Shown piece by piece: positions 1 through 44,228 of a stretch of 44,228 bases of DNA. The translations under genes and the position numbers were made by a program. Location of the stretch: sequence record PV040721.1; one strand, given 5' to 3'. Source of the stretch: Escherichia phage BUCT825. How positions within the stretch are numbered: position 1 is the stretch's first letter; the number at the start of each line of letters is the position of its first letter. The notes beneath the pieces were generated by a model. That model did no database searches. It saw only the letters and a program-made list of their open reading frames with translations, and had not been told where the DNA came from.

Positions 1-127
1 ATATACGGTACGTTGTACTTTTTAGCCAGACGCGCTGCCACTTTGCATGTAATCACAGCCTCTACCTGAAACGTTGGGTTTTTCTTCCGCTTTGTTTCGA
101 AATGCGCAGCCCCACTAACGGCTAAAT
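1..127. repeat. Left copy of exact 127-bp terminal duplication (identical to 44102-44228)
   Basis: Base-by-base identity of 1-127 with 44102-44228 read directly. Confidence 0.95.
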
Positions 128-356
128 CTGTGCAAGGAGGGAACGCAAAAATAATATCCGGCGCAACCTCGAAGTCGAATTTATTATCAATCCACGCGTT
201 TATATAGTGGATGTTCTCGTGTTCAACTTTTGCACCCAATCGCGCGTAGTCGCCATGGTCAGCGCCGTCGTAGTTGAAACAATAGCAAGTATGGCCTGCT
301 TCCGCCCACGGCTGGGCCATAAGGCCCGAACCGTCAAACAATGACCAGACAATCAT
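1..356 (-). CDS. DNA (cytosine-5)-methyltransferase-like protein, N-terminal part (gene continues at 43774-44228 across the circular junction; ~227 aa total)
   Basis: Minus-strand ATG at 354-356 overlapping upstream stop (ATGA); manual translation MIVWSLFDGSG...FAFPPCTDLAVSGA...ENPV reads open through position 1 into 44228; motifs resemble C5-MTase I (FxGxG), IV (PC), VI (ENV). Confidence 0.6.
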   Translation of the reverse strand, partial: MIVWSLFDGSGLMAQPWAEAGHTCYCFNYDGADHGDYARLGAKVEHENIHYINAWIDNKFDFEVAPDIIFAFPPCTDLAVSGAAHFETKRKKNPTFQVEAVITCKVAARLAKKYNVPY

Positions 357-544
357 TTCAGCACCAGAACTAACTCTTTACGCCCGAACGCCGTAACGTT
401 GCCTGTTACGTCTTCGATAACCAGTTTACCGTTCGACTCGACGTATACCGTATCAACGGCAACAGGACGACGGGTCTTAACGTTAAAAATCATGTCGCCA
501 GGTACGATGTCACGTGCTGGTTTGCGGTCATATTCGTGTTTCAT
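353..544 (-). CDS. hypothetical small protein (63 aa)
   Basis: ORF in operon context, start/stop overlap with downstream gene. Confidence 0.5.
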   Translation of the reverse strand: MKHEYDRKPARDIVPGDMIFNVKTRRPVAVDTVYVESNGKLVIEDVTGNVTAFGRKELVLVLK

Positions 545-574
545 TTCCCAATTCCTTATATTGTTGGTGTACGG

Positions 575-862
575 CTAACTATAATAGTTCGCTATTAGGT
601 CGTCAACCTGTTTAAACGACCCGACGACAAAAACATTCGCACCGCGTTTACGCATACGCGCGTGCTCACGTAACTGATGAGGGTCCGGCTTCGTGTTTTC
701 GTCTTTCTTCACCTCGACAAACCAGACTATGCCGTCTGGGAGAATTACCAGCAGGTCGGGGGCGCCCACTCTATTTTCGTATGACAATTTGCGTACGAGG
801 CCACCGAGGGCCTCGAATCGCTCTTTTGCGTATTTCTGTATTTTGCCCTCAGGCGTACTCAT
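575..862 (-). CDS. VRR-NUC domain nuclease (95 aa)
   Basis: Small protein with GAPDLLV...VEVK motif typical of VRR-NUC/PD-(D/E)XK fold. Confidence 0.65.
   Translation of the reverse strand: MSTPEGKIQKYAKERFEALGGLVRKLSYENRVGAPDLLVILPDGIVWFVEVKKDENTKPDPHQLREHARMRKRGANVFVVGSFKQVDDLIANYYS
578..606 (-). promoter_or_regulatory. sigma70-like promoter, minus strand (-35 TTGACG 601-606, 17-bp spacer, -10 TATAGT 578-583), inside the 3' end of the VRR-NUC gene
   Basis: Reverse complement reads TTGACG-N17-TATAGT; near-identical to elements at 3987-4015 and 7083-7111. Confidence 0.6.
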
Positions 863-947
863 CTACGCACCCTTCTCGTTTCGTATGCTCAACCCCACAG
901 CGAGGACAGATTCGGCAGTCTTCTTCGTAGAACCAGTAAATTTTCAT
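849..947 (-). CDS. putative 32-aa Cys-rich (zinc-ribbon-like) peptide
   Basis: Manual translation MKIYWFYEEDCRICPRCGVEHTKREGCVDEYA; start overlaps stop of upstream micro-ORF (ATGA), 3' end overlaps VRR-NUC start. Confidence 0.25.
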   Translation of the reverse strand: MKIYWFYEEDCRICPRCGVEHTKREGCVDEYA

Positions 948-1075
948 TCCAGCACCCACAGATAAATTGCGATGAACATGATCAATATGGCAACCATCAT
1001 GCCGTATTGACCCTCGTGACAGTAGACACCGGCGGCAAATCCAGCCAGTACCGCGATAATCAGTTTACTTGGCAT
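944..1075 (-). CDS. putative 43-aa hydrophobic membrane peptide
   Basis: Manual translation MPSKLIIAVLAGFAAGVYCHEGQYGMMVAILIMFIAIYLWVLE; start overlaps the polymerase stop. Confidence 0.25.
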   Translation of the reverse strand: MPSKLIIAVLAGFAAGVYCHEGQYGMMVAILIMFIAIYLWVLE

Positions 1076-3245
1076 AACGCTTCATCTCCGCACCTTCTGC
1101 TACAAGAGGGAACCCCTCCGCCCATTCAGGTAATTCGCACATCAACCGCTCAAGCTCTGCGACATTGTATTCTGGTAAATCCGGTGTCTCGCAGATAATT
1201 TCATCGTGAACATGAAGCACAATCGGGTAGCCGTTTGCTTCGACGTTCAGCAGCGCATTAGCCAGCAAATCACGGCACAGCGCCTGTGTGCAGTTTTCCA
1301 CGAGTTTACCGGAATATGTGTACTGGAAGCCCCACTGACGGGTTAACTGATTTTCTCCCTGGTACTTTATGCGCACGTTAGTAGACACCTTCCCATCTTC
1401 GTCTGTCTCTTTCGATACGCTCAACCCTACGCCTGGGTAAGACATAACGCGGCCCGACGGCAACGTCATGCGCAGCCACCAACCGGCGACTTTGTTGCTG
1501 TTGTTGTCTGTCTCTACGTTGCGCGAAAACTTAACTCCCCGCGGCCCCGCGGTGAACTCTTTGCCCGGATTGCGGATAGCCGCCATAGCCGCATCTTCAA
1601 TATCACGCCAGAAAGCTACTGTTTCCGGGTGTGACTCACGCCACATACGCTTGATAGCGTCGCAGGTACGCCACACTTTCTTATCAAGAATATAAGATGG
1701 TCGGTCATCTTTTTCACCAGGACGTGGCGGTCGCTTGGCTTCCTGAATACGCGCCCACTCATATCCACGTGCGGTAGCAGCCCAGATGTGGTCGGGGAAA
1801 GTCCCGTCCATTGTTTTTGCCATATCAACAAGGTCAAGGCCGAGGTTTTTGGCGAACTGTACGAATGCACCGACACCACCCGCGTAGCCAAGTCCCAGTT
1901 CGCAGGCCTTACCAATCTGGCGTAAGTCTTTACGTTCTTTCTTAATGTAATCCGACTCCATGCCAAACATCTTGCCTGCGGTTACGCAGTAAATATCCAG
2001 CCCGGCACGGAACGTATCAAGCGCGGTTTCTTCGCCAGCCAGCCACGCCAAACCGCGGCCTTCAACGTTAGAGTAATCGGCGACGACAAACTTATGCCCG
2101 GCTTCAGGTATAATGCAGCTGCGCACCGTCGATGCCGTTAGTTTGGCTACATCGAAACGGCGGTGCGCACGGCCTTTAAGTAACGCAGAAATGCCTTTAT
2201 CCAGTTCGTCGTCGTGATAGTACCCGCGAGCCAGGTTCTGCGGCTGGAAGCCTTTACCCGCAAATCGTAACGTACGTTTAGCTCCACCATACTGGATGCA
2301 ACCGCGACGGCGGTCGTCAGACGAGCGGCCTAACAGCAGCGGGTTATATTTCGTTGACGCAGTGGATGCCGCCCCGAGGCGCATTTCGATAATCGTGCGG
2401 GCGTCGTCCGGTAAATCATCATCCGCCAACAGGTCATTTAGCGTCGACTTCTGCGCGTTGTGGATTCGGTGCGCTGGCGCAAGTTCACGCAGAATAGGAA
2501 GGAAGTCTTTACCAGTAAGCGAGCCGCCGTATTTACGTTGGGCTTCTTCCTGCAACTGCGCTTTGTGTTTCTCTACCGCTTCAATCGCGGCTTCCGCCAA
2601 CGCAACGTCGACCTTAAACCCGCGGTCGTTGATTAACTGGTCCAGTTCCAGTACACGGTCCTCAAACTCCGAGTTACCCCACCGCGGTAGCTTATGGAAC
2701 ACTTCACGCATCGCGGTGATGTCGCTAACTGCGTACTTGATGAACAGCGCCCACTCGTCAGGGTGCGTTTCGGCGGTATAGCGGCGAATTTTGTAGTTCT
2801 TCGGTGTCGGTTTAGAGAAACGCTGAATCAGCGCCTTACCGCGTTTGTCTTTTGCGTTGTCAGCAGATACGCCCAGCACTTCGCACAGCGCATCGAGCGA
2901 ACCCGGCAGCGCGTGACGAAACGCCCAAATCATCGTATCAATGGTGTTGCTTACCGGAATGTCAAAACCCCAGCAGTGTTTCATGACGAGCCTATCGAAC
3001 ATTGAGCCGTTGTGCCACACCATCTTAACGCGGCTGTTCGGCTTAACCAGGCGGCGTAACGCGCGATACAAATCGCCCGGCATATCGCTGCCGTCGGTGC
3101 AATCCCATACCTGTACAGGCTGGTCGTTAAAAGCATATGTACAGATTAGCACTTCGGTAGTTGGATGTTCGGCGTAAGCGTAGGAACCGACTTTCTTCAA
3201 ATCGGCTTCGGAGAATGTTTCAAAGTCTAAGAACAGGTAACTCAT
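1065..3245 (-). CDS. Family A DNA polymerase with N-terminal 3'-5' exonuclease domain (726 aa)
   Basis: Exo I motif LDFETFS; Pol motif A DYSNVEGR, motif B RQIGKACELGLGYAGG, motif C VLHVHDEI. Confidence 0.9.
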   Translation of the reverse strand: MSYLFLDFETFSEADLKKVGSYAYAEHPTTEVLICTYAFNDQPVQVWDCTDGSDMPGDLYRALRRLVKPNSRVKMVWHNGSMFDRLVMKHCWGFDIPVSNTIDTMIWAFRHALPGSLDALCEVLGVSADNAKDKRGKALIQRFSKPTPKNYKIRRYTAETHPDEWALFIKYAVSDITAMREVFHKLPRWGNSEFEDRVLELDQLINDRGFKVDVALAEAAIEAVEKHKAQLQEEAQRKYGGSLTGKDFLPILRELAPAHRIHNAQKSTLNDLLADDDLPDDARTIIEMRLGAASTASTKYNPLLLGRSSDDRRRGCIQYGGAKRTLRFAGKGFQPQNLARGYYHDDELDKGISALLKGRAHRRFDVAKLTASTVRSCIIPEAGHKFVVADYSNVEGRGLAWLAGEETALDTFRAGLDIYCVTAGKMFGMESDYIKKERKDLRQIGKACELGLGYAGGVGAFVQFAKNLGLDLVDMAKTMDGTFPDHIWAATARGYEWARIQEAKRPPRPGEKDDRPSYILDKKVWRTCDAIKRMWRESHPETVAFWRDIEDAAMAAIRNPGKEFTAGPRGVKFSRNVETDNNSNKVAGWWLRMTLPSGRVMSYPGVGLSVSKETDEDGKVSTNVRIKYQGENQLTRQWGFQYTYSGKLVENCTQALCRDLLANALLNVEANGYPIVLHVHDEIICETPDLPEYNVAELERLMCELPEWAEGFPLVAEGAEMKRYAK

Positions 3246-3265
3246 TATTTTCGACCCTTAGTAAA

Positions 3266-3285
3266 AAGGCCCAATGAAGGGCCTT
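3266..3285 (-). terminator. Intrinsic terminator-like hairpin on minus strand between SSB-like gene and polymerase gene
   Basis: Minus strand reads AAGGCCC-TTCATT-GGGCCTT followed by TTTTACT. Confidence 0.45.
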
Positions 3286-3304
3286 AGTTAAATTGATTCA
3301 GATA

Positions 3305-3931
3305 TTAGCGGCGGCGACGTTCGCGGCGCGGTGCTTCATCTTCTTCGTCGTCTTCCAGGTCATTGACGCTCGCAGCGACTTTAGAACCGCCGAACGCTTT
3401 GCCTTCGCCAACGTATTTAATCGCCAGCAGGTTAACGCCGAGGACTTTGTATTTCTGGCTGAACCAGATTTCAACGCTTACGTTAGCTAAGCATCCGCTG
3501 TAAACCTGTTCACCTTCAATCTGTTCACCGTCTACATTGAAGTCCTGTTCTACCTGAGTCTCACCTTTTTTAGAGGTTACAATCAGCGGCTGCTTCTGTG
3601 CCTTCGCTTTGAAGTAGAAGCCTTCCGGGAAGTCTTCAAACGGATTGTCACGCTCGGCAATGTCTTTAATCGCACATTTATCCATGTGCTTACCTTCGCC
3701 GTAGTTGGACTTCATCCACTTCTCGGCGGCGGCTGCACCTAACGCTTCTTCAACTACAGCGTAAACGGTGTCGTAGAGCGCGTCGATTTGCGCGTGGTCG
3801 GACGGCAGGATAATAGTCGCGCTGTACTGACCTTTAGTGATTGAACCATCATCATTTTCACGGTCTTTTTCGCGTTCGAATACGTTAACCCAAGCAGTGT
3901 TTACTTTACGCAGATTTAATTTCAGTCCCAT
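3305..3931 (-). CDS. putative ssDNA-binding protein (DUF2815-like), 208 aa with acidic/arginine-rich tail
   Basis: Position between nuclease and polymerase, own promoter and terminator, acidic C-terminus DDEEDEAPRRERRRR; family assignment from memory. Confidence 0.45.
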   Translation of the reverse strand: MGLKLNLRKVNTAWVNVFEREKDRENDDGSITKGQYSATIILPSDHAQIDALYDTVYAVVEEALGAAAAEKWMKSNYGEGKHMDKCAIKDIAERDNPFEDFPEGFYFKAKAQKQPLIVTSKKGETQVEQDFNVDGEQIEGEQVYSGCLANVSVEIWFSQKYKVLGVNLLAIKYVGEGKAFGGSKVAASVNDLEDDEEDEAPRRERRRR

Positions 3932-3986
3932 TTCTCGATTCCTCAGTTTTCAGTTTACTCCGGGAGCTGCCCGGCCAGTGATTAGA

Positions 3987-4015
3987 ACTATAATAGCTAA
4001 CTATTCAGGTGTCAA
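3987..4015 (-). promoter_or_regulatory. sigma70-like promoter, minus strand (-35 TTGACA 4010-4015, -10 TATAGT 3987-3992)
   Basis: Reverse complement TTGACA-N17-TATAGT; conserved with 578-606 and 7083-7111. Confidence 0.65.
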
Positions 4016-4019
4016 CACT

Positions 4020-5261
4020 TTATTCTAAATCTTCTTCACTAACCTTATTCCACTCAGGACGTTTGTCGTCCGCTGTTGTGACGCATGGCGCCCCCGGCTT
4101 ACGTGTGATGAAGTCTTTCAGTTCTTCTTCTGGTATTACTTTAACCGCTTCGGTCGGCGTCAGGAGCACTTCTTTAGTCAGCTTGTCGCCGTAGAGTTCT
4201 GCTACTTTCTCTGCGTCTTTCCACGCACGATTACCTGGGCGACCTTCCACCAGCTTGTACCCTGGCACTTTCTTACCGGAATGCAACGCAGCAGCCATAG
4301 CTTTTTCGACCTTATCGATGTGCTGGCGCAACAACGGCAACTTCTCATATTCAGCTACGAGTTGCTCCGGCGTAAGTTCCAGCGCAAAGTCGTCCTCCAG
4401 TTCTTCGGCAAGTACAGAATTAACCGTCTTTGTACGCGCTGCGCACTGTTCAGAGAACCGACACCACTGACAACCGTCGACAGACGGCTTAAAGTCCGAC
4501 GCTTTCAGGTTCTTCTTGCCTCGGAAATACGCATCAAGGGCTAACAGTGCGCGTTTCTGTGCGAACTTAGCGAACAGTTCCAGACCTTCAACCGAGATGT
4601 CCCACTCCGACGCGCCCCCGGCGTACGGCTGGAAGATGACTAGGCGCACTACTGATATGTTATAACGTCTCTTGAGTCGGCGGTAAACACCGAGAGCGTA
4701 GAGCATAAGCTGCTTGTTTTCTTTCGCTTCGACATGATGCCGTCCTGTTTTCAGGTCGCCGATAATGAGCATATGCTCGTCAGTGTTCGCCAGTTCCTGA
4801 ACGGCAACAAGGTCAGCGGTTCCGAACGTCTCAACGCCTTCGTAACCCGGATGCAATACCTCAGTAAGATTTACCCGCATTTCCAGCTTGGCGTAAGTCG
4901 CTACGTCGATAATCGCTTTGCAGTAGTCGGTGTACTTGCGCACCTGCTCAATCATGTCAGCCGTAATCAGTACCGCGCCTTTCATCTGGCTAATTAGCGC
5001 CTTAATCTGGCCTTTACCCTCGTCCAGCACGTAAGCGCCGACTTCACGCTCCAACGGCAACGCAGTGCCGCGTATATAGGCGTTGAGATGGACCTCAGCT
5101 ATGGTGTGCATGGCGGTTCCTGATACAGCGGCTTTACCCGACGTGTTAGGGATATCTTTTTCACACGCCAGCGACGCAGCGCATGACAGCCACTTTTTAG
5201 CGCCTGACGGTGACAGTAAGGCGTGTACATCATTATTGCCGCCTCGTTCTTTTAGTTTCAT
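4020..5261 (-). CDS. PD-(D/E)XK / Cas4-like nuclease (DUF2800-like) with C-terminal Cys cluster; start may be 5282
   Basis: ORF 4020-5282; internal ATG at 5261 has a better SD (GGGAG); C-terminal CQWCRFSEQC motif; N-terminal LSPSGAKKWLSCAAS. Confidence 0.6.
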   Translation of the reverse strand: MKLKERGGNNDVHALLSPSGAKKWLSCAASLACEKDIPNTSGKAAVSGTAMHTIAEVHLNAYIRGTALPLEREVGAYVLDEGKGQIKALISQMKGAVLITADMIEQVRKYTDYCKAIIDVATYAKLEMRVNLTEVLHPGYEGVETFGTADLVAVQELANTDEHMLIIGDLKTGRHHVEAKENKQLMLYALGVYRRLKRRYNISVVRLVIFQPYAGGASEWDISVEGLELFAKFAQKRALLALDAYFRGKKNLKASDFKPSVDGCQWCRFSEQCAARTKTVNSVLAEELEDDFALELTPEQLVAEYEKLPLLRQHIDKVEKAMAAALHSGKKVPGYKLVEGRPGNRAWKDAEKVAELYGDKLTKEVLLTPTEAVKVIPEEELKDFITRKPGAPCVTTADDKRPEWNKVSEEDLE

Positions 5262-5412
5262 GCTCTTAAACTCCCACCCCATTTAACTTTACGCGTTTTG
5301 CGCTTGTAGGCGCACGTGTCACCGCTACGGTTGAATATAATCAGCCAAGTCGAGTTGCTTACTCGAAAAGGCTGGTGACATTTAATAAAGAGAAGTCGCG
5401 CTTTACGGTTCG

Positions 5413-5562
5413 TCATTCTGCAATCTCCACAATACGCGCATTAGTGAAACTGCGTGCGAAGCCGAATGTGTAGAAGATGTACTGGGCTTCGTCCAAACGT
5501 GCGTAGCGGCTGTGTTCCTGGTCTTTACCGTCTATTTCTACAATTATCGCGTACCTTGTCAT
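5413..5562 (-). CDS. putative 49-aa protein
   Basis: Manual translation MTRYAIIVEIDGKDQEHSRYARLDEAQYIFYTFGFARSFTNARIVEIAE; ATGA overlap with upstream ORF stop. Confidence 0.3.
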   Translation of the reverse strand: MTRYAIIVEIDGKDQEHSRYARLDEAQYIFYTFGFARSFTNARIVEIAE

Positions 5563-5831
5563 ACCCTGCTCTCCCACTGGTCGATTAAATGTCGCGTCTT
5601 ATGTTCGCAGTGCATAGCCCACCCATACATCGACTCAAAGACATAAAAGTCTGGCTTGGCGAATGTCGTGCGCTTAATCTGTGACACGTGACGGCCTATA
5701 TCTTTAGGCCGCGGTACTTTGCCTAAGTAAGCCATCTCTTCCATCTGGTGCGCTCCGGACGGCGCACGCAACAGCCATAGTGCCTCTGTGTTGTCCCGCC
5801 TGTCGACGGCGCGGTAGAGTTGGTAAATCAT
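5559..5831 (-). CDS. hypothetical protein (90 aa)
   Basis: ORF in tightly packed minus-strand operon. Confidence 0.5.
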   Translation of the reverse strand: MIYQLYRAVDRRDNTEALWLLRAPSGAHQMEEMAYLGKVPRPKDIGRHVSQIKRTTFAKPDFYVFESMYGWAMHCEHKTRHLIDQWESRV

Positions 5832-6031
5832 TTCCTTACCCTCGCAGAATTAATCCACGTGAAAACATCGTCAATAGAAAAATCGCCGTCGAAAACCTTC
5901 TCAACTTTGCTGGCCTTCTTGACCGTCGTAGGGTGTTTGTTGTCTACCGCCTGAAATACGTAAACCAAATCATTTTCAGCGACAACGCTACCAGAAATCA
6001 TAAGACCACTTTTCTTAGCTAAAATAGCCAT
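5828..6031 (-). CDS. hypothetical protein (67 aa)
   Basis: ORF with overlapping start/stop; conserved SD context CTGAGGGTCG upstream. Confidence 0.5.
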   Translation of the reverse strand: MAILAKKSGLMISGSVVAENDLVYVFQAVDNKHPTTVKKASKVEKVFDGDFSIDDVFTWINSARVRK

Positions 6032-6042
6032 AATTCCGACCC

Positions 6043-6258
6043 TCAGTAGTACGGCGCAAATTCACCTTTAACGGCGGGACGAATTGTATGTACCGCCGTT
6101 TTATCGGTTGGGTACATGTCCGCCCAATATTCGCCAGCGGCATAGTCAAGAGTCCCGCGCCACGCACCATTCAAAACAAAGAATTGCTGACAACCCACAT
6201 ATGAGTCACTTATTTCTACAACTATTTGTTCGTTTATTACTTTGTATACGTTACTCAT
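6043..6258 (-). CDS. hypothetical protein (71 aa)
   Basis: ORF; conserved SD context CTGAGGGTCG upstream. Confidence 0.5.
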   Translation of the reverse strand: MSNVYKVINEQIVVEISDSYVGCQQFFVLNGAWRGTLDYAAGEYWADMYPTDKTAVHTIRPAVKGEFAPYY

Positions 6259-6278
6259 TATTACGACCCTCAGTTAAA

Positions 6279-6294
6279 GCGGCCCGAAGGCCGC
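6279..6294 (-). terminator. GC-rich hairpin (GCGGCC-CGAA-GGCCGC), possible weak terminator on minus strand
   Basis: 6-bp GC stem, 4-nt loop, followed on minus strand by TTTAACT. Confidence 0.3.
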
Positions 6295-6301
6295 CAGATA
6301 A

Positions 6302-6802
6302 TTATTCTTCTTCGAAATACTTGTTCTTGATTGCTGTCAAGCGTTCCAGGTATTCAGCCAGGTCTTCGTCTTTAATCGCTGCAATCTTCATTTTCTTACC
6401 AGTGAACTCTTCCAGCAGTTCATCAGAATCGTCGCACGCGGCATCGCTAGGACCTTCATTAATTGCATCGTCGATGGCCTGAATCTGGTCACGCAGAGAC
6501 TTGTAATCGACTTCTTCTTTCTCTTCTTCCGGTTCTGGCGCAGGTTCCTCTACTTTAGCTTTACGCGGCTTGCGTTTTGGCTTCTCTTCCTCCGCCGGTT
6601 TAGTGTCAACTACGTCTTCACCTTCAACCGGGATTTCTTTTGTTGCTTCTTCAGCGCACTCAGCTACCGCTTCTTTGGTGTACGATACCGTCTCTACTTC
6701 CAGCGGCGTGGCAACCTGAACAACTTGTTTCGCACTGTTCGCGGCAATCAGTTCATGTGCAACTACGAAACGTTCCAGCAATACTAAGAATTTCTCTAAC
6801 AT
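6302..6802 (-). CDS. highly acidic hypothetical protein (166 aa)
   Basis: Long E/D-rich stretches (EEEKPKRKPRKAKVEEPAPEPEEEKEE, DDSDELLEEF). Confidence 0.55.
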   Translation of the reverse strand: MLEKFLVLLERFVVAHELIAANSAKQVVQVATPLEVETVSYTKEAVAECAEEATKEIPVEGEDVVDTKPAEEEKPKRKPRKAKVEEPAPEPEEEKEEVDYKSLRDQIQAIDDAINEGPSDAACDDSDELLEEFTGKKMKIAAIKDEDLAEYLERLTAIKNKYFEEE

Positions 6803-6826
6803 TTGTTTCTCTCCTGTTTGTGTAAG

Positions 6827-7054
6827 TTACTCACCGTCGCCTTCAGTAAGGCTATCGTCTATTAGTTCAAATTTACCGTTTGAGTGTTGAATAGCTTCTT
6901 GCCCGCAATGGTCACAGACAACAAGTTTATCGAACCCATCAAACTCATCCCCTACTACGCAAGAAAGTACAAATTTATGTTTTGTGCACACTTCTTGCGG
7001 AGCGCCGAAAATTGCTCGAAAACCTTTAGCTATGGCCCCAGTGATTGTGTTCAT
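6827..7054 (-). CDS. small Cys-rich (zinc-finger-like) protein (75 aa)
   Basis: Cys pairs CTKHKFVLSC and CDHCGQ; SD GAGAGGGG upstream. Confidence 0.5.
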   Translation of the reverse strand: MNTITGAIAKGFRAIFGAPQEVCTKHKFVLSCVVGDEFDGFDKLVVCDHCGQEAIQHSNGKFELIDDSLTEGDGE

Positions 7055-7082
7055 ATCTGCCCCTCTCGTTTGGTATGGGCTA

Positions 7083-7111
7083 ACTATAATAGCGAACTAT
7101 TCACATGTCAA
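7083..7111 (-). promoter_or_regulatory. sigma70-like promoter, minus strand (-35 TTGACA 7106-7111, -10 TATAGT 7083-7088), divergent from the Cro-like gene
   Basis: Reverse complement TTGACATGTGAATAGTTCGCTATTATAGT. Confidence 0.65.
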
Positions 7112-7175
7112 TGGGCTTTTCTAAAATAATTAATATGGTACTATTCACATATCAACTGACTAAGGAGTAACTGAC

Positions 7176-7391
7176 ATGCAACCATCTGAACTAGGCATCC
7201 GTGTAGAGCAACGCCGTAAAGAACTCGGTATCTCCCAGCGCCGTCTGGCTGTTCTGGCCGGCGTTTCCCAGGGCGCGATTAACCAGCTTGCACTCGGGGT
7301 AACTCAGGACGTACGCCCGGCAACGCTGTTTAAACTGGCGGAAGTGCTGGAAGTAGACGCCAAGTGGCTGGCGCTAGGTGAAGGGGCGTAA
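7176..7391 (+). CDS. XRE/Cro-like helix-turn-helix transcriptional regulator (71 aa)
   Basis: HTH signature ISQRRLAVLAGVSQGAINQL; SD TAAGGAG upstream; only plus-strand gene in a minus-strand module. Confidence 0.75.
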   Translation: MQPSELGIRVEQRRKELGISQRRLAVLAGVSQGAINQLALGVTQDVRPATLFKLAEVLEVDAKWLALGEGA

Positions 7392-7406
7392 CGCCCCTTT
7401 CTTTTT
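7382..7406 (+). terminator. Intrinsic terminator whose loop is the Cro-like stop codon
   Basis: AGGGGCG-TAA-CGCCCCT followed by TTCTTTTT. Confidence 0.6.
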
Positions 7407-7408
7407 AC

Positions 7409-9667
7409 CTATTCCAAATCCTCCTCTGTCACCACCAGCATCTCATTTGGTTCGTATAGTGTCTTCGGCCTTAATCTATCACCTATTCTTTCGGGTATCC
7501 GGTATGTGCCGGGGACAACTTCACCGTTAACATCACATCCGAGCATCAACTCCCCGTCTTTCAGCATCTTCTCGAGATGATGGTTGGTGATGGCGTGGTC
7601 CCCCGAGTTCGCCACTATCTGCCGTTGGGTAAAACCTCGTCCGGTGTCGTCGGACTGTTGCAGGTCTTCCAGCGCGGCGAGTATTGATTCCTTACGCCCT
7701 TCATCCTTCCCGCGTTTTACAGCATTATTTACGTTTTCTTTACCTTCTTTAGTTAACCCTTCTTCCCGCTCCTTCTCCTCGTCAGTTTTGAACGGCTCGA
7801 AGCCCCACGGCATCAGCACAAGCGCCTTGTGCGGCTCAGGCAGATCGAGGTTTACGATTGTGCCGTATTCCTCTGTGCTACCGAGGAACTCAACTGCACG
7901 GTATTCTTTCGGAGGCGGGGCTTCACGGAACTGTACCGACTCCAGAACCATGCCAACCGTTTTCTGTTGAGGCCCATGCTTAAATTTCGAGTGGTATACG
8001 TTTATCTGGCGGTCGGTAGCGCGCTCAATTGTCAGCTCCACATCAACACCGGCATACAGCGCCCCGCTACCACGGGCTTTCTTTCCACCCTTAGGCGTAT
8101 GGTGGACGACACCCACAGCGGCTTTAGTTGCGTCGCGTACTTTTTTAAGGATGGCGATAACTTTACCCATGCCAATTGCAGTTGATGAACTGTTCTCGTC
8201 GAACTTGTCAATTGTCAGGGCCAGCGTCTGGTTGAGGGTATCGAACGCGACCATACCAATAGGCTCGTCCCCTGCAGCTTCACGCATCCTGCGGATTAGC
8301 GCGGGGATTTTTTTATCACCATGCGCAGCGAGCACCTCACCCATATCAATGACATGTACGTAATCTTTACCTTCCTCGCCGTATTTAGCCGCGAGCGCGT
8401 CAATACGTGTGCGTGTAGCTGCGCCTCCCTCACCGTCGATATAGAAATGGTGGCAACGCTGGGTATCCGCCCCGGCAAACCGGTATCCGGCGGCGCTCAG
8501 GTACATCATCCCCAGCGTATAGAACGATTTGTACGTGCCGGATTCCCCAACAATATCCCAGATACAATCTGACGGCATGTACCCCTCAACGACGAAATCA
8601 GCCTTTACCGGTTCCGGTAGCTCGTCCTCTTCTGAGTCATCATCGTCTTCCAGGTCGTCGAGGCTGCATGAAACAGATTCACGCGCACCCCATCCGATAG
8701 CCTCGGCGACTTCACTGAACGGCAGCCCGGTCGCATCACACGCGTATTTCCACACCTCTTTCGGCGACATGCCTTCGGTTGCCGTGATGTCGGTGTCGTG
8801 AATCATCGTTACGTTCGGCGCTTCATATCCCTCGCGCGGGAAGCACAGCAGGAAGTCGTCCGGGCGCGGGGTCGGGTCGCTGTAGTTTTCTGCGTGTTCT
8901 GGCGTAGCTGGCATCTTAAGGCCACGCGGCGTCATGATGCCGCCGTACTCGAATGCCAGTGCTTCAAACGCATCTGTAAACGCGGTGCGCAGTTCTTCCG
9001 GTATCTGGTAATCAGATGCGCTGCTGATGTCAACGGCTGGGACGCCTTCCAGTAACTCATCAGGGTCAATCAGGTCGTTGCGGCGCGACCAGATAACAGT
9101 AGAGCCAACTGGCGGCAGGTACATCGGCTGCGACAGAGTGAACCCGCTGCGGTCCGCGCCCATGCCTTTGAAGAAGTGCTCCAGTAATCCATGGCGAACA
9201 CGGATGATGCCGCCACCTTCAACCGGGCGGGCCAGCGGCATGACGACGCGAAAGCGCGGCGACTCGTCGGTATGTGATGCCGTGGTGTAGAGACACATCG
9301 CCTGGCGGCTGCGCTTAACCAGGCGCACCGCTTCCCGATACTCTTCCGGTGTTGCGCTATCGAAGTCAAGATACGCCAGCGACGATTTGCTTACAGACGC
9401 ATCACAGCGATAGAAGAAGCCTTTACGCGCTTGCTTAAAGTCACCGGTTTCCGGGTCTTTTACGGTGCTGTGTGTGGAGTCGCACGCGGCGGTGATATAA
9501 CCGGGTGCGGTCTTCGGGTTAATTCCGTCACGGACAGCATCAAGCGGCTGGATTAAATCTTTCAGGTCGCCCAGCGTTGCCGTGTGTGTGGTTCTGACGT
9601 TTATATCCTTTTTCTCGGCCCGCGCGTTGCGACGAGACCACGAGTAGGATAAAATTACATCGGACAT
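7409..9667 (-). CDS. Primase-helicase (N-terminal primase/polymerase-like region plus RecA-like P-loop ATPase), 752 aa
   Basis: Walker A GESGTYKS, HHTPKGG motif typical of RepA/AAA_25-type helicases; large N-terminal domain; C-terminal winged-helix-like tail. Confidence 0.75.
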   Translation of the reverse strand: MSDVILSYSWSRRNARAEKKDINVRTTHTATLGDLKDLIQPLDAVRDGINPKTAPGYITAACDSTHSTVKDPETGDFKQARKGFFYRCDASVSKSSLAYLDFDSATPEEYREAVRLVKRSRQAMCLYTTASHTDESPRFRVVMPLARPVEGGGIIRVRHGLLEHFFKGMGADRSGFTLSQPMYLPPVGSTVIWSRRNDLIDPDELLEGVPAVDISSASDYQIPEELRTAFTDAFEALAFEYGGIMTPRGLKMPATPEHAENYSDPTPRPDDFLLCFPREGYEAPNVTMIHDTDITATEGMSPKEVWKYACDATGLPFSEVAEAIGWGARESVSCSLDDLEDDDDSEEDELPEPVKADFVVEGYMPSDCIWDIVGESGTYKSFYTLGMMYLSAAGYRFAGADTQRCHHFYIDGEGGAATRTRIDALAAKYGEEGKDYVHVIDMGEVLAAHGDKKIPALIRRMREAAGDEPIGMVAFDTLNQTLALTIDKFDENSSSTAIGMGKVIAILKKVRDATKAAVGVVHHTPKGGKKARGSGALYAGVDVELTIERATDRQINVYHSKFKHGPQQKTVGMVLESVQFREAPPPKEYRAVEFLGSTEEYGTIVNLDLPEPHKALVLMPWGFEPFKTDEEKEREEGLTKEGKENVNNAVKRGKDEGRKESILAALEDLQQSDDTGRGFTQRQIVANSGDHAITNHHLEKMLKDGELMLGCDVNGEVVPGTYRIPERIGDRLRPKTLYEPNEMLVVTEEDLE

Positions 9668-9725
9668 GTTATATTTCCTTCAGCAAGTAATTTAGCCTCG
9701 GCGTTCACCGCGTCGGGGCTTTCTT

Positions 9726-9959
9726 TTATTCCAGGTCTTCTAAAGTAGCGGTCATTCCGCGAACTTCGGCAACAGCACTATATTTCCCGCCAACATTTTT
9801 CACGACACCAGATTTAACCAGTACCTTCAACGACCCTTCAATAATGGCGGAACTATAGTACCTAAAATAACTACGGCGCAAGTCCATAACGCTGCACGAC
9901 CCTTTTTTACAGGTTAATGAAACGACTGCCGTAAATACGCGGGACTGGAACTCGGTCAT
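9726..9959 (-). CDS. hypothetical protein (77 aa)
   Basis: ORF with stop/start overlap to upstream gene. Confidence 0.5.
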   Translation of the reverse strand: MTEFQSRVFTAVVSLTCKKGSCSVMDLRRSYFRYYSSAIIEGSLKVLVKSGVVKNVGGKYSAVAEVRGMTATLEDLE

Positions 9960-10126
9960 TTTACATTCTCCTTAATCCACGCTTCCACTTTCTCCGGGTT
10001 GAAAGTACCCGGCTGCCGGCGGCCCATAATACGGATACAACAATCCGGGAACTTCCCACTCTTTAACCAGTTATTCAGCGTGCGACGGGTAACCCCAATA
10101 CGCTCGGCTACTTCATTCTGTGTCAT
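9956..10126 (-). CDS. small HTH DNA-binding protein (AlpA/excisionase-like fold), about 56 aa
   Basis: MTQNEVAERIGVTRRTLNNWLKSGKFP; ATG at 10126 with GGGGGT SD; the longer ORF to 10159 would overlap the -10 of its own promoter. Confidence 0.6.
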   Translation of the reverse strand: MTQNEVAERIGVTRRTLNNWLKSGKFPDCCIRIMGRRQPGTFNPEKVEAWIKENVK

Positions 10127-10158
10127 TCTCAAACCCCCATTATCAGTTAACGAAACCA

Positions 10159-10187
10159 AGTATACATTGCGAATAATGGGAAATCAA
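10159..10187 (-). promoter_or_regulatory. sigma70-like promoter, minus strand (-35 TTGATT, 17-bp spacer, -10 TATACT)
   Basis: Reverse complement TTGATT-N17-TATACT directly upstream of the small HTH gene. Confidence 0.55.
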
Positions 10188-10202
10188 ACATAATCGCACC
10201 TA

Positions 10203-10231
10203 TTGACATTAAGAAAATCTTCGTTTAAGGT
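10203..10231 (+). promoter_or_regulatory. candidate promoter, plus strand (-35 TTGACA, 17-bp spacer, -10 TAAGGT)
   Basis: Perfect -35 with correct spacing; weak -10; back-to-back with the minus promoter. Confidence 0.35.
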
Positions 10232-10467
10232 GCTTCTATATCTTAGTTACTTTGATTCCTGTTCACCTTGTAAAACCCGCCGAAAACGAGCGCCCAACGC
10301 GAAGTGTTAGGCGGCAGTTTACTGAACATTCGAATTATCGTAACTTTCCTTCCTAAGTATCTCCGGTTGCCCTGGGCAAGCTCTATTCCCATCGGCGGAA
10401 TATATCTTAAGTATCTGATTTTCTTAAAGTGCCGTAGATTCGCAACCGTAAAAATGTAACGATTATT

Positions 10468-10488
10468 GGGCAGGCTTAGGGCCTGCCC
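10468..10488 (+). terminator. Hairpin GGGCAGGC-TTAGG-GCCTGCCC followed by TTTAGTT (terminator-like) inside the 450-bp noncoding region
   Basis: 8-bp perfect stem read directly. Confidence 0.35.
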
Positions 10489-10570
10489 TTTAGTTACCAA
10501 GTAATAAGAATAAAGGCACAACCCTACCTGAAGAATCACAACGGCAACGTAACCATTTTCAATGAATCTC

Positions 10571-10599
10571 TTGCACACCCCAACATAATAGGTTACTAT
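10571..10599 (+). promoter_or_regulatory. Early-type promoter (-35 TTGCAC, 17-bp spacer, -10 TACTAT followed by TCAC)
   Basis: TTGCACACCCCAACATAATAGGTTACTATTCAC; near-identical copies at 12262-12290 (+) and 32118-32146 (-). Confidence 0.6.
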
Positions 10600-10633
10600 T
10601 CACTTATTGAAACTAGACAGAGGAGTTAGGGTT

Positions 10634-10819
10634 ATGTTTAAGAAGGGTCAGTTGGCTAAAACGAAACGCGGCGGACAGTACGTAATAGTTACCCAGGACG
10701 AAAATGAATACAGTATCGCTGTAGATGTATGGGGTCTTATACGAAAGAAACATGGTTACGCCTTCCGCGATAATTTAAAACTCATCGGCAACAATTTTAA
10801 ATTCAAAGGGGCGAAGTGA
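10634..10819 (+). CDS. hypothetical small protein (61 aa)
   Basis: ATG with SD GAGGAG; first gene after promoter. Confidence 0.5.
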   Translation: MFKKGQLAKTKRGGQYVIVTQDENEYSIAVDVWGLIRKKHGYAFRDNLKLIGNNFKFKGAK

Positions 10820-11064
10820 TGTTTAATCATATAATTAAATACGACTATCGCGATGGGGTTAAACTCGCCAAACATGATATAGAAACATGGTGCGGCTGTA
10901 AGCCTCAATTTAGTGATTGGTTGTTTCAGGACGCACAGCACGCCCTGTTAGTTATGGAGCAGGGAGGGAGAATTATGCCGTGCAAAAGTTGCCTGAAAAA
11001 TATAATCAAAACGGCATCGAATCATGATGCTCGTGCCGACGACTCTGAGGGAGGTTGCCGTTAA
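10819..11064 (+). CDS. hypothetical Cys-rich protein (81 aa)
   Basis: ATG overlaps upstream stop (TGATG); CGC...CKSC motifs. Confidence 0.5.
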   Translation: MFNHIIKYDYRDGVKLAKHDIETWCGCKPQFSDWLFQDAQHALLVMEQGGRIMPCKSCLKNIIKTASNHDARADDSEGGCR

Positions 11065-11255
11065 TGAAAATTCGTATAACTGATGTTGATTATGTTCTTC
11101 CGCCTGGTTATGGCGATCATTCTTTGCGCCACTTTGGTGTTTCAGTAGGTGATGAGTTTGAGGTTACGTCCTGTAACGACTACGGGTGCATAGTCAAACA
11201 TTGCGGGGAGGAACTGTACGTGCGTAGACGTGAGTATGTGATTATTGAGGACTAA
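11064..11255 (+). CDS. hypothetical protein (63 aa), paralog of next gene
   Basis: MKIRITD...FGVSVGD; start overlaps upstream stop. Confidence 0.5.
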   Translation: MKIRITDVDYVLPPGYGDHSLRHFGVSVGDEFEVTSCNDYGCIVKHCGEELYVRRREYVIIED

Positions 11256-11258
11256 GTT

Positions 11259-11414
11259 ATGAGAATCCGTATAACTGACCGCAGGCTTATAGATTTCGGT
11301 ATCTCGGTAGGTGATGTTTTTCTGGCGTTCAGCAGCAACCATTATGGTTTTATGATTGAGTACAAAGGGTCGTTATTGTTCGTGTATCGGGATGAATGCG
11401 AGGTTATGGTATGA
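11259..11414 (+). CDS. hypothetical protein (51 aa), paralog of previous gene
   Basis: Manual translation MRIRITDRRLIDFGISVGDVF... shares MxIRITD and FGxSVGD with upstream gene. Confidence 0.4.
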   Translation: MRIRITDRRLIDFGISVGDVFLAFSSNHYGFMIEYKGSLLFVYRDECEVMV

Positions 11415-11605
11415 GTCCGTATAACGAATTCCGCTTACGCCGTCTGATTGGCGGTCTGCGCGCCGCCGAGTTTGGTGTTGAATGCTGGGAAAAGGCGAAG
11501 TACACCCCGTTGAAGTCGTGGCATTTGGCTCATGCTAAGGAGGTAGCACAGTACCGTGAGTACAAGTTAAACAGTTTTCTTAAGCACCACGGGGTTGAGT
11601 TATGA
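11411..11605 (+). CDS. hypothetical protein (64 aa)
   Basis: ATGA overlap with upstream stop. Confidence 0.45.
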   Translation: MSPYNEFRLRRLIGGLRAAEFGVECWEKAKYTPLKSWHLAHAKEVAQYREYKLNSFLKHHGVEL

Positions 11606-11745
11606 GAGAGGCATTCGAACGGTGGGCCATCGTCGAGGGTCTGCCGGTTAACAAGGGTTCAAAGAAAGAGTACCTGAACGTTAAGACACGTCTCGCGTGG
11701 CGGGCGTGGAAAGCTGGTGTTCAAACTGCGATGAATACGAGGTGA
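11602..11745 (+). CDS. hypothetical protein (47 aa)
   Basis: Manual translation MREAFERWAIVEGLPVNKGSKKEYLNVKTRLAWRAWKAGVQTAMNTR; ATGA overlap. Confidence 0.35.
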   Translation: MREAFERWAIVEGLPVNKGSKKEYLNVKTRLAWRAWKAGVQTAMNTR

Positions 11746-11748
11746 GAT

Positions 11749-11949
11749 ATGGGTGAGTGGATTAAGTGTAGTGAGATGCTGCCGGGCAACGGTAGTGCAG
11801 ATAAAGAATTCCTGGTGTATGAAACGTTAAATAACGCAGTTCAACACGATTATTACATCGTTCCTGATGACGGGAGAAAGCCTTTCTGGAATCACTACGA
11901 TAAGTACGTGACTCACTGGATGCCGTTACCTGAGCCGCCGGAAGTGTGA
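11749..11949 (+). CDS. hypothetical protein (66 aa)
   Basis: ORF with ATG start; W- and P-rich small protein. Confidence 0.45.
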   Translation: MGEWIKCSEMLPGNGSADKEFLVYETLNNAVQHDYYIVPDDGRKPFWNHYDKYVTHWMPLPEPPEV

Positions 11950-11981
11950 TGTTCAATAGTTTGGGATTTTACTGAGTGACT

Positions 11982-12037
11982 TACGCTGCTACACAGCAGC
12001 GTACAACTTTAACTTAGTGTCGTCAAAAGGCGACACT
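11982..12037 (+). other. Two tandem stable hairpins in an intergenic gap (TACGCTGCT-ACAC-AGCAGCGTA and AGTGTCG-TCAAAAGG-CGACACT)
   Basis: Perfect 9-bp and 7-bp stems read directly; no strong U-tract. Confidence 0.4.
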
Positions 12038-12083
12038 TTCACCAAACGCAACAATCGAAGCGACTATTGCAGGAGACGCAACA

Positions 12084-12254
12084 ATGAAACTGAATGACAT
12101 CGTAACCTGGACCGGTAGAAACGGAGAAAAGCGATTCGGGCTTATTGTTGCGTCAGACGGCAACAAGTACCGTGTTATGCGCTGGTGCCAGTGGGCCAGA
12201 CGCCCGAGGTACTACTGGATTCGTGGCGAACGATTATCTTTAAAACACCAATAA
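12084..12254 (+). CDS. hypothetical protein (56 aa)
   Basis: Manual translation MKLNDIVTWTGRNGEKRFGLIVASDGNKYRVMRWCQWARRPRYYWIRGERLSLKHQ; SD AGGAG. Confidence 0.4.
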   Translation: MKLNDIVTWTGRNGEKRFGLIVASDGNKYRVMRWCQWARRPRYYWIRGERLSLKHQ

Positions 12255-12261
12255 AATTTAC

Positions 12262-12290
12262 TTGCACACTAAGATAGAATAGGCTACTAT
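12262..12290 (+). promoter_or_regulatory. Early-type promoter (-35 TTGCAC, 17-bp spacer, -10 TACTAT followed by TCA)
   Basis: TTGCACACTAAGATAGAATAGGCTACTATTCA. Confidence 0.6.
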
Positions 12291-12322
12291 TCATTTACAC
12301 AGACGAGACAGAGGAAAACGAA

Positions 12323-12508
12323 ATGTTAGAAGTTAAAGTTACAAAAAGAGACAGTGAACTGACTAAAGGCATCTTCAAAGTAGGAACCGTTATAGACCTG
12401 GATTTAGATGACATGGTTGTGTACCACGGTGGGATTGAGTGGAACGTGGCGCGGACCGACAACGGCTTCAAGTTACCAGGAAGTGAGACTCACTTTGCAG
12501 CAGTTTGA
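12323..12508 (+). CDS. hypothetical protein (61 aa)
   Basis: ATG with SD GAGGAAAACGAA context. Confidence 0.45.
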   Translation: MLEVKVTKRDSELTKGIFKVGTVIDLDLDDMVVYHGGIEWNVARTDNGFKLPGSETHFAAV

Positions 12509-12683
12509 AATATGGTTCCGGAGCCGGTTTGGGTTCGCCCCGGCCCGGAAAGACAATGGCTACGCTGAACCAGAGGTTCAGCGGATGTGGGTACGGTGGA
12601 AGGAGAAACAGCGTGAACACGAATGGCAATTTTACGGAGTCGGGTTTCCATGTATGTGCATTAAATGTGGGTTAAAGAAATGA
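12408..12683 (+). CDS. hypothetical Cys-containing protein; overlaps previous ORF by 100 nt, true start unresolved
   Basis: Alternative frame open across stop of 12323-12508; C-terminal CMCIKCG. Confidence 0.3.
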   Translation: MTWLCTTVGLSGTWRGPTTASSYQEVRLTLQQFEIWFRSRFGFAPARKDNGYAEPEVQRMWVRWKEKQREHEWQFYGVGFPCMCIKCGLKK

Positions 12684-12883
12684 CCAGCATCTTATTTATC
12701 TGGGTATTGTCGGCGGGCCAGATGCAACTAGCGGCATCGGAAACGTTTTACTCGATGGAGGCGTGCCAGTCAGCGGCACGCGCTGCAGAGAACGCGCACT
12801 TCTTGTTTCAGGGCGACAAGCCTAACGATTCAGAGGTACGCGCTATCTGCTCACCTAAGCGACTTGGTAAACAGGAGAAGTGA
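12680..12883 (+). CDS. small protein with predicted N-terminal signal peptide (67 aa)
   Basis: MTSILFIWVLSAGQMQLAAS hydrophobic leader; ATGA overlap. Confidence 0.45.
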   Translation: MTSILFIWVLSAGQMQLAASETFYSMEACQSAARAAENAHFLFQGDKPNDSEVRAICSPKRLGKQEK

Positions 12884-12885
12884 TT

Positions 12886-13149
12886 ATGGTACAGAGATAT
12901 TTATTACAAGGCGGTTTAATAGGGCCGCACGACGATGGTGACTGGGTTGGTTACGAAGACTACGCGGAACTTGAGCGTAAGTTCAATGAACTCAGGACAT
13001 GGCGTACGCAGATGCTCAATGCCGCTTTCGACTTTTTAGCGTGGGCAGAAAAAGCGGAAGCCGAGTTACAGAAATACAAAGACCAGTTCCCTGATTACGT
13101 CGAGTGCGCGAACTGTGGGTCAGTTACACATGTGGAGGGGGTGGAGTGA
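12886..13149 (+). CDS. hypothetical protein (87 aa)
   Basis: ATG with SD AGGAG. Confidence 0.5.
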   Translation: MVQRYLLQGGLIGPHDDGDWVGYEDYAELERKFNELRTWRTQMLNAAFDFLAWAEKAEAELQKYKDQFPDYVECANCGSVTHVEGVE

Positions 13150-13151
13150 TT

Positions 13152-13367
13152 ATGGTTCGTAAATATGAAGCGCGAGGGACTGAATTAGGCGGGGACGCAT
13201 TCTACGAAGATTGGGTAGAGGTGGTTCGCTACGAAGATTACAAGGCGCTAAAGACCCATGCCGATGCTATGTGCGAGGCCATGTGTTTGTATGATTTGGG
13301 TGAACGTGTTAGTTTCGAGCCATACATAAATTATACTGAATGGCTGTTGAGTGAGGACGATGTATGA
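13152..13367 (+). CDS. hypothetical protein (71 aa)
   Basis: ATG with SD GGAGGGGG. Confidence 0.5.
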   Translation: MVRKYEARGTELGGDAFYEDWVEVVRYEDYKALKTHADAMCEAMCLYDLGERVSFEPYINYTEWLLSEDDV

Positions 13368-13657
13368 GCCTTGCAACTGACATCCTGAAACGCAGCGGCC
13401 TTGCGCCGCTGTCACCGAGAGCGAACACCAGAATACACAAGCGCCGCCGTAATGCGCTGTACCCGGAGATTCAGGACAGACGCAAAGCTGTCCGCGCCTG
13501 TGGATTCCAGAACGGGAAGGCCGTAAATCTCGGTGAGTTTAAAACACAGGAACGCGCAGCAATCGCTAACCGGTTATTTAATTACTGGAAATCGCTGGGG
13601 TACGATGATATTCCGACGAAACCGCAGAGACGACAATACATCTGGAGACACAAATGA
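13364..13657 (+). CDS. small basic protein with AP2-like DNA-binding signature (97 aa)
   Basis: NGKAVNLGEFKTQERAAIANRLF resembles the AP2/HNH-associated DNA-binding motif. Confidence 0.45.
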   Translation: MSLATDILKRSGLAPLSPRANTRIHKRRRNALYPEIQDRRKAVRACGFQNGKAVNLGEFKTQERAAIANRLFNYWKSLGYDDIPTKPQRRQYIWRHK

Positions 13658-14094
13658 CGACTATCGCGTTCGACGGAAAGACAATGGCCTGTGACACACG
13701 TGTTGTGTGCGGGGATAACTACTACAACACAGATACTAAGATATACGAAAACGATACTTATGTTATCGGGGTAGCGGGTGACGCTGGAGTTGGTACTATG
13801 CTTATCGACTGCCCGTATATCCTCCAGGCCAGACATTATGATTTTGATTTCGAGGCCCTAGTGTATGAGAAAGACGCGGAAAAGGTGTATAAAGTCGCGT
13901 TTTATAAATCATGGGATTGTGCACTTAGTTCAGTTATTCCGGTTGCCGATGCGTACGCTGCCGTTGGGTCCGGTTCCCCTTATGCACTGGCGGCTATGGA
14001 ATGTGGGTATTCGGCGCATGGCGGTGTAGCCGTTGCATCGAAGTTTGACACTAACACCGGCGGCAAGATTATTACCAAACAACTATTAGGATAA
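13654..14094 (+). CDS. HslV/proteasome-beta-like Ntn-hydrolase family protein (146 aa)
   Basis: N-terminus MTTIAFDG (Thr directly after Met, as in HslV MTTIV); GVAGDAG and VGSGSPYALAAM resemble HslV GFAGG and IGSGGPYAQAA; alignment done by eye. Confidence 0.5.
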   Translation: MTTIAFDGKTMACDTRVVCGDNYYNTDTKIYENDTYVIGVAGDAGVGTMLIDCPYILQARHYDFDFEALVYEKDAEKVYKVAFYKSWDCALSSVIPVADAYAAVGSGSPYALAAMECGYSAHGGVAVASKFDTNTGGKIITKQLLG

Positions 14095-14108
14095 TTCCTA
14101 ACCGTGCT

Positions 14109-14148
14109 ATCCTCCAGTTACTGCATACTTAACACGCACCTGGAGGAT
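14109..14148 (+). promoter_or_regulatory. RNA hairpin sequestering the holin Shine-Dalgarno (ATCCTCCAG ... CTGGAGGAT)
   Basis: 9-bp perfect inverted repeat; 3' arm contains the GGAGGA SD sitting 6 nt before the TTG start. Confidence 0.5.
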
Positions 14149-14153
14149 TCATC

Positions 14154-14462
14154 TTGGATAAATTTACTGAAACAGTGACGGGGTGGCTTCTCGCTGCCGC
14201 ACTGGTCGGTGGATTGGTCGGACTAAGACAACATAAAAAGTCTATATCCGGGCCGATTGACGGACTGGTATTTCTCCTCACCGGCTTCGCGTGTGCCATT
14301 TTCGGTGCACCTCTTGCTGCTCAATGGTTCGGTATTACCGGTGAGCGCGAGATAGCTGGCCTCGGATTCATCATTGCCATTCTCTGGATGCCTATCTATT
14401 CCCGCCTTTCTGGCATCGTATCGGGCGGCGATATTGCCCACCCAGGAGGACCGCATGACTGA
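14154..14462 (+). CDS. holin (102 aa, about 3 predicted TM segments), TTG start
   Basis: Hydrophobic segments LLAAALVGGLVGL, LVFLLTGFACAIFGAPLAA, LGFIIAILWMPIY; no in-frame ATG before the first TM; strong SD. Confidence 0.6.
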   Translation: MDKFTETVTGWLLAAALVGGLVGLRQHKKSISGPIDGLVFLLTGFACAIFGAPLAAQWFGITGEREIAGLGFIIAILWMPIYSRLSGIVSGGDIAHPGGPHD

Positions 14463-14727
14463 GCTATTCTGGTTTGTCGTAATGCTGGCAATGGGCGCTT
14501 CGTCCCTGTTCAACGTGTATAATGAACGCGTGGACGACGGGATATTCGGTCGGGTGCTCTATATCCTGTCCGCTATTGTCTGCGCCGCCGGATGTATTCA
14601 CCTGTTACAGGGCGGCATGTCACCTACGCTGCCCGAGACATTAATCACATTAGTTGCGCTGCGCCAGATTCGTCAGGCGTGGCTGTCGTACGGAGGGCAT
14701 AAGCGTGTCTCGAAACATTTCAGATAA
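14456..14727 (+). CDS. second small membrane protein (about 90 aa, 2 TM): holin/antiholin-like
   Basis: ATG at 14456 with SD AGGAGG, overlapping holin stop; TM segments FWFVVMLAMGASSLF and LYILSAIVCAAGCIHLL. Confidence 0.5.
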
Positions 14728-15238
14728 TGGACTTACCGCAGATAAGCTGCGCGAGGTTTTACACTACGACCCCGATACCGGAGTTTTTACATGGAAAGCT
14801 ACACGTGTGCACAATGCTCGGGCGGGAAGTGAGGCTGGCGCCAACCATTGTGCAGGCTATCGCTCCATAGCCTTCGGTGGGAAGCGGTACTTGGCGCATC
14901 GTCTCGCTTGGCTATACATGACAGGGGAATGGCCCAACTCCCTAATAGACCACATAAACGGCGATGGTCGTGATAATAGATTCTGTAATTTACGTGAAGC
15001 CAACAAATCCGAAAACGGATGCAACAAAGGGCCAAGAAAGGACAGCAAATCCGGTATTAAGAACGTTATGTGGCAGAAGCAACAAGGAGGATGGTACGTT
15101 CAATTAAAAATACATAAGATTAAGTATTTTTACGGATACTTTGCGGACCTAGAACTAGCCGCGCTAGTTGCCGAAGAAGCTAGAGAGAAGATACACGGGG
15201 TTTTCGCGAACCATAAATTACGGGAAGGTGCTTTATGA
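14654..15238 (+). CDS. HNH homing endonuclease with AP2-like domain (likely start GTG 14705)
   Basis: HRLAWLYMTGEWPNSLIDHINGDGRDNRFCNLREANKSEN (HNH); conserved N-terminal LTADKLREVLHYDPDTGVFTW; stop overlaps endolysin ATG (ATGA). Confidence 0.8.
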   Translation: MRCARFVRRGCRTEGISVSRNISDNGLTADKLREVLHYDPDTGVFTWKATRVHNARAGSEAGANHCAGYRSIAFGGKRYLAHRLAWLYMTGEWPNSLIDHINGDGRDNRFCNLREANKSENGCNKGPRKDSKSGIKNVMWQKQQGGWYVQLKIHKIKYFYGYFADLELAALVAEEAREKIHGVFANHKLREGAL

Positions 15239-15717
15239 GAAACATTAGCAACAATGGCATCAAATTCACCGCAGCGTTTGAGGGGTTCCGCGGAACTGCG
15301 TATCGTGCTACGCCAAATGAGAAGTACCTGACTATTGGGTACGGTCATTATGGGCCAGACGTAACGCCAGGCAAGACCATCACCCCGGGACAAGGCCTCC
15401 TGTTACTGAATCGTGATATGGCTAAGGCCGTAGCTGCGGTTGACGCAGCAGCGCACCATTCACTGACGCAGGCGCAGTTTGATGCTGTTTGCGACCTGGT
15501 CTATAACGCGGGCGCTGGCGTGATTGCTGCTACTACGGGCACGGGTAAGGCGCTGCGTTCTGGTGATATCACGACGCTGCGGGCTAAGCTGGCGCTGTTC
15601 ATCAACCAGAATGGTAAACCGTTACTTGGTCTGCGTCGCCGTACTGCGGGTCGTCTGGCGTTGTTCGACGGTAAACAGTGGCAGGAGGCGGAGGCTATCG
15701 GGAGGGCTGTTAAATGA
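15235..15717 (+). CDS. endolysin, GH24 (T4/lambda-type lysozyme), 160 aa
   Basis: FEGFRGTAYRATPNEKYLTIGYGH catalytic region resembling T4 lysozyme E...D...TIGIGH. Confidence 0.85.
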   Translation: MRNISNNGIKFTAAFEGFRGTAYRATPNEKYLTIGYGHYGPDVTPGKTITPGQGLLLLNRDMAKAVAAVDAAAHHSLTQAQFDAVCDLVYNAGAGVIAATTGTGKALRSGDITTLRAKLALFINQNGKPLLGLRRRTAGRLALFDGKQWQEAEAIGRAVK

Positions 15718-15843
15718 TGGACGAATACGAAGGCGTTTAGTAAACTTACATCACGCTGCTTGTGCTTGCATACTAAGCCCTGGTAAACCTGAAGCAGCAG
15801 CCCAGGCGGTGGAGACTGCGTAGGGTTCAGGGGCTTATGCCCG

Positions 15844-15874
15844 AAACCCGGACCGCGAATCCGGGTTTTATTTT
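15844..15874 (+). terminator. Intrinsic terminator (AAACCCGGA-CCGCGAA-TCCGGGTTT followed by TATTTT)
   Basis: Perfect stem plus U-rich tail downstream of endolysin. Confidence 0.7.
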
Positions 15875-15947
15875 ACCAATTGACACCTAAGACTAATCAG
15901 ACGATACTTAAATCACCTCCTGTTCCATCCCTCTGCTCTCCAGTTTT

Positions 15948-15979
15948 ATCCCGGCCCTGACCCAGCCGGGATTTTTTTT
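15948..15979 (+). terminator. Second intrinsic terminator (ATCCCGGC-CCTGACCCA-GCCGGGAT followed by TTTTTTT)
   Basis: 8-bp stem followed by T8 run. Confidence 0.75.
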
Positions 15980-16001
15980 ATCTGTTTTCTGTAATGACTA
16001 G

Positions 16002-16030
16002 TTGACTATTATCCTCGACCCTATTATATT
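16002..16030 (+). promoter_or_regulatory. sigma70-like promoter (-35 TTGACT, 17-bp spacer, -10 TATATT)
   Basis: TTGACTATTATCCTCGACCCTATTATATT upstream of the 16065 gene block. Confidence 0.55.
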
Positions 16031-16064
16031 TACTTCATCGACAACGAGAACGGAGTAGAGAGAA

Positions 16065-16262
16065 ATGGGCAACGTATCGACGATAGAAATAACCGAAGAA
16101 CTCGAAGTTAAATGTATCGCATCAGTTATAGGGAATGGTTCGGTGGAAAAACTACAGATGAGGGCTGCTGCGGGCTACATACGCAGGGCTAATAGCGCGC
16201 AGACTGATGTTTTACGTAAACGTTACCTCGTGAAAGCGTTAGAAATACTGGAGAATAACTAA
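16065..16262 (+). CDS. hypothetical protein (65 aa)
   Basis: ATG with SD GGAG. Confidence 0.5.
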   Translation: MGNVSTIEITEELEVKCIASVIGNGSVEKLQMRAAAGYIRRANSAQTDVLRKRYLVKALEILENN

Positions 16263-16411
16263 TGAAAATTACAGATATCGAAGCATTCAAAGACGCACAA
16301 CTGATGGCACGCATCGCCGTTAGCAACCTGAGCAACAGCATCCCAGCGGCTGCATTCTGGTTCGCCGCGATGCAGACACTGAAAGCAGCTTATGCAGGAG
16401 AGAAGAAATGA
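16262..16411 (+). CDS. hypothetical protein (49 aa)
   Basis: Manual translation MKITDIEAFKDAQLMARIAVSNLSNSIPAAAFWFAAMQTLKAAYAGEKK; start overlaps upstream stop. Confidence 0.4.
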   Translation: MKITDIEAFKDAQLMARIAVSNLSNSIPAAAFWFAAMQTLKAAYAGEKK

Positions 16412-16617
16412 TCGACGTTATCGTTGGTTGCATCTATAAGAGTAATTACTCGTGGGGTGATGTAGGTGAAGTTAGTTTCATTGTAACTGCGGTTGGGTTG
16501 GACCACGTACTTATCGCCGACTACCCATTGATGAAATTCAATGAATCCTATTCAGAATATTGTGTTGGTAGAAAGGAGTTCGAGGCTAAATTTAAGTTTG
16601 CAGGAGAGAAGAAATGA
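16408..16617 (+). CDS. hypothetical protein (69 aa)
   Basis: ATGA overlap; C-terminus FAGEKK encoded by repeated junction. Confidence 0.5.
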   Translation: MIDVIVGCIYKSNYSWGDVGEVSFIVTAVGLDHVLIADYPLMKFNESYSEYCVGRKEFEAKFKFAGEKK

Positions 16618-16811
16618 AAGTTAAAGCCGCTAAAATTCTCTGGTTAGCCGCCCTTGACTATGTGACAGAGGGTAAAGTGTACGATGTGTACAACCCGACA
16701 GCTACTGGTTTCGGTTATATAGACTCCGACGACGACTGCTATATTTTCATAGACTTTGGTAACGATGAAGGTGATGGCTTCCACGGCGTTAAATGGGAGA
16801 TTGTAGAATGA
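16614..16811 (+). CDS. hypothetical acidic protein (65 aa)
   Basis: ATGA overlap both ends. Confidence 0.5.
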   Translation: MKVKAAKILWLAALDYVTEGKVYDVYNPTATGFGYIDSDDDCYIFIDFGNDEGDGFHGVKWEIVE

Positions 16812-16966
16812 GCGAACAAGGTCAAGTAAGCCAACCATTACGAGTAGGCCGTAAAGTCAGTCACACCTCGTTCCCGACACGAGAGGAGCTTATGAAACGT
16901 AACAGTTTCCCGGGGCCGGACAAGAACAAGTATCTAAATCGCATGTGGGGAGAGCGTAAAGAATGA
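16808..16966 (+). CDS. hypothetical protein (52 aa)
   Basis: Manual translation MSEQGQVSQPLRVGRKVSHTSFPTREELMKRNSFPGPDKNKYLNRMWGERKE; ATGA overlaps. Confidence 0.35.
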   Translation: MSEQGQVSQPLRVGRKVSHTSFPTREELMKRNSFPGPDKNKYLNRMWGERKE

Positions 16967-17160
16967 CTGACCGTGAATATGAAAAGATGATGGTGGAGGC
17001 TGTTAACGGCGGCGTAGACATCAGTCACGTGATGCACGTCCTGAATACTAAAATCGCTGTAGCCGAGCAAATGGTTGAGTCACTTTACGAGACACGTCGT
17101 GAACTGATTAACCGCTTCAACCTGAACAAAGCATCCGGTGATGGGCATGAAAGCGCCTGA
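16963..17160 (+). CDS. hypothetical protein (65 aa)
   Basis: ATGA overlap. Confidence 0.5.
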   Translation: MTDREYEKMMVEAVNGGVDISHVMHVLNTKIAVAEQMVESLYETRRELINRFNLNKASGDGHESA

Positions 17161-17329
17161 ACCAGTAGTGATTGATGGCGTCCTGTGGAAACCATACTCT
17201 GTTAACCATATCGACGCCGACGGGAAGAAGTTTAGCTTCTACATTTTTGCGATTAGCCGTGAGCACGCCGCCTGTGTGGTCGATGATATACGAGAAACGG
17301 CGTGGCTTGGCGATGAGATAGTGGGGTGA
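17138..17329 (+). CDS. hypothetical protein (about 60 aa; start uncertain)
   Basis: ORF overlapping 3' end of previous gene. Confidence 0.4.
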   Translation: MMGMKAPEPVVIDGVLWKPYSVNHIDADGKKFSFYIFAISREHAACVVDDIRETAWLGDEIVG

Positions 17330-17416
17330 GAGTATGAGTCTTGAGGTTGTTATAAGTCTGGTTGGTCTTAGTTACTTCATTGGGCTGTTGGTTGGGTTTC
17401 TGTGGGGTAGGTACTA

Positions 17417-17587
17417 ATGTTCAGTGACATCAACGCGGCAATCGAGGAAGCAATATGGCGTCGTTACAACGGCGAGCAACAACGGCACTTCTGCCTGGTG
17501 CAACGTGGGAACATGATTGCTGTAGTGCAGGACCGCGATAACAAATATCCGAATGCGATGTGGACAACGAGGAATTTCTTAGGATGA
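17417..17587 (+). CDS. hypothetical protein (56 aa)
   Basis: Manual translation MFSDINAAIEEAIWRRYNGEQQRHFCLVQRGNMIAVVQDRDNKYPNAMWTTRNFLG. Confidence 0.35.
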   Translation: MFSDINAAIEEAIWRRYNGEQQRHFCLVQRGNMIAVVQDRDNKYPNAMWTTRNFLG

Positions 17588-17820
17588 TTACCAGCATTCC
17601 TAACCTGATTAAAGAATTTGGCACGATGGCCGAGACGTGCCGACAAACCGGCATCAACGAAATGACGATTGCGAAGTACAGCAAAGACGTGGACTGCGAG
17701 CGCCACGTAATTTATAACAACCGTCTGATGACGCACGTTAAAACAAGCCCGGTGTTATTCACGCGCCGGGGTATCACTAAAACTGAGCAACGTATCGCAC
17801 GAGAGGAGAGCGGGGAATGA
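17584..17820 (+). CDS. small HTH-like protein (78 aa), last gene before the late region
   Basis: ATGA overlap; helix-turn-helix-like segment ETCRQTGINEMTIAKYSKD. Confidence 0.45.
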   Translation: MITSIPNLIKEFGTMAETCRQTGINEMTIAKYSKDVDCERHVIYNNRLMTHVKTSPVLFTRRGITKTEQRIAREESGE

Positions 17821-17922
17821 GACTACTAATCATCCCTAACGCCCGGGCCATTCCCGTAGCTAACGACCATTACGGCGGCGACGGTAAAAGAGCACCACGC
17901 CACGGCCTATACAACTGATACA

Positions 17923-17946
17923 AGCCCTCTACCGAGGGCTTTTCTG
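17923..17946 (+). terminator. Intrinsic terminator (AGCCCTC-TACC-GAGGGCT followed by TTTCTG)
   Basis: 7-bp stem then T-rich tail. Confidence 0.6.
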
Positions 17947-17974
17947 TACATCCCGCCCAATCCCCTTATATAAT
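17946..17974 (+). promoter_or_regulatory. candidate late promoter: extended TTATATAAT -10 with poor -35
   Basis: TATAAT at 17969-17974; no TTGACA-like hexamer at -35; followed by palindrome AGACGCG-TAGGG-CGCGTCT (17981-17999). Confidence 0.3.
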
Positions 17975-18039
17975 CCATTTAGACGCGTAGGGCGCGTCTG
18001 GTGCGCTCTGATGGTCAGACGCATATGCAAGGGGATTCT

Positions 18040-18588
18040 ATGAAGCTGAAACTCAAGCAGCCATCACCAGAGGTGGTGCAAGCTGCACATGAAGAAGCTG
18101 TTAGCGCAAACCGTCGCCGTAAACGACCGCGCGGTAAACAGAGCCTTTATCAATCATCCCGTAATTCCGCCGCGTTGTGGGACCCGGACTATTGTGACGA
18201 ATTGATTCGTTTCTTCGACCGCACGTCGTGGGAGGCTATGCCGACCGGTGCGCACGGAGACTACAAAGCAGTCATTGCGGATAAACCGCCATCACTGGCT
18301 CGCTTCGCCTTACACATCGGTGTCACTATCCCGATTATTAAGCTGTGGCTGCGCGAGATTCCCTCATTTGCAGAAGCCTATGAAACGGCACAGGCGCTGG
18401 AAGAGGCGTATTTCACTGAGAATGGGGCCGCCGGTATCTCTGCTACGTTCGCCGCCGCTAAGCTGGGCCTTAGCAAAGAGAAACCAGTCGAATCCACCGA
18501 AGAAACAGCACCGACCGAGATTATTTTCAGTGTCGCGGAGCCTGTGGGTAAAATCGTAACAACGAATATGGGCGAGGTAGAGGAATGA
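18040..18588 (+). CDS. terminase small subunit (about 182 aa)
   Basis: Immediately upstream of and overlapping TerL; basic N-terminus, HTH-like PSLARFALHIGVTIPIIKLWL, acidic C-terminus; ATG at 18040 with GGGG SD. Confidence 0.6.
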   Translation: MKLKLKQPSPEVVQAAHEEAVSANRRRKRPRGKQSLYQSSRNSAALWDPDYCDELIRFFDRTSWEAMPTGAHGDYKAVIADKPPSLARFALHIGVTIPIIKLWLREIPSFAEAYETAQALEEAYFTENGAAGISATFAAAKLGLSKEKPVESTEETAPTEIIFSVAEPVGKIVTTNMGEVEE

Positions 18589-19835
18589 GTATTCAGCTAT
18601 CCGCACCACAGGCGCTGTTCCTGAATTGCGACAATAAATATAAAGCCTATGTCGGGGGCTTCGGCAGCGGAAAGACATTTGTCGGCTGTCTGGACCTGCT
18701 TACGTTTATGCTCAAGCACCCCGGTACGCGCCTGGGCTACTTCGGCCCGACCTATCCCGCCATCCGTGACATCTTCTACCCAACATTCGAGGAAGCGGCT
18801 AACCTGCTCGGCCTTGATGTGCTGGTTAAATCCGGCGACAAAGAAGTCGTGGTTACTCGCGGTAAGACGGTGCTCGGGACCGTTATCTGCCGCTCTATGG
18901 ATAACCCCGGCTCGATTGTGGGTTTCAAAATCGCCGCAGCATGCGTGGATGAGCTCGATGTATTGAGCCGCGAGAAAGCCGAGCTGGCGTGGAACAAAAT
19001 TGTGGCCCGTATGCGTCTGGTTATCCCGGGTGTAACTAACCACATCTCTGTTACCACGACGCCGGAAGGGTTCAAGTTCGTCTACGCCAAGTTCAAAGAG
19101 AATCCGACGCCAAGTTACTCGATGGTTCAGGCTTCTACACACGAGAACGCGCGATTTCTGCCCCCGGACTACATTAGCTCACTGACCGAGACTTATCCCG
19201 CGCAACTGATTAACGCGTATCTGAACGGTGAGTTCGTCAACCTTACCTCCGGCAGCGTGTACTACGCATACGACCGACGCAAACATCGCAGCAAAGAGAC
19301 AATTCAACCGGGCGACACGCTGTACATCGGCCAGGACTTCAACGTTACGAAGAACGCCAGCGCCGTATATGTGCAGCGTAAAGACGGCTGGCACGCGGTG
19401 GCAGAACTGAAAGGCCTGTTTGATACGCCAGACACCGTGCGTGTAATTACTGAGAAGTGGAAGTCGCAGGACCACCGCATAGTCGTTTACCCGGACGCCA
19501 GCGGCAAGAACCGCAAAACCAACTCGGCATCAATCTCAGATATTGCGTTACTCCAGCAGGCCGGGTTCGATGTTCGCGCTAAATCCGCCAACCCCCCGGT
19601 TAAAGACCGTGTTTTAGCCGTGAATACCGCGCTGGAAAAAGGTAAGCTGTGGGTTAACGACCACTTATGCCCCGAGATAGCGAAGACGCTGGAGCAGCAG
19701 GCATACGACGATAACGGAGAGCCAGCTAAAGACGGCATCATTGACCATATGGCGGATGCTCTCGGCTATCCGGTAGTTTACGAGATGCCGGTGGTTAAAC
19801 CAGTAATCAACATCCCGGTGACTTTCGCACTTTAA
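18585..19835 (+). CDS. terminase large subunit (416 aa)
   Basis: Walker A GGFGSGKT, Walker B AACVDELD, C-terminal nuclease-like region. Confidence 0.85.
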   Translation: MSIQLSAPQALFLNCDNKYKAYVGGFGSGKTFVGCLDLLTFMLKHPGTRLGYFGPTYPAIRDIFYPTFEEAANLLGLDVLVKSGDKEVVVTRGKTVLGTVICRSMDNPGSIVGFKIAAACVDELDVLSREKAELAWNKIVARMRLVIPGVTNHISVTTTPEGFKFVYAKFKENPTPSYSMVQASTHENARFLPPDYISSLTETYPAQLINAYLNGEFVNLTSGSVYYAYDRRKHRSKETIQPGDTLYIGQDFNVTKNASAVYVQRKDGWHAVAELKGLFDTPDTVRVITEKWKSQDHRIVVYPDASGKNRKTNSASISDIALLQQAGFDVRAKSANPPVKDRVLAVNTALEKGKLWVNDHLCPEIAKTLEQQAYDDNGEPAKDGIIDHMADALGYPVVYEMPVVKPVINIPVTFAL

Positions 19836-19847
19836 GAGGATTATTCA

Positions 19848-21329
19848 ATGTTAACTATGAACGGTCAGAATCAGGGTGTTAAGACTAAACACCGGGAATG
19901 GCTGCATCACTTCGATAAATGGCAGAAGGTACGCCACGCGCTGGAAGGCGACCTTATTCGCTACCTGCGCAACGTCGGGAAGAACGAACCCGACCCGACG
20001 TACGCTGCGCAGCGCCAGGAAGAATACGAGAACGGCGCTATCTGCTACAACTTCACCAAGCGCACCCTGGCTGGGATGGTCGGCAGTGTCATGCGCAAAG
20101 ACCCTGAACAGATTATTCCGCCTGAACTGGAGTACCTGTTACGTAACGCGGATGGTTCTGGTGTTGGGCTGTGGCAGCACGCGCAAGACACTTTGATGGA
20201 GATTGACTCAGTGGGTCGAGGTGGGTTGCTGGTGGACGCCCCGGAGACCGCCGCGGCAACGGCGGCAGAGCAGAACGCGGGGTTATTAAACCCGGTCATC
20301 GCTTTCTATACCGCAGAGAACATCATCAACTGGCGACTGACCCGCGTCGGTTCTGTTAACCGTGTGACAATGGTCGTGTTGCGTGAAGTGTGGGAATACT
20401 CAGAACCTGGAGCAGAGTTCGAAACTAAGTTCGGTGAACAGTACCGCGTCCTTGACCTGATTGATGGTCGCTACCGCCAGCGCATTTACCGTTTCGACGC
20501 CGAGGGCGGCGCTCAGGGCGAAGTAATCGAAATCTTCCCGGAACTCGGCGAACAGTTACGCGGCAAAATCCCGTTCACGTTCATTGGTGCAAGCAACAAC
20601 GATGCAACCATTGACGATGCACCTTTGCTGCCGTTGGCTGAGCTTAATATTGGGCATTTCCGCAACAGTGCAGACAATGAGGAGTCCAGCTTCGTCGTAG
20701 GCCAGCCTACTCTGTTCATCGCCCCCGGTGAGAACATGAGCATGGAACAATGGAAAGAAGCCAACCCGCACGGAGTGCGCATGGGGTCTCGTTCAGGCCA
20801 TAACATCGGGTACGGCGGCAACGCGTTTCTGGTTCAGGCAGGGGAGAACAACCTCGCCAAACAGAATATGCTGGATAAAGAGAATCAGGCCATTCAGATT
20901 GGCGCGCAGCTTATCACCCCGACGCAGCAAATCACCGCCGAATCCGCCCGCCTGCAACGCGGCGCCGATACGTCAGTCATGGCAACAATCGCGCGTAACG
21001 TAAGCATGGCGTACACCGATGCATTGCGCTGGGTGGCTGCCATGCTTGGGCTTAGTGATGGTACTGAGATTGAGTTCAAACTTAATATGGAATTCTTCCT
21101 GCAACCGATGACCGCTCCCGAACGAGCGCAGTGGACGGCGGATATTAACGCTGGCCTGCTACCCGCTACTGCTTATTACGCGGCATTGCGCAAGGCCGGT
21201 GTAACTGACTGGACAGACGAAGATATTCGGAACGCTATCGATGATGCGCCGCTGCCGTTGGGTACTGTTACTCAGGTAGAGGGAGAGATTCCGCAGTCGG
21301 CGCAGCAACAAGACGCCACTCAGCCGTAA
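19848..21329 (+). CDS. portal protein (493 aa)
   Basis: Size and position directly after TerL, followed by terminator and head morphogenesis gene. Confidence 0.7.
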   Translation: MLTMNGQNQGVKTKHREWLHHFDKWQKVRHALEGDLIRYLRNVGKNEPDPTYAAQRQEEYENGAICYNFTKRTLAGMVGSVMRKDPEQIIPPELEYLLRNADGSGVGLWQHAQDTLMEIDSVGRGGLLVDAPETAAATAAEQNAGLLNPVIAFYTAENIINWRLTRVGSVNRVTMVVLREVWEYSEPGAEFETKFGEQYRVLDLIDGRYRQRIYRFDAEGGAQGEVIEIFPELGEQLRGKIPFTFIGASNNDATIDDAPLLPLAELNIGHFRNSADNEESSFVVGQPTLFIAPGENMSMEQWKEANPHGVRMGSRSGHNIGYGGNAFLVQAGENNLAKQNMLDKENQAIQIGAQLITPTQQITAESARLQRGADTSVMATIARNVSMAYTDALRWVAAMLGLSDGTEIEFKLNMEFFLQPMTAPERAQWTADINAGLLPATAYYAALRKAGVTDWTDEDIRNAIDDAPLPLGTVTQVEGEIPQSAQQQDATQP

Positions 21330-21339
21330 GTTCACCTAT

Positions 21340-21360
21340 AGCCCCGAAAGGGGCTTTCTT
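21340..21360 (+). terminator. Intrinsic terminator (AGCCCC-GAAA-GGGGCT followed by TTCTT)
   Basis: GNRA-type loop hairpin after portal gene. Confidence 0.65.
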
Positions 21361-21365
21361 ACAGT

Positions 21366-22442
21366 ATGCTATTAACTTTAGCGCCACAGGGTTTATCTAT
21401 GAGCTTACTTACATCTCTAATTAGCCACCAGATATGGCTGCAACGTACTGCATCCGGTGAGGTGAAAGACCTAGCACCGTTCATTCAGGAGATGCGGGAC
21501 GAAATCAAACGGCAGGTGCTGTTATTCGGCGATGATGGCCGCAGCACCGCCCGGCTGAATAAACTGTTACGCGACCTTGAAGAAGCACTGGCTGGACTTA
21601 CAGTTGACTGGCAAACAAAGCTGACAGAAGACCTTAAGGAACTGGCGGCATATGAGGCTGAGTGGAACGTAAAGACACTTACCACCAACGTTAACGCGGA
21701 ATTTGTTACACCTACCGCCGAGCAGGTGTGGGCCGCTGCCGAGTTTCAACCTCTGTCGCTAAGTGACAAGCCCGTTGACTTCACCAAGCTGATGTCAGGC
21801 TGGGGTGAAGCGGAGGTCGCGCGCCTTGTAACTGGCGTTAAGATGGGCTTTGTGCAAGGCCAAACCACACGGCAGATTGTTAAAGAAGTAGTTGGTAAAG
21901 GCGGCCTGGCTGACGTATCAGAGAAACACGCTGCTACAGTAATCCGCACCGCGCTGTCCCACGTGTCCAACGAAGCCCGTAATGAGACGTACCGCCAGAA
22001 CGACGACATTATCGAGAAATATGAGTGGGTGTCTACTCTTGATTCTAGGACCTCAGCCGTTTGCAAGGCCAGAGATGGGATGACGTGGGAAATCGGTAAA
22101 GGGCCGATGCCCCCCGCCCATCCGAACTGCCGGTCGTGCACGGCTCCGGTAATCAGTTCGGAGTTCGACTTCCTGGATAAAGGCGCAAAACGCGCGGCTA
22201 AGGGTGCGGACGGAGGTACTCAGGTAAGCGCAGACACCACTTACTACGAGTTCCTGAAACAACAACCGGCATGGTTTCAGGACCAGGCTCTAGGCCCGGT
22301 GCGGGGTAAGATTTTCCGTAACAGCGGTATATCGCCGGAAGAGTTTCGCGTAATATCTGTAGATGGTTTCGGGAATCCGCTCACGCTTAAGCAGATGGCG
22401 GAACTCGATAAACGTGTTGCTGATTATCTGAAAGGGGAATAA
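21366..22442 (+). CDS. head morphogenesis protein (SPP1 gp7 / Mu F-like)
   Basis: C-terminal LDSRTSAVCKARDGMTWEIGKGPMPPAHPNCRSC signature. Confidence 0.65.
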   Translation: MLLTLAPQGLSMSLLTSLISHQIWLQRTASGEVKDLAPFIQEMRDEIKRQVLLFGDDGRSTARLNKLLRDLEEALAGLTVDWQTKLTEDLKELAAYEAEWNVKTLTTNVNAEFVTPTAEQVWAAAEFQPLSLSDKPVDFTKLMSGWGEAEVARLVTGVKMGFVQGQTTRQIVKEVVGKGGLADVSEKHAATVIRTALSHVSNEARNETYRQNDDIIEKYEWVSTLDSRTSAVCKARDGMTWEIGKGPMPPAHPNCRSCTAPVISSEFDFLDKGAKRAAKGADGGTQVSADTTYYEFLKQQPAWFQDQALGPVRGKIFRNSGISPEEFRVISVDGFGNPLTLKQMAELDKRVADYLKGE

Positions 22443-22903
22443 TGATGGGCTTTTTCAAAGTAACTGATGTACCGTCGCGTCGCGTAGTCCAGTACGCCCG
22501 TGTGCCTGGCTCCGGCGAGAACGTGGTATTTATTGAAGATGAAAGTGTACTGGGTGCGCCCGTAGACGATATGCCGTTTGCAGATAAAACCGGTATTGCG
22601 CTACCGGCGGCGGGCATGCTTTATGAGATTCAGTACCTGGCGGATGCTGGTGATGTGTATTTCTCCGTACAACCGCAGGACGCTGAACTGGCAGACGGCA
22701 GCGCAAATATCGCTGTCGAAGTTAAGGCGGGCAAAGCACCATATGCGCTGACCTGGTACAAAGACGGGAAGGAAGTGGTTAACGCCCCGGAAGAGGCTTT
22801 GTCTCTGACGGTTAATTCTGTTGGGGAATACTTCGTTAAAGTTACTGATGCCGATGGTGTAGAGGCCGTCAGTAAAGCGGCGAAGGTCACTAAGCCAGAA
22901 TAA
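22442..22903 (+). CDS. Ig-like domain protein (153 aa), possible capsid decoration/accessory protein
   Basis: C-terminal Ig-like pattern PYALTWYKDGKEV...VGEYFVKVTDADG. Confidence 0.55.
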   Translation: MMGFFKVTDVPSRRVVQYARVPGSGENVVFIEDESVLGAPVDDMPFADKTGIALPAAGMLYEIQYLADAGDVYFSVQPQDAELADGSANIAVEVKAGKAPYALTWYKDGKEVVNAPEEALSLTVNSVGEYFVKVTDADGVEAVSKAAKVTKPE

Positions 22904-22908
22904 ACTGA

Positions 22909-22929
22909 AGCCCCGAAAGGGGCTTTTTA
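22909..22929 (+). terminator. Intrinsic terminator (AGCCCC-GAAA-GGGGCT followed by TTTTAG)
   Basis: Same hairpin as at 21340. Confidence 0.65.
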
Positions 22930-22978
22930 GTGCCTGTGATTATTCCAGTTATTCCACTCAATTGTAAATGTTGGAATA

Positions 22979-22994
22979 AACTATTCGAATAGTT
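22979..22994. promoter_or_regulatory. Perfect 16-bp palindrome AACTATTCGAATAGTT (candidate operator) overlapping a -35 hexamer
   Basis: Self-complementary sequence read directly; half-site ACTATTC recurs in several promoters. Confidence 0.5.
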
Positions 22995-23021
22995 GACTTT
23001 TCACTTAAAATGTGCTAAGCT
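22993..23021 (+). promoter_or_regulatory. candidate promoter (-35 TTGACT, 17-bp spacer, -10 TAAGCT)
   Basis: Hexamers and spacing read directly; weak -10. Confidence 0.35.
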
Positions 23022-23201
23022 CCACCTGAGCTTGTGAAGTATGAACAAGCGACCGCGGCGCGGGCAGGTAACGGAGCGGGGCGTTAGCCCTGAGTGTAGT
23101 TACGCTGACGCGTTCGGAAGGGCCATACTCTATTGCTTGTGTAAAAAGTAACTGGTTTACTGAGATTACGCCGTTTCTATGTTTAAATGATAAGGACTAG
23201 C

Positions 23202-23226
23202 GCCCCGCTTTATGGCGGGGCTTTAC
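23202..23226 (+). terminator. Intrinsic terminator/attenuator (GCCCCGC-TTTATG-GCGGGGC followed by TTTACTTAT) immediately upstream of the Rz RBS
   Basis: 7-bp GC stem plus U-rich tail. Confidence 0.55.
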
Positions 23227-23245
23227 TTATCGAGAAAGGAGAAAC

Positions 23246-23632
23246 ATGAATATTAAAGCAACTGTCGTAGCAGGAGCATGTTACATCATCCTGTTATACA
23301 CGCACGGCTACTATCAATACCGCAGCGGCTGGAACGGAGGCAGGGCTAATCTAGTTTCGCAGCAACAGCAGAAAGCACAGGCTGAGTTAGCGAAGAAAAC
23401 ACAACGGCAGCAGCAGGACGAATCAAAGGCCGCCGCCGCTGACAACGAAGGCAAGACGAAATCAGAGGTGATTACCCGTGAAGTCGTTAAGTACATTAAA
23501 ACGCCTGGCCGCAGCGTGTGCACTTTCGACGATGCTCGCGTCCTGCTCAAGTCCCGCGCCGTCGCAAACGCCAATTCCATCCCCGGATACGACGATGATG
23601 CAGCCGCCATGCAAACTGGCCGCGCCAAGTAG
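23246..23632 (+). CDS. Rz: i-spanin (Rz-like), 128 aa
   Basis: N-terminal TM anchor VVAGACYIILLY, Gln-rich coiled-coil region, overlapping out-of-frame lipoprotein gene. Confidence 0.7.
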   Translation: MNIKATVVAGACYIILLYTHGYYQYRSGWNGGRANLVSQQQQKAQAELAKKTQRQQQDESKAAAADNEGKTKSEVITREVVKYIKTPGRSVCTFDDARVLLKSRAVANANSIPGYDDDAAAMQTGRAK

Positions 23633-23741
23633 CGATGCCGATGAGGATTTAGCCATTGACGTTCAGAACACAGAATGTGTACGGCAACTGCGTCTGAAAG
23701 TGTTCATGTTGCAGGATTACGTGAGGAATATTCTGGAATAG
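23478..23741 (+). CDS. Rz1: o-spanin (Rz1-like lipoprotein), 87 aa, GTG start, overlapping Rz in another frame
   Basis: Signal peptide with lipobox LASC, Pro-rich mature part SSPAPSQTPIPSPD; SD AGAGGTG before GTG. Confidence 0.65.
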   Translation: MKSLSTLKRLAAACALSTMLASCSSPAPSQTPIPSPDTTMMQPPCKLAAPSSDADEDLAIDVQNTECVRQLRLKVFMLQDYVRNILE

Positions 23742-23823
23742 TTGCCTTGCATGTTGGAATAATTTATTCTTGACATGTAAATCCGGGTGGCCCGGGTTCC
23801 AACGTCCAGGGGACATACTGACT

Positions 23824-24525
23824 ATGAATCGTTTTTTACGTTATCCGTTCCAGGAAGAAGCTGGGGCAGAAGATAAAGCTGGTGGCGGTGACGCGCCAAA
23901 AATGTTCACCGCTGAAGAAGTTCAGGCGCTGATTGAGAAAGAAGTAGCCGGGCTTAAGGCCAATCAGGAAGTGTTGCTGGCGGAGAAGAAAGAAGCCGCT
24001 CGTAAAGCAAAAGAGGCCGAAGAAGAACGGCAGCGTGCCCACCAGGAGGCGTTAAAAGCCGCTGGTAAGATGGACGAGTTCGAAAAGACGATTCGTAGCC
24101 AGTATGACCCGGTGTTAGCTGAGAAAGATGGTCGCATCTCCAAAATGGCAGAGCGCATCCTCGGCAGCGAACGTAAAGCGGTGTTAGGCTCTTTCGCGGG
24201 CGACTTTATCACCCCTGAAGCAGTAGACATTCTTGCACCGTTCGTTAAGACTGAGTTCGAAGGCGATGATGTGGTTACTAAGTTTGTCGGCGCAGATGGC
24301 AATGTAATCACAACTGACCCGGAACAGTTCCGTAAATATTTGCGTGAACACAAAGCGTTTTCGCATTTGATTAAAGCAAATGCAGCTTCCGGCGGCGGGG
24401 CTTCCGGTGGCAAAGGCGGCGGGGCCGCACCAGCGTTTAAAGACATGAGTGAAGCAGAGCGTTTAGCCCTGTATAAATCGAACCCTGCCGAATTTGAACG
24501 GCAACTTAAAGCCCTGAGGAAATAA
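23824..24525 (+). CDS. scaffolding protein (about 233 aa)
   Basis: Charged coiled-coil protein immediately upstream of major capsid gene; Gly-rich ASGGGASGGKGGGAA segment. Confidence 0.6.
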   Translation: MNRFLRYPFQEEAGAEDKAGGGDAPKMFTAEEVQALIEKEVAGLKANQEVLLAEKKEAARKAKEAEEERQRAHQEALKAAGKMDEFEKTIRSQYDPVLAEKDGRISKMAERILGSERKAVLGSFAGDFITPEAVDILAPFVKTEFEGDDVVTKFVGADGNVITTDPEQFRKYLREHKAFSHLIKANAASGGGASGGKGGGAAPAFKDMSEAERLALYKSNPAEFERQLKALRK

Positions 24526-24527
24526 TA

Positions 24528-25577
24528 ATGGCAATTACTACTATCGGCGATATCGTAACTGGCAACATCCCGGTCCTGGCGTCTTATATGACCGAGGACC
24601 CGGTAGAAAAAACCGCGTTCTTCCAGTCTGGTATTCTGACCCCGACCCCATACGCTGCCGAGATTGCCCGCGGCCCGTCCAACATCGCTAATATTCCTTT
24701 CTGGAAAGCGATTGATACCTCTATCGAGCCAAACTACTCGAACGACGTATACCAGGATATCGCTACCCCGCGTAACGTGCGGACCGGTGAGATGATGGCA
24801 CGCGTTGCATACCTGAACGAAGGTTTCGGCCAGGCGGACCTGACTGTCGAACTGACCAGCCAGAACCCGCTGCAATCAGTAGCTTCTCGCCTGGATAACT
24901 TCTGGCAGCGCCAGGCACAACGCCGTCTGATTGCCACCGCGCTCGGTCTGTACAATGACAACGTGGCCGCTACCGACGCATACCACGAGCAGAACGACAT
25001 GGTGATCGACGTGTCCGCTACTAAAGGCTTCGACGCGGGCGCGTTCATCGACGCTACCCAGACTATGGGTGATGCGCTGATGGGCAACGGCGGTGAAGTG
25101 CTGGGCGCTATCGCAATGCACAGCTTCGTTTATGCGCAGGCCCGTAAGCAGCAGCTTATTGACTTCATCAAAAACGCTGACAACGATACCCTGTTCGCCA
25201 CCTACCAGGGCTACCGCGTGATTGTTGATGACAGCATGACGGTAGTTGGTACAGGCCCGAGCCGTAAGTTCATCTCCATCATCTTCGGCAACGGCGCTAT
25301 CGGTTACGGCGAAGGTAACCCGAAAAATCCGCTGGCATATGAGCGCGAAGAGTCCCGCGGCAATGGTGGCGGTGTCGAAACCTTGTGGACCCGTAAGACC
25401 TGGTTACTGCACCCACTGGGCTACAGCTTCACCAGCGCGGTAATCACCGGTAACGGCACCGAGACTATCGCACGTTCTGCTTCCTGGCAGGACCTGGCGA
25501 ACGCCTCCAACTGGAACCGTGTGGTTGAACGTAAGCACGTACCGATTGCCTTCCTGGTGACTGGTGCAGGTGCTTAA
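24528..25577 (+). CDS. major capsid protein (349 aa)
   Basis: Position after scaffold, strong terminator downstream, size typical of HK97-fold coat proteins. Confidence 0.75.
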   Translation: MAITTIGDIVTGNIPVLASYMTEDPVEKTAFFQSGILTPTPYAAEIARGPSNIANIPFWKAIDTSIEPNYSNDVYQDIATPRNVRTGEMMARVAYLNEGFGQADLTVELTSQNPLQSVASRLDNFWQRQAQRRLIATALGLYNDNVAATDAYHEQNDMVIDVSATKGFDAGAFIDATQTMGDALMGNGGEVLGAIAMHSFVYAQARKQQLIDFIKNADNDTLFATYQGYRVIVDDSMTVVGTGPSRKFISIIFGNGAIGYGEGNPKNPLAYEREESRGNGGGVETLWTRKTWLLHPLGYSFTSAVITGNGTETIARSASWQDLANASNWNRVVERKHVPIAFLVTGAGA

Positions 25578-25593
25578 GGTTAAGCTATAATCG

Positions 25594-25620
25594 AGAGGGA
25601 CTTCGGTCCCTCTTTTCATT
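25594..25620 (+). terminator. Intrinsic terminator (AGAGGGAC-TTCG-GTCCCTCT followed by TTTCATTT)
   Basis: 8-bp stem, UUCG loop, U-rich tail. Confidence 0.7.
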
Positions 25621-25638
25621 TACTAAGAGGATTCCTAA

Positions 25639-25980
25639 ATGGCAGACGTATTGAAGCGACGCATCACCGGCGTCTCCGCTGACACCCCGGGTGCTAAGAT
25701 TGACATGGCGACTATTTCTCCTGCGTCTTTCTCTTCCGCGCTGGCGGCTACTACCGCAGTGACCACAGGTGAAACTATGACGCTGACCGTAACGGTAGCC
25801 GGCGGTCTGGAGCCATATTATTACCAGTGGTATAAGAATAACAACGCTATCGCCGGGGCAAACGCTGCTTCCTATGCGAAGGCGTCCACTACTACCGCAG
25901 ATTCAGGCACGTATAAAGTGGTTGTTCACGATGTGTATGGTAATATTATCTCCAGCAGCACTGTAGCAACTGTGTCTTAA
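25639..25980 (+). CDS. Ig-like (I-set-like) domain protein, 113 aa
   Basis: EPYYYQWYKNNNAI...DSGTYKVVVHDVYG Ig-like signature. Confidence 0.6.
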   Translation: MADVLKRRITGVSADTPGAKIDMATISPASFSSALAATTAVTTGETMTLTVTVAGGLEPYYYQWYKNNNAIAGANAASYAKASTTTADSGTYKVVVHDVYGNIISSSTVATVS

Positions 25981-26016
25981 TACAACGGCCCTTCGGGGCC
26001 GTAATAGGGAAAGGTC

Positions 26017-26196
26017 ATGGCAGATAATTATGTAATCCGCGAAAAATACACCCACGTTGACATTGTTGACGGCCAGGTGATGCCTGTTCGCGGTGCTGTA
26101 GAAGCGGATGAACTGGTTGAGACTCAACCAGACAACGAAGAAGCGCACAACAACGGTGGTGGTACTAAGCGTCGTCGCCGTAAGTCGGAGGAATAA
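26017..26196 (+). CDS. small protein with basic C-terminus (59 aa)
   Basis: Manual translation MADNYVIREKYTHVDIVDGQVMPVRGAVEADELVETQPDNEEAHNNGGGTKRRRRKSEE; SD GGGAAAGG. Confidence 0.4.
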   Translation: MADNYVIREKYTHVDIVDGQVMPVRGAVEADELVETQPDNEEAHNNGGGTKRRRRKSEE

Positions 26197-26199
26197 TTC

Positions 26200-26712
26200 A
26201 TGCCGCTAATCGTGGAAACTGGGGCAATCGTCCCGAATGCCGACAGTTACATTAGTCTGGCTGACGCCCGCGCGTTAGCGGCTAATTACGGTCTTGAGTT
26301 ACCCGCCGATGACATTGATGCTGAAGTTGCCTTACGCAACGGCGCTACCTATGTCGGGCTTGCAGAGCCGCAGATGTGTGGTCGTCGAGTATCTGCCGAA
26401 CAGTCTCTTGCGTACCCGCGCACCGGTGTTACGTTGAATGGTTTCCCTGTAGCGAACAATGTCATCCCGAAGCAGGTTATTCTTGCGCAGGTAATCGCCG
26501 CGGTCACCTATGGTGCAGGTACTGAAGTACGGGCTAACTCAGATGGTCGCGCCGTGCAGACGGAGCGTGTTGAGGGTGCAGTGACAGTGACGTACTTCAA
26601 CAACGGCAACAGTGGAGCTACGACCACGATTACCGCAGCGGACGACGCCTTACGCCCGTTACTGTGTGGCGGTCTTAACAATGGCTTCTCGTTTAACGTG
26701 TACCGGGGTTAA
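26200..26712 (+). CDS. head-tail connector/adaptor protein (gp6-like), 170 aa
   Basis: N-terminal SYISLADARALAANYGLELPADD resembles head-tail connector family signature; strong SD GGAGGAA. Confidence 0.5.
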   Translation: MPLIVETGAIVPNADSYISLADARALAANYGLELPADDIDAEVALRNGATYVGLAEPQMCGRRVSAEQSLAYPRTGVTLNGFPVANNVIPKQVILAQVIAAVTYGAGTEVRANSDGRAVQTERVEGAVTVTYFNNGNSGATTTITAADDALRPLLCGGLNNGFSFNVYRG

Positions 26713-26714
26713 AA

Positions 26715-27329
26715 ATGGCGAAGACTAAAACAGAGATGTTTACCCTTATCGGTGCAAATCTTCCCGATAACACCACCGGACTTATTACCCCCGCCGCATT
26801 GCGCGAGGTAATGACTCAGATGGCTGACTCGCCTATTTACGCAACTCCTGGAGTGAAAGAGGTTGAAGTTCTTCGCGCCGCGTCTACTGTAACCCAAGCT
26901 CCTACCGCGGTAAATACAGCACTGCAGTTAACTTTCGGCTCTGCTCAGGGTAGCGCATCCGACCCTGTAATGATTAATGCTGCGGGGCTGGTTACGTTCA
27001 ACACCGCTTGGAACTATGCCGTTCGCATCAAGTTACAGGCCGGGCGCACTGGTGCTAGTGGGACATCCATCCTGCTATCACGTATTTTAGTAAACGGTGC
27101 TCAGTACGGCTCGCCCGCCGCCACGAAACTAGTCAGCGCCGACACAACAATTCCTATTGAATCACGCGTCGTTATTAACCCGACCGCTGGCCAGACGTTT
27201 GCCGTTCAGATTATGCGGGATAGCGCCGGAAGCAACTTCGGCGGCGTGTACCCGCAAGCGGCTACCGTAACTGCATGGGGTACAGCACCGTCAGCATTAC
27301 TGGTTATCTCGAGACTGGAGGCCGCCTGA
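26715..27329 (+). CDS. virion structural protein (204 aa)
   Basis: Position in head-tail joining region; overlapping start/stop. Confidence 0.45.
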   Translation: MAKTKTEMFTLIGANLPDNTTGLITPAALREVMTQMADSPIYATPGVKEVEVLRAASTVTQAPTAVNTALQLTFGSAQGSASDPVMINAAGLVTFNTAWNYAVRIKLQAGRTGASGTSILLSRILVNGAQYGSPAATKLVSADTTIPIESRVVINPTAGQTFAVQIMRDSAGSNFGGVYPQAATVTAWGTAPSALLVISRLEAA

Positions 27330-27688
27330 TGAGCACCGCTTTCAGTAAGCGTATGCAAGGCGTGGGTACGCGCCTGCTAACTAAATTCGGTAGCACGGTA
27401 TCTCTGATTCGCGCTGGCTCAAAAGTGTGGGATGAAGTTCTCGGTGAATATGTCTGGTCTGACGATGAAGTGTTGCCGTTGAAGGCCGTTCCAGTTCCGG
27501 TAAACGCAGGACTGGTGAACGGTACGACTATTCAGGCAGGCGACATGATTGTTAAAGCGGATTGCAGCGTCGTTCCGAAGATGGAAGACAAGGTGCAATT
27601 CGGCGGCGAGCAATGGTCTGTCGTAGCCATTGAGAAGAAGATGGTTAACGATGATGTCGTGGCCTACTTTATCCAGGTGAGAAAATGA
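27329..27688 (+). CDS. head-tail joining protein (about 120 aa)
   Basis: ATGA overlap at 27329; position. Confidence 0.45.
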   Translation: MSTAFSKRMQGVGTRLLTKFGSTVSLIRAGSKVWDEVLGEYVWSDDEVLPLKAVPVPVNAGLVNGTTIQAGDMIVKADCSVVPKMEDKVQFGGEQWSVVAIEKKMVNDDVVAYFIQVRK

Positions 27689-28080
27689 GTTTCGCGCTCG
27701 ATGTCTCTAAGTTCGTGGAAAAGGCGAAGAAGAACCCCGAGAAGGTGATGCGTCAGGTGTCTATCAAGTTGTTTTCCGCTATTATAAAGGCGAGTCCGGT
27801 AGATACTGGCCGCTTTCGTATGAACTGGATGGCGTCTGGCGGTATTCCTGCTTCTGGAGTTACAGATGCTACCGATAAATCAGGAAACACGGCAACCGGA
27901 AACGCCACGAGTTTCGTACTGAAAGCCGCCGACTGGCGCGAGTTCACGCTGACAAATAATCTGCCGTATGCACAACGGCTGGAGTATGGCTGGTCGCAAC
28001 AGGCACCCGCCGGGGTGGTCAGGACTAACGTGTCCCGCTTCCAGCAACTCATTAACGAAGAAGCCAACAAGGTGAAATGA
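27685..28080 (+). CDS. tail completion/neck protein (HK97 gp10-like), 131 aa
   Basis: PVDTGRFRMNW motif. Confidence 0.5.
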   Translation: MSFALDVSKFVEKAKKNPEKVMRQVSIKLFSAIIKASPVDTGRFRMNWMASGGIPASGVTDATDKSGNTATGNATSFVLKAADWREFTLTNNLPYAQRLEYGWSQQAPAGVVRTNVSRFQQLINEEANKVK

Positions 28081-28493
28081 TGGGCTACTTTGAGGACTTA
28101 ACAAAAGCGTTTGATGTGCCGCTGGTAGCCTTCGGAACCGCCAACGGCATCAAAGTCGCGCTTGAAAATATCGGCGCACCGACGTCAACCGATACACCAT
28201 ATCTGGCAAGTTACATGTTGCTGGCGGATACGGAACAGGCGGATTTGTTCTTCACGGAACAACGCGCTGGCGTCTATCAGGTAGATATTAACTACGCATC
28301 GGTGAAAGGTAGCGCGCCAATCAATAAAATGGCAGACTTACTTAACACGGCGTTTAAAGCAGGTAAGTCATTTTCACGTAACGACATCTGCGCCGAGGTT
28401 CAATCGGTTAGCCTGGGGCCGCTGATTGTAGAAAACGGATGGGCCAAACGACCATTGTCAATTAACTTTATTGCATTCACCAAGAGGCTGTGA
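28077..28493 (+). CDS. tail terminator-like protein (138 aa)
   Basis: Position immediately upstream of major tail gene. Confidence 0.45.
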   Translation: MMGYFEDLTKAFDVPLVAFGTANGIKVALENIGAPTSTDTPYLASYMLLADTEQADLFFTEQRAGVYQVDINYASVKGSAPINKMADLLNTAFKAGKSFSRNDICAEVQSVSLGPLIVENGWAKRPLSINFIAFTKRL

Positions 28494-29662
28494 ATATGGC
28501 TACAACTCCTTTTAAGGGCGCGAATACTGCGCAATTCTATGTGGCAGAAACTATCCCCGGCGTAACACCAAGTAACCCGGTCTGGTCGCCATTGCGCAAT
28601 ACGGGCGGCGTTCCCGCCATTACCCGCGACACGCTGACCTCCAACGAACTGGACGGCAGCCGTGAAACTACGTCCATCCGCACCGGTAACAAACAGGTTA
28701 GCGGGGAATACGCCATCGAGCTTAGCTCGAAAAGCCAGGACGACTGGTTAGCTGGGGCTTTAGGTTCTACGTGGCAATCCGGTGTTTCTCTGTCCGGTCT
28801 GTCTATTACCGTCGCCCCGGCGGGAAAGACGTTCACCCGTGCTGATGGCAGCTTTATTACCGACGGCGTTGAAGTGGGTGACCTGATTGCGTTTACCGAC
28901 TTAACGGGTGATAACGCCAAACCGTTTATTGTTACTGCAGTAACGGCTACGGTTGTTACTGGTGCGGGCATCCAACACACCCTGACCACCGAGACAAAAA
29001 CTAGTAAGGCTAAAACTGGCGACACGTTGGAAACCGGTAACGCGTGTAAGACGTTCTCTATCCTTACCTGGTACAAAGGCCAGTGCGGCGGTACTGACGC
29101 GTACACGTTAACCAAAGGCGTGGAAGTTTCTGGTTTTACCATCGAACAGGCTGTTAACGCGATGGTAACTGGCAGCTTCCCATTCATCGGTCGCAGTCAG
29201 GAGATTCTCACTACGCCGCCGACCGGTTCCAACTTCTCATCTGTTACTTTTGGTGATGAGCCGTTCTCTTCGGTTGACGTTTCCGTGTTCGACGGCTCTA
29301 CGCCGTTGCGTTGCGACAGTCTGACTATCACCAACGATAACAGCGCGTCCGCGCAGTTCGAACTTGGTAACACTAACGTAGCGTTTGTGGAGCGTAGCCG
29401 TGCAGCTAACACCTTCTCCATCTCCGGTAAGCTGTATGACATGGCGATGATTCAGAAGTTTATCAACGAGCAGCAGGTAGAGATTAACTCCATTCTGGCG
29501 GGGGTAAACGGGGCTATGTCTTTCAGTTTGAAACGTGCAGAGCTTACGGCGGTCACACCTGAGATTGGTGGCCCTGAGTCAATCACTCAGTCTATTGAAG
29601 GCCAGGCCACCGGCAACCAGTACCAGTCGTCTATCGTAATTCAACGTATTAGTTACGCGTAA
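28490..29662 (+). CDS. major tail (tube) protein, 390 aa
   Basis: Large Thr/Ser/Gly-rich protein followed by strong terminator; position before chaperone/TMP block. Confidence 0.55.
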   Translation: MNMATTPFKGANTAQFYVAETIPGVTPSNPVWSPLRNTGGVPAITRDTLTSNELDGSRETTSIRTGNKQVSGEYAIELSSKSQDDWLAGALGSTWQSGVSLSGLSITVAPAGKTFTRADGSFITDGVEVGDLIAFTDLTGDNAKPFIVTAVTATVVTGAGIQHTLTTETKTSKAKTGDTLETGNACKTFSILTWYKGQCGGTDAYTLTKGVEVSGFTIEQAVNAMVTGSFPFIGRSQEILTTPPTGSNFSSVTFGDEPFSSVDVSVFDGSTPLRCDSLTITNDNSASAQFELGNTNVAFVERSRAANTFSISGKLYDMAMIQKFINEQQVEINSILAGVNGAMSFSLKRAELTAVTPEIGGPESITQSIEGQATGNQYQSSIVIQRISYA

Positions 29663-29666
29663 AACT

Positions 29667-29690
29667 AAGGCCCCGAAAGGGGCCTTTTCC
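29667..29690. terminator. Bidirectional intrinsic terminator (AAGGCCCC-GAAA-GGGGCCTT) between convergent tail-tube and kinase genes
   Basis: 8-bp stem flanked by A-run upstream and T-run downstream; near-identical copy at 42199-42222. Confidence 0.7.
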
Positions 29691-30245
29691 CTACAAACCT
29701 AATTTTAAAGCAATGTCTATAACGTTCGATTTAACGTCACCTGGTATGATGTAGGTGTCGTAATCTTTTACACCATCAACGCCATACAGATAGCCACGGC
29801 TGTCCCCTTCAAACGTATAGCCGTCTCTGTGCAAGCGAACAATTCTTACGTCATGCCCAGCGGCGACGATAGGGACCACTTCACTGGCGAATCCACCGTC
29901 GGACACTACAAAAACTTCGTCGCCGTCAGGCAAGTTTTCAGCGAGATATTTACCGAAATAATCGCTGCCGAGGGCCGGTTTAATGAATTGTTCAGAGATA
30001 GCAATCATGAACCGACGGCGCGACAACCCATTAAGGAAACCTTCTGGCTTTTCTTTCCTGGCCCGGTCGTCGTAGCCGTCGAGAAACTCGTGGTAAGCAT
30101 CCGGGCCTAACGCAGCCATAGCGATATTGAACATCGGATTCTTGAAACTGGTAGTTCCTTTCGCAAAGCCCATTTCTACCAGTGCCATAGCAAGCGTGTC
30201 TTTCCCGCAACCCGCAGGGCCATTAAGAATAATTACCTTAGCCAT
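29691..30245 (-). CDS. P-loop nucleotide kinase, T4 Dnk-like (dNMP kinase family), 184 aa
   Basis: Walker A ILNGPAGCGKDT resembles T4 Dnk LSGVKRSGKDT; start overlaps HAD stop by 1 nt. Confidence 0.7.
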   Translation of the reverse strand: MAKVIILNGPAGCGKDTLAMALVEMGFAKGTTSFKNPMFNIAMAALGPDAYHEFLDGYDDRARKEKPEGFLNGLSRRRFMIAISEQFIKPALGSDYFGKYLAENLPDGDEVFVVSDGGFASEVVPIVAAGHDVRIVRLHRDGYTFEGDSRGYLYGVDGVKDYDTYIIPGDVKSNVIDIALKLGL

Positions 30246-30730
30246 TATTTATCGCTCCCATGTGGTTTTAAGTGTGTAGAGTTCCCGTTACAGTCGTATT
30301 CAGTAACCGCGTGAGTGGTTATGCCGAGTTCGCGGAAATGCTTTATTACCGCTGGCGAGTCGTCGAATGCACACAAGATTCTTTCCAGCCCAATAGCACG
30401 CAACACCTCTTCTTTAATTACGATGTCTTTTCTGTTGTCGTGTTTGCTGCGCATGATTAGCTGATAAAATTCGACGCGGTGGCGCTGCAACCACATTCTG
30501 GTTTCTTTTTCTGCATCATCACTACGGCCCGTTAAAATGATAACGGCATAGCGACGATTGAGGGCGTTACACAGTTCTATGTTATCTCTAATTGGTTCAT
30601 CATCTTTGCACGCCATGTTAAAGGGCTTCCACGCCCATGTTTCGTTGTAGTTATCTTTCGGCAGCAGGTGCAAACGATGTGTCCCATCCGCCAATGTCCC
30701 GTCTAAATCGAAAATTACAATATCTTTCAT
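30245..30730 (-). CDS. HAD-family phosphatase resembling the T4 Pnkp 3'-phosphatase domain, 161 aa
   Basis: Motif I IFDLDGTLA; ILTGR; KDIVIKEEV; FDDSP pattern parallels T4 Pnkp IFDVDGTLA / VVVSGR / KDDVVKEEI / IDDR. Confidence 0.7.
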   Translation of the reverse strand: MKDIVIFDLDGTLADGTHRLHLLPKDNYNETWAWKPFNMACKDDEPIRDNIELCNALNRRYAVIILTGRSDDAEKETRMWLQRHRVEFYQLIMRSKHDNRKDIVIKEEVLRAIGLERILCAFDDSPAVIKHFRELGITTHAVTEYDCNGNSTHLKPHGSDK

Positions 30731-31857
30731 CCCAGCATCTCCGGTGAAATAGTTAAACGTGCGACCTCGCCAAATTCGGCGCTATAAGTAATTACATTTG
30801 CACTACGGCCCGACATCCAACCTCCGCGGGAGGCGTAGGCGTCTTTAGCCGCTAAGGTGCGGTGTTGCTCAACAATCATGTTACGGCTTTCTACAATCTT
30901 CTGGTGGTGCAGATGGCCTACGTGGGCGTAGCTGTAAACACTCTCGCCGAACGCTTTACGGAACTTGGCAATCATAACAGGTTCAATAGCGTCGAATCGT
31001 GCTTTATGCCCGTGATGGAAGAACAGCGTCGTTTTGCCGTGTTGCACCATCTTGTAAACATCCGGTGACGTATCGACGAACACACGCGGCTCATTGTCAT
31101 ACAGCGTACTGAACATCTCAGCCAACCAAATCATGCCACTTTCGTCGTGATTCCCTTGCACGATAAGCAAGCGAACATTTTTATGCTTAACCAGCGCCAT
31201 ATCGACAACACGGCGGACCATGCGAATCATGTAGCGGACAAGTTTCTGGTAACGGGTGTCGGCGTCAAGGGCGTGACCGCTTGCAGGTGTAACGGCAACC
31301 AGACTATCGAAGTGCGCGAAGTCGCCCAGCAGGTTAATAACCCCAGTCCCCGCATCCGGTGCTTTCTGGAATGCCGCATCGAACCAACGGGAGAACAGGT
31401 CTTCTGCAATCTTCATATCCCAGTCGTCGCCACTCTCGTCGGCCCAGGCCAGCATACCGAGATGGAAATCAGACACAGTGTAAAGGTTGAGTAGCTTGTC
31501 GTCCCGTTTGGCGCGAACGGCTTTAACAGGAGCAACGGGGGTAATCTCCGACTTCATGCCCTCGATTATGGCTTTCATCAACTCGACCTGACGTTCGGCA
31601 TCGGTGTCGGTCTTAACCCATTGCAGTTTAGTGTTGCCTAACTCATCAACCAGAGACGATGTACCCTTAATCTTGTAGCCGTCCGGCACAAGGTGGCTAA
31701 CGTCACGCCCGTGGCCTACGCCTTTCTTCGCTAGTTTCGCTTTACGGATACGAATAACGCGGTCTGAGATGCCGTATTTACGAGCAATGTCGATATTCTT
31801 CATCCCAGCGTTCAATTCTTCCTGTAACTGTTCGTCGGTTATTTTCTTCTGGGCCAT
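30727..31857 (-). CDS. Calcineurin-like metallophosphoesterase with N-terminal sigma-region-4-like HTH (about 376 aa; longer ORF to 31962 less likely)
   Basis: Motifs DFH, GDFAHFD, VQGNHDE, FHHGH, HVGHLHH; N-terminal NIDIARKYGISDRVIRIRKAKL; ATG 31857 with SD GAGGAA. Confidence 0.7.
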   Translation of the reverse strand: MAQKKITDEQLQEELNAGMKNIDIARKYGISDRVIRIRKAKLAKKGVGHGRDVSHLVPDGYKIKGTSSLVDELGNTKLQWVKTDTDAERQVELMKAIIEGMKSEITPVAPVKAVRAKRDDKLLNLYTVSDFHLGMLAWADESGDDWDMKIAEDLFSRWFDAAFQKAPDAGTGVINLLGDFAHFDSLVAVTPASGHALDADTRYQKLVRYMIRMVRRVVDMALVKHKNVRLLIVQGNHDESGMIWLAEMFSTLYDNEPRVFVDTSPDVYKMVQHGKTTLFFHHGHKARFDAIEPVMIAKFRKAFGESVYSYAHVGHLHHQKIVESRNMIVEQHRTLAAKDAYASRGGWMSGRSANVITYSAEFGEVARLTISPEMLG

Positions 31858-31895
31858 GCCTATTTCCTCGTGTTTAGGATTTGTCTTATAGTAGC

Positions 31896-32087
31896 CTACT
31901 TCTCTTTCACGTTCGAGTTGCAAGCCCAGATTAAAATAAATACCCACGGCAGCAGAACCCAACCAAGAAACAGATTAGCCATGAATATCGCTAACTTCGC
32001 TTTATGGTTACGGAAGTACGCAACCAGGAAAGGCGCGAAATAAGCGAGCAGTGCAAACAGAATTAAGGAAACTGGTAAACTGGACAT
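31896..32087 (-). CDS. small 2-TM membrane protein (about 63 aa), first gene of antisense cassette
   Basis: Hydrophobic segments LPVSLILFALLAYFAPFLVAYF and LFLGWVLLPWVFILIWA; SD GAAGGGG. Confidence 0.5.
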   Translation of the reverse strand: MSSLPVSLILFALLAYFAPFLVAYFRNHKAKLAIFMANLFLGWVLLPWVFILIWACNSNVKEK

Positions 32088-32117
32088 TTTAAACCCCTTC
32101 ATTGTTGGTGTAAGTGA

Positions 32118-32146
32118 ATAGTACCCTATTATATTGGGGTACGCAA
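32118..32146 (-). promoter_or_regulatory. Early-type promoter on minus strand (-35 TTGCGT, 17-bp spacer, -10 TACTAT followed by TCAC) driving the antisense cassette
   Basis: Reverse complement TTGCGTACCCCAATATAATAGGGTACTATTCAC, nearly identical to the promoter at 10571-10599. Confidence 0.6.
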
Positions 32147-32253
32147 GTAGTGTGTTAGAATAAGTTTGCGCCTAGTGTCGCACACGAAAAGCGGGTGGTT
32201 CCCGTCTGGCGCGTCAACCTTAACCTGTAACCTCTTAACCAAAGGATTAAAGA

Positions 32254-32673
32254 ATGAAACTTTCTGATTTTTATTTCGAAGAGAAAGCACTGGTGGGCAA
32301 GAAGATGCCGATTCTCCTGCCGAATGGTGAAGACTCAGGGGAGTGGCTTAACGTTGTAAGCCCTGATGCGGATGCCGCCGTTAAAGCGGGGCGTGCGTTC
32401 ATTATTGCGTACCGTAGAGGGTTGGCACGTTTCGAAGAACTGGAAAAAGCCGCCAAAGACTCCGGCGACTATACTGAATATAACCTGGCAGTTAACGAAC
32501 TGGCGGAAGACCTCAACAGGCAACTTGCGGCAGAAGTCGTAAACGGCTGGAGCTTTGACGACGAGCCTTTCTCTAAGGAAGCGTTCAACAAATTGCTCGA
32601 CCAGTTCAAAGGTCTTGGAACCCAGGTTGCGGCGTTCCATAACGCCGAGCGCAAAGCATTACAGGAAAAGTAG
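32254..32673 (+). CDS. tail assembly chaperone (gpG-like position), 139 aa
   Basis: Acidic helical protein immediately upstream of tape measure region. Confidence 0.55.
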   Translation: MKLSDFYFEEKALVGKKMPILLPNGEDSGEWLNVVSPDADAAVKAGRAFIIAYRRGLARFEELEKAAKDSGDYTEYNLAVNELAEDLNRQLAAEVVNGWSFDDEPFSKEAFNKLLDQFKGLGTQVAAFHNAERKALQEK

Positions 32674-32705
32674 ACGCGCTGTACAGGTTCGCCACCTACG
32701 AGTTT

Positions 32706-33038
32706 GTGGATAAGCATAAAATCAGAGAGTTCGATTCTATAGCTGACGGGCACGAACAGGCGCTTATCGCGATGGGTGTAATCGATAAGAAAAAACGTGC
32801 AGCGCGAAGGGGTGGGCCAGAATGCCCGCCCCTTTTTATATCCACCTTTGAGACGTACTGTGATATTAAGTTTACGCGACACGTGCGCGAGGACGCTGTA
32901 GTATTGTTCGCAAGAGAATCCGTTACGTGGCAAGACCTGAAAGCCTATCTCGATGTTACGCAAAAACAGCTTAGCCTGTTCGAGATAGACATTATCATGG
33001 GCTTAGAAGCAATCTTTGAAGGTAGAAATCATGGCTGA
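32706..33038 (+). CDS. possible tail assembly chaperone extension (gpT-like position); start uncertain
   Basis: ORF in the -1 frame relative to the chaperone gene, overlapping TMP start; no canonical slippery heptamer found. Confidence 0.3.
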   Translation: MDKHKIREFDSIADGHEQALIAMGVIDKKKRAARRGGPECPPLFISTFETYCDIKFTRHVREDAVVLFARESVTWQDLKAYLDVTQKQLSLFEIDIIMGLEAIFEGRNHG

Positions 33039-35304
33039 TACCGCTAGCTTGATAGTACGAGTATCATCGACCGGCGTCGATAAAACAACATCACAACTGA
33101 ACGGGCTTACTAAAGCCGCAGGCGCTGCGGCTGCCGCCGTTGTCAGCCTGGAAACCGCTAAGCAGGTGTTCAGTGCACTGGTGGACTCCCAGCGCAACTT
33201 CGATAAGCTGAACTCCGGCCTCATCACAATGACCGGGAGCGCCGAGAACGCGGCTAAGGCTTTCAGCGTACTGCAGCAATTCGCAAAAGAAACCCCGTAC
33301 GGCCTCAATCAGGCGGTCGAGGGCTTCACTAAACTCGTAGCTCTTGGGCTAAACCCCGGCAAAGAGGCATTAATCTCCTACGGCAACACCGCGGCTGCTA
33401 TGGGTAAAGACCTTAATCAGATGATTGAGGCAGTTGCCGACGCCAGTACCTTTGAGTTTGAGCGACTAAAAGAGTTCGGCATCAAGTCGTCGCAACAGGC
33501 GGATACAGTTTCGTTCACGTTCCGCGGCGTAACGACCACGGTTAAAAAGAACTCCGAAGAGATTCAGAAATACCTGTTAAACATCGGCAACACCGATTTT
33601 GCCGGAGCGATGGAGACACGCTCTAAGACGCTAGACGGTCAGTTATCGAGCCTCGCCGACTCCTTCGATGGTCTTGTTCTTGCGGTAGCGCAATCCGGTT
33701 TTGGTGACGCGGTAGGCGAACAAGCGGCAACAGCGGAAGATGCTATTACAGCGCTCACCGACGCTATAGCGTCTAATGAGATAGCCGCCACGCTCCAGGA
33801 CTGGACGACACTGTTCAATGAGTCGTTCAAGTTTATTTCTGACGCCTTGAACGACCTGGCATATGACACCGAGGACAAATCCTCGGATATGTCCGACTCG
33901 CTGGGTACTATACCGGATGCTATCCGTGAGTGGCTGCCCGACATCCAGCAGACATTCCACGAGGTTATTGCGTGGTTCCAGCGCATTGACGATTACGCCG
34001 TAGCGTTAGGACAGACCCTTGCCGACGTGTTTGACCCGAGCAAAACGGCGGCGCTCACATTTAAAAACCTGACCGCAGAGGCCGACGCCGCATACGCCGC
34101 CAGCATAAAACGCGCAGAGGCGGAATCACAGGCCATTACAGACAGGTCTAAGCAGCGTAAGAAAGAAATTGAGGAACAGCGCAAGCAGTACGACGAGCGC
34201 AAGAAGCAAGAAATTGACTTAGCCCGCCTTGTTAATAAAAAGGGTGGAACTGGCAGCACCGGAAACGCCGACGATAAAGCAGCAAAAGCCGCCGCCAAGA
34301 AAGCAGAACAATTGCGGAATCAGGCGCAAGATTACCTCGACACTTTGGCCCGCCAGAACAACGATGAGTTAAAGGCTATCGACGCGCAGGAACAGCAGAA
34401 ACTGGCTAAGGCAAAAGAGTTCTACAGCCAGGGCGCGCTGTCACTGAAAGAATACGAGCAAGCAAAAACGGCTATTGTCCTAGAAGCAGGGCAAAAACGA
34501 CAAGATGAACTGGATAAACGCCAGAAAGAAGCCCAGGAAAAGCAACAGAAAGGTGACGACTTCATGGCTCAGATTATGGGCCAGAACGCTACTGAGCTTG
34601 AGCTTCTCGACATCCAGGAACAGCAGAAACTGGCGGTAGCGGATAAGTACCGCGAGCAGGGTTTGATTAGCGAGAAGCAGTATCAGGCCGCTCTTAACGC
34701 CATCAACGAGCAATACGCAACCAAGCGTGCCGATGCAACGGCAACGGCCTTTGGTAACATGGCCTCAAACATCGGGTCTGCGTTGGGTGAGGCTTCTGGC
34801 GCGTACAAGGCATTTGCTATCGTACAGGCCACCATAGCCACGTACACCGCGGCTATCGAGGCGTACAAGTCCACGGCGGCTATCCCCGTAGTTGGCCCGT
34901 TCCTGGCCCCTGTAGCCGCTGCCGCTGCCGTTGGTGCAGGTATGGCGCAGGTTTCCGCTATCCGGTCCGCGCGTGAACAGGGCGGACAGTTATCCGCAGG
35001 GCAGGCTTCCACCATCGCAGAACGCGGTAAACCGGAAGTTATCATGCCAGCGGGGGCATCGCGTGTTCGCACCGCACAGCAGATGAAAGAAATTATGGGG
35101 CAAAACGGGTCTTCTTCCGGCCCGTCTAATGTTACTATCGTAAACAACACGAGTTCTCAAATCGGCAACGTATCCACCGAGCAAGATGATGAAGGCCGTT
35201 TGCGTATCATCATCGAGGAGCAAGTTGCCGCATCTTTGCAGAACAGCAACAGTAAGATTAGCAAGGCCAGAAAGGCCACAAGAAACGCGCCGGGGTTTAA
35301 ATAA
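33031..35304 (+). CDS. tail tape measure protein (about 757 aa)
   Basis: Long Ala/Gln/Lys-rich coiled-coil protein with internal repeats and Gly-rich C-terminal region; ATG 33031 with SD GAAGGTAG. Confidence 0.8.
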   Translation: MADTASLIVRVSSTGVDKTTSQLNGLTKAAGAAAAAVVSLETAKQVFSALVDSQRNFDKLNSGLITMTGSAENAAKAFSVLQQFAKETPYGLNQAVEGFTKLVALGLNPGKEALISYGNTAAAMGKDLNQMIEAVADASTFEFERLKEFGIKSSQQADTVSFTFRGVTTTVKKNSEEIQKYLLNIGNTDFAGAMETRSKTLDGQLSSLADSFDGLVLAVAQSGFGDAVGEQAATAEDAITALTDAIASNEIAATLQDWTTLFNESFKFISDALNDLAYDTEDKSSDMSDSLGTIPDAIREWLPDIQQTFHEVIAWFQRIDDYAVALGQTLADVFDPSKTAALTFKNLTAEADAAYAASIKRAEAESQAITDRSKQRKKEIEEQRKQYDERKKQEIDLARLVNKKGGTGSTGNADDKAAKAAAKKAEQLRNQAQDYLDTLARQNNDELKAIDAQEQQKLAKAKEFYSQGALSLKEYEQAKTAIVLEAGQKRQDELDKRQKEAQEKQQKGDDFMAQIMGQNATELELLDIQEQQKLAVADKYREQGLISEKQYQAALNAINEQYATKRADATATAFGNMASNIGSALGEASGAYKAFAIVQATIATYTAAIEAYKSTAAIPVVGPFLAPVAAAAAVGAGMAQVSAIRSAREQGGQLSAGQASTIAERGKPEVIMPAGASRVRTAQQMKEIMGQNGSSSGPSNVTIVNNTSSQIGNVSTEQDDEGRLRIIIEEQVAASLQNSNSKISKARKATRNAPGFK
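34387..34634 (+). repeat. In-frame direct repeat in TMP gene: 20-bp exact copies CAGGAACAGCAGAAACTGGC at 34387-34406 and 34615-34634
   Basis: Copies 228 bp (76 codons) apart; encode repeated QEQQKLA peptide. Confidence 0.8.
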
Positions 35305-35807
35305 TGACCGACTTATATTTCCCACGTAGCCTTAAGCCAATTGTATCGAAAGGCTACTCGATGACCAGACGTAACAACATCTGGAGCGTTGATTTAGCTG
35401 GTGGCGGTGTACGTCAGGGGCGCGACACGTATTACGACGTGTTCCCTGTTAGCGTAACCCTGATTACATCCGCAATGGGGCGACAGGCGTTTCTGTCGTT
35501 CCTCGAAAAAGTAGACGGCGGTGCGTCAAGTTTCTGGATGGCGCACGACTTCGGCATGGGCATCGAAGATTATCAGGTAACCATTACGTCCACTATCGCT
35601 GAGTCCACCGAAGACGGGATTAACTGGACAATTACCTTCACGGCAACCGCGGAGAAATCACCGTTCCAGGACCTTGAGAACCAGTGCCTGATTAACAATC
35701 TGCCAGATTTGTATGGTTGCTACGGCGACGGGCTGGGATGTTTCCTTAAAGCCTATGGAACCGCACAATCAACGTTTCCACGAATTTGGGACCCTATGCA
35801 ATCATGA
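35304..35807 (+). CDS. minor tail protein (distal tail, gpM-like position), 167 aa
   Basis: Position after TMP; ATGA overlap. Confidence 0.45.
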   Translation: MTDLYFPRSLKPIVSKGYSMTRRNNIWSVDLAGGGVRQGRDTYYDVFPVSVTLITSAMGRQAFLSFLEKVDGGASSFWMAHDFGMGIEDYQVTITSTIAESTEDGINWTITFTATAEKSPFQDLENQCLINNLPDLYGCYGDGLGCFLKAYGTAQSTFPRIWDPMQS

Positions 35808-36319
35808 GCCAGGAATCAGTAGAAGCAGCCTATCGCCGTAAGCTGGCCTCAAACCCCGACGGCGAGATGGACTATATCACGTTGCAAATCAGCCACCAGT
35901 TGCTGTCAAAGACGTATTATCTTGTGCGCGGGCTGCAGGAACTTACGGCAACACTGGAGACGGGCGAAACTATCACGTTCGAACCTACCCCGATGGAAGC
36001 GTCGGGGGCCGCCAACAACAGTGACATGGACCAGACGACGACGTTTACTTTACCGGATATTCTCAATCAACTTGATGATGAGATGGATAAAATCCCGATG
36101 AGTAACACCGAGTTGCCGAAGTTCGTCTTCCGCCGTTACGTCAGCACCGACCTGTCTTATCCGGCTGACGGCCCGGTCGTGTACGAGTTACAGGCCATCA
36201 ATCAGGAGAAGGGCGAGTTCTCCGCGGATGTCGGCACACCTATGCTGAACCAACGAAGCACTGGTATACTGATGACACCTAAAGAGATACCGTTATTACG
36301 CGGCCTGTTGACCACATGA
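35804..36319 (+). CDS. minor tail protein (gpL-like position), about 171 aa
   Basis: ATG 35804 overlapping upstream stop. Confidence 0.45.
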   Translation: MSQESVEAAYRRKLASNPDGEMDYITLQISHQLLSKTYYLVRGLQELTATLETGETITFEPTPMEASGAANNSDMDQTTTFTLPDILNQLDDEMDKIPMSNTELPKFVFRRYVSTDLSYPADGPVVYELQAINQEKGEFSADVGTPMLNQRSTGILMTPKEIPLLRGLLTT

Positions 36320-36681
36320 ATATTAACGACTACACGGGAATACCTTACGACTTTCGCAAACGCAATTGCTGGCATCACGTGCGCATTGTACGTGCGGACG
36401 CCGGGTTAGAAACCCCTGCATTCGACGTTACAAGCCCGACGGCAATTAACGACGCGTTTGACGAAGGGCATCGCAACACGAAGGGGCTTACAAAAATTGA
36501 TAAGCCTGAAAACTTCTGTGCGGTGCTTATGGGGTATCGCCGTGGTGGTCGTATCGTGTGGCACGCAGGAGTATACTTCGACGGGATGGTTAGCCATTGC
36601 GAGCTTGCTTCTCGTCAGGTACGGCTTGACAGGCTGGCGGACCTCAGAGACACGTACACGGAGATTGAATTTTGGCGATAA
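36316..36681 (+). CDS. tail protein with NlpC/P60-like Cys-His signature (gpK-like position), 121 aa
   Basis: NCWHH and WHAGVY segments; position. Confidence 0.45.
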   Translation: MNINDYTGIPYDFRKRNCWHHVRIVRADAGLETPAFDVTSPTAINDAFDEGHRNTKGLTKIDKPENFCAVLMGYRRGGRIVWHAGVYFDGMVSHCELASRQVRLDRLADLRDTYTEIEFWR

Positions 36682-39227
36682 TCCTGCACTACACGCGAAA
36701 CGCTGATGGCGCTTTCGACCGTACAAAACACGTCGGGATGCCGATGGAGTTTGTCGTTAACCATATCCCTGACGGCGTGCCTGTGCGCGTCTACATCGGT
36801 GAGATTGGTGCTGATACGGATGTAACCGACGACTTCGATGCGCTTAAAGACGAAGACGCCGTGTACCACATTATTGAGGGCGCAGGTAGCGGGGCGCTTG
36901 GTGCTGTTAGTAAGGTGTTTGGTTTTATCCTTAAGCCAATCGCTAAGTTGTTCGGCCTGAACATGTCTGCAAACGCCAACTACACGGCGACTAATAACCA
37001 GACAACATCACCAAATAACAGCCTCACAGACCGCTCAAACAAGCCGCGTCCTTACGAGCGCTCTTATGACATCTGCGGGACCGTGCAGACAATCCCTAAT
37101 GACCTGATGCAGACGTATAAAGCGTTCGACAGTACCGGTAACTTGCTGGAGTACTCCTTTTATGACGCAGGGCGCGGACATCTGCATATTGCGGCGGATG
37201 GCGTCACAGAAGGCGACACCCTGATAAGCGATATCACAGGTTCCTCTGTTGCCGTGTATGCGCCGTATACGTCACCGAACAACACCACATCTCCGCAACT
37301 ACAAATCGGCGACGTCATTGCCCAGAAACTCTATGTGACATACTCCAACGACGACGTTGACGGTATTGTACTGAAAGCGCCAAACGACATTGGGGCCAAC
37401 CCAAGCTCCGGTGGAACCGCCAAACGTATTTCGACCACCGGCTACCTATATGACCCGTCGGGTGACTCTGCTTTTTCTGAGTTTCTTAGTGTTGGTGATG
37501 TCGCAGTGTTGAGCAATTTCGACGTTAAGGACGTCACTAACCTAAACGGCTCGTTTGAAGTTTTATACGTCGACGACTTTGAGGTTCGGTTGTACGTCGG
37601 GGATATAGGTAACTGGGGTAACCTTAATAACGGAGAGACTTACGCACTTACAGAGCGTTCGGATACGTTTATAGGCCCAAGCAACACCTATGACGTATCT
37701 CTTACGGACTGGTATTACATGGTGCGCGGAGAAGTCGACCGGGTTCTCGCTAACGTTGCCGGGCAGAACGGCCTCTACAAATACGACGGCGGCTATAACC
37801 GCACCAGCGTAACCGTAGAACTCCAGTACCAGATGATTGATTCTCAGCGCAACCCATTGAGCGATATCTACACGGTACAGGCTACGATTACTGGTAATAG
37901 CACGGATTACGTCGGTACGTCCATTTATGGGCAGTTGCCTACCGCATCGCGTTTCCGTGCCCGTATGCGCCGTGTAACGAATTTCGATAAAGACTACGAC
38001 GGCACGGTAAGCGACGAGATAACCTTCATCAACCTGTATGGGCAGTCTCTGGACACAACCCCGCACTACGGCAACCGGACGACAGTACATTGCGCCCGTA
38101 AACAGACACCGCGGGCCGCTAGTATTGACAACCCTGAACTGCGCATGATTGCGACTGAGATGTGTTACAAATACCTCGGAAATGGGGTATTCGATACTGT
38201 AATGACTCCGAACACGCAGGCCGTGCAATCTCTAATCCGACTGGCGCGCGACCCCGCGGTGGGTAATCTGGAGCTGACAACGGCAAATATGGATAAGTTA
38301 CTCGCTGTGCAGGAAGAAATTGAGTCCTATTTTGGTAGCGAATTAGCCGGACAATTCTGCTACACGTTCGACGACTACGACACCACGATGCAGGACATTG
38401 TTCAGACCATAGCGGAAGCCGTTTTCTGTACTGCGTACCGTAAAGGTGCGGATATTATGTTGCGATTCGACCGTCCGGTTGCTGGGCCTGAAATGGTGTT
38501 CACCCACCGCAGCAAAACTACCGGTACAGAGAAATGGACCCGCACGTTCAGCGATTCGACAACCTACGATAGCCTGTCGTTCTCGTACATCGACCCGGAT
38601 ACTAACGTACAGGAGACGATTTATATCCCGGAGGAACTCGGCGCAAATACCGAGGAATACGAATCGAAGGGCGTGCGCAACTACCAGCAGGCGTACTGGC
38701 TTGCGTGGCGTCGATATCAGCGCAATGCGTTAAGTAAAGTTGTCGTAGAGTTTGAAGCTACCGAAGAAGGTGCGCTCGCTACCCCAGGCGGTGTAATCAG
38801 CGTAGTTAAAGGCTCGCGTATTGCGCCACAGGACGGCTATGTTGCTGCCGTTAATGGGCTTACGCTGACACTGTCACAGCCGGTTGCGTTTACTCCGGGT
38901 GATGACCACTCCATCATCCTCAAGAAGCGCGATGGCTCTGTACAGAGTATCTCCGTTATCAAAGGAAGCCACGACCGCGAAGTGATTATGCTCTCCGCGC
39001 CGGAGGAAGCAATATACACGGGGAATAGCGCACTAAAAACTGAGTTTTCATTCGGCAACGAAGCAAGGCATAATGCACAGAAGATAGTTGTTTCTTCAAT
39101 CGACCCGGGCGACGACCGCACGGTCAAGATTACAGGCTACAACTATGATGAAGGTTTCTATAAATACGACGGCGTCGCGCCATACGGCAGCGGTTTCTCC
39201 GACGGATTCAGCAATGGTTTTAATTAA
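36672..39227 (+). CDS. tail tip / host-specificity-like protein (gpI/gpJ-like), 851 aa, TTG start in track
   Basis: Large protein after gpK-like gene; N-terminal IEGAGSGALGAVSKVFGFIL resembles tail assembly protein I motif. Confidence 0.55.
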   Translation: MAIILHYTRNADGAFDRTKHVGMPMEFVVNHIPDGVPVRVYIGEIGADTDVTDDFDALKDEDAVYHIIEGAGSGALGAVSKVFGFILKPIAKLFGLNMSANANYTATNNQTTSPNNSLTDRSNKPRPYERSYDICGTVQTIPNDLMQTYKAFDSTGNLLEYSFYDAGRGHLHIAADGVTEGDTLISDITGSSVAVYAPYTSPNNTTSPQLQIGDVIAQKLYVTYSNDDVDGIVLKAPNDIGANPSSGGTAKRISTTGYLYDPSGDSAFSEFLSVGDVAVLSNFDVKDVTNLNGSFEVLYVDDFEVRLYVGDIGNWGNLNNGETYALTERSDTFIGPSNTYDVSLTDWYYMVRGEVDRVLANVAGQNGLYKYDGGYNRTSVTVELQYQMIDSQRNPLSDIYTVQATITGNSTDYVGTSIYGQLPTASRFRARMRRVTNFDKDYDGTVSDEITFINLYGQSLDTTPHYGNRTTVHCARKQTPRAASIDNPELRMIATEMCYKYLGNGVFDTVMTPNTQAVQSLIRLARDPAVGNLELTTANMDKLLAVQEEIESYFGSELAGQFCYTFDDYDTTMQDIVQTIAEAVFCTAYRKGADIMLRFDRPVAGPEMVFTHRSKTTGTEKWTRTFSDSTTYDSLSFSYIDPDTNVQETIYIPEELGANTEEYESKGVRNYQQAYWLAWRRYQRNALSKVVVEFEATEEGALATPGGVISVVKGSRIAPQDGYVAAVNGLTLTLSQPVAFTPGDDHSIILKKRDGSVQSISVIKGSHDREVIMLSAPEEAIYTGNSALKTEFSFGNEARHNAQKIVVSSIDPGDDRTVKITGYNYDEGFYKYDGVAPYGSGFSDGFSNGFN

Positions 39228-39239
39228 AGAGGACTCTAT

Positions 39240-42194
39240 ATGTCAAGCGGATGCGGTGACGTTTTAAGCTTGGCGGATTTACAAACCGCCAAGAAACACC
39301 AGATTTTCGAAGCTGAGGTTATTACCGGTAAATCCGGCGGTGTTGCTACTGGTGCTGATATTGATTACGCGACCAACGCAGTTACAGGGCAGACACAGAA
39401 GACACTGCCGGCTGTGTTGCGTGACGCAGGTTTTAAACTGGCAGATTTTGATTTCACGTCAGGCGGTACACTATCCGCTAACGACCGAAACACCGCAGTT
39501 TTGTGGCCGTCGTCCTCTGGCGGTGACGGGGATTGGTACTATTGGTTGGGTGCTCTGCCAAAAATTATCCCAGCGTCATCTTCTCCGCAGTCCACCGGTG
39601 GCGTGGCAGATGGGGCGTGGCAACCCGTCGGGTCGGTCGTACTGAGGCAGCAAATATCTAATGTAAACGGTGCAACTCTGTACCCAGATTTACATATGGC
39701 GCGATGGAAGGACGAATACGACCTACGCGCATGGGGCGCCGTGGGCGACGGTGTAACTGATGATACTCAATCTATTTTTAATGTATTAGCAGCTTCTCCC
39801 AACAATTGGATTATAGACGGCAGGGGTTTGACTTATAAAGTTTCCCAATTACCGGACATTAGTAAATTTAAGAATGCTGCATTCGTTTACGAGCGCGTAG
39901 CCGGGCAACCGCTTACTTATGTAGCTGATGGCTTCTTTAACAGCTCACTAACTAAGGTGACGGATACCCCGTTCTACAACGCATGGACGCAGGATAAAAC
40001 TTTCGTCTACGACCATGTTATTTACGCCCCGTTTATGGCGGGCGAACGACATGGCGTTCAAAACTTACATGTAGCTTGGGTTCGCTCTGGTGACGACGGG
40101 CAGACTTGGTCAATGCCTGAGTGGTTGACTCCAATCCATGCCGACTATAATGCCAGTGTTTCTGCAGACAGAGTTAACTACCACTGCATGAGCATGGGTA
40201 CGTGCGGCAACCGATTATATGCAGTTATAGAAACCCGCTACTTGTCTAATATGCGGATGAAGAAGGCAGAACTTTGGTCACGCCCGATGCCGTATTTTAG
40301 ACACCCAACCGGCGGAATAACTATTAGTTCTGGCTCCACTACTGCTACCATTGTTATAGAAAATCATGGCCTAAAAGCAGGAGATGCGGTTAACTTCTCT
40401 AATACATCGGCAACTGGCGTATCGGGTAATATGACGGTTGCGTCTATAATTAACCGAAATACGTTCACTGTTACGCTCTCAAGCCCTGCGGGTTCCACCA
40501 TAAACAATGCGGGGGTTACCTGGAACTTCGCAACGCGATTCTGGGACAGCCCGTGGGAAATTACCGAATTGCCGGGGGTGGCATACTCCACTAACGCTGA
40601 TTTGTGTGTCACGGAGACACATAGTTTTGCGGTTATAGATGATACTAACTACACTATCGCTGTCGGCTACCACAACGGCGATGTGTCCCCTCGTCGTCTT
40701 GGCGTCTTGTATTTTAGTAACGTTTATGACAACCCAGGCGTATTCGTTCGTCGCACTGTCGCTCAGGCATACGCTGATAACGCTTCTGAACCGTGCGTGA
40801 AAAGTTATGGAGGTGTGCTCTACCTTACCACACGCGGCACATTACCTACTTCCCCTGGCTCTACACTGGCGATGAGCACCGATTCTGGGCAAAACTGGAG
40901 CTACTTGCGATTTCCGAACAATGTACATCACTCCAATCTTCCGTTCGCTAAAGTAGGTGACTATCTCTACATCTTTGGTACAGAACGTGCCTTTGGCGAG
41001 TGGGAAGGGGGTGCGCCGGACAGCCGCTATGAAGGTTCGTATCCACGGACCTTTATGTGCAAAGTTAATGTGTCGTCATGGCCTTCATCTTTAGATGATG
41101 TTCAGTGGTTTAATATTACCGACCAAATATACCAGGGCCATATCGTTAACTCTGCAGTCGGCGTCGGCTCTGTCTGTGTTAAAGATGGCTGGTTGTACTA
41201 TATCTTTGGAGGGGAAGACTTCTTCTCTCCCTGGAGCATAGGGGATAACAGTGCGAAGTTATGGTACAAACATGATGGGCACCCGGCTGACTTATATAGC
41301 TACCGGATAAAGATTGAAGACCACCCGTATGTGTCACGTGATTTCAAATACGGAGCAACTCCTAACCGTACACTACCTGTCGCAATGGGTGTAGATGGTG
41401 TCCGTCATGTAGAAGCACCTTTGACGTTTGACAATGATGTAAGCGTGTACTCCCTGCGTGTAACGGGGTTGGAATACGACGGCACACAACAGTCTGCCGT
41501 GCGTGCGCGGTTTGATGGTGATTACGGGCTGATTTCAAAAACAGTCCCGACTAAAACTCCATCTGCTCAACGACTGATTGTTAGTGGCGGTGATGGCGCA
41601 TCCAGTTCCGACGGTGCATTGCTGCAGCTGTACGGGTCGAACCATGCAACGCCTAACAGGGCTATTATGTATGCGTCAGGAGGCTTCTACTCATACGCCA
41701 ATTTCCTTCCTTACTTAGACTCGCAAGTGTCTTTAGGTTCGGCAAGTAATAGGTGGACTACGGTGTACGCGACCACCGGTACGATAAACACGTCTGACGG
41801 TACACTTAAGACGAACAAAGAGGAAATTGAGGAACAACTCCTTACCGCGTGGGAAGATATACATGTAATATCTTTTAAGTGGCTTGAAAGCCTAGCAACC
41901 AAAGGTGACACTGCAAGGATACACTTCGGTGTGATAGCCCAAGATGTGCGAGACATATTGGTCAAACATGGGCTTATGGAGAAAGATTCTACCGATTGTA
42001 AATATGCTTTCTTGTGCTACGACTCAATTGAAGCTGCGTATGATATTGATGAAGATGGACGGACTGTACAAGTATCCCCTCCCGGCGGCAGATGGGGGGT
42101 TAGGGCGGACCAGATGTTCTTCATAGAGATTGCGTATCAGCGTAAGAAGATGCGCGAGTTCGAGAAGAGGCTGGCAGCACTAGAAGATAAATAA
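39240..42194 (+). CDS. tailspike: endosialidase-like (sialidase Asp-boxes) with C-terminal intramolecular chaperone (peptidase S74-like) domain, 984 aa
   Basis: Asp-boxes SGDDGQTW and STDSGQNW; C-terminal NTSDGTLKTNKEEIEE auto-cleavage-type motif (Ser codon 41793-41795); SD AGAGGA. Confidence 0.75.
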   Translation: MSSGCGDVLSLADLQTAKKHQIFEAEVITGKSGGVATGADIDYATNAVTGQTQKTLPAVLRDAGFKLADFDFTSGGTLSANDRNTAVLWPSSSGGDGDWYYWLGALPKIIPASSSPQSTGGVADGAWQPVGSVVLRQQISNVNGATLYPDLHMARWKDEYDLRAWGAVGDGVTDDTQSIFNVLAASPNNWIIDGRGLTYKVSQLPDISKFKNAAFVYERVAGQPLTYVADGFFNSSLTKVTDTPFYNAWTQDKTFVYDHVIYAPFMAGERHGVQNLHVAWVRSGDDGQTWSMPEWLTPIHADYNASVSADRVNYHCMSMGTCGNRLYAVIETRYLSNMRMKKAELWSRPMPYFRHPTGGITISSGSTTATIVIENHGLKAGDAVNFSNTSATGVSGNMTVASIINRNTFTVTLSSPAGSTINNAGVTWNFATRFWDSPWEITELPGVAYSTNADLCVTETHSFAVIDDTNYTIAVGYHNGDVSPRRLGVLYFSNVYDNPGVFVRRTVAQAYADNASEPCVKSYGGVLYLTTRGTLPTSPGSTLAMSTDSGQNWSYLRFPNNVHHSNLPFAKVGDYLYIFGTERAFGEWEGGAPDSRYEGSYPRTFMCKVNVSSWPSSLDDVQWFNITDQIYQGHIVNSAVGVGSVCVKDGWLYYIFGGEDFFSPWSIGDNSAKLWYKHDGHPADLYSYRIKIEDHPYVSRDFKYGATPNRTLPVAMGVDGVRHVEAPLTFDNDVSVYSLRVTGLEYDGTQQSAVRARFDGDYGLISKTVPTKTPSAQRLIVSGGDGASSSDGALLQLYGSNHATPNRAIMYASGGFYSYANFLPYLDSQVSLGSASNRWTTVYATTGTINTSDGTLKTNKEEIEEQLLTAWEDIHVISFKWLESLATKGDTARIHFGVIAQDVRDILVKHGLMEKDSTDCKYAFLCYDSIEAAYDIDEDGRTVQVSPPGGRWGVRADQMFFIEIAYQRKKMREFEKRLAALEDK

Positions 42195-42198
42195 AACT

Positions 42199-42222
42199 AA
42201 GGCCCCAAACGGGGCCTTTTCT
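42199..42222. terminator. Bidirectional intrinsic terminator (AAGGCCCC-AAAC-GGGGCCTT), repeat of 29667-29690
   Basis: Same stem and flanks as 29667 with different loop. Confidence 0.7.
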
Positions 42223-42360
42223 CTACTCTTCCGATAACTTCTCCAGTACAAACGCCAGTTGCGCATTAGCGGCGTCTCTCTGTTGCCGTAGTCGCAGAAC
42301 CTCCTCTTCGAGTTCCTTGATACGTTTTTGCAATGCCGGAATCGGGGCTATGATGTTCAT
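42220..42360 (-). CDS. putative 46-aa coiled-coil peptide downstream of SNF2 helicase
   Basis: Manual translation MNIIAPIPALQKRIKELEEEVLRLRQQRDAANAQLAFVLEKLSEE; ATGA overlap with SNF2 stop. Confidence 0.3.
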
Positions 42361-43781
42361 TTCTTACCTCGTCTCTTCATGTAATTAAGCAACTCTTCCT
42401 GTACCGACTTCTTCTCATCAGTGCGCGCGGCAACAACTTCGTCCAGTGTGTCTTTAGCAACGATGTGATACAGAAACACCGGGCGTTCGTGCCCCGCCTG
42501 TTTCTGGCGAACTGGACCTATACGCTCCACAACCTGCAAATAGTGCTCAAGGTTCCAGCCTTGCGAGATGAATGCCAGATGATGTCCGCCGTCCTGTAAA
42601 TTCAAACCATGCCCGGCTGACGCAGGATGCACGCATAAGATTTCGATTTCCCCACGGTTCCACGCTTCCATCTGCTTATTACCCTTAGCGCCTTTTGCAA
42701 ACGCATGAGCCTGCGGGAATCGCTTAAGGATTCGTTCCAGTTCATGCTTGAACTGATAGGCCACCAGTAACGGCGCCCCCTGTAACTCCTCGACAATGGA
42801 CTCCAGCGCATCCAGTTTCGTGTCGTGCACTTTCTCCCAGTCTTTCGTTGCTTCTCCGTCTGGCCCCGACACATATACGGCACCGGATGCAATCTGCAAA
42901 CACTTCGACGTCTTCGCCGCGGCGTTAGCCGCTTCAACCTCTCCGCTTTCCAGTTCCGCGAATAACTTTTCCTCCATATCTATGTATGCCTGACGCGCTT
43001 TCTTCGGCAGGTCGATTTCAACCGGTACGATAATAGGCGCTTCACAACCGAACCACTCGGCAGCGTCAATCGTTAGACTAATGTCCTTCATCTTCTGATG
43101 AATCTCATTGTCCGCGCCAGGGCGCGCGTGATATTCACGGGCCATCGCTGACTTACCTTTCTGTACCGAGTTAAACCAGCGGTCCGTGAACGCCGTGTAT
43201 GAAGAACCGAGGCGCTCGCCTGCGTCGATAAACCAGTTCTGCCCCCACAAGTCCTTGAGGCCGTTTGGCGACGGGGTGCCAGTAAGGTTGATGAAGCGCT
43301 TAACCTTACCGAACGCCACTTTACTAAGCGCCTTTGCCCGCTTGCTTCCGCCAGAACGGCTGCGGAATGATTTCAGCTTCGTGCTTTCATCGGCAACGAT
43401 AACCGTAAAAGGCCAGTCGTCTTTGCCGTAGTAGTCAATCAGCCACTCGATAACTTCGTAGTTGGTGCATACCACGTTAGCATCTGACTCCAGCGCAGCT
43501 ATGCGGCGCTTCTCTGGACCTGTCGCATCGACTACACTCAGGCAAGGAAAGTTCCATTTCTCTTGTTCTGCGGGCCATGTGCCGGATGCAACACGTAACG
43601 GGGCTAGGATTAACACGCGGTCCTCTTCCGTAAGCTGCCCGTTGCGGAACAAGCGGTTTAAAGTCCATAGGACGCTGCCCGTCTTCCCGGCACCCATGCT
43701 TGCCCATATGTTGCAGCGATGATGCCGCAGCATGAACGAGGTCATGAGCTTCTGGTACTCTCGACGGATAAATTTAGACAT
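42357..43781 (-). CDS. SNF2-family DEAD/DEAH-box helicase, 474 aa
   Basis: Walker A SMGAGKTG, motif II VADESTKLK, motif III LTGTPSPN. Confidence 0.85.
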   Translation of the reverse strand: MSKFIRREYQKLMTSFMLRHHRCNIWASMGAGKTGSVLWTLNRLFRNGQLTEEDRVLILAPLRVASGTWPAEQEKWNFPCLSVVDATGPEKRRIAALESDANVVCTNYEVIEWLIDYYGKDDWPFTVIVADESTKLKSFRSRSGGSKRAKALSKVAFGKVKRFINLTGTPSPNGLKDLWGQNWFIDAGERLGSSYTAFTDRWFNSVQKGKSAMAREYHARPGADNEIHQKMKDISLTIDAAEWFGCEAPIIVPVEIDLPKKARQAYIDMEEKLFAELESGEVEAANAAAKTSKCLQIASGAVYVSGPDGEATKDWEKVHDTKLDALESIVEELQGAPLLVAYQFKHELERILKRFPQAHAFAKGAKGNKQMEAWNRGEIEILCVHPASAGHGLNLQDGGHHLAFISQGWNLEHYLQVVERIGPVRQKQAGHERPVFLYHIVAKDTLDEVVAARTDEKKSVQEELLNYMKRRGKK

Positions 43782-44228
43782 GATTAGCCTCGTAAACTGC
43801 TTTTGCGAAACCCCTCGGAGTAAGGCTACGGATTGTTTTTGTCCGCACTGATTTACCGCCTAATTTATTGTGTTGGTCAGAGTAACCGTCAGCCACGGCG
43901 ACACATGATTTAACAGGCATCACAAAACCGTTACCCGCCCAAATACATGTCTTCTTAGGGTACGCGTCCCGTGGTTTTATGTATTCAGAGAACATTGGGT
44001 GCGTGTCGTTTTCCGGTAGATAACCGCCGTATTCGTAGGGATTGAACACATAGTCGGGCCTACGCCATAAAGACGAAAGAACGCTAACAGGGTTCTCAAT
44101 CATATACGGTACGTTGTACTTTTTAGCCAGACGCGCTGCCACTTTGCATGTAATCACAGCCTCTACCTGAAACGTTGGGTTTTTCTTCCGCTTTGTTTCG
44201 AAATGCGCAGCCCCACTAACGGCTAAAT
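43774..44228 (-). CDS. DNA (cytosine-5)-methyltransferase-like protein, C-terminal part (N-terminal part at 1-356 across circular junction)
   Basis: Track ORF 43774-44157 is open upstream to the window edge; frame continues into 128-356; contains ENPV and GNGFVMPV motifs. Confidence 0.6.
   Translation of the reverse strand, partial: LAVSGAAHFETKRKKNPTFQVEAVITCKVAARLAKKYNVPYMIENPVSVLSSLWRRPDYVFNPYEYGGYLPENDTHPMFSEYIKPRDAYPKKTCIWAGNGFVMPVKSCVAVADGYSDQHNKLGGKSVRTKTIRSLTPRGFAKAVYEANHV
44102..44228. repeat. Right copy of exact 127-bp terminal duplication
   Basis: Identical to 1-127; implies circularised/permuted assembly or direct terminal repeat. Confidence 0.95.

Follow-up and report, generated by a model that had tools for sequence, protein, structure and literature searches.

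An exact 127-bp duplicate at the ends of the Escherichia phage BUCT825 sequence almost certainly reflects an assembler closing a circle

Overlaps of 127 bp at the two ends of a contig have been documented as artefacts of the SPAdes assembler (PMC5923482), and in phage U136B the same 127 bp were trimmed (PMC8104045). A 77-bp version of the SPAdes end overlap is also known, and the same k-mer end overlap was reported in cos-type Chi-like phages, together with genes spanning the contig ends (PMC9409062). As for DNA packaging, PhageTerm assigned the Kagunavirus Snoke, the contig ends of which were joined by PCR, to the pac/headful type (PMC6776784), and Shashou was also called pac. In the Kagunavirus fBC-Eco01 no defined termini were found, and PhageTerm made no call for two kagunaviruses; such an outcome is typical for a permuted genome. 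For Jerseyvirus K47, PhageTerm, a circular-type EcoRV digest and a broad PFGE band all indicated headful packaging.

In this work, we analyzed the complete record of Escherichia phage BUCT825 (PV040721.1), a window of 44,228 nucleotides. Bases 1-127 are the same, base for base, as bases 44102-44228. The bases directly flanking the two copies differ, so that identity stops at exactly 127, the longest exact match between a prefix and the suffix of the window. A match of 127 nt is expected by chance with a probability of about 4^-127, which excludes chance as its source. No other long repeat was found in the window, and the next direct one measures 55 nt at 75% identity. The exact terminal duplicate of the original prediction was therefore confirmed as complete and not extendable, and so was the unique length that it had given, as removal of one copy leaves a circle of 44,101 bp (positions 1-44101). 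The copy to be kept (1..127) lies within the coding sequence of a DNA methyltransferase gene, and the redundant copy to be trimmed is that at 44102..44228, the 127-mer being single-copy in five Logan contigs and in phage JSSK01. Composition, conservation and repeats were inspected at the resulting junction and nothing special was found there: base composition and GC skew run unbroken across it, and in three records of relatives with the gene, which come from two phages (one record of JSSK01 and two of BCH953P1), the conservation of the 127-mer is similar to that of its right flank.

On the de-duplicated circle, one minus-strand frame runs across the junction for 234 codons from stop to stop, as expected from the earlier claim of an unbroken frame. 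It contains an ORF of 227 amino acids, complement(join(43774..44101,1..356)), whose 5′ part (1..356, minus strand) has its start codon at 356 and whose 3′ part (43774..44101, minus strand) ends with the stop at 43774-43776. The ORF went unrecognized in the Pfam scan but was recognized by PHROGs, where its entire length (residues 1-226, E 1.7e-86) is matched by PHROG 757, ‘DNA methyltransferase’. In relatives, this gene is annotated as a DNA cytosine methyltransferase, and in independent Logan contigs the intact 227-aa gene lies directly upstream of the helicase gene. It is missing in many relatives, XY1 included, which excludes it as a conserved packaging site.

The junction was also found unbroken elsewhere. 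A 1,400-nt segment spanning the junction of the de-duplicated circle aligns in one piece, internally, in the 40 best relatives listed, and at least 80% of it is found at a single place in 51 records. Five independent Logan contigs, which stem from separate SRA runs, align through the junction with 98.8-99.98% identity, four of them gap-free, and each contains the 127-mer exactly once. A 39-mer across the boundary of the repeat matched only another contig in IMG/VR, of 43,620 bp and ~88% identity, and a 45-mer had no match among the JGI metagenome contigs. Look-ups of the exact TerL and portal proteins gave no match, and that of the helicase retrieved near-identical relatives but not the BUCT825 sequence. 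Window positions 44101 and 1 correspond to the adjacent bases 29311 and 29312 of JSSK01, the remainder of the genome being colinear (38,980 of 44,101 bp aligned). Among seven relatives checked, the openings of the GenBank records are scattered and none lies at the window junction. Two of the seven records carry exact end overlaps of their own, of 55 bp in EP-B-K_E2 and of 87 bp in SXAU_B4, both at map positions other than the window junction.

These data bear on the alternative, included in the original prediction, that the duplicate is a genuine 127-bp direct terminal repeat (DTR). The virion DNA would then have fixed ends at 1 and 44228 of the window, like that of T7- or N4-like phages. In form, the deposited sequence is just what a DTR would look like, and a collapsed DTR would likewise look continuous in other assemblies, so that the unbroken junction alone does not exclude it. 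Nevertheless, 127 bp is a documented length of the artificial SPAdes overlap, a point missed in the original prediction, and the length therefore reflects the assembler and not biology. Moreover, fixed ends at this site would split the conserved 227-aa gene in the virion, the junction lying in the middle of the methyltransferase instead of sparing it. The relatives are contiguous through the site rather than sharing ends there, their own overlaps differ in length and position, many of them lack the gene altogether, and the packaging genes of BUCT825 match those of pac/headful phages. If the DTR were real, an accessory methyltransferase would be whole only after circularization or concatemer formation, and this kagunavirus lineage would have switched from headful to fixed-end packaging. 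We regard this alternative as very unlikely.

The 127-bp duplicate is almost certainly the trace of an assembler closing a circle instead of a biological repeat. The two ends are 100% identical over an odd assembler k (127), the sequence becomes contiguous in independent assemblies and relatives once one copy is removed, and the break point is arbitrary, falling inside the 227-aa ORF at a place not common to the relatives. Going by the overlap length alone, the assembler was most likely SPAdes at k=127. The reads would have formed a circular path in the de Bruijn graph, which the assembler would print in linear form, with the first k bases given again as the last k and with a cut landing at an arbitrary point, here within the methyltransferase gene. 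An end repeat equal to the assembler k-mer thus speaks for completeness, that is, for a closed graph, and is silent on the physical ends of the molecule. It shows a circular assembly graph only and not a permuted genome, since the same overlap is seen in cos phages of the Chi-like type and is not specific to permuted genomes.

BUCT825 has an ordinary genome, complete at 44,101 bp, and is a K1-capsule-specific E. coli phage of the genus Kagunavirus (Guernseyvirinae). It shows synteny with genus members and is ~89-95% identical to many kagunaviruses across most of its length, and its last rightward-arm gene (39240..42194, plus strand) encodes an endosialidase tailspike, the K1 capsule depolymerase, with an End_beta_propel domain (E 4e-224) and other endosialidase domains. 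Neither tRNA genes nor Rfam families were found in the window. The phage is unremarkable within a genus that has been sampled well. The closest whole-genome relatives are JSSK01 (OQ442786, deposited as circular), with ~95% identity over 95% in the comparison with the right part of the window, and vB_EcoS_XY1 (NC_073325), with ~95% identity over 88% in the comparison with the left part. JSSK01 shares with the window the K1 endosialidase and, at the position of the junction, the methyltransferase gene, and its map is colinear with the window on the circle, but it differs in having the other TerL allele (54% identical), one additional TOPRIM gene and a lysis cassette without the HNH gene. The map of XY1 is also colinear on the circle, but without the methyltransferase gene. 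Another record, OZ035805.1, is also 44,101 bp long; it is only ~89% identical and the equal length is coincidental.

The restored ORF and the colinearity with the circular JSSK01 support the earlier view that the sequence closes into a circle and that the gene map has to be read circularly. A truly circular molecule, such as an episome, a replicative form or a phage-plasmid, would also give an assembly that closes, and intracellular DNA is possible as a sample. The gene content, however, is typical of a virulent Kagunavirus, with a complete set of terminase, portal, capsid, tail and lysis genes; integrase, partition and plasmid-replication genes were not seen among the proteins scanned, and those relatives that have been isolated form tailed virions containing linear DNA. 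We thus give a circular molecule hardly any credence.

On the circular map, the leftward cluster extends from 10126 across 1/44101 to 42223. Its first gene, which starts with the ATG at 10126, encodes a helix-turn-helix (HTH) protein of excisionase/MerR-like type (9956..10126, minus strand; HTH_17, counterpart JSSK01_63). Downstream of the junction gene lies that of a SNF2-family helicase (42357..43781, minus strand; PF00176 and PF00271), an identical protein being present on five Logan contigs, and the last gene is a 45-aa ORF (42223..42360, minus strand; phrog_5915) also called in relatives. This extent agrees with the leftward replication operon proposed originally, from ~10126 through position 1 to ~42220, but the word operon goes too far: an opposite-strand gene and at least four promoter-like sites within the cluster indicate that it is probably not one operon. 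The gene in question encodes an XRE-type HTH regulator (7176..7391, plus strand; HTH_31/HTH_3) and has its own terminator-like hairpin (7380-7400). Among the promoter-like sites, a sigma-70-like candidate that belongs to a repeat family (578..606, minus strand) matches the consensus at 10/12 positions and is situated ~220 nt upstream of the methyltransferase start (356) and ~34 nt upstream of the preceding 63-aa gene. Its siblings at 3987-4015 and 7083-7111, both matching at 11/12, are likewise putative promoters.

The two arms of the map are separated by a divergent control region (10127..10634), which contains a leftward promoter-like site (10187-10159) and one motif copy (10585-10601). At the other strand switch, a GC-rich hairpin (42192..42226), terminator-like on the minus strand (42218-42199), separates the endosialidase gene from the leftward cluster that converges on it. 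The cumulative GC skew has its minimum at 10603 and its peak at 42202, both at strand-switch points.

The packaging genes are found together on the plus strand: the terminase small subunit (TerS, 18001..18588; phrog_3064), the terminase large subunit (TerL, 18585..19835; Terminase_6N and Terminase_6C domains) and a portal protein with a DUF4055 domain (19848..21329). TerS is 90% and TerL 98% identical to the Snoke proteins, which the annotators of that phage noted as similar, by HHpred, to P22 gp3 and T4 gp17, respectively. No solved terminase was matched when TerL was compared with PDB sequences by phmmer, and the placement of TerL therefore relies on the Pfam domains and on the near-identity to Snoke. 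Based on these relatives, we infer headful packaging in BUCT825. The closure of the assembly without fixed ends is consistent with such packaging, being a necessary but not a sufficient sign of it since cos phages can also close. K47, the phage with the strongest wet-lab evidence of headful packaging, has the other TerL allele, only ~52-54% identical.

The duplicate may also be an artefact on virion DNA with defined ends, either cos or a DTR located elsewhere, if reads from concatemers or ligated ends closed the graph. The overlaps and end-spanning genes of the Chi-like phages (PMC9409062) are in line with this possibility, as are the two kagunaviruses left without a PhageTerm call and a note in the record of phage 26 that mentions ‘cohesive ends’, albeit in generic wording. 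On the other hand, the terminase subunits are nearly those of Snoke, a pac/headful phage, Shashou was called pac as well, and the digest and PFGE of K47 point to headful packaging. Additionally, the absence of detected termini is what a permuted genome typically gives, the TerL domains are of the Terminase_6 (T4) type and TerS is annotated as P22 gp3-like. Defined ends are in our opinion unlikely, if somewhat less so than a DTR at the window ends or a circular molecule.

Taken together, it is highly probable that the duplicate, the circular path and permuted, headful-packaged virion DNA belong to one picture, that of a de Bruijn-graph artefact on a complete genome. A pac-initiated headful terminase, formed by TerS and TerL, would cut the molecules from concatemers, and the resulting permuted, terminally redundant linear molecules, as expected from close relatives, would yield the circular read path. 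The true terminal redundancy would then be invisible in the assembly and unrelated to the 127 bp. In the original prediction, the overlap had been taken as the signature of a permuted headful genome closed by the assembler; closure by the assembler stands, but the overlap is no sign of permutation, which relies on separate evidence at the family level.

In practice, users of the record should remove its last 127 bases and work with a circular map of 44,101 bp. In the untrimmed sequence, the methyltransferase is called as two fragments, the genome appears longer than it is, and a ‘DTR’ label could be taken to denote a packaging mechanism.

Among described phages, Snoke (MK931441) offers the nearest comparison for packaging. 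It is a Kagunavirus of ~44 kb, assembled by SPAdes as a single contig of a size like that of the window, with almost the same terminase. It differs in its tailspike and host (E. coli 4s, against the K1 endosialidase of BUCT825) and in the intein in its capsid morphogenesis gene, and its overall nucleotide similarity to the window is below that of JSSK01 or XY1. With phages of the P22, SPP1 and P1 type, BUCT825 would share a TerS-directed pac cut followed by headful cuts that give permuted, redundant DNA, a series of events suggested here by the homology of the packaging genes. The likeness to the SPAdes k=127 overlap is closer: the ends are exact, the length is exactly 127 bp, the break is arbitrary and the gene is restored on trimming, the length suggesting which assembler was used for the window.

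The first 127 bases of the window are repeated base for base at 44102-44228, and no longer exact match between prefix and suffix exists, which bears out the identical ends described in the original prediction. The bases bordering the repeat differ between the two copies. Since a 127-nt match has a probability of about 4^-127, chance can be excluded. Scanned for repeats over its full length, the window showed this end duplicate as the sole long one, the runner-up direct repeat being 55 nt long with 75% identity.

Once one copy is removed, a single minus-strand frame spans the junction of the resulting 44,101-bp circle, as had been proposed, with an ORF of 227 aa, complement(join(43774..44101,1..356)), whose entire length matches PHROG 757 'DNA methyltransferase' (E 1.7e-86). 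Its equivalent in relatives is annotated as a DNA cytosine methyltransferase, and the linearization point thus interrupts a gene midway. The 1,400-nt junction without the duplicate appeared as a single internal alignment in each of the 40 top GenBank relatives listed, and 51 records span at least 80% of it at one location. Five Logan contigs from different SRA runs contain the identical helicase with the intact 227-aa gene upstream, and each has the 127-mer only once; their alignments cross the junction with 98.8-99.98% identity, four being gap-free (e.g., 6,000/6,000 nt, 99.85%) and the fifth having three gap openings. Moreover, the whole genome is colinear with JSSK01 (OQ442786), deposited as circular, in which window positions 44101 and 1 correspond to the neighboring bases 29311 and 29312. 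The GenBank relatives, the Logan contigs and the colinearity with JSSK01 independently show that the DNA is contiguous at the junction, with one copy of the 127-mer. Base composition is also unbroken there, and the cumulative GC skew is lowest at 10603 and highest at 42202, the two strand-switch points.

The methyltransferase is an accessory gene, being absent from vB_EcoS_XY1 (NC_073325; hereafter XY1), SXAU_B4, BEU33, BEU35 and EP-B-K_E2, whose alignments begin at window 353-374. FDGSG and PPC motifs make it C5 methyltransferase-like; a Pfam search did not recognize this protein, which is short for its type.

The largest k used by SPAdes is 127, and de Bruijn graph assemblers print a circular path with an overlap of k bases. 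A circular path printed as a linear sequence in this way would leave a 127-bp duplicate at the ends. An overlap of the same length, 127 bp, was trimmed from phage U136B (PMC8104045). Among seven full GenBank records of relatives checked for end overlaps, EP-B-K_E2 has an exact overlap of 55 bp at approximately window 42,200 and SXAU_B4 one of 87 bp at approximately 29,650, while the other five have none and open at scattered positions (15716, ~18470 in three records, and ~22725). Such odd, unequal lengths at differing map positions within one genus are as expected of arbitrary assembler break points and not of a conserved terminal repeat of biological origin. A genuine 127-bp direct terminal repeat at the window ends, the other alternative originally offered, is highly improbable and should be dropped: it would split the methyltransferase gene in the virion, its site is not conserved (many relatives, XY1 included, lack the gene and match only from window 353-374 onward), none of the seven records opens at the junction position, and the packaging genes match those of pac/headful phages. 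The 127-bp repeat is almost certainly an assembler overlap and no biological feature, the assembler being deduced from its length. Closure by the assembler, the explanation favored in the original prediction, is the right one.

The leftward genes had been placed from ~10126 through position 1 to ~42220, and these limits hold: the cluster starts with an HTH gene (ATG at 10126, minus strand) and its last ORF, of 45 aa, ends at 42223, with a hairpin terminator (42218-42199) beyond it. It includes a primase-helicase (7409-9667), a PD-(D/E)XK/DUF2800 nuclease (4020-5282), an Enc34-type ssDNA-binding protein (3305-3931), DNA polymerase A (1065-3245), a VRR-NUC nuclease (575-862) and, after the junction methyltransferase, an SNF2 helicase (42357-43781). 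In JSSK01, a TOPRIM 'DNA primase' gene (27055-27570) separates the 45-aa ORF from the SNF2 helicase; it is missing from the window (42357-42360) and from the Logan relatives. The term operon should be replaced by gene cluster, because an XRE-type regulator gene (7176-7391) lies on the opposite strand and promoter-like sites occur internally, so that the cluster is probably not a single operon. The top three sigma-70-like sites of 1-10700 all point leftward within it (7111→7083 and 4015→3987, 11/12 consensus; 606→578, 10/12) and form one repeat family (D3); 10187→10159 is a further leftward candidate. By their consensus matches, these sites are candidate promoters.

GAATAGTnnSnTATTAT, a motif whose core is palindromic (AATAG-N4-CTATT), has six copies against 0.02 expected: at 3990-4006, 7086-7102, 7130-7146, 10585-10601 and 12276-12292 on the minus strand and at 32116-32132 on the plus strand. 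According to the ORF list all six copies are intergenic, and two overlap the leftward cluster's best two sigma-70-like promoters. The motif is a candidate operator/promoter family, perhaps belonging to one of the two HTH proteins. Four module boundaries (21331-21365, 22900-22934, 29660-29694 and 42192-42226) carry copies of a GC-rich hairpin, GGCCCCGAAAGGGGCC with a T-run behind it; two of the copies lie between convergent genes, and all four are likely intrinsic terminators.

Some segments differ from JSSK01. An HNH endonuclease ORF (14654-15238, plus strand; PF13392; phrog_99, E 1e-69), inserted after the holin (14154-14462) and before the endolysin (15235-15717), has no match there; probably it encodes a mobile homing endonuclease inside the lysis cassette. 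A three-gene leftward island (29691-31962, minus strand) interrupts the rightward structural arm. It consists of a dNMP-kinase-like gene (29691-30245) and a PNKP-type HAD phosphatase gene (30245-30730), neither of which has a blastn match in JSSK01, plus a calcineurin-like/Mre11-like exonuclease gene (30727-31962).

Megablast against 50,697 phage records (August 2025 collection) placed the window in Kagunavirus (Guernseyvirinae), among the E. coli K1 phages of the K1G/K1H/K1ind group. Its best matches form a mosaic, with XY1 on the left (95.0% identity across 88% of 1-25000) and JSSK01 on the right (95.1% across 95% of 25001-44228), and no record of that collection reaches 95% over the whole genome; BUCT825 may therefore be a distinct species-level lineage. 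Yet Logan contigs from several SRA runs show 99.8-99.98% identity over 3.7-6 kb around the junction. The window encodes a complete endosialidase tailspike of 984 aa (39240-42194; End_beta_propel, E 4e-224), TerS (18001-18588), TerL (18585-19835; Terminase_6N/6C), portal, major head and tape measure proteins, holin, endolysin, primase-helicase, SNF2 helicase and a family-A DNA polymerase; no tRNA genes or Rfam matches were found in it. Trimmed of the duplicate, it is a complete, ordinary Kagunavirus genome whose circular map measures 44,101 bp.

The duplicate had also been read as a signature of permuted headful packaging. Circular closure stands, but the overlap is proof of a circular assembly graph only: the same artefact, with genes spanning contig ends, occurs in cos-type Chi-like phages (PMC9409062), and circular permutation thus needs separate evidence, available at the family level. 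TerS and TerL share 90% and 98% identity with their counterparts in Escherichia phage Snoke (MK931441), for which PhageTerm predicts pac-type headful packaging and PCR joined the ends of the raw contig (PMC6776784); by HHpred, as its annotators noted, Snoke TerS resembles P22 gp3 and TerL resembles T4 gp17. Use of a pac site was predicted for Shashou, and the Kagunavirus fBC-Eco01 has no obvious termini. Jerseyvirus K47 is headful by PhageTerm, with an EcoRV digest fitting a circular map and a broad PFGE band (PMC10783031). By analogy with these relatives, BUCT825 likely packages its DNA by the headful mechanism, a rating short of firm because K47 carries another TerL allele, only ~52-54% identical to that of the window.

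Two terminase alleles occur in one genus, one at window 18471-19835 (3' end of terS plus terL) and the other at JSSK01 3279-4550. The TerL of the window is 98-99% identical to that of Snoke and K1ind2 (~70 records), yet its identity drops to 54% against the TerL of JSSK01, the closest whole-genome relative, and of most Guernseyvirinae. Divergence between the alleles is greatest in the ATPase half, and a third type, that of LM02P1, shares 39% identity. Such a pattern looks like the exchange of a packaging-gene cassette.

Follow-up and report, generated by a model that had tools for sequence, protein, structure and literature searches.

A probable Dcm-like cytosine-5 methyltransferase gene, whole once a 127-base terminal duplicate is removed, in Escherichia phage BUCT825

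Does the linear sequence record of Escherichia phage BUCT825 (PV040721.1) cut through a gene at its two ends, and if so, what might the product do for the phage? The original prediction, made on the whole 44,228-nucleotide stretch of DNA analysed here (the window), proposed a small C5-methyltransferase-like frame of ∼ 227 amino acids on the minus strand, starting at ATG 354-356, split by the linearisation point and ending at 43774.

The start was placed at ATG 356..354 on the minus strand, the first start codon past an in-frame stop at 380..378. From 356 the frame is uninterrupted down to position 1, and on the far side of the junction it ends in a TAA stop at 43776..43774. Positions 1..127 are identical to positions 44102..44228 (an exact 127-base prefix = suffix), a duplicate that the original prediction had missed. 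The parts of the locus are as follows:

1..356, minus strand: 5' part of the methyltransferase gene, with codons 1-118 in full and two bases of codon 119
43774..44101, minus strand: 3' part of the methyltransferase gene, from the last base of codon 119 to the TAA, including K168/K169 and the IRSLTPRGFAKAV helix
44102..44228, strand not applicable: duplicate of 1..127, exact prefix = suffix

Literal joining of position 1 to position 44228 gives a frameshift, 127 not being divisible by 3, and a protein that stops at 122 aa. Collapsing the duplicate instead yields complement(join(43774..44101, 1..356)), 684 nt that encode a 227-aa methyltransferase in frame, within a true genome unit of 44,101 bp. 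After removal of the overlap the gene is whole. The proposed frame holds on this condition, as does its division by the linearisation point (356..1 joins 44101..43774), and re-joining the genome ends recovers the 684-nt ORF once the duplicate is collapsed. The expectation that linear ORF calling would miss or truncate the gene was also correct: the linear ORF list holds only a 127-aa, GTG-started fragment at 43774..44157, and the 5' part is absent from it.

Comparison with phage JSSK01 bears on the origin of the duplicate. The collapsed junction aligned over 2,400 nt in one piece, at 91.4% identity; left uncollapsed, it fell into two overlapping alignments. The 127-mer is single-copy in JSSK01. 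The largest k-mer in common assemblers is 127. Because the collapsed junction is colinear with JSSK01 and the 127-mer occurs there once, the repeat is best explained as the overlap that an assembler leaves on a circular or permuted genome. On the same two grounds we rejected a physical terminal repeat. The duplicate should be trimmed before circular joining; otherwise the methyltransferase gene looks frameshifted.

Dozens of GenBank phages already have a near-identical gene annotated, which disposes of the possible novelty raised by the original prediction. JSSK01_44, a 'DNA cytosine methyltransferase' by annotation, has 97.8% identity to the BUCT825 protein, and 38 phage records contain a copy at 95-99% identity. 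Equivalents of JSSK01_44, at 96-98% identity, occur in about 50 records of Kagunavirus and related phages under the labels 'DNA cytosine methyltransferase' or 'Dcm'. JSSK01_44 and its equivalents have the same length, flanks and start/stop overlaps as the BUCT825 gene and show no substantive difference; relatives deposited as circular records carry the 684-nt gene intact. More widely, homologues were found in 1,518 of 50,697 phage records, the carriers including Drexlerviridae, Dhillonvirus, Klebsiella siphoviruses, rV5-like myoviruses and the P1-like phage D6. Searches of large protein databases returned 4,833 homologous clusters, a number far beyond chance, and, at a level of 50% identity, 1,965 representatives. 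We regard the gene as already known: an ordinary, annotated phage DNA cytosine-5 methyltransferase gene whose family has a published functional study.

A profile search of the joined protein, which had been suggested as a check, gave a divided answer. PHROG 757 ('DNA methyltransferase') was matched at E 1.7e-86 with 290 bits over residues 1-226, whereas Pfam PF00145 scored 16.4 bits, below its gathering threshold of 22 (E 0.0064, residues 3-101 only). When 117 family representatives with pairwise identity of at most 50% were scanned for members that might bridge to PF00145, three of them reached E<0.01, all weakly. No NCBIfam family was matched by the methyltransferase at E up to 1. PDB sequence searches with the single protein and with one family profile (A1) gave no match, and a second family profile (A2) gave chance-level matches only (dehydrogenases, E 0.019 or worse), none of them credible. 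The abundant PHROG 757 family is thus missed by Pfam and NCBIfam but detected by PHROGs and by fold comparison.

The AlphaFold2 model of the methyltransferase, built from a 21-sequence alignment, has a pLDDT of 83.7 and a pTM of 0.85. In a Foldseek search of the PDB, all of the best 50 matches listed are C5 DNA methyltransferases (the catalytic domains of DNMT3A/3B/3C, and M.HaeIII), from E 4.5e-7. The protein is predicted to adopt the catalytic-domain fold of C5 DNA methyltransferases, with its elements in the order typical of them: FDGSG comes after strand 2-6 and PPC after strand 68-71, ENP lies on strand 118-123, and WRR stands ahead of strand 136-138. Past strand 136-138 the model consists of loops, short helices, one strand (170-175) and C-terminal helices, and it contains no separate target-recognition domain as large as those of bacterial type II enzymes.

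All of the motifs named in the original prediction could be placed on the protein. FDGSG, which corresponds to FxGxG of motif I, occupies residues 7-11 (codons 338..324). The segment FAFPPCTDLAVSGA spans residues 70-83 and carries the PPC of motif IV (P73-P74-C75, codons 140..132), with the catalytic Cys75 encoded at 134..132. ENPV forms residues 121-124, the codons of E121-N-P lying at 44097..44089. W131-R132-R133 sits in the model where the arginines of motif VIII, (Q)xRxR, would be expected. No motif X of the form GN(A/S)V is recognisable in the BUCT825 methyltransferase; the C-terminal IRSLTPRGFAKAV could be an equivalent of motif IX or motif X.

The 117 representatives show which of these positions matter to the family. 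C75 is conserved in 94% (110/117), E121 in 97% (114/117), N122 in 93%, P123 in 98%, R132 in 88% and K168 in 93%, and K169 is mostly K or R. Judged from these alignments, the residues that the standard C5 mechanism would use (Cys75, Glu121, Arg132 and Lys168/169) are conserved family-wide. The median length of the family is 234 aa and T directly follows PC in 100 of the 117 representatives, so that shortness and the PC-T sequence are family traits and not anomalies. The position equivalent to the middle glycine of motif I (G9) is mostly Y, R, L, H or F among the representatives; the BUCT825 methyltransferase, unlike the wider family, keeps the canonical FxGxG. Position 28 is D in 90% of the representatives and N in the BUCT825 clade. 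The family and the canonical C5 methyltransferases may differ in their SAM pockets.

The distance from those canonical enzymes is large. The BUCT825 protein is 13-18% identical to DNMT3A/DNMT3B, M.HhaI, M.HaeIII and M.MpeI (PF00145), and compared with the bacterial C5 enzymes it is ∼ 100 residues shorter and has PC-T where they have PC-Q. Like E. coli Dcm and M.EcoRII it is labelled 'Dcm' in databases and is expected to have their chemistry, but it does not group with them by sequence, there being no NCBIfam model and no PDB sequence match for it.

The genomic setting of the gene is that of a well-sampled phage group. Over its first 8 kb the BUCT825 sequence is 90-96% identical at the nucleotide level to Kagunavirus genomes (Guernseyvirinae siphoviruses), the best match being JSSK01, from E. 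coli K1, and the genome is that of a circularly assembled Kagunavirus, a siphovirus. A 984-aa ORF at 39240..42194 (plus strand) contains all endosialidase domains (End_beta_propel 744 bits) and the S74 chaperone domain. As a K1 endosialidase tailspike it points to a K1-capsule-specific host range, and therefore to K1-encapsulated E. coli as the probable host. The genes around the methyltransferase are:

353..544, minus strand: 63-aa ORF, upstream of the methyltransferase; the TGA stop of the ORF and the ATG of the methyltransferase overlap as ATGA
42357..43781, minus strand: SNF2-family helicase, downstream (Pfam SNF2-rel_dom, 48.4 bits)
1065..3245, in the minus-strand replication operon: family-A DNA polymerase gene, further upstream of the methyltransferase

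No Pfam match was obtained for the 63-aa ORF. Its ATGA overlap with the methyltransferase gene suggests translational coupling. On the downstream side the final 8 bases of the methyltransferase gene are shared with the start of the helicase gene (ATG 43781..43779), which places both in one replication-gene operon. The flanking genes and the overlapping start and stop codons are arranged in JSSK01 as in BUCT825. Between its SNF2 helicase and a 45-aa ORF, JSSK01 also has a 516-nt gene for a TOPRIM 'DNA primase' (5098..5613), which is missing from both BUCT825 (42223..42360 / 42357..43781) and Bas73. No restriction endonuclease is present among the 80 annotated features of JSSK01, a 93%-identical relative, and this supports the view in the original prediction that the methyltransferase is an orphan.

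A different gene, for a C5 methyltransferase of 264 aa (the Bas73_0036 type), fills the same slot in Bas73 and, among the matches listed, in most of the closest relatives. This protein has the canonical motifs FAGIGG, PPCQPFS and GNAIVPQV and matches PF00145 with 59 bits. It too is short and an orphan, and in Kagunaviruses that are otherwise ∼ 90% identical its gene takes exactly the same place, flanked by the 63-aa ORF and the SNF2 helicase; the 63-aa ORF is retained beside both methyltransferase alleles. Nucleotide homology between BUCT825 and Bas73 extends through the helicase to 43763 and resumes at 353, so the breaks coincide with the borders of the methyltransferase ORF and the exchanged segment (BUCT825 43764..44101 + 1..352 vs Bas73 2200..3000) is a gene-sized cassette. 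Beyond the PC motif no profile similarity was detected between the two families: hhalign of the PHROG 757-type family against the Bas73 type gave a probability of 1.6% with that motif alone aligned, and so yielded no residue-by-residue map of motifs VIII-X. The Bas73-type profile in that comparison came from a 58-sequence alignment with relatives from viral contigs, and the Bas73 protein alone was also compared. Kagunaviruses thus swap unrelated C5 methyltransferase genes precisely at one slot. We infer that unrelated, interchangeable methyltransferases at a single locus fit selection for varied methylation specificity.

The BUCT825 genome contains five GATC sites (980, 7843, 11115, 16410 and 25004) against 137 +/- 12 expected from dinucleotide-preserving shuffles, with a Markov z of about -16. 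Several 6-mer palindromes, GC-rich ones among them, are absent or nearly so (GGTACC 0, GGGCCC 0, CGGCCG 0, AAGCTT 1, TGGCCA 1), and CCGG, GCGC, TCGA and CCWGG show no avoidance. The scarcity of GATC and of these palindromes is strong restriction-site or Dam-site avoidance.

How the enzyme would serve the phage can be outlined from the conserved residues and the gene order. Cys75 would attack C6 of a flipped-out cytosine, Glu121 would protonate N3, and the methyl group of SAM would be transferred to C5. Produced together with the replication proteins, the methyltransferase would methylate progeny DNA before packaging, and this DNA would be protected from restriction enzymes that have the same target site as the methyltransferase. 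The arrangement could carry a cost, as the enzyme might trip methylation-sensing defences such as retron Ec86. By conventional reasoning a putative anti-restriction role is plausible. In work on the BASEL collection, the presence of a C5 or N6 methyltransferase in Drexlerviridae showed no simple relation to restriction resistance (PMC8594841), and Kagunavirus isolates proved highly sensitive to restriction-modification (PMC11990801). These results are compatible with protection at the target of the enzyme itself, because the BASEL tests cover few recognition sites.

The same BASEL results would also suit an active C5 methyltransferase whose main benefit is something other than restriction protection, be it in replication, packaging, expression or the countering of a defence that is not restriction-modification. 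We consider this unlikely but worth serious thought. It would agree with the heavy reliance of the genome on site avoidance (GATC 5 vs 137, 6-mer palindromes missing) and with a gene that is embedded among replication genes and apparently coupled to them in translation. However, BASEL may have tested restriction systems with target sites other than that of the enzyme, and the exchange of unrelated C5 methyltransferases at one slot of ∼ 90%-identical phages is what diversifying selection on specificity would be expected to produce.

Experimental evidence on the chemistry comes from a relative. Phage K42 (Drexlerviridae) has a genome 95.4% identical to that of KarlJaspers (Bas06), and its mutants that escape retron Ec86 (Retron-Eco1) were all hit in a 711-bp dcm gene, the product of which is the trigger of this retron (bioRxiv 10.1101/2023.08.16.553469). 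Expression of K42 Dcm raised 5-methylcytosine on msDNA in vivo, as determined by LC-MS against a 5mC standard, and the C82A/E128A/K175A/K176A variant gave no rise in 5mC (bioRxiv 10.1101/2023.08.16.553469). In KarlJaspers (MZ501090) the corresponding gene is bas06_0055 (QXV82308.1, 711 bp), annotated 'Dcm-like C5 cytosine methyltransferase'. Its product and the BUCT825 protein align over the full length with 55% identity (E 1e-94), C82, E128, K175 and K176 matching C75, E121, K168 and K169 of the latter. The two proteins share the PPCTD, ENP and PKK motifs and a size class (236 vs 227 aa), and each is the product of an orphan gene in a lytic siphovirus. KarlJaspers, a Hanrivervirus, belongs to another phage family, however, and its gene has small early genes for neighbours, where that of BUCT825 has a 63-aa ORF and an SNF2 helicase. 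A further protein, P0062 (236 aa, with agreeing residue numbers), was considered as K42 Dcm and rejected; its nearest phages are Salmonella Sasha and Sergei, not KarlJaspers.

The 5mC activity and the triggering of the retron were measured for K42 Dcm only, and the BUCT825 enzyme is placed beside it by homology. C5 chemistry of the BUCT825 enzyme is supported, because a 55%-identical relative has been tested and its product is ordinary 5mC. In the original prediction the type of enzyme was rightly given as C5, a view to which the predicted fold, the catalytic motifs and the identity to an active phage enzyme now lend support. Its suggestion that shortness and the T after PC might signal an atypical chemistry did not survive: both are family-wide, and the tested member makes 5-methylcytosine. 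An active enzyme that does something other than plain 5-methylation of DNA, such as the transfer of another group (carboxymethyl from carboxy-SAM) or modification of RNA or tRNA in the manner of Dnmt2, is accordingly very unlikely. It would suit a family that is very remote in sequence from the canonical enzymes and has not kept the glycine-rich motif I throughout. Against it stand the LC-MS identification of 5mC on DNA for the K42 enzyme and the annotation of the close relative JSSK01, which lists no companion gene that would make a cofactor or modify the base further. We dismiss as a negligible prospect an artefactual origin of the split, whether through a pseudogene or a gene cut short where the genome truly ends, or through a genuine terminal repeat. 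The literal end-to-end join, out of frame with a stop at 122 aa, would point to such an origin, but it is opposed by a repeat of exactly 127 bases with prefix = suffix, by the colinearity of the collapsed junction with JSSK01 (2,400 nt) and the single copy of the 127-mer there, and by the intact 684-nt gene in the circular records of relatives. With considerable confidence we conclude that the locus encodes an orphan SAM-dependent DNA cytosine-5 methyltransferase, intact at 227 aa, of a compact phage 'Dcm-like' family (PHROG 757), borne by a Kagunavirus.

Which site the family reads is a separate matter. E. coli MG1655 carries its own Dcm. In the wild-type strain msDNA was poorly methylated until the phage enzyme was expressed (bioRxiv 10.1101/2023.08.16.553469), and because a dcm-plus host left msDNA in this state we read CCWGG as no more than a candidate specificity for the family. 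For K42 Dcm, CCWGG was assumed from E. coli Dcm and is supported indirectly by mutation of CCTGG in msDNA (bioRxiv 10.1101/2023.08.16.553469). In the literature on Kagunavirus, Guernseyvirinae and Drexlerviridae we found no measured methylome or recognition site for the PHROG 757 family. The BUCT825 genome has 86 CCWGG sites, against 63 +/- 7 by dinucleotide shuffles and 113 by a Markov model; counts that lie over the one expectation and slightly under the other are uninformative and give no pointer to specificity. We put forward tentatively, and at less than even confidence, that the compact PPCTD/ENP family, for which no separate target-recognition domain is predicted, may read a site other than CCWGG, probably a shorter or more relaxed one.

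For BUCT825 itself little is at stake, since its enzyme is a routine annotated phage methyltransferase. The PHROG 757 family as a whole is found in ∼ 1,500 sequenced phages and is able to trigger a retron defence. If the tentative reading of its specificity is true, the PPCTD/ENP family would be a widespread minimal C5 methyltransferase with another specificity, carried in ∼ 3% of sequenced phage records.

Follow-up and report, generated by a model that had tools for sequence, protein, structure and literature searches.

Several phages are known in which one regulator acts on operators placed within or near promoters. The Cro protein of phage 434 binds 14-bp operators as a dimer, and operators scattered along the genome are found with P1 C1, with the stoperators of mycobacteriophage L5 gp71 and with the phiC31 repressor, whose sites are conserved inverted repeats. 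P1, L5 and phiC31 are temperate, their scattered sites maintain lysogeny, and the sites of P1 and L5 are asymmetric. In bacteria, bidirectional promoters whose two directions share one symmetric -10 region have also been described. The genome papers of the Kagunaviruses fBC-Eco01 and Golestan report, by means of PHIRE, a motif labelled as phage promoters, with seven sites in each phage and, for fBC-Eco01, the consensus tgAATAGTa-ccTATTat-T; both papers give lists only, without a mechanism (PMC9825357, PMC7203180). One of them credits a phage RNA polymerase, which the genomes do not encode.

The window analysed here, the whole 44,228-nucleotide stretch from Escherichia phage BUCT825 (PV040721.1), belongs to the genus Kagunavirus (Guernseyvirinae) and has about 96% identity to E. 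coli phage vB_EcoS_XY1. The phage is virulent, on E. coli. The original prediction of three look-alike promoters was borne out, since TTGACR-N17-TATAGT has exactly three matches, all on the minus strand, at 578-606 (S1, TTGACG), 3987-4015 (S2, TTGACA) and 7083-7111 (S3, TTGACA), against 0.01 expected, and no dinucleotide shuffle reaches three. These elements, which we call class A, agree with 10-11 of the 12 sigma-70 consensus positions at 17-bp spacing, and start codons with a Shine-Dalgarno sequence lie 22-50 nt downstream of all three (ATG at 544, 3931 and 7054); they are best read as host sigma-70 promoters. S1 is upstream of ORF 353-544, S2 of the gene for a Gp2.5-like SSB (3305-3931) and the DNA polymerase gene, and S3 of ORF 6827-7054, and judged from these positions it is reasonable to suppose that they partition the replication operon, as had been proposed. 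S1 also lies, as had been noted, inside the 3' end of a VRR-NUC-like coding sequence, ORF 575-862: it takes up the final codons, and the stop TAG comes directly after TATAGT. The Pfam VRR_NUC match of this ORF is weak (E=0.0016, below the cut-off), and its orthologue in phage Jersey carries the VRR-NUC annotation. Two further resemblances that had been ascribed to all three copies hold for two only. The spacer string GAATAGTT.GCTAT is replaced in the third copy by TAATAGCGAACTAT, and the TAGCC downstream of the -10 gives way to TCTAATC in the copy at 3987. What all three spacers have in common is the dyad AATAG-N4-CTATT (583-596, 3992-4005 and 7088-7101), the last T of which is the first base of the -10.

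This dyad is a 14-bp palindrome with six exact copies in the window against 0.06 expected. With at most one mismatch there are ten copies against 0.92 expected, and nine of these (six exact, three with one mismatch) lie within promoter-like elements. Six promoter-like sites beyond the range first considered carry it too, and it is found on nearly every promoter or transcription unit of the phage. In S1-S3 the dyad begins 4 nt past the -35, while in S4-S6, which we call class B, it begins 10 nt past the -35 and covers the -10. S4 (TTGCAC-N17-TACTAT, plus strand, 10571-10599; exact dyad 10587-10600) faces TTTCAA-N16-TATTAT on the opposite strand (10585-10612) and forms a bidirectional module at a strand-switch region. 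S5 has the same hexamers and spacing (plus strand, 12262-12290; exact dyad 12278-12291) and stands upstream of the plus-strand block leading into the lysis genes. S6 (32105-32146; exact dyad 32117-32130) serves promoters on both strands, TTGCGT-N17-TACTAT on the minus strand (32118-32146) and TTGGTG-N16-TATTAT on the plus strand (32105-32132), at a second divergent junction, between a phosphoesterase/PNKP-like operon and the tail genes. In S7 and S8 the dyad lies over the -35 and has one mismatch. S7 (plus strand, 15997-16030) has the dyad ACTAGTTGACTATT at 15997-16010 and the promoter TTGACT-N17-TATATT at 16002-16030, directly past a T-run terminator, and leads to small genes and the terminase block. 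S8 (plus strand, 22988-23021), the weakest member of the set, has the dyad AATAGTTGACTTTT and the promoter-like TTGACT-N17-TAAGCT (22993-23021) ahead of a block with the spanin, scaffold and capsid genes. The remaining promoter-associated copy, S3' (AATATGGTACTATT, one mismatch, 7132-7145), is 44 bp from S3 in what appears to be a decayed class A copy on the minus strand (TTGATA-N18-AATTAT, 7126-7155). Relative to the hexamers the dyad takes up at least three registers, and it is found in both orientations with respect to transcription, as would be expected of a site for a separate DNA-binding protein and not of a recognition element of RNA polymerase. The suggestion that a regulator site is superimposed on sigma-70 promoters is supported by the symmetry of the dyad, its recurrence at further promoter-like sites, its fixed arms, its drifting neighbours and its varied registers.

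Conservation was followed in 49 loci, namely the window, Jersey and 47 Kagunavirus and Jerseyvirus loci from IMG/VR. In a de novo, unbiased count of spaced 5-mer palindromes AATAG-N4 comes top in the window and in Jersey and takes or shares first place in 47/47 IMG/VR loci, and every one of the Kagunavirus and Jerseyvirus loci has dyad sites at orthologous positions. The Jersey orthologues of S1 (29238-29266), S2 (32925-32953), S5 (39893-39920) and S7 (42343-42371) are annotated promoters in that record. S1 and S4 are conserved in loci of both genera, S6 is also present in Bas76 (13942) and Jersey (16957), and the S8 element in Bas76 at 5229; the S7 dyad reads ACTAG..CTATT in Kagunavirus and AATAG..CTAGT in Jerseyvirus. 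Footprint alignments were anchored independently of the motif, on the ATG of the XRE gene described below for S3 and on the downstream hairpin for S2. Across 38 Kagunavirus loci the arms of S3 are invariant while three of the four centre bases vary, as do the bases after the -35, an indel included (Fisher p=0.003); the contrast is limited by the strong conservation of the entire intergenic region next to the XRE gene. Each arm of S2 is kept in 21 of 22 unique Kagunavirus versions, among which the centre has seven variants. The single mismatch of S3' is identical in 38/38 Kagunavirus loci, at -44 from the XRE ATG, and S3' and S7 each keep their own lone mismatch across dozens of phages. Since the right arm CTATT overlaps -10-like hexamers (TATTAT, TACTAT and T+ATAGT), part of its conservation could be promoter constraint.

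Of the two binders that had been named, the Cro-like XRE protein (71 aa, plus strand, 7176-7391) is favoured by the comparison, and the other, an HTH_17 protein, is missing, at least from its usual position, in some phages that keep the dyad. The XRE protein matches Pfam HTH_3 (E=2.3e-12), among PDB entries 434 Cro matches it best (E=2e-6, residues 6-68), and its match to the NCBIfam DicA subfamily is below the cut-off. Its gene is the sole plus-strand gene within the minus-strand replication cluster and is followed by a hairpin terminator (7380-7400). The predicted promoter of this gene (TTCACA-N16-TAAAAT, plus strand, 7100-7127, 10/12 by consensus match only) is divergent and flanked by S3 and S3' at a spacing fixed at 44-45 bp; its -35 overlaps S3, the predicted start region is covered by S3', and the S3 dyad has its centre some 40 bp before the predicted start. 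Among the proteins common to all dyad-carrying phages, XRE alone is recognisable as a sequence-specific DNA binder. Distant XRE homologues adjoin other palindromes in the same layout, within spacers of TTGAC-type promoters: AATAC-N4-GTATT in L052, GTATA-N6-TATAC at -95 and -44 in L078 and L079, and TGTAG-N4-CTACA in L083, and their recognition helices differ too. This correlation tracks phage phylogeny, so that any lineage-specific DNA-binding protein would show it, and several XRE clades, Cornellvirus, L057-63 and L067-71 among them, showed no recurring palindrome beside the gene. It also counts against the XRE protein that its Kagunavirus and Jerseyvirus versions have only about 50% identity and different recognition helices (SQGAINQ versus SQSLITH), and the core dyad is nonetheless common to both genera. 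A close relative has been followed by RNA-seq at coarse time resolution, and there the XRE gene is a middle gene and the HTH_17 gene an early one (PMC12645636), a timing that is neutral towards an XRE repressor.

The likeness to 434 Cro/CI extends from the small HTH_3 protein to the sites, which as in OR1-3 and OL1-3 are 14-bp dyads with fixed outer arms and a variable centre, although the arms here are AATAG and not ACAA. As at 434 and lambda PR/PRM the putative operators overlap promoter hexamers. Two of unequal strength lie, as at lambda PR/PRM, between the regulator gene and a divergent promoter, the position of S3 being comparable to that of OR2 at PRM and S3' lying over the start. There are two sites beside the regulator gene here and not three, and the putative operators are dispersed over the whole genome and not gathered in one immunity region. 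Furthermore there is no partner CI gene, integrase or lysogeny module (PMC7203180, PMC9825357). The proposal of a single regulator whose numerous, dispersed sites lie in or close to the promoters of many operons recalls P1 C1, L5 gp71 and phiC31; unlike those phages this one is reported to be strictly lytic, and its sites are dyads within core promoters. S4 and S6, with TACTAT and TATTAT face to face in a single dyad at divergent junctions, resemble the bacterial bidirectional promoters, but the symmetry here is a 14-bp spaced dyad that occurs at unidirectional promoters as well. The 20-mer that PHIRE found in fBC-Eco01 and Golestan is identical to the motif described here and is similarly placed; neither paper remarks on its dyad symmetry, on the sigma-70 hexamers that it overlaps or on any link with the XRE gene.

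These features make it probable that the dyads are operators for the Cro-like XRE protein, superimposed on sigma-70 promoters and giving an autoregulated shut-down. We infer the binding, dimerisation, repression and temporal order as follows. An XRE dimer on a dyad between or over the -35 and -10 hexamers would block RNA polymerase. Early in infection, when the repressor is absent, the near-consensus promoters would fire, and as XRE accumulates those with exact operators would be turned off first, both S1-S3, which serve the replication units, and S4-S6, the divergent modules. The promoter of the XRE gene itself would be controlled through S3, whose centre is near -40, and through S3', which is weaker, is conserved and lies over the start site, and the weaker operators over the -35 in the late region (S7 and S8) may have less or later effect. 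If true, this circuit would be a classic type of phage control on a genome-wide operator set.

It is unlikely that the motif is instead read by RNA polymerase itself, either as a phage-specific promoter or by a host polymerase that a phage factor redirects. The motif does coincide with promoter-like sites every time, its right arm forms part of -10 hexamers, the -35 hexamers of S4 and S6 are poor in one direction, and the phage-promoter label of the two genome papers points the same way; however, the annotations of Bas76 (85 CDS) and Jersey (69 CDS) include neither an RNA polymerase nor a sigma factor, and none was seen in the window, the left arm is as invariant as the right with no promoter role, S1-S3 are already near the sigma-70 consensus and would need no extra element, and the symmetry, the two orientations and the three registers fit poorly. 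Binding of the dyad by the early HTH_17 protein (excisionase/MerR-like, 56 aa, minus strand, 9956-10126), repressing the promoters or remodelling them from the spacer, is likewise improbable. MerR-type proteins act from promoter spacers, and S1-S3 have the dyad between the -35 and -10 in the same manner. The protein is a DNA-binding HTH protein by Pfam (HTH_17, E=1.4e-7), occurs in both dyad-sharing genera with about 86% identity between them, and was not detected in the distant loci with other palindromes; the K1B4 RNA-seq study (PMC12645636) counts four early genes, its orthologue among them. Against this, promoters activated by MerR typically have spacers of 19-20 bp, and those here are 17 bp; the promoters also come close to consensus, and the protein has neither the MerR dimerisation helix nor an effector domain. 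In Kagunavirus L017 and L037 an unrelated cassette replaces HTH_17 at its usual position and six and three exact dyads are kept; the complete genome of Serratia phage Tsm2 has class A and class B dyad promoters and no HTH_17 homologue (hmmsearch E<=1); and the proximal promoter of the HTH_17 gene itself (10159-10187) has no flanking dyad. We judge that this protein would not be required for the dyad.

Shared history offers a very unlikely account, in which the promoters are paralogous cassettes spread by duplication and inter-phage recombination and kept alike by gene conversion, with no dedicated regulator. S3' looks like a decayed duplicate of S3, the two flavours of initial transcribed sequence, TTAGCCCATACC... 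and TTCTAATCAC..., change places between S1, S2 and S3 from one phage to another, and an extra divergent junction brings an extra module, as in Bas76 at 5138. Gene conversion would, however, homogenise centre and flanks, whereas only arms and hexamers are fixed and the centre differs both among paralogues and among orthologues; duplication accounts for the origin of the sites but not for their maintenance, and the constancy of the S3' and S7 mismatches speaks against this account. It is also quite unlikely that the binder is a host protein or some other protein of the phage, since the palindrome changes between phage lineages and the XRE protein alone is a recognisable binder throughout. A phage candidate would be a syntenic 166-aa protein (6302-6802) with no known function and no detected DNA-binding domain; in distant loci too, its gene lies divergently beside that for XRE. 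For a host protein, S7 resembles what we take to be the trp operator core, ACTAGTT-AACTAGT, a likeness of use as a lead only.

The sequence TTGACR-N17-TATAGT occurs exactly three times in the window, at 578-606, 3987-4015 and 7083-7111 (sites S1, S2 and S3), always on the minus strand as the original prediction stated and against 0.01 matches expected from shuffled sequences. These promoters fall in the minus-strand replication cluster, which runs leftwards from 10126 in the order HTH_17 gene (9956-10126), helicase-primase, a lone plus-strand XRE gene (7176-7391), a 166-aa protein, exonuclease, Gp2.5-like SSB, DNA polymerase and a VRR-NUC-like nuclease. Taking hexamers near TTGACA and TATAAT placed 16-18 bp apart as the mark of a sigma-70 promoter, S1-S3 are the three best matches in the first 12 kb of the window. 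They agree with the consensus at 10-11 of 12 positions with a 17-bp spacer, and a predicted leader of 22-50 nt and a start codon with a Shine-Dalgarno sequence are found downstream of each. One copy had been placed inside the 3' end of the VRR-NUC gene, and S1 indeed forms the last codons of ORF 575-862, with the stop codon directly after. The shared spacer string GAATAGTT.GCTAT and the downstream TAGCC that had also been claimed are each present in two copies and missing from the third. The real common element is the 14-bp palindrome AATAG-N4-CTATT (the dyad), whose last T is the first base of the -10 in all three sites. The hexamers, the dyad and its comparative pattern support and extend the reading of these elements as putative sigma-70 promoters with a superimposed phage regulator site.

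The dyad is present in six exact copies in the 44 kb (starting at 583, 3992, 7088, 10587, 12278 and 32117) against 0.06 expected, and in ten copies with at most one mismatch against 0.92 expected. When every 5-mer palindrome with a gap of 0-8 is counted without a prior hypothesis, it ranks first in both the window and phage Jersey. Nine of the ten copies lie within promoter-like elements, in three registers. In class A (S1-S3) the dyad begins 4 nt after the -35. Class B comprises S4 (10571-10599, plus strand), S5 (12262-12290, plus strand) and S6 (32118-32146, minus strand), which read TTGCAC or TTGCGT-N17-TACTAT; here the dyad includes the -10 and begins 10 nt past the -35, and TTGCAC-N17-TACTAT matches only 7 of the 12 sigma-70 consensus positions. 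In class C (S7, 15997-16030, and S8, 22988-23021) the dyad has one mismatch and is positioned over the -35, which reads TTGACT. The spacers measure 17 bp at S1-S6 and 16-18 bp over all sites. A further one-mismatch copy, S3' (7132-7145), lies at a distance of 44 bp from S3, within a decayed class A element. It overlaps the region where transcription from the best plus-strand candidate promoter of the XRE gene (TTCACA-N16-TAAAAT, 7100-7127) is predicted to start, and the centre of S3 is about 40 bp upstream of this predicted start.

Sites S4 and S6 lie at the two divergent strand-switch junctions and each has a TATTAT -10 on the opposite strand, which accounts for the 38-nt likeness of 10570-10604 and 32113-32147. 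When both strands were re-read, the "conserved transcribed leader" GGGGTRYGCAAG of a supposed second promoter class proved to be the -35 (TTGCAC/TTGCGT) of the opposite-strand promoter. A scan of the full 44 kb against Rfam at gathering thresholds gave no match; the conserved sequence is thus not accounted for by any known RNA family.

In a database search with 11 kb of the window as query, 469 phage records matched, the best being Escherichia phage vB_EcoS_XY1 (Guernseyvirinae, Kagunavirus) with about 96% identity over 95% of the query. For comparison, 80 IMG/VR loci were gathered by alignment of the XRE protein, together with the genomes of phages Jersey, VSiA, Tsm2 and Bas76. In each of the 37 Kagunavirus and 11 Jerseyvirus IMG/VR loci (L005-L051, L080) the dyad ranks first among palindromes, alone or tied, with 2-6 exact copies per 5-20 kb locus. 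Orthologous positions lie at about -6000, about -2500, -88, -44, about +3500, about +4800 and about +7500 from the XRE ATG, those at -88 (S3) and -44 (S3') being found in 38 of 38 Kagunavirus loci. To avoid circularity the orthologues were aligned on anchors independent of the motif, the XRE start codon for S3 and the downstream hairpin for S2. Across 36 unique versions of S3 no change is seen in the -35, TGAATAG or CTATTATA; variation falls on three of the four centre bases and on the stretch that follows the -35, where there is also a 1-nt indel. The contrast between arm and other columns gives a Fisher p of 0.003 (on columns), part of the dyad conservation being open to promoter constraint because the right arm overlaps -10-like hexamers. 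For S2, with 22 unique sequences, each arm is unchanged in 21, and there are seven variants of the centre and seven of the pre-arm segment. S3' and S7 each keep their single mismatch from phage to phage, which suggests selected weak sites and not decay. In Bas76 an extra minus-strand gene creates an extra divergent junction, and an extra dyad module is present at that junction. The flanking base also differs, being G-AATAG in Kagunavirus and T-AATAG in Jerseyvirus sites.

The initial transcribed sequences (561-577, 3970-3986 and 7066-7082, with the Jerseyvirus S3 variants) come in two flavours, TTAGCC(C/G)..ACC and TTCTAATCAC. These are swapped among S1, S2 and S3 between phages, suggesting recombination of promoter cassettes. 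The leader directly after S2, ahead of the Gp2.5-like SSB gene, contains the hairpin CCGGGCAGCTCCCGG (3958-3975, minus strand), which is kept in Kagunavirus, Jerseyvirus, Cornellvirus and Tsm2 and could be an mRNA stability or autoregulatory element.

434 Cro binds as a dimer to 14-bp operators, and the conserved arms and variable centre of the roughly 14-bp dyad in the S3 and S2 orthologues are like those of 434 Cro/CI operators. The 71-aa XRE product is predicted to have an HTH_3 fold (Pfam, E=2.3e-12) related to 434 Cro, its closest solved relative (PDB 1zug, E=2e-6 over residues 6-68 of 71). Its gene, which has a homologue in roughly 545 phage records, adjoins both candidate operators, S3 and S3', in every Kagunavirus examined, and the overlap of the two with promoter hexamers in the divergent control region was verified in the sequence. 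In addition, distant XRE homologues (34-49% identical) with other recognition helices have other palindromes alongside in the same layout: AATAC-N4-GTATT next to the gene in L052, GTATA-N6-TATAC at -95 and -44 in L078 and L079, TGTAG-N4-CTACA in L083 (with one copy upstream of the gene in L076) and TTAGC-N2-GCTAA inside TTGAC-N17 promoters in L068 and L074. A strict search found no recurring XRE-adjacent palindrome in Cornellvirus and several metagenomic clades, so that the co-variation argument rests on four clades. Palindrome and recognition helix differ together in L052, L078/L079 and L083, in a pattern confounded with phylogeny and absent in several clades. In L073 and L075 the distant homologue is a complete LexA/CI-like repressor whose C-terminal region resembles an S24 peptidase. 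The Guernseyvirinae XRE protein thus has the look of the N-terminal domain of a CI-type repressor, left after loss of the cleavage module.

Both the Cro-like protein and the 56-aa HTH_17 protein had been proposed as binders, and the former is now favoured. The HTH_17 protein is more alike between Kagunavirus and Jerseyvirus than XRE is (86% vs 50%); however, two Kagunavirus loci (L017, L037) keep the dyad promoters with an unrelated cassette in its place, and the complete Tsm2 genome lacks HTH_17 although its class A and class B dyad promoters were both confirmed. HTH_17 was accordingly dropped as the leading candidate. An iteron and repeat search of 10100-10650, bearing on an origin-binding role for HTH_17, returned short two-copy matches only. 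The replacing cassette (about +2500 to +3150 from the XRE ATG) encodes a 47-aa CxxC...CxxC zinc-ribbon and a 149-aa protein, and substitutes for HTH_17 and a 77-aa gene immediately upstream of helicase-primase. K1B4, a close relative, has been followed by RNA-seq in a coarse time course, which gives gene-level time classes without 5' ends and four early genes of which one is named; in it XRE is middle and HTH_17 early (PMC12645636).

Other kinds of control can also be weighed. MerR-type activation needs spacers of 19-20 bp and was rejected on the spacers of the present sites, none of which is over-long. Resemblance to CRP and ARG-box sites failed on half-site mismatch; the resemblance of S7 to a TrpR operator is a weak lead. 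Two Kagunavirus genome papers list the 20-mer that contains the dyad as PHIRE "promoters" (PMC9825357, PMC7203180), and one of them (PMC9825357) assigns the consensus tgAATAGTa-ccTATTat-T to a polymerase of the phage itself. The CDS of the three annotated relatives (XY1, Jersey, Bas76) include no annotated phage RNA polymerase, and the large ORFs of the window correspond, by synteny with annotated relatives, to DNA polymerase, helicases, terminase, portal, tape measure and tail proteins. The symmetry of the dyad and its use in both orientations and three registers also argue against an RNA polymerase element. The GenBank record of Jersey has sigma-70-like promoters annotated at the orthologues of S1, S2, S5 and S7. 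A lambdoid immunity region can be set aside because CI and lysogeny genes are missing from the window, where the regulators of this type amount to a single short XRE gene. Neither integrase nor CI is annotated in Bas76, Jersey or XY1, and the two Kagunavirus papers report no lysogeny genes (PMC9825357, PMC7203180). In the literature outside subscription journals, no paper was found that remarks on the symmetry of the dyad, reads it as an operator or connects it with XRE.

The position of the dyad in or over the hexamers of near-consensus promoters with 17-bp spacers points to repressor geometry. Every functional step of a repressor circuit, namely promoter occlusion by the Cro-like XRE protein, autoregulation and sparing of the late region, we infer from sequence. 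S1-S3 would be host-polymerase promoters firing on phage entry, and the Cro-like protein would later occlude them, limiting its own synthesis through S3 and S3'; late-region transcription would be less affected owing to the weaker operators S7 and S8. A wider proposal, which we consider rather doubtful, is that in this strictly virulent subfamily one Cro-sized repressor without a CI partner gates essentially all units through graded operators in three registers, setting the whole temporal programme and/or buffering against rising genome copy number without phage sigma factor, activator or RNA polymerase. Exact operators would then mark the early and replication promoters, and those with a conserved single mismatch the repressor's own start site and the late-region promoters. 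The circuit resembles the 434/lambda Cro-operator circuit in its working, but here it is predicted and spread over a whole virulent genome. As a concept it varies the well-known Cro/operator scheme, and the surprise is moderate.

Of the E. coli and Salmonella phages considered for therapy and biocontrol, the Guernseyvirinae (Kagunavirus, Jerseyvirus) are some of the most often isolated, and their gene regulation has been essentially undescribed so far. With a defined candidate operator, a repressor candidate identified by its gene and about nine presumably controlled promoters on the map, the unexplained PHIRE motif becomes a directly testable circuit. The map also corrects the published view that the motif serves a phage RNA polymerase, an enzyme that these genomes evidently lack. 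The sites may be useful as repressible strong sigma-70 promoters in phage engineering. Annotators should be cautious, as the annotated "repressor" gene would be part of the lytic programme and not a sign of temperate life.

Some neighbouring features deserve mention. The 166-aa protein (6302-6802, minus strand; phrog_3127, annotated "13.88 kDa late protein") is conserved as the divergent neighbour of XRE, also in loci where the identity of both proteins falls to 32-42%. Searches against Pfam, PHROGs, NCBIfam and PDB sequences gave no domain, structure match or function for it, and it may be a functional partner of the XRE regulator. A GC-rich hairpin (7380-7400) lies between the convergent ends of the XRE and helicase-primase genes; its T-run is on the plus strand only, so that minus-strand read-through antisense to XRE is possible. 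Between the HTH_17 gene and the plus-strand early genes there is a gap of about 440 nt (10160-10600) at the cumulative GC-skew minimum, with no convincing ORF and no Rfam match. It contains TTGACA-N17-TAAGGT (10203-10231) and a terminator (10468-10488), both on the plus strand; the orthologue of the former is annotated as a promoter in the Jersey record, where no gene follows it. The two elements may mark the ends of a small RNA of about 250 nt; alternatively, this may be the replication origin. Finally, within the structural region there is a minus-strand operon (29691-31962) with genes for a 411-aa metallophosphoesterase, a HAD PNKP-type phosphatase (PF25109, E=1.5e-19) and a P-loop kinase-like protein. 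By its sequence it resembles a Pnkp-like cassette for the repair of nucleic-acid ends, with the S6 module as its predicted promoter.

Follow-up and report, generated by a model that had tools for sequence, protein, structure and literature searches.

Seven 14-bp inverted repeats at promoter-like sequences of Escherichia phage BUCT825 and a Cro-like protein as their candidate binder

The Cro protein of phage 434 binds 14-bp operators of the form ACAA-N6-TTGT, and in this system Gln28 contacts the first adenine of the operator. Two operators flanking the regulator's own divergent promoter region are usual for autoregulated repressors of the XRE type, and a site located on or between the -35 and -10 hexamers of a promoter with a normal 17-nt spacer is in the position of a repressor. 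Among other XRE-type repressors, DicA/DicC and those of the P22 C2/Cro type, from lambdoid and defective prophages, share the HTH_3 fold with the protein described here (the match to P22 C2 is weak but significant); they work as pairs that maintain or exit lysogeny, whereas a single regulator is found in our case.

Repeated elements have also been reported in phages with the sequence motif that is the subject of this work. For the Kagunavirus fBC-Eco01, seven 20-mers detected by PHIRE, with the consensus tgAATAGTa-ccTATTat-T, were called phage-RNAP promoters (PMC9825357), and seven PHIRE promoters were reported for the Golestan phage (PMC7203180). These elements are the same as those described below in both sequence and copy number (seven), and PP5 of fBC-Eco01, TGAATAGTACCATATTAATT, is the reverse complement of the site that we refer to as O2 (PMC9825357). 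The repeated element itself is thus not new, having been published as a PHIRE "phage RNAP promoter"; however, both papers present the list of an automated repeat finder and do not mention the dyad, its overlap with sigma-70 promoter sequences or its link to a Cro-like gene.

The DNA analysed here, referred to as the window, is a stretch of 44,228 nucleotides from Escherichia phage BUCT825 (PV040721.1). It is a Kagunavirus genome, whose positions 6000-9000 show 97.7% identity to Escherichia phage vB_EcoS_XY1 (genus Kagunavirus, subfamily Guernseyvirinae); this part of the window also has matches in hundreds of records from Kagunavirus and Jerseyvirus. The alignment with XY1 is collinear and covers 37.6 of 44.2 kb, with a largest unaligned gap of 2.2 kb, and the annotation of XY1 is therefore transferable to the window. 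Comparisons were made with the complete genomes of XY1, K1G, the Jerseyviruses SE2 and SP-101, St162 and a Klebsiella phage, and with a further set of 80 IMG/VR loci surrounding homologues of the HTH gene described below. The two sites referred to as O1 and O2 are located in a divergent intergenic region of 121 bp. To the left of this region, on the minus strand, there is a 75-aa ORF (6827-7054) followed by replication genes, and to its right a 71-aa HTH gene (7176-7391), a terminator-like hairpin and then a convergent helicase-primase gene. The features of this region are as follows:

7083..7111, minus strand: P_left, TTGACA (7111..7106)-17 nt-TATAGT (7088..7083), 11/12 consensus matches
7088..7101, unstranded: O1, AATAG-CGAA-CTATT, covering 13 of the 17 spacer positions of P_left and 1 nt of its -10
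7096..7106, plus strand: first copy of the 11-mer ACTATTCACAT, made up of the last centre base and right arm of O1 and 5 nt of variable flank
7100-7127, plus strand: candidate rightward promoter, TTCACA-16-TAAAAT, 10/12 matches; O2 covers its +1
7132..7145, unstranded: O2, AATAT-GGTA-CTATT, on the -10 or the start site of the candidate promoter of the Cro-like gene
7136-7144, plus strand: candidate rightward promoter from direct reading, extended -10 TGgTACTAT; O2 lies on its -10
7140..7150, plus strand: second copy of the 11-mer, made up of the right arm of O2 and its flank, with surroundings that are nearly invariant in Kagunaviruses
7176..7391, plus strand: Cro-like HTH protein of 71 aa, candidate operator binder, starting 30 bp downstream of O2
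7380..7400, plus strand: terminator-like hairpin between the convergent Cro-like and helicase-primase genes

The position of this hairpin after the Cro-like gene indicates that the regulator forms a one-gene unit. Downstream of P_left, whose -35 and -10 are conserved in all lineages examined, are located the ORFs 6827-7054 and 6302-6802 and small genes beyond them. The first of these, the 75-aa ORF, has no Pfam match and belongs to a PHROG of unknown function only; it is absent from most Kagunaviruses, which have other genes in its place, and it is shared with T7-like Kayfunavirus phages.

The 71-aa protein matched Pfam HTH_3 (PF01381) over residues 11-65 with a score of 47.2 bits (cut-off 23, E 2.3e-12), and its best match in the PDB by phmmer, over the full length, was 1zug (434 Cro; E 2e-6). 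A single-sequence AlphaFold2 model of this protein (pLDDT 81.7) consists of five helices, and in Foldseek searches against the PDB its top match was 2cro (TM 0.74/0.81), with 3cro also matching; in the records of relatives the gene is labelled "DicA" or "Cro". The resemblance to 434, the best match by both sequence and fold, extends beyond the protein, which in both phages is a single HTH_3 domain of 71 aa. The operators, putative ones in the case of the window, are in both 14 bp long and conserved in their outer bases but not in their centre, they are placed on core promoter elements of a divergent region that includes the regulator's own promoter (in the window, as judged by consensus), a Gln starts the recognition helix and an A starts the operator. 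All lineages have a Gln at the position aligned with Q28 of 434 Cro, and A is the first base of each operator variant; by analogy, an equivalent contact between Gln and adenine would be expected in the Cro-like protein. The two systems differ in that the arms are AATAG in the window and ACAAG in 434, and the recognition helices SQGAINQ and KQQSIQL, respectively. Further, the window has two operators that are 44 bp apart from centre to centre, in contrast to the tripartite OR of 434, it has five more operators scattered on replication and accessory operons, and it is without a CI partner, an integrase or a lysogeny module. When compared with a lambdoid immunity region, no divergent gene for a CI-type repressor was present opposite the cro-like gene at this locus, where the 75-aa ORF is found instead, and no third operator (≤1 mismatch) was found in 7060-7176. 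Integrase or lysogeny functions were also not found in the annotations of XY1, K1G and SE2, or in published genome analyses of Kagunaviruses. The system, in a strictly lytic phage whose relatives have no annotated lysogeny genes, has a single regulator of the Cro type and is not an immunity switch.

The initial annotation of this region drew attention to a direct repeat of 11 bp. The repeat is indeed exact, ACTATTCACAT being present at 7096-7106 and at 7140-7150 with a spacing of 44 bp, and the two copies are placed as had been proposed: the first is in the spacer of the minus-strand promoter P_left and the second overlaps a candidate -10, TACTAT (7139-7144), which follows a TG and is upstream of the HTH gene. 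However, dinucleotide shuffling of the window produced at least one exact 11-mer pair within 60 bp in 36% of cases, so that the repeat, taken by itself, could be due to chance. Further, the first copy is not conserved, as the bases after CTATTCA differ among Kagunaviruses both in sequence and by a 1-nt indel, and the CACAT tail of the 11-mer is variable flank in the 36 distinct Kagunavirus versions of the region. As the dyad described below is kept while this tail varies, the exact 11-mer repeat is a strain-level coincidence over a conserved dyad, and in view of both the shuffles and the unconserved tail, the direct repeat was rejected as a functional unit.

The shorter core ACTATTC, which had been noted at promoters elsewhere in the genome, fared similarly. 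The sites at 4000, 10595, 12286, 22980/22987 and 32116 (minus strand) exist, although each had been placed one base off, and two copies, at 23736 (minus strand) and 27527 (plus strand), had been omitted. The motif occurs 10 times in the window against 4.4 expected, a number that was reached by two of 100 shuffles; the enrichment is only modest to marginal. Two of the 10 copies are outside promoter-like sites; that at 27527 looks like a chance match and that at 23736 is within a separate repeat cluster of TTATTCCA/GGAATA (23720-23765). On these grounds ACTATTC was rejected as the core. The perfect palindrome at 22979-22994, which had been counted as a member of the family, carries its half-sites in the opposite (everted) order and belongs to a different local repeat cluster; together with 15997 and 22988 it was excluded from the set for unfit order or spacing of the half-sites, and these are treated as a separate feature. 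Conversely, a true member at 583-596 had been overlooked because its flank is CTATTA rather than CTATTC.

When the sequence contexts were printed, every promoter-associated ACTATT proved to belong, as its right arm, to the inverted repeat AATAG-N4-CTATT, and this 14-bp unit, rather than a direct repeat or a core, is the element that recurs. The repeat observation as first stated is thus real but weak and mis-framed, while its interpretation, a site shared by several promoters and bound by a transcription factor of the phage, was right in spirit and is the best-supported general reading. The family conforms to the pattern AATA(G/T)-N4-CTATT, and the consensus of the dyads in the window is AAnTATAATAGnnnACTATTCA. 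With up to one mismatch, AATAGNNNNCTATT has 10 matches in the window against 0.92 expected. The looser core AATA-N6-TATT has seven exact matches, at 583, 3992, 7088 (O1), 7132 (O2), 10587, 12278 and 32117, against 0.62 expected, and none of 100 shuffles reached this number. In XY1, the annotated intergenic DNA amounts to 3,742 bp and contains six of the eight dyad matches, against an expectation of 0.12; none of 2000 shuffles of this DNA reached six. In an unbiased scan for inverted repeats, covering all 5-bp arms with gaps of 0-8, this dyad was the top repeat in the window, XY1 and K1G and tied for the top in SP-101, the runners-up being GC-rich with the stem form of terminators; the same scan recovered the 434 operators beside 434 cro in L081. 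We consider it very probable that the dyad is a functional protein-binding element.

All seven dyads overlap sigma-70-like promoter sequences. The five that are located outside the divergent region, all of them candidate operators, are the following:

583..596, unstranded: operator in the spacer of a minus-strand promoter, TTGACG-17-TATAGT (606..578)
3992..4005, unstranded: operator in the spacer of a minus-strand promoter, TTGACA-17-TATAGT (4015..3987)
10587..10600, unstranded: operator whose right arm is the -10 of a plus-strand promoter, TTGCAC (10571-10576)-17-TACTAT (10594-10599), upstream of ORF 10634-10819
12278..12291, unstranded: operator on the -10 of a plus-strand promoter, TTGCAC (12262-12267)-17-TACTAT (12285-12290)
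32117..32130, unstranded: operator on the -10 of a minus-strand promoter, TTGCGT (32146..32141)-17-TACTAT (32123..32118)

Based upon their placement, two classes can be distinguished. In class 1 (583, 3992 and O1), the dyads fill the spacers of strong leftward promoters, TTGAC(A/G)-17-TATAGT, with 10-11 of 12 consensus matches, upstream of replication genes. The operator at 583 is within the 3' end of a nuclease-like ORF (575-862) and upstream of ORF 353-544, and the promoter at 4015..3987 is upstream of the genes for an ssDNA-binding protein (3305-3931; Pfam Enc34_ssDNA-bd) and a DNA polymerase. In class 2 (10587, 12278 and 32117), the right arm is in the -10 of weaker TTGCAC/TTGCGT-17-TACTAT promoters, which were assigned by eye with only 7-8 of 12 matches and are below the threshold of the consensus scan. 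The genes downstream of these are a 61-aa ORF, a Gp54-like ORF (12323-12508) and a superinfection-immunity gene (31896-32102) that is followed by an exonuclease gene; a site syntenic to that at 32117 is present in K1G, SE2 and SP-101. By consensus, the promoters of both classes have hexamers 16-18 nt apart, as for host sigma-70. Overall, the sites are found at the promoters of replication genes (three operons), of the regulator gene itself, of small genes (two operons) and of the superinfection-immunity/exonuclease island.

The close association with promoters raises the possibility that the 20-mer is a promoter cassette which is read by host RNA polymerase alone and has been duplicated genome-wide and kept for promoter strength, the palindrome resulting incidentally from A/T-rich hexamers that resemble a -10 on either strand. 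In accordance with this, the right arm in class 2 is itself the -10 hexamer, O2 with its flank resembles a degenerate copy of P_left (TTGATA-18-AATTAT), and the 20-mer is asymmetric outside the arms, with TGAATAG on one side and CTATTAT on the other. The left arm of the class 1 sites also overlaps the conserved ACTATAAT, and part of its conservation is thus possibly owed to the promoter. However, the dyad is found in three registers relative to the -35, starting 4 nt after it in the leftward promoters, 10 nt in the weaker ones and 7 nt in more distant relatives. As its sequence is constant while its register and orientation change, the dyad is not simply a part of the promoter. The arm located in the spacer has no known contact with RNA polymerase, yet it is invariant amid varying neighbours, and in the promoters where the dyad overlaps the -10 the arms change together between lineages. 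In view of these observations, we consider a promoter cassette without a dedicated binding protein to be improbable.

The placement of the dyads also bears on the name given to the published elements, according to which these are promoters of a phage-encoded RNA polymerase. This name was applied to the list of seven 20-mers (tgAATAGTa-ccTATTat-T) from PHIRE output for fBC-Eco01 (PMC9825357). However, instead of being oriented at a fixed distance from the transcription start, the element is palindromic, it is inside -35/-10 pairs of the sigma-70 type, and it occurs in both orientations and in three registers. Moreover, no phage RNA polymerase gene is annotated in XY1, K1G, SE2, SP-101, St162 or the Klebsiella phage, and none of the gaps in the window that are unaligned to XY1 is big enough for one. 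Since such a gene is not annotated in any of the relatives examined, we consider the label wrong, and this reading has hardly any probability left. The literature can be corrected in this regard, as "phage-RNAP promoters" have been named in a group whose relatives have no annotated RNA polymerase gene.

The conservation of the sites was examined in five regions, using alignments that were anchored on flanking sequence rather than on the motif. The general pattern across about 40 Kagunavirus loci is one of invariant arms with a variable centre and variable flanks. In the O1-O2 region, the arms are identical in all 36 distinct Kagunavirus versions, and among these the centre of O1 has six forms (CGAA, TGAA, CTAA, CAAA, CGAG, and CTAG). 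The O2 sequence, AATATGGTACTATT, was found in 37 Kagunavirus loci, and in every Kagunavirus locus that carries O2 its left arm is imperfect (AATAT); judging from this arm, O2 may be a weaker site. For the sites at 583 and 3992, the arms and both hexamers are conserved over 46-47 loci including those of Jerseyvirus, whereas the central 4 bp and the bases between the arm and the -35 vary; the alignment of the 12278 region is based upon few loci. AATAG-N4-CTATT is also present at syntenic positions of Jerseyvirus, where the flank is CTATTA instead of CTATTC.

Conserved arms around a variable centre are the pattern of recognition by a protein, and this argues against a further proposal, that the 20-mers at operon boundaries are mainly short patches of homology for recombination by which modules are shuffled between related phages. 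The sites do mark module boundaries, and the gene just downstream of P_left/O1 (the 75-aa ORF) is variable, but 14-20 bp are short for homologous exchange. As the main function of these sequences, recombination thus seems very unlikely, although it could have a role alongside the operator function.

In more diverged lineages, where the HTH protein is only about 40% identical, the promoter architecture is the same and the arms of the dyad have the following forms:

L054: AATAC..GTATT
L055: AATA[CGT]..[CG]TATT
St162 group: ATTA[GC]..GTAAT
L071/L075: ATTAGC..GCTAA

The spacer arm, which is free of the constraints of the -10, is lineage-specific, viz. AATAG in Kagunavirus and Jerseyvirus, AATAC in L054 and ATTAG/C in the St162 group and L071. 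In class 2, the other arm is the mirror image of this one (AATAC..GTATT, ATTAC..GTAAT, and ATTAGC..GCTAA). In the class 1 promoters of the St162 group, the TATT beside the -10 is retained while the distal arm is ATTA, and mixed sites are as frequent as symmetric ones; a strict symmetric switch of the arms in this group is, for this reason, only partly true. These lineage-specific changes provide a small natural series in which the co-drift of an XRE-type protein and its operator can be followed. Jerseyvirus and the St162-type phages both infect Salmonella. As the arms differ between phages of the same host genus, this argues for a phage-encoded factor and makes a host binder unlikely.

Of the proteins that could bind the dyad, the Cro-like protein is the best candidate, as its gene is the only HTH gene that was found in every dyad-bearing lineage, though this co-occurrence is not proof. 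Two other HTH-like proteins are encoded in the window:

9956-10159, minus strand: HTH_17 excisionase-like protein
17560-17820: NinH-like protein

It is conceivable that the dyad is real but is bound by one of these, or by a protein of the host. In Kagunavirus and Jerseyvirus, which both have AATAG..CTATT, the HTH_17 protein is 79% identical, whereas the Cro-like proteins show only 49% identity, and in an RNA-seq study of the Kagunavirus vB_Eco_K1B4 an HTH-domain gene was the only annotated one among the four genes that peak within 30 min. However, HTH_17 is present only in Kagunavirus and Jerseyvirus and was not detected by tblastn or profile search in the dyad-bearing St162, L054, L055, L068, L071, and L075. 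For the two lineages that have it, HTH_17 is still a candidate. The HTH-like segment of the NinH-like protein is near-identical in St162 and the window despite their different arms, and searches of the contigs of L054 and L071 did not detect this protein. A host factor is difficult to reconcile with the different arms in phages of one host genus. A binder other than the Cro-like protein is therefore rather unlikely in our assessment. The recognition helices do not provide a decision in favour of the Cro-like protein either: they are SQGAINQ in Kagunavirus and SQSLITH in Jerseyvirus, which use the same AATAG..CTATT arms, and that of St162 (TQSAISH) is Jerseyvirus-like, yet the arms differ. Among seven lineages there was no clean rule relating recognition helix to half-site, and since the Kagunavirus and Jerseyvirus helices differ while their operators agree, no simple code backs the assignment.

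The reading that we favour, with a probability of roughly 60%, is that the adjacent Cro-like protein binds the dyad and represses; the identity of the binder, its binding as a dimer and repression as the outcome are what we infer. A dimer of the 71-aa 434-Cro-like HTH protein would bind the seven operators and, when bound, would sterically exclude RNA polymerase from the seven promoters. Steric repression is proposed because the leftward promoters, being close to consensus, should work without an activator. By means of O2 the protein would limit its own synthesis (negative autoregulation), and as it accumulates, the three replication-gene operons and three accessory-gene promoters would be turned down. 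The result is a regulatory map, comprised of seven operators, one candidate regulator and eight promoter assignments, for a genus that is widely proposed for therapy, and payloads that are inserted behind any of the seven promoters would probably come under negative control. Repressors of the Cro type acting on 14-bp palindromes are textbook biology, and the system would therefore be no surprise to a specialist. Most likely this is an ordinary phage switch with a modest twist, namely the dispersed regulon and the lineage-specific arms.

The transcriptome of vB_Eco_K1B4 has been divided into classes of 5-30, 50-90, and 110-120 min for a phage with a latent period of 30 min, and phage reads were <10% at 50 min (PMC12645636). 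The polymerase and superinfection-immunity genes were described as "late" in this study, in which the sampling was coarse and the mapping of gene numbers is insecure (PMC12645636). As the sampling is too coarse, the promoters of the window cannot be ordered from these data, and the term "early" that the initial annotation gave to them goes beyond what the time course shows.

A more speculative extension, to which we assign a low probability, is that in the strictly lytic Guernseyvirinae and their relatives a single orphan Cro-like repressor runs the replication and accessory operons by way of dispersed operators embedded in promoters, and that the AATAG, AATAC and ATTAG lineages, which share hosts but have diverged in their arms, would represent "immunity groups", i.e. 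heteroimmunity without lysogeny. If so, a phage already established in the cell would silence the corresponding promoters of an incoming close relative, and a relative with another type of arm would be unaffected.

Some minor points concern other readings of the repeats and their surroundings. The dyads were also considered as RNA hairpins, and this was rejected, as 5-bp arms of A/T are too weak. A repeat search of 10100-10700 for iterons gave nothing notable. Lastly, an element adjoining the -35, AATAGTTG(A/C), is also kept in St162, a phage with ATTA-type arms, and is treated separately from the dyads.

The minus-strand promoter P_left, which carries operator O1 in its spacer, and the second operator, O2, near the Cro-like gene share more than their operator dyads. 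When O2 and its flank (positions 7126-7155) are read on the minus strand, they resemble a degenerate second P_left, TTGATA-18-AATTAT, with 9/12 matches, and the likeness between the O1/P_left copy and the O2 copy reaches 16/17 nt (ACTATTCACAT[G/A]TCAA). This degree of likeness suggests that a promoter-operator cassette was duplicated in tandem long ago, giving rise to the two copies. Directly downstream of P_left lies the following reading frame:

6827-7054, minus strand: 75-aa ORF with four Cys residues, phrog_32657

A Pfam search with this ORF gave no match, and sequence comparison indicated that it is absent from most Kagunaviruses. A gene in the T7-like Kayfunavirus phages is about 87% identical to it at the nucleotide level, which suggests that a siphovirus and a podovirus exchanged the gene recently.

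Downstream of the operator at 12278 is:

12323-12508: 61-aa ORF matching Pfam PF25180, "Phage antiviral trigger protein Gp54" (E 4.6e-26)

In Salmonella phage FSL SP-101, a Jerseyvirus, the genome record annotates an Ant-like anti-repressor gene as a further member of the island (11249-13810) that follows the counterpart of the 32117 operator.

Two further types of repeated element were observed, the first of which is joined to the -35 element of strong promoter-like sites:

15997-16030 and 22988-23021: AATAG/ACTAG joined to the -35 element (A[AC]TAGTTGACT)
22940-23000 and 23720-23765: repeat clusters of TTATTCCA / GGAATA(A/G)

The AATAG/ACTAG-(-35) element at 15997 and 22988 is probably a promoter-specific feature, not an operator. 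Salmonella phage St162, although its operators have ATTA-type arms, still has AATAGTTGCA at the corresponding position. The first GGAATA(A/G) cluster contains a perfect 16-bp palindrome, AACTATTCGAATAGTT, and just downstream of this palindrome is a promoter-like pair, TTGACT-17-TAAGCT. In genome comparisons, the GGAATA cluster was found to be kept in K1G and SP-101, and St162 retains GGAATAGTTGCC. These repeats look like a regulatory motif of their own near the late genes, distinct from the Cro-type operator.

The stretch from the HTH_17 gene to the promoter at 10571 (10160-10586, roughly 420 bp) carries no annotation in XY1, K1G, or SP-101, and a repeat search of it revealed nothing notable. 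As the similarity of a 111-aa GTG ORF within it to Jerseyvirus sequences is seen only in broken frames, this stretch is probably non-coding. Between the holin and endolysin genes is another reading frame:

14654-15238: HNH_3 endonuclease ORF (E 3.1e-14)

This ORF is likely a homing-endonuclease insertion; the overlapping segment 14732-15267 had no match in XY1 by megablast. Lastly, an intergenic region of St162 downstream of the primase/helicase gene (12685-12977) contains dense G-rich repeats (GGGGGAGA-like) together with two copies of GAATAGTTATG, and this iteron-like region may represent an origin of replication.

Follow-up and report, generated by a model that had tools for sequence, protein, structure and literature searches.

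The "6S" RNA of phage lambda is a short constitutive leader of 194 nt that runs from pR' to tR', and lambda oop is another short phage transcript. The primary origin of phage T7 combines the promoters 1.1A and 1.1B with an A+T-rich stretch. The plasmid ColE1 makes RNA II, a folded primer RNA, and IncQ plasmids carry the signals ssiA and ssiB, which are recognized by RepB'. Few phages are isolated as often for therapy and food safety as the Guernseyvirinae (Kagunavirus, Jerseyvirus), which also serve as chassis in synthetic biology. Here, we analyzed an intergenic spacer of Escherichia phage BUCT825 (sequence record PV040721.1; the window is the whole stretch of 44,228 nt). From sequence comparison, we read this spacer as a conserved structured non-coding RNA locus of the Guernseyvirinae that probably yields an early RNA or leader made by the host polymerase, and we give this reading a probability of about 0.6.

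Like lambda 6S and oop, the BUCT825 element would pair a host-polymerase promoter with a structured non-coding RNA of ~80-250 nt and a hairpin terminator ahead of phage genes. As with 6S, part of the transcripts may read through. Unlike 6S, it lies ahead of early rather than late genes and is followed by a second promoter after the hairpin; no Q-like or N-like antiterminator was identified, and we found no sequence or Rfam relationship. In some relatives the hairpin lacks a U-tract. With the T7 primary origin the locus shares a promoter-bearing non-coding region and a T7-like replisome, and transcription could open or prime the DNA. However, its promoter is of the host sigma-70 type instead of being read by a phage polymerase, it has no clear A+T-rich block, and its covarying RNA helices are without a T7 counterpart.

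The likeness to ColE1 RNA II and RNA I lies in a folded RNA, a few hundred nucleotides long and near replication functions, in which sequence-variable stem-loops keep their pairing. Unlike in ColE1, our search of the phage brought up neither an antisense partner nor a complementary site, and the BUCT825 RNA points away from the replication genes and does not overlap their leader. The element also has a long irregular rod (stem-loop SL1) near the 5' end of the putative early transcript, as do the RNase III hairpins of the T7 early transcripts and the lambda N leader. A hairpin of the RNase III type is defined by its shape and not by its sequence, which would be consistent with an SL1 tip that varies freely, but this model does not explain the strong sequence conservation of positions 10400-10590. 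As a kind, the locus is known (phage early non-coding or leader RNAs); the locus itself is previously undescribed, and in the searchable literature on the Guernseyvirinae we found no description of transcripts, a small RNA, or an origin in the spacer.

The spacer separates divergent gene blocks and lacks the marks of a coding sequence

The window holds almost the whole genome of a Kagunavirus (Guernseyvirinae); over the test kilobase, it is 99.9% identical to Escherichia phage vB_EcoS_XY1. The spacer separates two divergent blocks, the replication operon on the left (minus strand) and small early genes on the right (plus strand). A preliminary description, made from the sequence alone, had placed a non-coding gap at 10160-10606. 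The gap is real, and its extent was drawn slightly too narrowly: between the HTH start codon at 10126 and the first plus-strand ATG at 10634, the spacer covers 10127-10633 (~500 bp). After the HTH_17 gene, the replication operon encodes a 77-aa protein, a 752-aa helicase-primase (AAA_25) and a DUF2800 exonuclease, as well as a gp2.5-like SSB and a family A polymerase. The replication module beside the spacer is T7-like in this set of helicase-primase, gp2.5-like SSB, exonuclease and family A polymerase, and the helicase domain of the helicase-primase is of the RepA/AAA_25 type. In the Kagunavirus vB_Eco_K1B4, a close relative of XY1, the HTH gene is listed as early (PMC12645636). The time-course RNA-seq of that phage was analyzed per gene only, and the raw reads are deposited under PRJCA028359 / PRJNA939978 (PMC12645636). 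The features of the locus are collected in Table 1.

Table 1. Features in and around the BUCT825 spacer, in window coordinates
Feature	Position	Strand	Remarks
HTH_17 protein, 56 aa	9956-10126	-	First gene of replication operon
P_minus, leftward sigma-70 promoter of replication operon (predicted)	10187..10159	-	TTGATT 10187-10182, N17, TATACT 10164-10159
P_plus, rightward sigma-70 promoter (predicted)	10203..10231	+	TTGACA 10203-10208, N17, TAAGGT 10226-10231
111-aa minus ORF, spurious	10243..10578	-	Hypothetical protein in some relatives, e.g., Bas73_0055 (PQ850603)
SL1, 100-nt rod-like stem-loop (helices P1-P5 and apical hairpin)	10245..10345	+	From covariation and folding
Hypervariable apical part of SL1	10275..10318	+	At least 6 sequence versions, all self-complementary
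Single-stranded linker, CCUUCCU run and first TAAGTATCT	10346..10362	+	Unpaired in MFE and consensus folds
Middle hairpin UUGCC-C-UGGG..CCCA..GGCGG	10367..10398	+	Holds the palindrome of the preliminary description
Most conserved RNA block	10400..10499	+	Second TAAGTATCT 10408-10416, CTGAT 10415-10419, TGCCGTAG 10430-10437
3' GC-rich hairpin GGGCAGGC/GCCTGCCC and UUUAGUU tail	10468..10495 (stem 10468-10488)	+	Terminator-like
Post-hairpin segment with box GAATCACAACGGCAACGTAAC (10533-10553)	10496..10570	+	Conserved
Early-operon promoter TTGCAC-N17-TACTAT (predicted)	10571-10599	+	Member of repeated phage promoter class
Early genes	from ATG at 10634	+	Run of small genes

An unannotated protein-coding gene, be it the minus-strand ORF of Table 1 or a small plus-strand ORF, might be argued from a frame of 106-116 aa that is open in several close relatives and annotated in PQ850603. 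In most relatives, however, this minus-strand frame is broken, being absent or reduced to 47-85 aa, and it overlaps two promoters. Substitutions showed no codon-position bias in any frame of the spacer (variable sites 40/95, 37/99 and 39/97), and 87 of the 91 spacer indels are not multiples of 3 and would break a frame. The spacer thus has neither the conserved frame nor the third-position bias and in-frame indels of a protein-coding sequence. We regard a gene for a protein here as scarcely conceivable, in agreement with the preliminary statement that the gap holds no credible ORF.

Back-to-back promoters are conserved between E. coli and Salmonella phages

Three promoters had been proposed for the locus: a minus-strand TTGATT-N17-TATACT, a plus-strand TTGACA-N17-TAAGGT, and an early promoter at 10571. 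All three patterns are present (Table 1). Counted in this single sequence, promoter-like matches are not above chance (7 found versus 4.0 ± 2.5 expected). A promoter scan recovered P_minus and overlooked P_plus, because the -10 hexamer of the latter matches the consensus at only 3 of 6 positions. Single-sequence matches being at chance level, we took the promoters to be real because their hexamers and spacing are conserved among relatives.

We compared 26 spacers of phages that infect E. coli or Salmonella (two genera), in which the hexamers of both promoters vary little or not at all. The P_minus blocks AAGTATAC and ATAATGGGAAATCAA are invariant and their 17-nt spacing is kept; the P_plus blocks CACCTATTGACAT and TAAGKT are likewise invariant. 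The 17 nt between the hexamers of either promoter are constant in length and clade-specific in sequence. Judged by their letters, P_plus and P_minus both have the hexamers near TTGACA/TATAAT, 16-18 bp apart, of a sigma-70 promoter. Promoters of this kind also recur where the surrounding sequence differs. Type B spacers carry TTGCTT-N17-TATACT at the place of P_minus, and the non-homologous spacer types have TTGACT-N17-TAAGCT or TTGAAA-N18-TATAAT at the place equivalent to P_plus. A scan of the collection with the invariant 15-mer ATAATGGGAAATCAA was unspecific, giving mostly chance matches in unrelated contigs, and we reused these contigs as a negative control.

The predicted transcription start of P_plus lies near 10238. 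The preliminary description had expected a plus-strand transcript of ~250 nt, a size that agrees with this start and a predicted end at ~10495. The early-promoter pattern beyond that end occurs exactly at 10571 and 12262 and nearly exactly at 32146 on the minus strand, and the copies share the extended identity AATAGGnTACTATTCAC.

The 5' half of the predicted RNA forms a rod with covarying arms

The plus strand from 10238 to 10497 has a minimum free energy of -76 kcal/mol (z = -3.46). Most of its 5' half is taken up by SL1, whose base and 3' flank are invariant and whose tip is variable. Every SL1 sequence type folds to the identical rod architecture although the tips are unrelated. Compensatory changes are found within the tip, for example UGU..ACA versus CGC..GCG and A-U versus C-G.

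We aligned the E. coli clade on a hand-written structure (alignment A2). In this alignment, 96.7% of the SL1 cells are paired, compared with 27-42% when the partners are slid, and 4 SL1 pairs show double changes. A covariance model built from A2 (R1) recovered SL1 in all type A loci, including those of Salmonella phages, with scores of 33-44 bits; it gave zero matches in type B loci and zero in 648 kb of unrelated viral DNA. A second alignment (A4), which came from a covariance model and was fitted to it, holds 34 distinct sequences of both clades. Here, 95.4% of the SL1 cells are paired and 16 of the 32 SL1 pairs show compensatory double changes. The covariation score of A4 is 0.392, compared with 0.154 for shuffled alignments (reached in 0 of 500 shuffles) and at most 0.094 for slid partners. 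These covariation counts overstate the number of events because the sequences stem from few independent lineages. Within that bound, and with A4 fitted to its model, compensatory pairs exceed the controls in SL1, as they do in structured RNAs.

Counted pair by pair in the plus-strand reading, SL1 holds 42 G.U cells versus 6 A.C cells, a bias that rests on ~7 positions in alignments for which the plus strand was in part the template or the source of the prediction. The strands are separated neither by the free energies nor by the G.U counts of the per-sequence MFE folds; in the Salmonella clade, the minus strand folds equally well or better. We favor a plus-strand RNA because of the pair-by-pair G.U bias here and in the middle hairpin, the conserved promoter immediately before the element, and its terminator-like end.

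The 3' half of the predicted RNA is conserved and ends in a terminator-like hairpin

The linker that follows SL1 is conserved in the E. coli and Salmonella clades. Its word TAAGTATCT occurs twice, at 10354 and 10408, versus 0.21 copies expected, as the preliminary description had noticed for a repeat at ~10353 and ~10405. In the middle hairpin, 99.2% of the cells are paired. Four of its pairs toggle between Watson-Crick and G.U and are never broken, and read on the minus strand these toggles would give A.C mismatches. The same description had singled out the palindrome TTGCCC-T-GGGCAA. It exists (10367-10379, one base away from the place given), and it is not conserved, since the Salmonella clade has CTGCCTTGGGCGA; the pairing actually kept around it is that of 10367-10371 with 10394-10398.

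The block that follows, 10400-10499, is also found behind a different 5' module at loci L025 and L030. In the 3' half, 97.1% of the cells are paired, most positions are invariant, and 4 pairs show double changes. The terminal hairpin was correctly described before as a hairpin with a U-tail at 10468-10488: the arms GGGCAGGC and GCCTGCCC are present and TTTAGTT follows. It has a 9-bp stem with a dG of -17.1 kcal/mol and 5 U in the first 8 nt after it, is lengthened by an outer GUAAC/GUUAC stem (10456-10460 / 10493-10497), and shows a compensatory C-G to U-A change in 4 sequences. In this phage it has the G+C-rich stem-loop and following U-tract of an intrinsic terminator, and it is plausibly a partial one. 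No U-tract follows the equivalent hairpins of types B1 and B2 and of the Salmonella deletion type, where 3 of 8 nt are U, with 1-2 in the first 4. The B1 hairpin was also considered as a c(UUCG)g tetraloop, which we rejected, its loop being a UUC triloop.

The element matches no known RNA family and has no evident target in the phage

At gathering thresholds, Rfam 15 gave no match in the whole window; the best sub-threshold scores were 18-20 bits, compared with thresholds of 39-80. No tRNA or tmRNA was found in the window. A search of 5,426 E. coli genomes, sensitive to matches of ~20 nt or more, returned no similar sequence. We therefore set aside host mimicry and prophage copies; matches in plasmids are a probable phage genome and noise. 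Within the phage genome, a search for a second copy or a complementary target of the RNA yielded chance 10-12-mers only.

An Hfq-dependent small RNA would end its terminator hairpin in ~6 or more uninterrupted U and carry a conserved seed complementary to its targets. Here, the tail is UUUAGUU, CCUUCCU is unpaired and conserved, and no phage target of 12 nt or longer was found. Two further words may resemble known signals, and we retain neither likeness. Next to the palindrome, GCTCTATT may resemble lambda boxA/boxB, and the palindrome is not conserved. The word TGTTCACC (10260-10267) may resemble the P4 origin repeat, and the Salmonella clade has TGTTTCAC instead.

Sequence and layout are conserved across Guernseyvirinae

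The spacer alone matched 446 phage records, 208 of which cover at least 80% of it, and the matches include Salmonella Jerseyviruses at ~75% identity. The most conserved stretch of the region is 10400-10590. The E. coli and Salmonella clades agree at 93% of the positions in 10400-10499, which exceeds their identity in every 50-nt window of the helicase-primase gene (32-84%) and of the HTH gene (82-87%). Compared with the Jerseyvirus SE-W109, positions 10491-10590 form the best 100-nt window of the whole genome (97% versus 74% overall). The N-terminal domain of the primase is only ~57% identical between the genera. This domain had no Pfam, NCBIfam, or PDB match, by sequence or by profile; it has 3 close homologues only, and its single-sequence AlphaFold model has a pLDDT of 32.7.

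In other Kagunaviruses (types B1, B2, and C), most of the spacer sequence is not homologous to that of BUCT825, yet its layout is equal. At the 5' end of type B and C spacers, back-to-back promoters are followed by ~215-250 nt of hairpin-rich non-coding sequence; at the 3' end, a GC-rich hairpin precedes the box GAATCACAACGGCAACGTAAC and the early promoter. The type B and C RNAs carry compensatory pairs of their own. The box is found in all Kagunavirus spacer types and is absent upstream of the other early-promoter copies. Short motifs that recur in all spacer types are CCTAARTATCT, CTGAww, and TGCCGTrrG, and the distance between the HTH start and the CTGAww..TGCCGTrrG core is 295-306 nt throughout, despite differing positions of the plus promoter. 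RNA type showed no link with the hypervariable middle of the first early protein, in that one protein type occurs with different RNA types.

Two observations are not predicted by an RNA-only model. One is the constant spacing of 295-306 nt despite non-homologous filling, and the other is how very strongly the sequence past the putative terminator is conserved.

DNA-level readings of the locus

The preliminary description had left a choice between a regulatory RNA and an origin. The RNA half of that proposal is well supported by the absence of coding sequence, the conserved P_plus and the covarying helices; the origin half did not find support. The spacer has no iterons and no tandem repeats, only two-copy short repeats. 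It contains no DnaA box with up to one mismatch and no marked AT-rich block, the lowest GC content being 27.5% in a 40-nt window. It thus shows none of the three or more repeats of ~17-22 bp, DnaA boxes, and AT-rich element that mark an iteron/DnaA-box origin. The cumulative GC skew has its minimum at 10-11 kb, where gene direction switches. Skew is uninformative on replication here, because it tracks gene direction, also at 30-32 and 42-44 kb.

The main rival reading is an origin that depends on transcription. Transcription from P_plus could open the DNA or prime synthesis beside the replication operon, and the conserved blocks would then be loading sites for the helicase-primase, an arrangement that could coexist with an RNA function. 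The locus adjoins a T7-like replication module and sits at the cumulative GC-skew minimum, GTAAC/GTTAC is locally enriched (6 in 400 nt versus a genome mean of 1.27), the spacing from the left module to the core is constant in all spacer types, and conservation peaks downstream of the hairpin. Nevertheless, the missing iterons or tandem repeats, DnaA boxes and marked AT-rich unwinding block weigh against it, as does a skew that follows gene direction throughout the window. An origin of the T7 type needs no elaborate covarying helices. In addition, the primase N-terminal domain is ~57% identical between genera and its putative site 93%, which argues against a co-evolving pair of protein and site. 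We consider such an origin unlikely, while giving it some weight.

The conserved words could instead be operators of a purely DNA-level control region, where all three promoters would be coordinated by the early HTH protein or by a different regulator. The words would be TAAGTATCT, AGTTAC/GTAAC, and CAACGGCAACG, and binding sites built as inverted repeats would give rise to the hairpins as a by-product. In favor of this reading, the neighboring gene encodes an early expressed HTH_17 DNA-binding protein, short words are repeated more often than expected, the spacing is constant, and the early promoter is closely preceded by a conserved box. Operators, however, give no account of a 100-nt rod with co-changing arms and at least 6 unrelated apical sequences, of G.U/Watson-Crick toggling on one strand, or of helix arms that lie up to 95 nt apart. 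This makes an operator region very unlikely in our estimation.

The folded elements might also act in unwound plus-strand DNA, as single-strand initiation hairpins whose rods are recognized by the primase part of the helicase-primase. The helicase domain is of the RepA/AAA_25 type, the rod joins an invariant SL1 base and 3' flank to a variable tip, and the non-template strand has the sequence of the RNA, so that a strand bias would look alike. But G.T wobbles are poorly tolerated in DNA hairpins and yet are frequent here; the element always lies behind a conserved promoter, which ssi signals do not need, and protein and site do not co-diverge. Such hairpins strike us as improbable, to a degree close to that of the operators.

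The RNA and DNA readings could also be joined. In this hybrid of an RNA gene and an origin, early transcription from P_plus would yield the folded RNA or folded non-template DNA. Together with conserved DNA blocks at fixed distance, it would recruit a host factor shared by E. coli and Salmonella, and the recruitment would start phage replication or switch the three promoters. If true, a virulent siphovirus with a T7-like replisome would possess a ColE1-like initiation device that depends on RNA structure. We find the hybrid quite doubtful. A DNA-level role, perhaps beside the RNA, is possibly part of the picture and is kept alive by the constant spacing and by the conservation after the hairpin.

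A model for the RNA and its use

In the preferred reading, that of a structured non-coding RNA locus, host sigma-70 RNA polymerase would start at ~10238 from P_plus, back-to-back with the promoter of the replication operon. The resulting RNA of ~255 nt would fold into the SL1 rod, a pyrimidine linker, the middle hairpin, the conserved 3' segment, and the GC-rich 3' hairpin. This hairpin with its UUUAGUU tail would probably stop a good part of the transcripts and release a discrete RNA, and the remaining transcripts would read through the second promoter into the early genes. The product may be a discrete small RNA in this phage and a read-through leader for the element as a class. As a class, the transcript probably runs into the early genes, because the types B1 and B2 and the Salmonella deletion type have hairpins without a U-tract.

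The element would function at the RNA level, by way of its fold and of unpaired motifs that are conserved, and not by pairing as an antisense RNA with the phage's own genome. The most likely partner would be a host factor common to E. coli and Salmonella, such as RNA polymerase, an RNase, or an RNA chaperone. A shared host partner is suggested because the 3' half is far better conserved between hosts than the phage replication proteins are. Four points of this model are inferred: the early firing of P_plus, the place where the RNA stops, a trans-acting or leader role, and which partner it has.

Within this widely used phage group, no other non-coding element is as well conserved, and several GenBank records call it a hypothetical protein. 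Should the RNA be expressed in the way predicted, Rfam would gain a new phage RNA family, and the locus would offer a handle on early gene control or the start of replication in Guernseyvirinae. It would also be a region not to be deleted blindly in genome-minimization or engineering projects. The exchange of the structured RNA for unrelated ones within a constant layout amounts to a natural experiment on what the element requires.

Variation of the spacer among relatives

In relatives with type B spacers, the predicted plus-strand RNA carries tetranucleotide repeats of variable copy number at spacer positions ~320-350, as seen when type B1 loci (L028, L032) are compared with a type B2 locus (L041). 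Type B1 has (CTCA)3-7 within the RNA, and some type B2 spacers have (GTGA)n at the place of the CTCA repeat. The spacer of Salmonella phage 5sent1 (locus L047, 2516-3530) is ~1,010 nt long, has no conserved ORF and contains the type A RNA. It also holds a second module consisting of TGCCGAAAGAT and a hairpin, as well as a G+C-rich stretch, with a TTGACG-N17-TACGAT promoter after them.

Repeated sequences in the spacer and the genome

Short words are concentrated in the spacer. Between 10246 and 10596, GTAAC/GTTAC occurs 6 times in 400 nt, which ties the genome maximum (genome mean, 1.27), and the 7 copies of AGTWWC are the genome maximum. Copies of both words lie mostly at helix bases and in the conserved box upstream of the early promoter.

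The 10-mer CAACGGCAAC occurs 7 times in the window, compared with an expectation of 0.26. Six of the seven copies are on the plus strand, whichever way the genes run, and those outside the spacer all fall within ORFs and share no common flanks. The excess could reflect a strand-biased oligomer or an effect of codon usage.

One class of phage promoter is repeated in the window with extended identity (TTGCAC..AATAGGnTACTATTCAC). Each copy heads one of three transcription units, and the sequences upstream of the copies are unrelated to each other.

Features of the window discussed in this part
Feature	Position	Strand	Remarks
First early protein	10634-10819	+	61 aa, phrog_12538
Presumed primase domain	8633-9667	-	helicase-primase N-terminal 345 aa
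Phage promoter class	10571-10606	+
Phage promoter class	12262-12297	+
Phage promoter class	32111-32146	-
CAACGGCAAC	454, 4332, 5052, 10539, 26601, 34736	+
CAACGGCAAC	27472	-

Neighboring proteins

In the window and the homologous loci, both ends of the first early protein are conserved (MFKKGQLV... and ...LIGNNFKFKGAK), and enclose a hypervariable middle that exists in six or more unrelated forms. Which form is present did not track with RNA type across the loci. The presumed primase domain had no detectable relative in Pfam, NCBIfam or the PDB, and its identity between Kagunavirus and Jerseyvirus is only ~57%.

Questionable database records

Several records that matched the region appear to be mislabeled. 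In PQ850603 (locus L002, 2880-3200), the spurious minus-strand ORF of the spacer is labeled as a hypothetical protein, Bas73_0055; in 5sent1 (MT653144), the HTH gene is labeled "RppC" and the adjacent 77-aa gene "serine protein kinase." All three labels are probable annotation errors. A Jerseyvirus-type spacer was found on scaffold22 (L181, NZ_JACVEL010000022.1, 18,987 bp) of the genome assembly of Taishania pollutisoli, a member of the Bacteroidota. With 8 kb of the scaffold compared, it is ~90% identical to Salmonella phage SE-W109 across 6.2 kb; contamination of the assembly with phage DNA is the probable explanation. The PLSDB entry CP088689.1 ("Escherichia coli plasmid") shows an 82% match to the right end of the spacer. 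Its length, 44,086 bp, is that of a Kagunavirus genome, and the entry probably represents a phage genome deposited as a plasmid.

Follow-up and report, generated by a model that had tools for sequence, protein, structure and literature searches.

A palindrome shared by replication, small-gene and tail-cassette promoters of a Kagunavirus as a candidate Cro-like operator

Small phage repressors and their operators

The operators of phage 434 are 14 bp long, with the outer 5+5 bp contacted and the inner 4 bp free (PMC1636474). The Kagunavirus (Guernseyvirinae) genome analysed here (PV040721.1, Escherichia phage BUCT825; 44,228 nt, the whole of which we call the window) resembles the system formed by 434 Cro and repressor with OR1-3 and OL1-3 in several respects. 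Its 14-bp dyad has a conserved outer 5+5 bp and a variable inner 4 bp; the dyads overlap promoter cores, including that of the regulator gene itself; two sites adjoin this gene, between divergent promoters; and the regulator is an all-helical XRE HTH protein of which 434 Cro is the best match in both sequence and fold. The differences are equally clear. The half-site is AATAG rather than the ACAAG of 434, and the sites occur one by one at 7 or more promoters distributed along 44 kb, whereas those of 434 form two triple-operator clusters. Because the phage group is virulent, the window phage, unlike 434, has no CI partner, integrase or lysogeny switch. Nor is there a lambdoid immunity region: no integrase or CI is annotated in the relatives, and only two dyads are found at the regulator.

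In bacteriophage lambda, Cro turns down PL and PR in lytic growth. The regulator proposed here would act similarly, as a small, early-made repressor that later lowers the transcription of early and replication genes, but its targets would extend to an accessory cassette on the opposite strand within the tail module and, unlike in lambda, the late genes have sigma-70 type promoters of their own. The C proteins C.AhdI and C.BclI, close fold matches to the window regulator, are small XRE dimers that bind dyads in or beside their own promoter, as the window regulator would. The window, however, contains no R-M genes, and the C-boxes, from which C proteins activate first, lie upstream of or over the -35 element, whereas the window dyads cover the spacer and the -10 element.

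The dyad and the promoters that carry it

The window's large ORFs correspond to DNA polymerase, helicase-primase and tail proteins; the features considered here are listed in Table 1. According to the original prediction, three promoters of the form TTGCRY-N17-TACTATTCA (P_E, P_F and P_G) make up a second family that places a minus-strand cassette of the late region among the early genes. A pattern search confirms the positions and strands of all three copies (10571+, 12262+ and 32146-), which are the only matches in the window. The form TTGCRYN17TACTATTCA still yields 3 matches with 2 mismatches allowed (0.27 expected), and 3 or more occur in 0 of 100 dinucleotide shuffles; a fourth exact copy of TACTATTCA is found at 7139. 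Each promoter lies in a non-coding gap, 35-38 nt 5' of an ATG (10634, 12323, 32087) with a good Shine-Dalgarno sequence, and all three share one geometry: TTGCRY, 17 nt, TACTAT and a leader of ~28 nt with the RBS. With hexamers 17 nt apart, within the 16-18 bp typical of such promoters, and a same-strand gene downstream, they are plausible sigma-70 promoters, each scoring 8/12 to the consensus, below the 9/12 cut-off of a generic scan.

Table 1. Predicted regulatory elements and genes of the window
Feature	Position	Strand	Dyad	Details
P_A (class I)	578..606	-	583-596	TTGACG 606-601, 17 nt, TATAGT 583-578; predicted to drive 544 downwards and the helicase/primase genes across the window ends
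P_B (class I)	3987..4015	-	3992-4005	TTGACA 4015-4010, 17 nt, TATAGT 3992-3987; upstream of the Gp2.5-like SSB gene 3931-3305
P_C (class I)	7083..7111	-	7088-7101, in spacer	TTGACA 7111-7106, 17 nt, TATAGT 7088-7083; heads the leftward replication operon (7054 downwards)
Dyad D	7132..7145	+	AATATGGTACTATT, one mismatch	overlaps TACTAT 7139-7144
Regulator	7176..7391	+		71-aa XRE/HTH_3 protein, 434 Cro-like; candidate dyad-binding protein
P_E (copy 1)	10571..10602	+	10587-10600, AATAGGTTACTATT	-35 TTGCAC 10571-10576, -10 TACTAT 10594-10599; predicted +1 A10606; predicted to drive the small genes from 10634
P_F (copy 2)	12262..12293	+	12278-12291	-35 TTGCAC 12262-12267, -10 TACTAT 12285-12290; predicted +1 A12297; predicted to drive 12323-12508 (Pfam Gp54 family) and later genes
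Promoter H	15997..16030	+	ACTAGTTGACTATT, one mismatch	TTGACT 16002-16007, 17 nt, TATATT 16025-16030; just after a terminator
Dyad before head-gene block	22988..23001	+	AATAGTTGACTTTT, one mismatch	its centre coincides with the promoter's -35 TTGACT
Hairpin	29667..29686	both		AAGGCCCCGAAAGGGGCCTT; separates the cassette end from the convergent major tail gene
Cassette, whole	29691..32087	-		four genes (annotation of relatives)
Cassette gene 4	30245-29691	-		P-loop kinase
Cassette gene 3	30730-30245	-		PNKP-type HAD phosphatase
Cassette gene 2	31857-30727	-		metallophosphoesterase ('DNA repair exonuclease')
Cassette gene 1	32087-31896	-		Imm-like superinfection immunity protein
P_G (copy 3)	32115..32146	-	32117-32130	-35 TTGCGT 32146-32141, -10 TACTAT 32123-32118; predicted +1 near 32111; predicted to drive the cassette
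Tail-operon promoter	32153..32212	+		divergent, extended -10 type; TG 32153-54, TAGAAT 32156-61
Tail-operon leader	32168-32212	+		conserved and structured; predicted +1 G32168 at its foot

The cassette does reside inside the structural module, as predicted, forming an opposite-strand insert with the major tail gene on one side and the tail assembly chaperone gene on the other, a slot that is kept in four Guernseyvirinae lineages. Its transcription unit ends at the distal hairpin, a bidirectional terminator. An in-frame ATG at 32102, the head of the mechanical ORF, was rejected as the start of the first cassette gene, which we place at 32087, in agreement with the original prediction.

The core shared by the three promoters is the 14-bp palindrome AATAG-N4-CTATT, the most frequent exact palindrome with 5-bp arms in the window. 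It occurs in 6 exact copies, against 0.037 expected from base composition; with four one-mismatch copies included, there are 10 sites against 0.92 expected, a number that none of 100 shuffles reaches. Promoter-like non-coding gaps hold all of these sites but one. The dyad is also present at the regulator gene and in the spacer of the class I promoters, the strong minus-strand replication promoters TTGAC[AG]-N17-TATAGT at 606, 4015 and 7111, so that the link covers at least 7 promoters, not 2, and the proposed second family does not stand as a separate promoter set. The imperfect dyad of promoter H, which is centred on the -35 element and whose Jerseyvirus counterpart has its mismatch in the other arm, is possibly a weak site; the one before the head-gene block may be a weak site or a chance occurrence.

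The dyad follows the -35 hexamer by 4 nt in A, B and C, where it spans about -25 to -12, and by 10 nt in E, F and G, the span at D, E, F and G being about -19 to -6; the Jerseyvirus cassette promoter shows a third register, with 7 nt. Because its register relative to the hexamers varies, the dyad behaves as a separate element, and its left arm occupies part of the spacer, at positions not read by sigma-70. Against a regulon, the AT-rich arms overlap -10-like hexamers, and promoter function therefore accounts for some of their conservation.

BLAST-anchored alignments of orthologues show intact arms in 29/32 (A), 34/36 (B), 37/37 (C), 33/33 (E) and 29/32 (F) Kagunavirus loci, while the central 4 bp take 4-8 variants per site. 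The P_G arms are intact in K1ind1 and in 16/16 Kagunavirus loci retrieved via the chaperone protein alone, and site D has the same imperfect form in 37/37. The arms hardly change over 37 Kagunavirus and 11 Jerseyvirus loci, in contrast to the variable centre, and in every one of these loci (37/37 and 11/11) AATAG-N4-CTATT is, alone or tied, the most frequent exact palindrome. Between genera, everything in the cassette promoter diverges except TTGC and the two arms. The phiEap-2 phage carries AATAN-N4-NTATT at the orthologous promoters, and in further lineages whose Cro-like proteins have diverged, promoters of the same architecture contain other dyads, each in large excess over expectation: AATAC-N4-GTATT in L054; TATTA-N6-TAATA in Cornellvirus, the cassette promoter included; and GTATA-N6-TATAC in L080/L081, with two copies upstream of the regulator and one in a TTGACT-N4-dyad arrangement.

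The candidate Cro-like regulator and alternative explanations

The dyad most likely serves as the site at which the phage's own Cro-like repressor binds. The candidate matches HTH_3 (E 2e-12), and its best solved relative, phage 434 Cro, is also 71 aa long and aligns with residues 6-68 of the 71 (E 2e-6). The AF2 model (pLDDT 82) consists of 5 helices in the Cro/repressor-N fold, with 2cro as its top PDB match (42% identity, TM 0.74/0.81). The protein is conserved in 485 phage records. Dyads C and D, 44 bp apart and the only two sites there, flank the region upstream of its gene, D being 31 nt upstream of the ATG; the divergent gene, which heads the replication operon, encodes a 75-aa protein of unknown function. 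Between Kagunavirus and Jerseyvirus, the regulators are only ~50% identical and differ in the recognition helix (QGAINQ versus QSLITH) despite the same half-site, which counts against the regulon.

The promoters share a palindrome that is likely to be a Cro-like operator, and hence the cassette in the tail region would belong to one phage-wide regulon. We assign a probability of about 0.55 to this reading, a regulon of Cro-like repressor and operators with the cassette as a member. A dimer of the 71-aa protein would bind the dyads and occlude RNA polymerase; as its level rose, expression of the small host-takeover genes, replication operons and Imm/RNA-repair-like cassette would fall together and, finally, that of its own gene. 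This is an ordinary kind of control, so far undescribed in this phage group.

Alternatively, although we consider this rather unlikely, a portable promoter/5'-UTR module could have spread by recombination and left the sites as paralogous copies, the dyad being a by-product of AT-rich, -10-like sequence on both strands with no dedicated protein and the 'co-regulation' amounting to similar constitutive sigma-70 promoters. Indeed, P_E and P_G are, as the original prediction had noted, nearly identical (31/35 positions), non-functional spacer positions included, which suggests recent copying rather than independent selection and thus argues against the regulon, and the left arm overlaps hexamers resembling CATAAT, TAGAAT and TATAAT. 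Mosaic joints are seen at the cassette promoter: L096 keeps the G promoter, and the downstream gene is swapped directly after it. Phage fBC-Eco01 has two extra 20-mer copies in the head region, and such extra copies come with inserted genes. In this respect, the module may resemble the PeSL mobile regulatory cassettes reportedly described by Arbiol and colleagues in 2010 in T4-type phages, where repeated early-promoter modules border exchangeable accessory genes; the window module, from a different phage family, differs in having no stem-loop and in carrying a protein-type dyad. Mere spread of a module does not readily account for the survival of only TTGC and the two arms across genera, for arms that remain complementary in three registers around a free centre, for the dyad symmetry retained with different half-sites in other lineages, or for the 434-Cro-like gene next to two dyad copies.

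That the dyad is the operator of another factor, either the AlpA/MerR-like HTH_17 protein (9956-10126) or some regulator of the host that is conserved among Enterobacteriaceae, seems very unlikely. We know of no host factor with an AATAG-N4-CTATT site. The difference between the Cro-like recognition helices would be accommodated, and HTH_17 is 79-99% conserved between Kagunavirus and Jerseyvirus, the genera with the same dyad; its gene is also the only annotated early gene in the time course of phage K1B4 (PMC12645636). However, HTH_17 is absent from phiEap-2 and Cornellvirus, although the orthologous promoters there still carry dyads; a 5-N4-5 arrangement is what 434-type proteins would fit; and it is the Cro-like gene that dyads flank, the HTH_17 promoter region having none.

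We give similarly little credence to a narrower model, in which TTGCRY-N17-TACTATTCA defines a regulon of its own, consisting of the small early genes and the cassette and set apart from the TTGACA-N17-TATAGT promoters by, for instance, a different strength or sensitivity to a host-takeover factor. The common register, TTGC -35 and TCAC(T/A)T discriminator/start region of P_E, P_F and P_G fit such a model, as does the same register of the cassette promoter in L101 and phiEap-2-like phages; yet the conserved core is common to both promoter classes, the Jerseyvirus cassette promoter has the third register, and the K1B4 data place the first cassette gene with class-I-driven replication genes.

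Finally, the repeat is already known from the literature but has been misattributed. The PHIRE 'phage promoters' of fBC-Eco01 (PMC9825357) and Golestan (PMC7203180) are the same repeat as the window dyad: the seven fBC-Eco01 20-mers TGAATAGTAnCCTATTATnT, with the consensus tgAATAGTa-ccTATTat-T, include counterparts of D, E, F and, by position, probably G. Both reports take the repeats to be phage RNA polymerase promoters, miss most class I sites and mention neither the dyad nor the sigma-70 frames nor the Cro-like gene. There is next to no chance that these are promoters of a phage-encoded RNA polymerase, as the seven listed 20-mers were labelled, given that every dyad copy lies inside a canonical -35/-10 frame and no gene for such a polymerase is annotated in five related genomes (closest relatives and other genera).

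Timing of the cassette and implications

The only Kagunavirus time course found, that of K1B4 (PMC12645636), is coarse, with samples to 120 min for a latent period of 30 min and phage reads never above 9%; it places the first gene of the cassette in the class that peaks latest, which also holds DNA polymerase, helicase and methylase. These classes, too coarse to decide the matter, agree with co-regulation of the cassette with the dyad-bearing replication genes and not with 'early' expression, which is not supported in the form predicted; a late peak of the cassette gene and DNA polymerase is also not what simple early shut-off would produce. What holds of the predicted co-regulation is the cis element common to the promoters of the cassette and of non-structural genes; the attribute 'separate family' does not, and 'early' is not supported as predicted.

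A more elaborate version of the Cro-like regulon, which as a whole is quite unlikely, has the dyad protein acting in both directions at the cassette/tail junction. Bound at 32117-32130, it would shut the cassette promoter and stimulate the back-to-back extended -10 tail promoter, from whose predicted start the dyad centre lies at about -44.5 (-42.5 in Jerseyvirus), much like CI at OR2/PRM. If so, shut-off of the non-structural regulon would be coupled to tail gene expression, and the lineage-specific dyad/regulator pairs could represent 'immunity types' of strictly virulent phages that silence superinfecting relatives.

Widely isolated for use in therapy and food safety, phages of Kagunavirus and Jerseyvirus have been proposed as a small synthetic-biology chassis, and their transcription programme is so far essentially undescribed. 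Recognising the dyad corrects the published label of these repeats, 'phage RNA polymerase promoters'. The takeover genes, the replication operons and the tail-module cassette are probably joined, in a testable wiring diagram, by one 14-bp operator and one Cro-like protein. The promoter/operator module would be the handle through which accessory genes become plugged into the structural region and, if the Cro-like protein is a repressor, the two would form an orthogonal regulator/operator pair ready for use, of which sister lineages hold natural variants.

A palindrome shared by two promoter types

The original prediction reported three copies of a second promoter family, TTGCRY-N17-TACTATTCA, starting at 10571 (+), 12262 (+) and 32146 (-) and denoted here sites E, F and G, respectively. 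All three are present at these positions, compared with 0.27 matches expected, and three or more matches were found in 0 of 100 shuffles. The copies at E and G are identical at 31 of 35 positions, and all three reside in non-coding gaps, with the TACTAT hexamer 35-38 nt before an ATG that has a good ribosome-binding site. Judging from the sequence, it is reasonable to regard these elements (TTGCRY, 17 nt, TACTAT) as sigma-70 promoters, with predicted starts at A10606, A12297 and ~32111 (minus strand).

The conserved core of the copies is a perfect 14-bp palindrome, AATAG-N4-CTATT, hereafter the dyad. The window contains 6 exact dyads (583, 3992, 7088, 10587, 12278 and 32117) vs 0.037 expected from composition, and 10 dyads with at most one mismatch vs 0.92 expected, a number reached in 0 of 100 shuffles; among the exact palindromes with 5-bp arms in the window, the dyad is the commonest. 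Outside the three reported copies, the other three of the six exact dyads lie in near-consensus promoters of replication genes, so both promoter types carry one element, and the three copies do not form the separate set implied by the term "second family". The dyad spans approximately -25 to -12 in the replication promoters vs approximately -19 to -6 in the three reported ones, and its orientation relative to transcription is opposite between the two groups. Except for one within a tail gene (38318), corresponding to the single match expected by chance, the one-mismatch dyads are also associated with promoters or with the gene of a Cro-like regulator; the key features are summarized in the table.

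Gene blocks of the window (from the annotation of relatives and Pfam/PHROG scans), promoter-associated dyads, and dyads of sister lineages
Feature	Coordinates	Strand	Remarks
Replication genes	7054 down to 1, then 44157-42357	-	
71-aa regulator	7176-7391	+	lone gene
Helicase-primase operon	10126-7409	-	
Small genes	from 10634 and from 12323	+	followed by lysis genes and more small genes
Terminase, then head and tail genes	from 18001, up to 29662		
Cassette	32087-29691	-	
Tail assembly chaperone and tail genes	32254-42194		
Near-consensus promoter TTGACG-17-TATAGT	606-578	-	exact dyad in spacer
Near-consensus promoter TTGACA-17-TATAGT, before SSB gene	4015-3987	-	exact dyad in spacer
Near-consensus promoter TTGACA-17-TATAGT, heading replication operon (site C)	7111-7083	-	exact dyad in spacer
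One-mismatch dyad at regulator gene (site D)	7132-7145		overlaps fourth TACTATTCA; 31 nt 5' of regulator start codon
One-mismatch dyads at promoters behind terminators	15997, 22988		centred on -35 TTGACT
Dyad AATAC-N4-GTATT	L054: 2396, 5428, 9514		2 exact vs 0.007 expected
Dyad TATTA-N6-TAATA, Cornellvirus	L004: 7674, 14869, 37446		3 vs 0.03 expected; includes cassette promoter
Dyad GTATA-N6-TATAC, L080/L081	L080: 7876, 7927, 8663		3 vs 0.04 expected

Some of these elements have been noticed in related phages: seven 20-mers with the consensus tgAATAGTa-ccTATTat-T were described in fBC-Eco01 as phage RNA polymerase promoters (PMC9825357), and seven promoters were predicted with PHIRE in phage Golestan (PMC7203180). 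The annotations of related phages include no phage RNA polymerase gene, and both papers are silent on the dyad, the sigma-70 frames and the Cro-like gene. A literature search on promoters, Cro, repressors or transcriptomes of Kagunavirus, Jerseyvirus and Guernseyvirinae yielded nothing beyond the papers cited here.

Conservation of the dyad and the candidate binding protein

Four lines of evidence from sequence comparison indicate that the dyad is more than promoter sequence. The left arm occupies spacer positions outside the sigma-70 reading, and the symmetry is retained in three registers, 4, 10 and 7 nt from the -35 element, the last in the cassette promoter of Jerseyvirus wksl3. In relatives' loci that were fetched via the regulator or the chaperone protein, that is, without selection for the motif, exact palindromes are headed by the dyad, alone or tied, in 37 of 37 Kagunavirus and 11 of 11 Jerseyvirus loci, and occupies orthologous positions. 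In BLAST-anchored alignments, both arms are intact at five sites in 29/32, 34/36, 37/37, 33/33 and 29/32 orthologues, and the central 4 bases show 4-8 variants per site; site D is invariably imperfect (AATAT..CTATT). Across genera, the conserved part of the cassette promoter consists of TTGC and the two dyad arms only. Exact counts combined with inspection of promoter regions outperformed mismatch-tolerant palindrome enumeration, in which GC-rich coding palindromes dominated the output and distant lineages yielded no result. An IMG/VR scan with GTGAATAGN4CTATTAT recovered Kagunavirus-size contigs with several matches each and, elsewhere, lone matches taken as chance, so that the motif is neither shown nor excluded beyond the subfamily.

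The candidate binding protein is the 71-aa regulator, an XRE-family helix-turn-helix protein (HTH_3, E 2e-12); the 120-bp divergent region 5' of its gene contains two dyads. Its closest solved relative is the Cro protein of phage 434, likewise 71 aa long (residues 6-68 aligned, E 2e-6), and an AF2 model built from the single sequence has five helices (pLDDT 82) and 2cro as the top PDB match (42% identity). The 434 operators are 14 bp long; contacts are made to the outer 5+5 positions, which are conserved, but not to the inner four (PMC1636474), a pattern that matches the dyads of the window. The regulator is present in 485 phage records, with at least 95% identity in Kagunavirus, ~50% in Jerseyvirus and ~40% in other Guernseyvirinae. 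The sister lineages represented by loci L054, L004 and L080 encode Cro-like proteins with 36-44% identity and possess dyads of their own, distinct from AATAGGGTACTATT of the window, within the same promoter architecture; in L080/L081, two dyads lie 5' of the regulator and a third within a TTGACT-N4-dyad frame. This suggests specificity variants of a regulator/operator pair.

Another DNA-binding candidate, an HTH_17 (AlpA/MerR-like) protein, is encoded by the first gene of the helicase-primase operon (9956-10126, -), behind a dyad-free promoter (TTGATT-17-TATACT, 10187-10159); the promoter region of this gene contains no dyad. Neither phiEap-2 nor Cornellvirus has this gene, and phiEap-2 still has AATAN-N4-NTATT at orthologous promoters (8 vs ~0.6 expected). 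Speculatively, HTH_17 might act as an antiterminator in the late region, which is punctuated by terminators.

The cassette, its junction with the tail genes and transcription timing

By megablast, the window belongs to Kagunavirus (Guernseyvirinae), and its early region is ~99% identical to those of Escherichia phages vB_VIPECOTH07 and XY1. Four proteins are encoded in the cassette, which is closed by a hairpin (29667-29686): a T4 Imm-like protein, a metallophosphoesterase, a PNKP-type HAD phosphatase and a P-loop kinase. Besides Kagunavirus, an opposite-strand insert occupies the same slot in Jerseyvirus, Cornellvirus and phiEap-2, and its cargo differs from group to group. In one relative's locus (L096, 1001-1203), the cassette promoter is retained and the gene directly behind it is replaced, and fBC-Eco01 carries two additional 20-mer copies in the head region (PP1/PP2, PMC9825357 Table S2). 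The promoter/operator module seems to travel along with inserted accessory genes. The first gene behind site F (12323-12508, +) matches Pfam PF25180, "phage antiviral trigger protein Gp54" (E 5e-26).

Two promoters stand back to back in the gap that separates the cassette from the chaperone gene: nine bases past the cassette -35, the opposite strand carries an extended -10 element, TGnTAGAAT. This element is conserved in Kagunavirus, locus L101 and phiEap-2-like phages, and takes the form TGTTATTCT in Jerseyvirus. The predicted +1 of the tail promoter, G32168, opens a conserved structure (32168-32212) with two hairpins enclosed by an outer stem, in which five of the 16 pairs show compensatory double changes among ten sequences from five lineages, and G-U pairs are possible on the plus strand only. 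An Rfam scan of the whole window, the tail leader included, gave no match. The leader is probably a 5' stabiliser or a regulatory leader; within this region (32151-32256, +), AACC repeats follow the structure and reach the ribosome-binding site. The dyad centre lies at approximately -44.5 from G32168, and a bound protein could conceivably have a dual role at the cassette and tail promoters, but this spacing departs from the classical -41.5 and is shifted by 2 bp in Jerseyvirus.

The proposed co-regulation of the cassette with the early genes can be compared with the only Kagunavirus transcriptome found in the literature, the time course of K1B4 (PMC12645636), in which samples were taken to 120 min, with a latent period of 30 min and phage reads of at most 9%. 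In this study, the Imm gene peaks after 100 min and is classed with the helicase, methylase and DNA polymerase genes, the Cro-like gene is "middle", and the HTH_17 orthologue is the sole annotated "early" gene. This grouping is consistent with co-regulation of the cassette and the dyad-bearing replication genes, but the label "early" does not fit. The "late" genes named in the study are all on the minus strand, just 3' of late plus-strand operons, so this label may be a product of antisense read-through. Overall, the original interpretation is partly right, in that the cassette and non-structural genes have a cis element in common. The formulation was too narrow because the regulon includes at least seven promoters, and its early timing stays hypothetical.

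Several other non-coding features were observed. A TTGACT-17-TAAGCT promoter is followed by a structured leader of ~200 nt (22988-23245, +; fold z -2.7), and a GC hairpin plus short T tract (23202-23221) forms the end of this leader directly before the head-gene block. The layout is reminiscent of lambda PR'/6S RNA/tR', where read-through requires an antiterminator. The hairpin AAGGCCCC-N4-GGGGCCTT occurs three times, at the convergent block junctions (29667 and 42199) and in the SSB/DNA polymerase gap inside the minus-strand replication operon (3266); these are likely terminators, bidirectional at both convergent junctions. The SSB mRNA has a predicted 5' leader (3931-3986, -) that starts near the hairpin CCGGGCAGCTCCCGG; this hairpin is conserved in Kagunavirus and Jerseyvirus loci, with a close variant in Cornellvirus VSiP and phiEap-2, and is a second instance of a promoter-proximal 5' hairpin. 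In the gene-free ~500 bp between the divergent early units (10127-10633), a strong hairpin (10468-10488) is accompanied by repeated TAAGATATA/AGATACTTA motifs and by a 14-nt inverted repeat with copies 197 nt apart; the Cornellvirus counterpart has G-rich iterons and two GTGAATAGTTAT repeats. This is possibly a replication origin or a regulatory region. At sites C and D, the final 9 nt, CTATTCACA (7097-7105 and 7141-7149, +), adjoin the replication operon promoter and resemble a weak DnaA box.

A proposed Cro-like repressor acting through the dyads

From the sites, their statistics and conservation, and the protein family, we infer promoter activity, binding, and the sign and timing of regulation as follows. 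Upon entry, host RNA polymerase would fire all dyad-bearing promoters; the Cro-like protein would then build up and occupy the dyads, occluding the spacer or the -10 element, so that the takeover genes would be expressed at a lower level, together with the replication operons and the cassette, and the regulator's own gene would eventually be turned down via its weaker site. We consider this mechanism somewhat better than an even bet (probability about 0.55). Against it, the Kagunavirus and Jerseyvirus regulators differ in the recognition helix and yet have the half-site in common, the arms are AT-rich and overlap -10-like hexamers, sites E and G resemble recent copies of one another, and the K1B4 time course assigns the Imm gene to a class with a peak after 100 min.

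Activation rather than repression is unlikely, given that the replication promoters come close to consensus, with hexamers 17 bp apart, and that either the spacer or the -10 is covered by the dyads. The dyad could also be read as a symmetric bidirectional -10, as known from divergent bacterial promoters, but this reading was rejected because of the geometry: the centres of the -10-like halves lie at a distance of 9 bp, which predicts starts ~32 bp apart, and only site G has a decent opposite-strand hexamer. An alternative -10 in the three reported promoters, (C/T)ATAAT slightly upstream, was rejected, as no usable -35 is located 16-18 bp 5' of it. The putative Cro-like repressor and its dyads would form a system that belongs to the well-known Cro/operator kind, here in a group of virulent phages.
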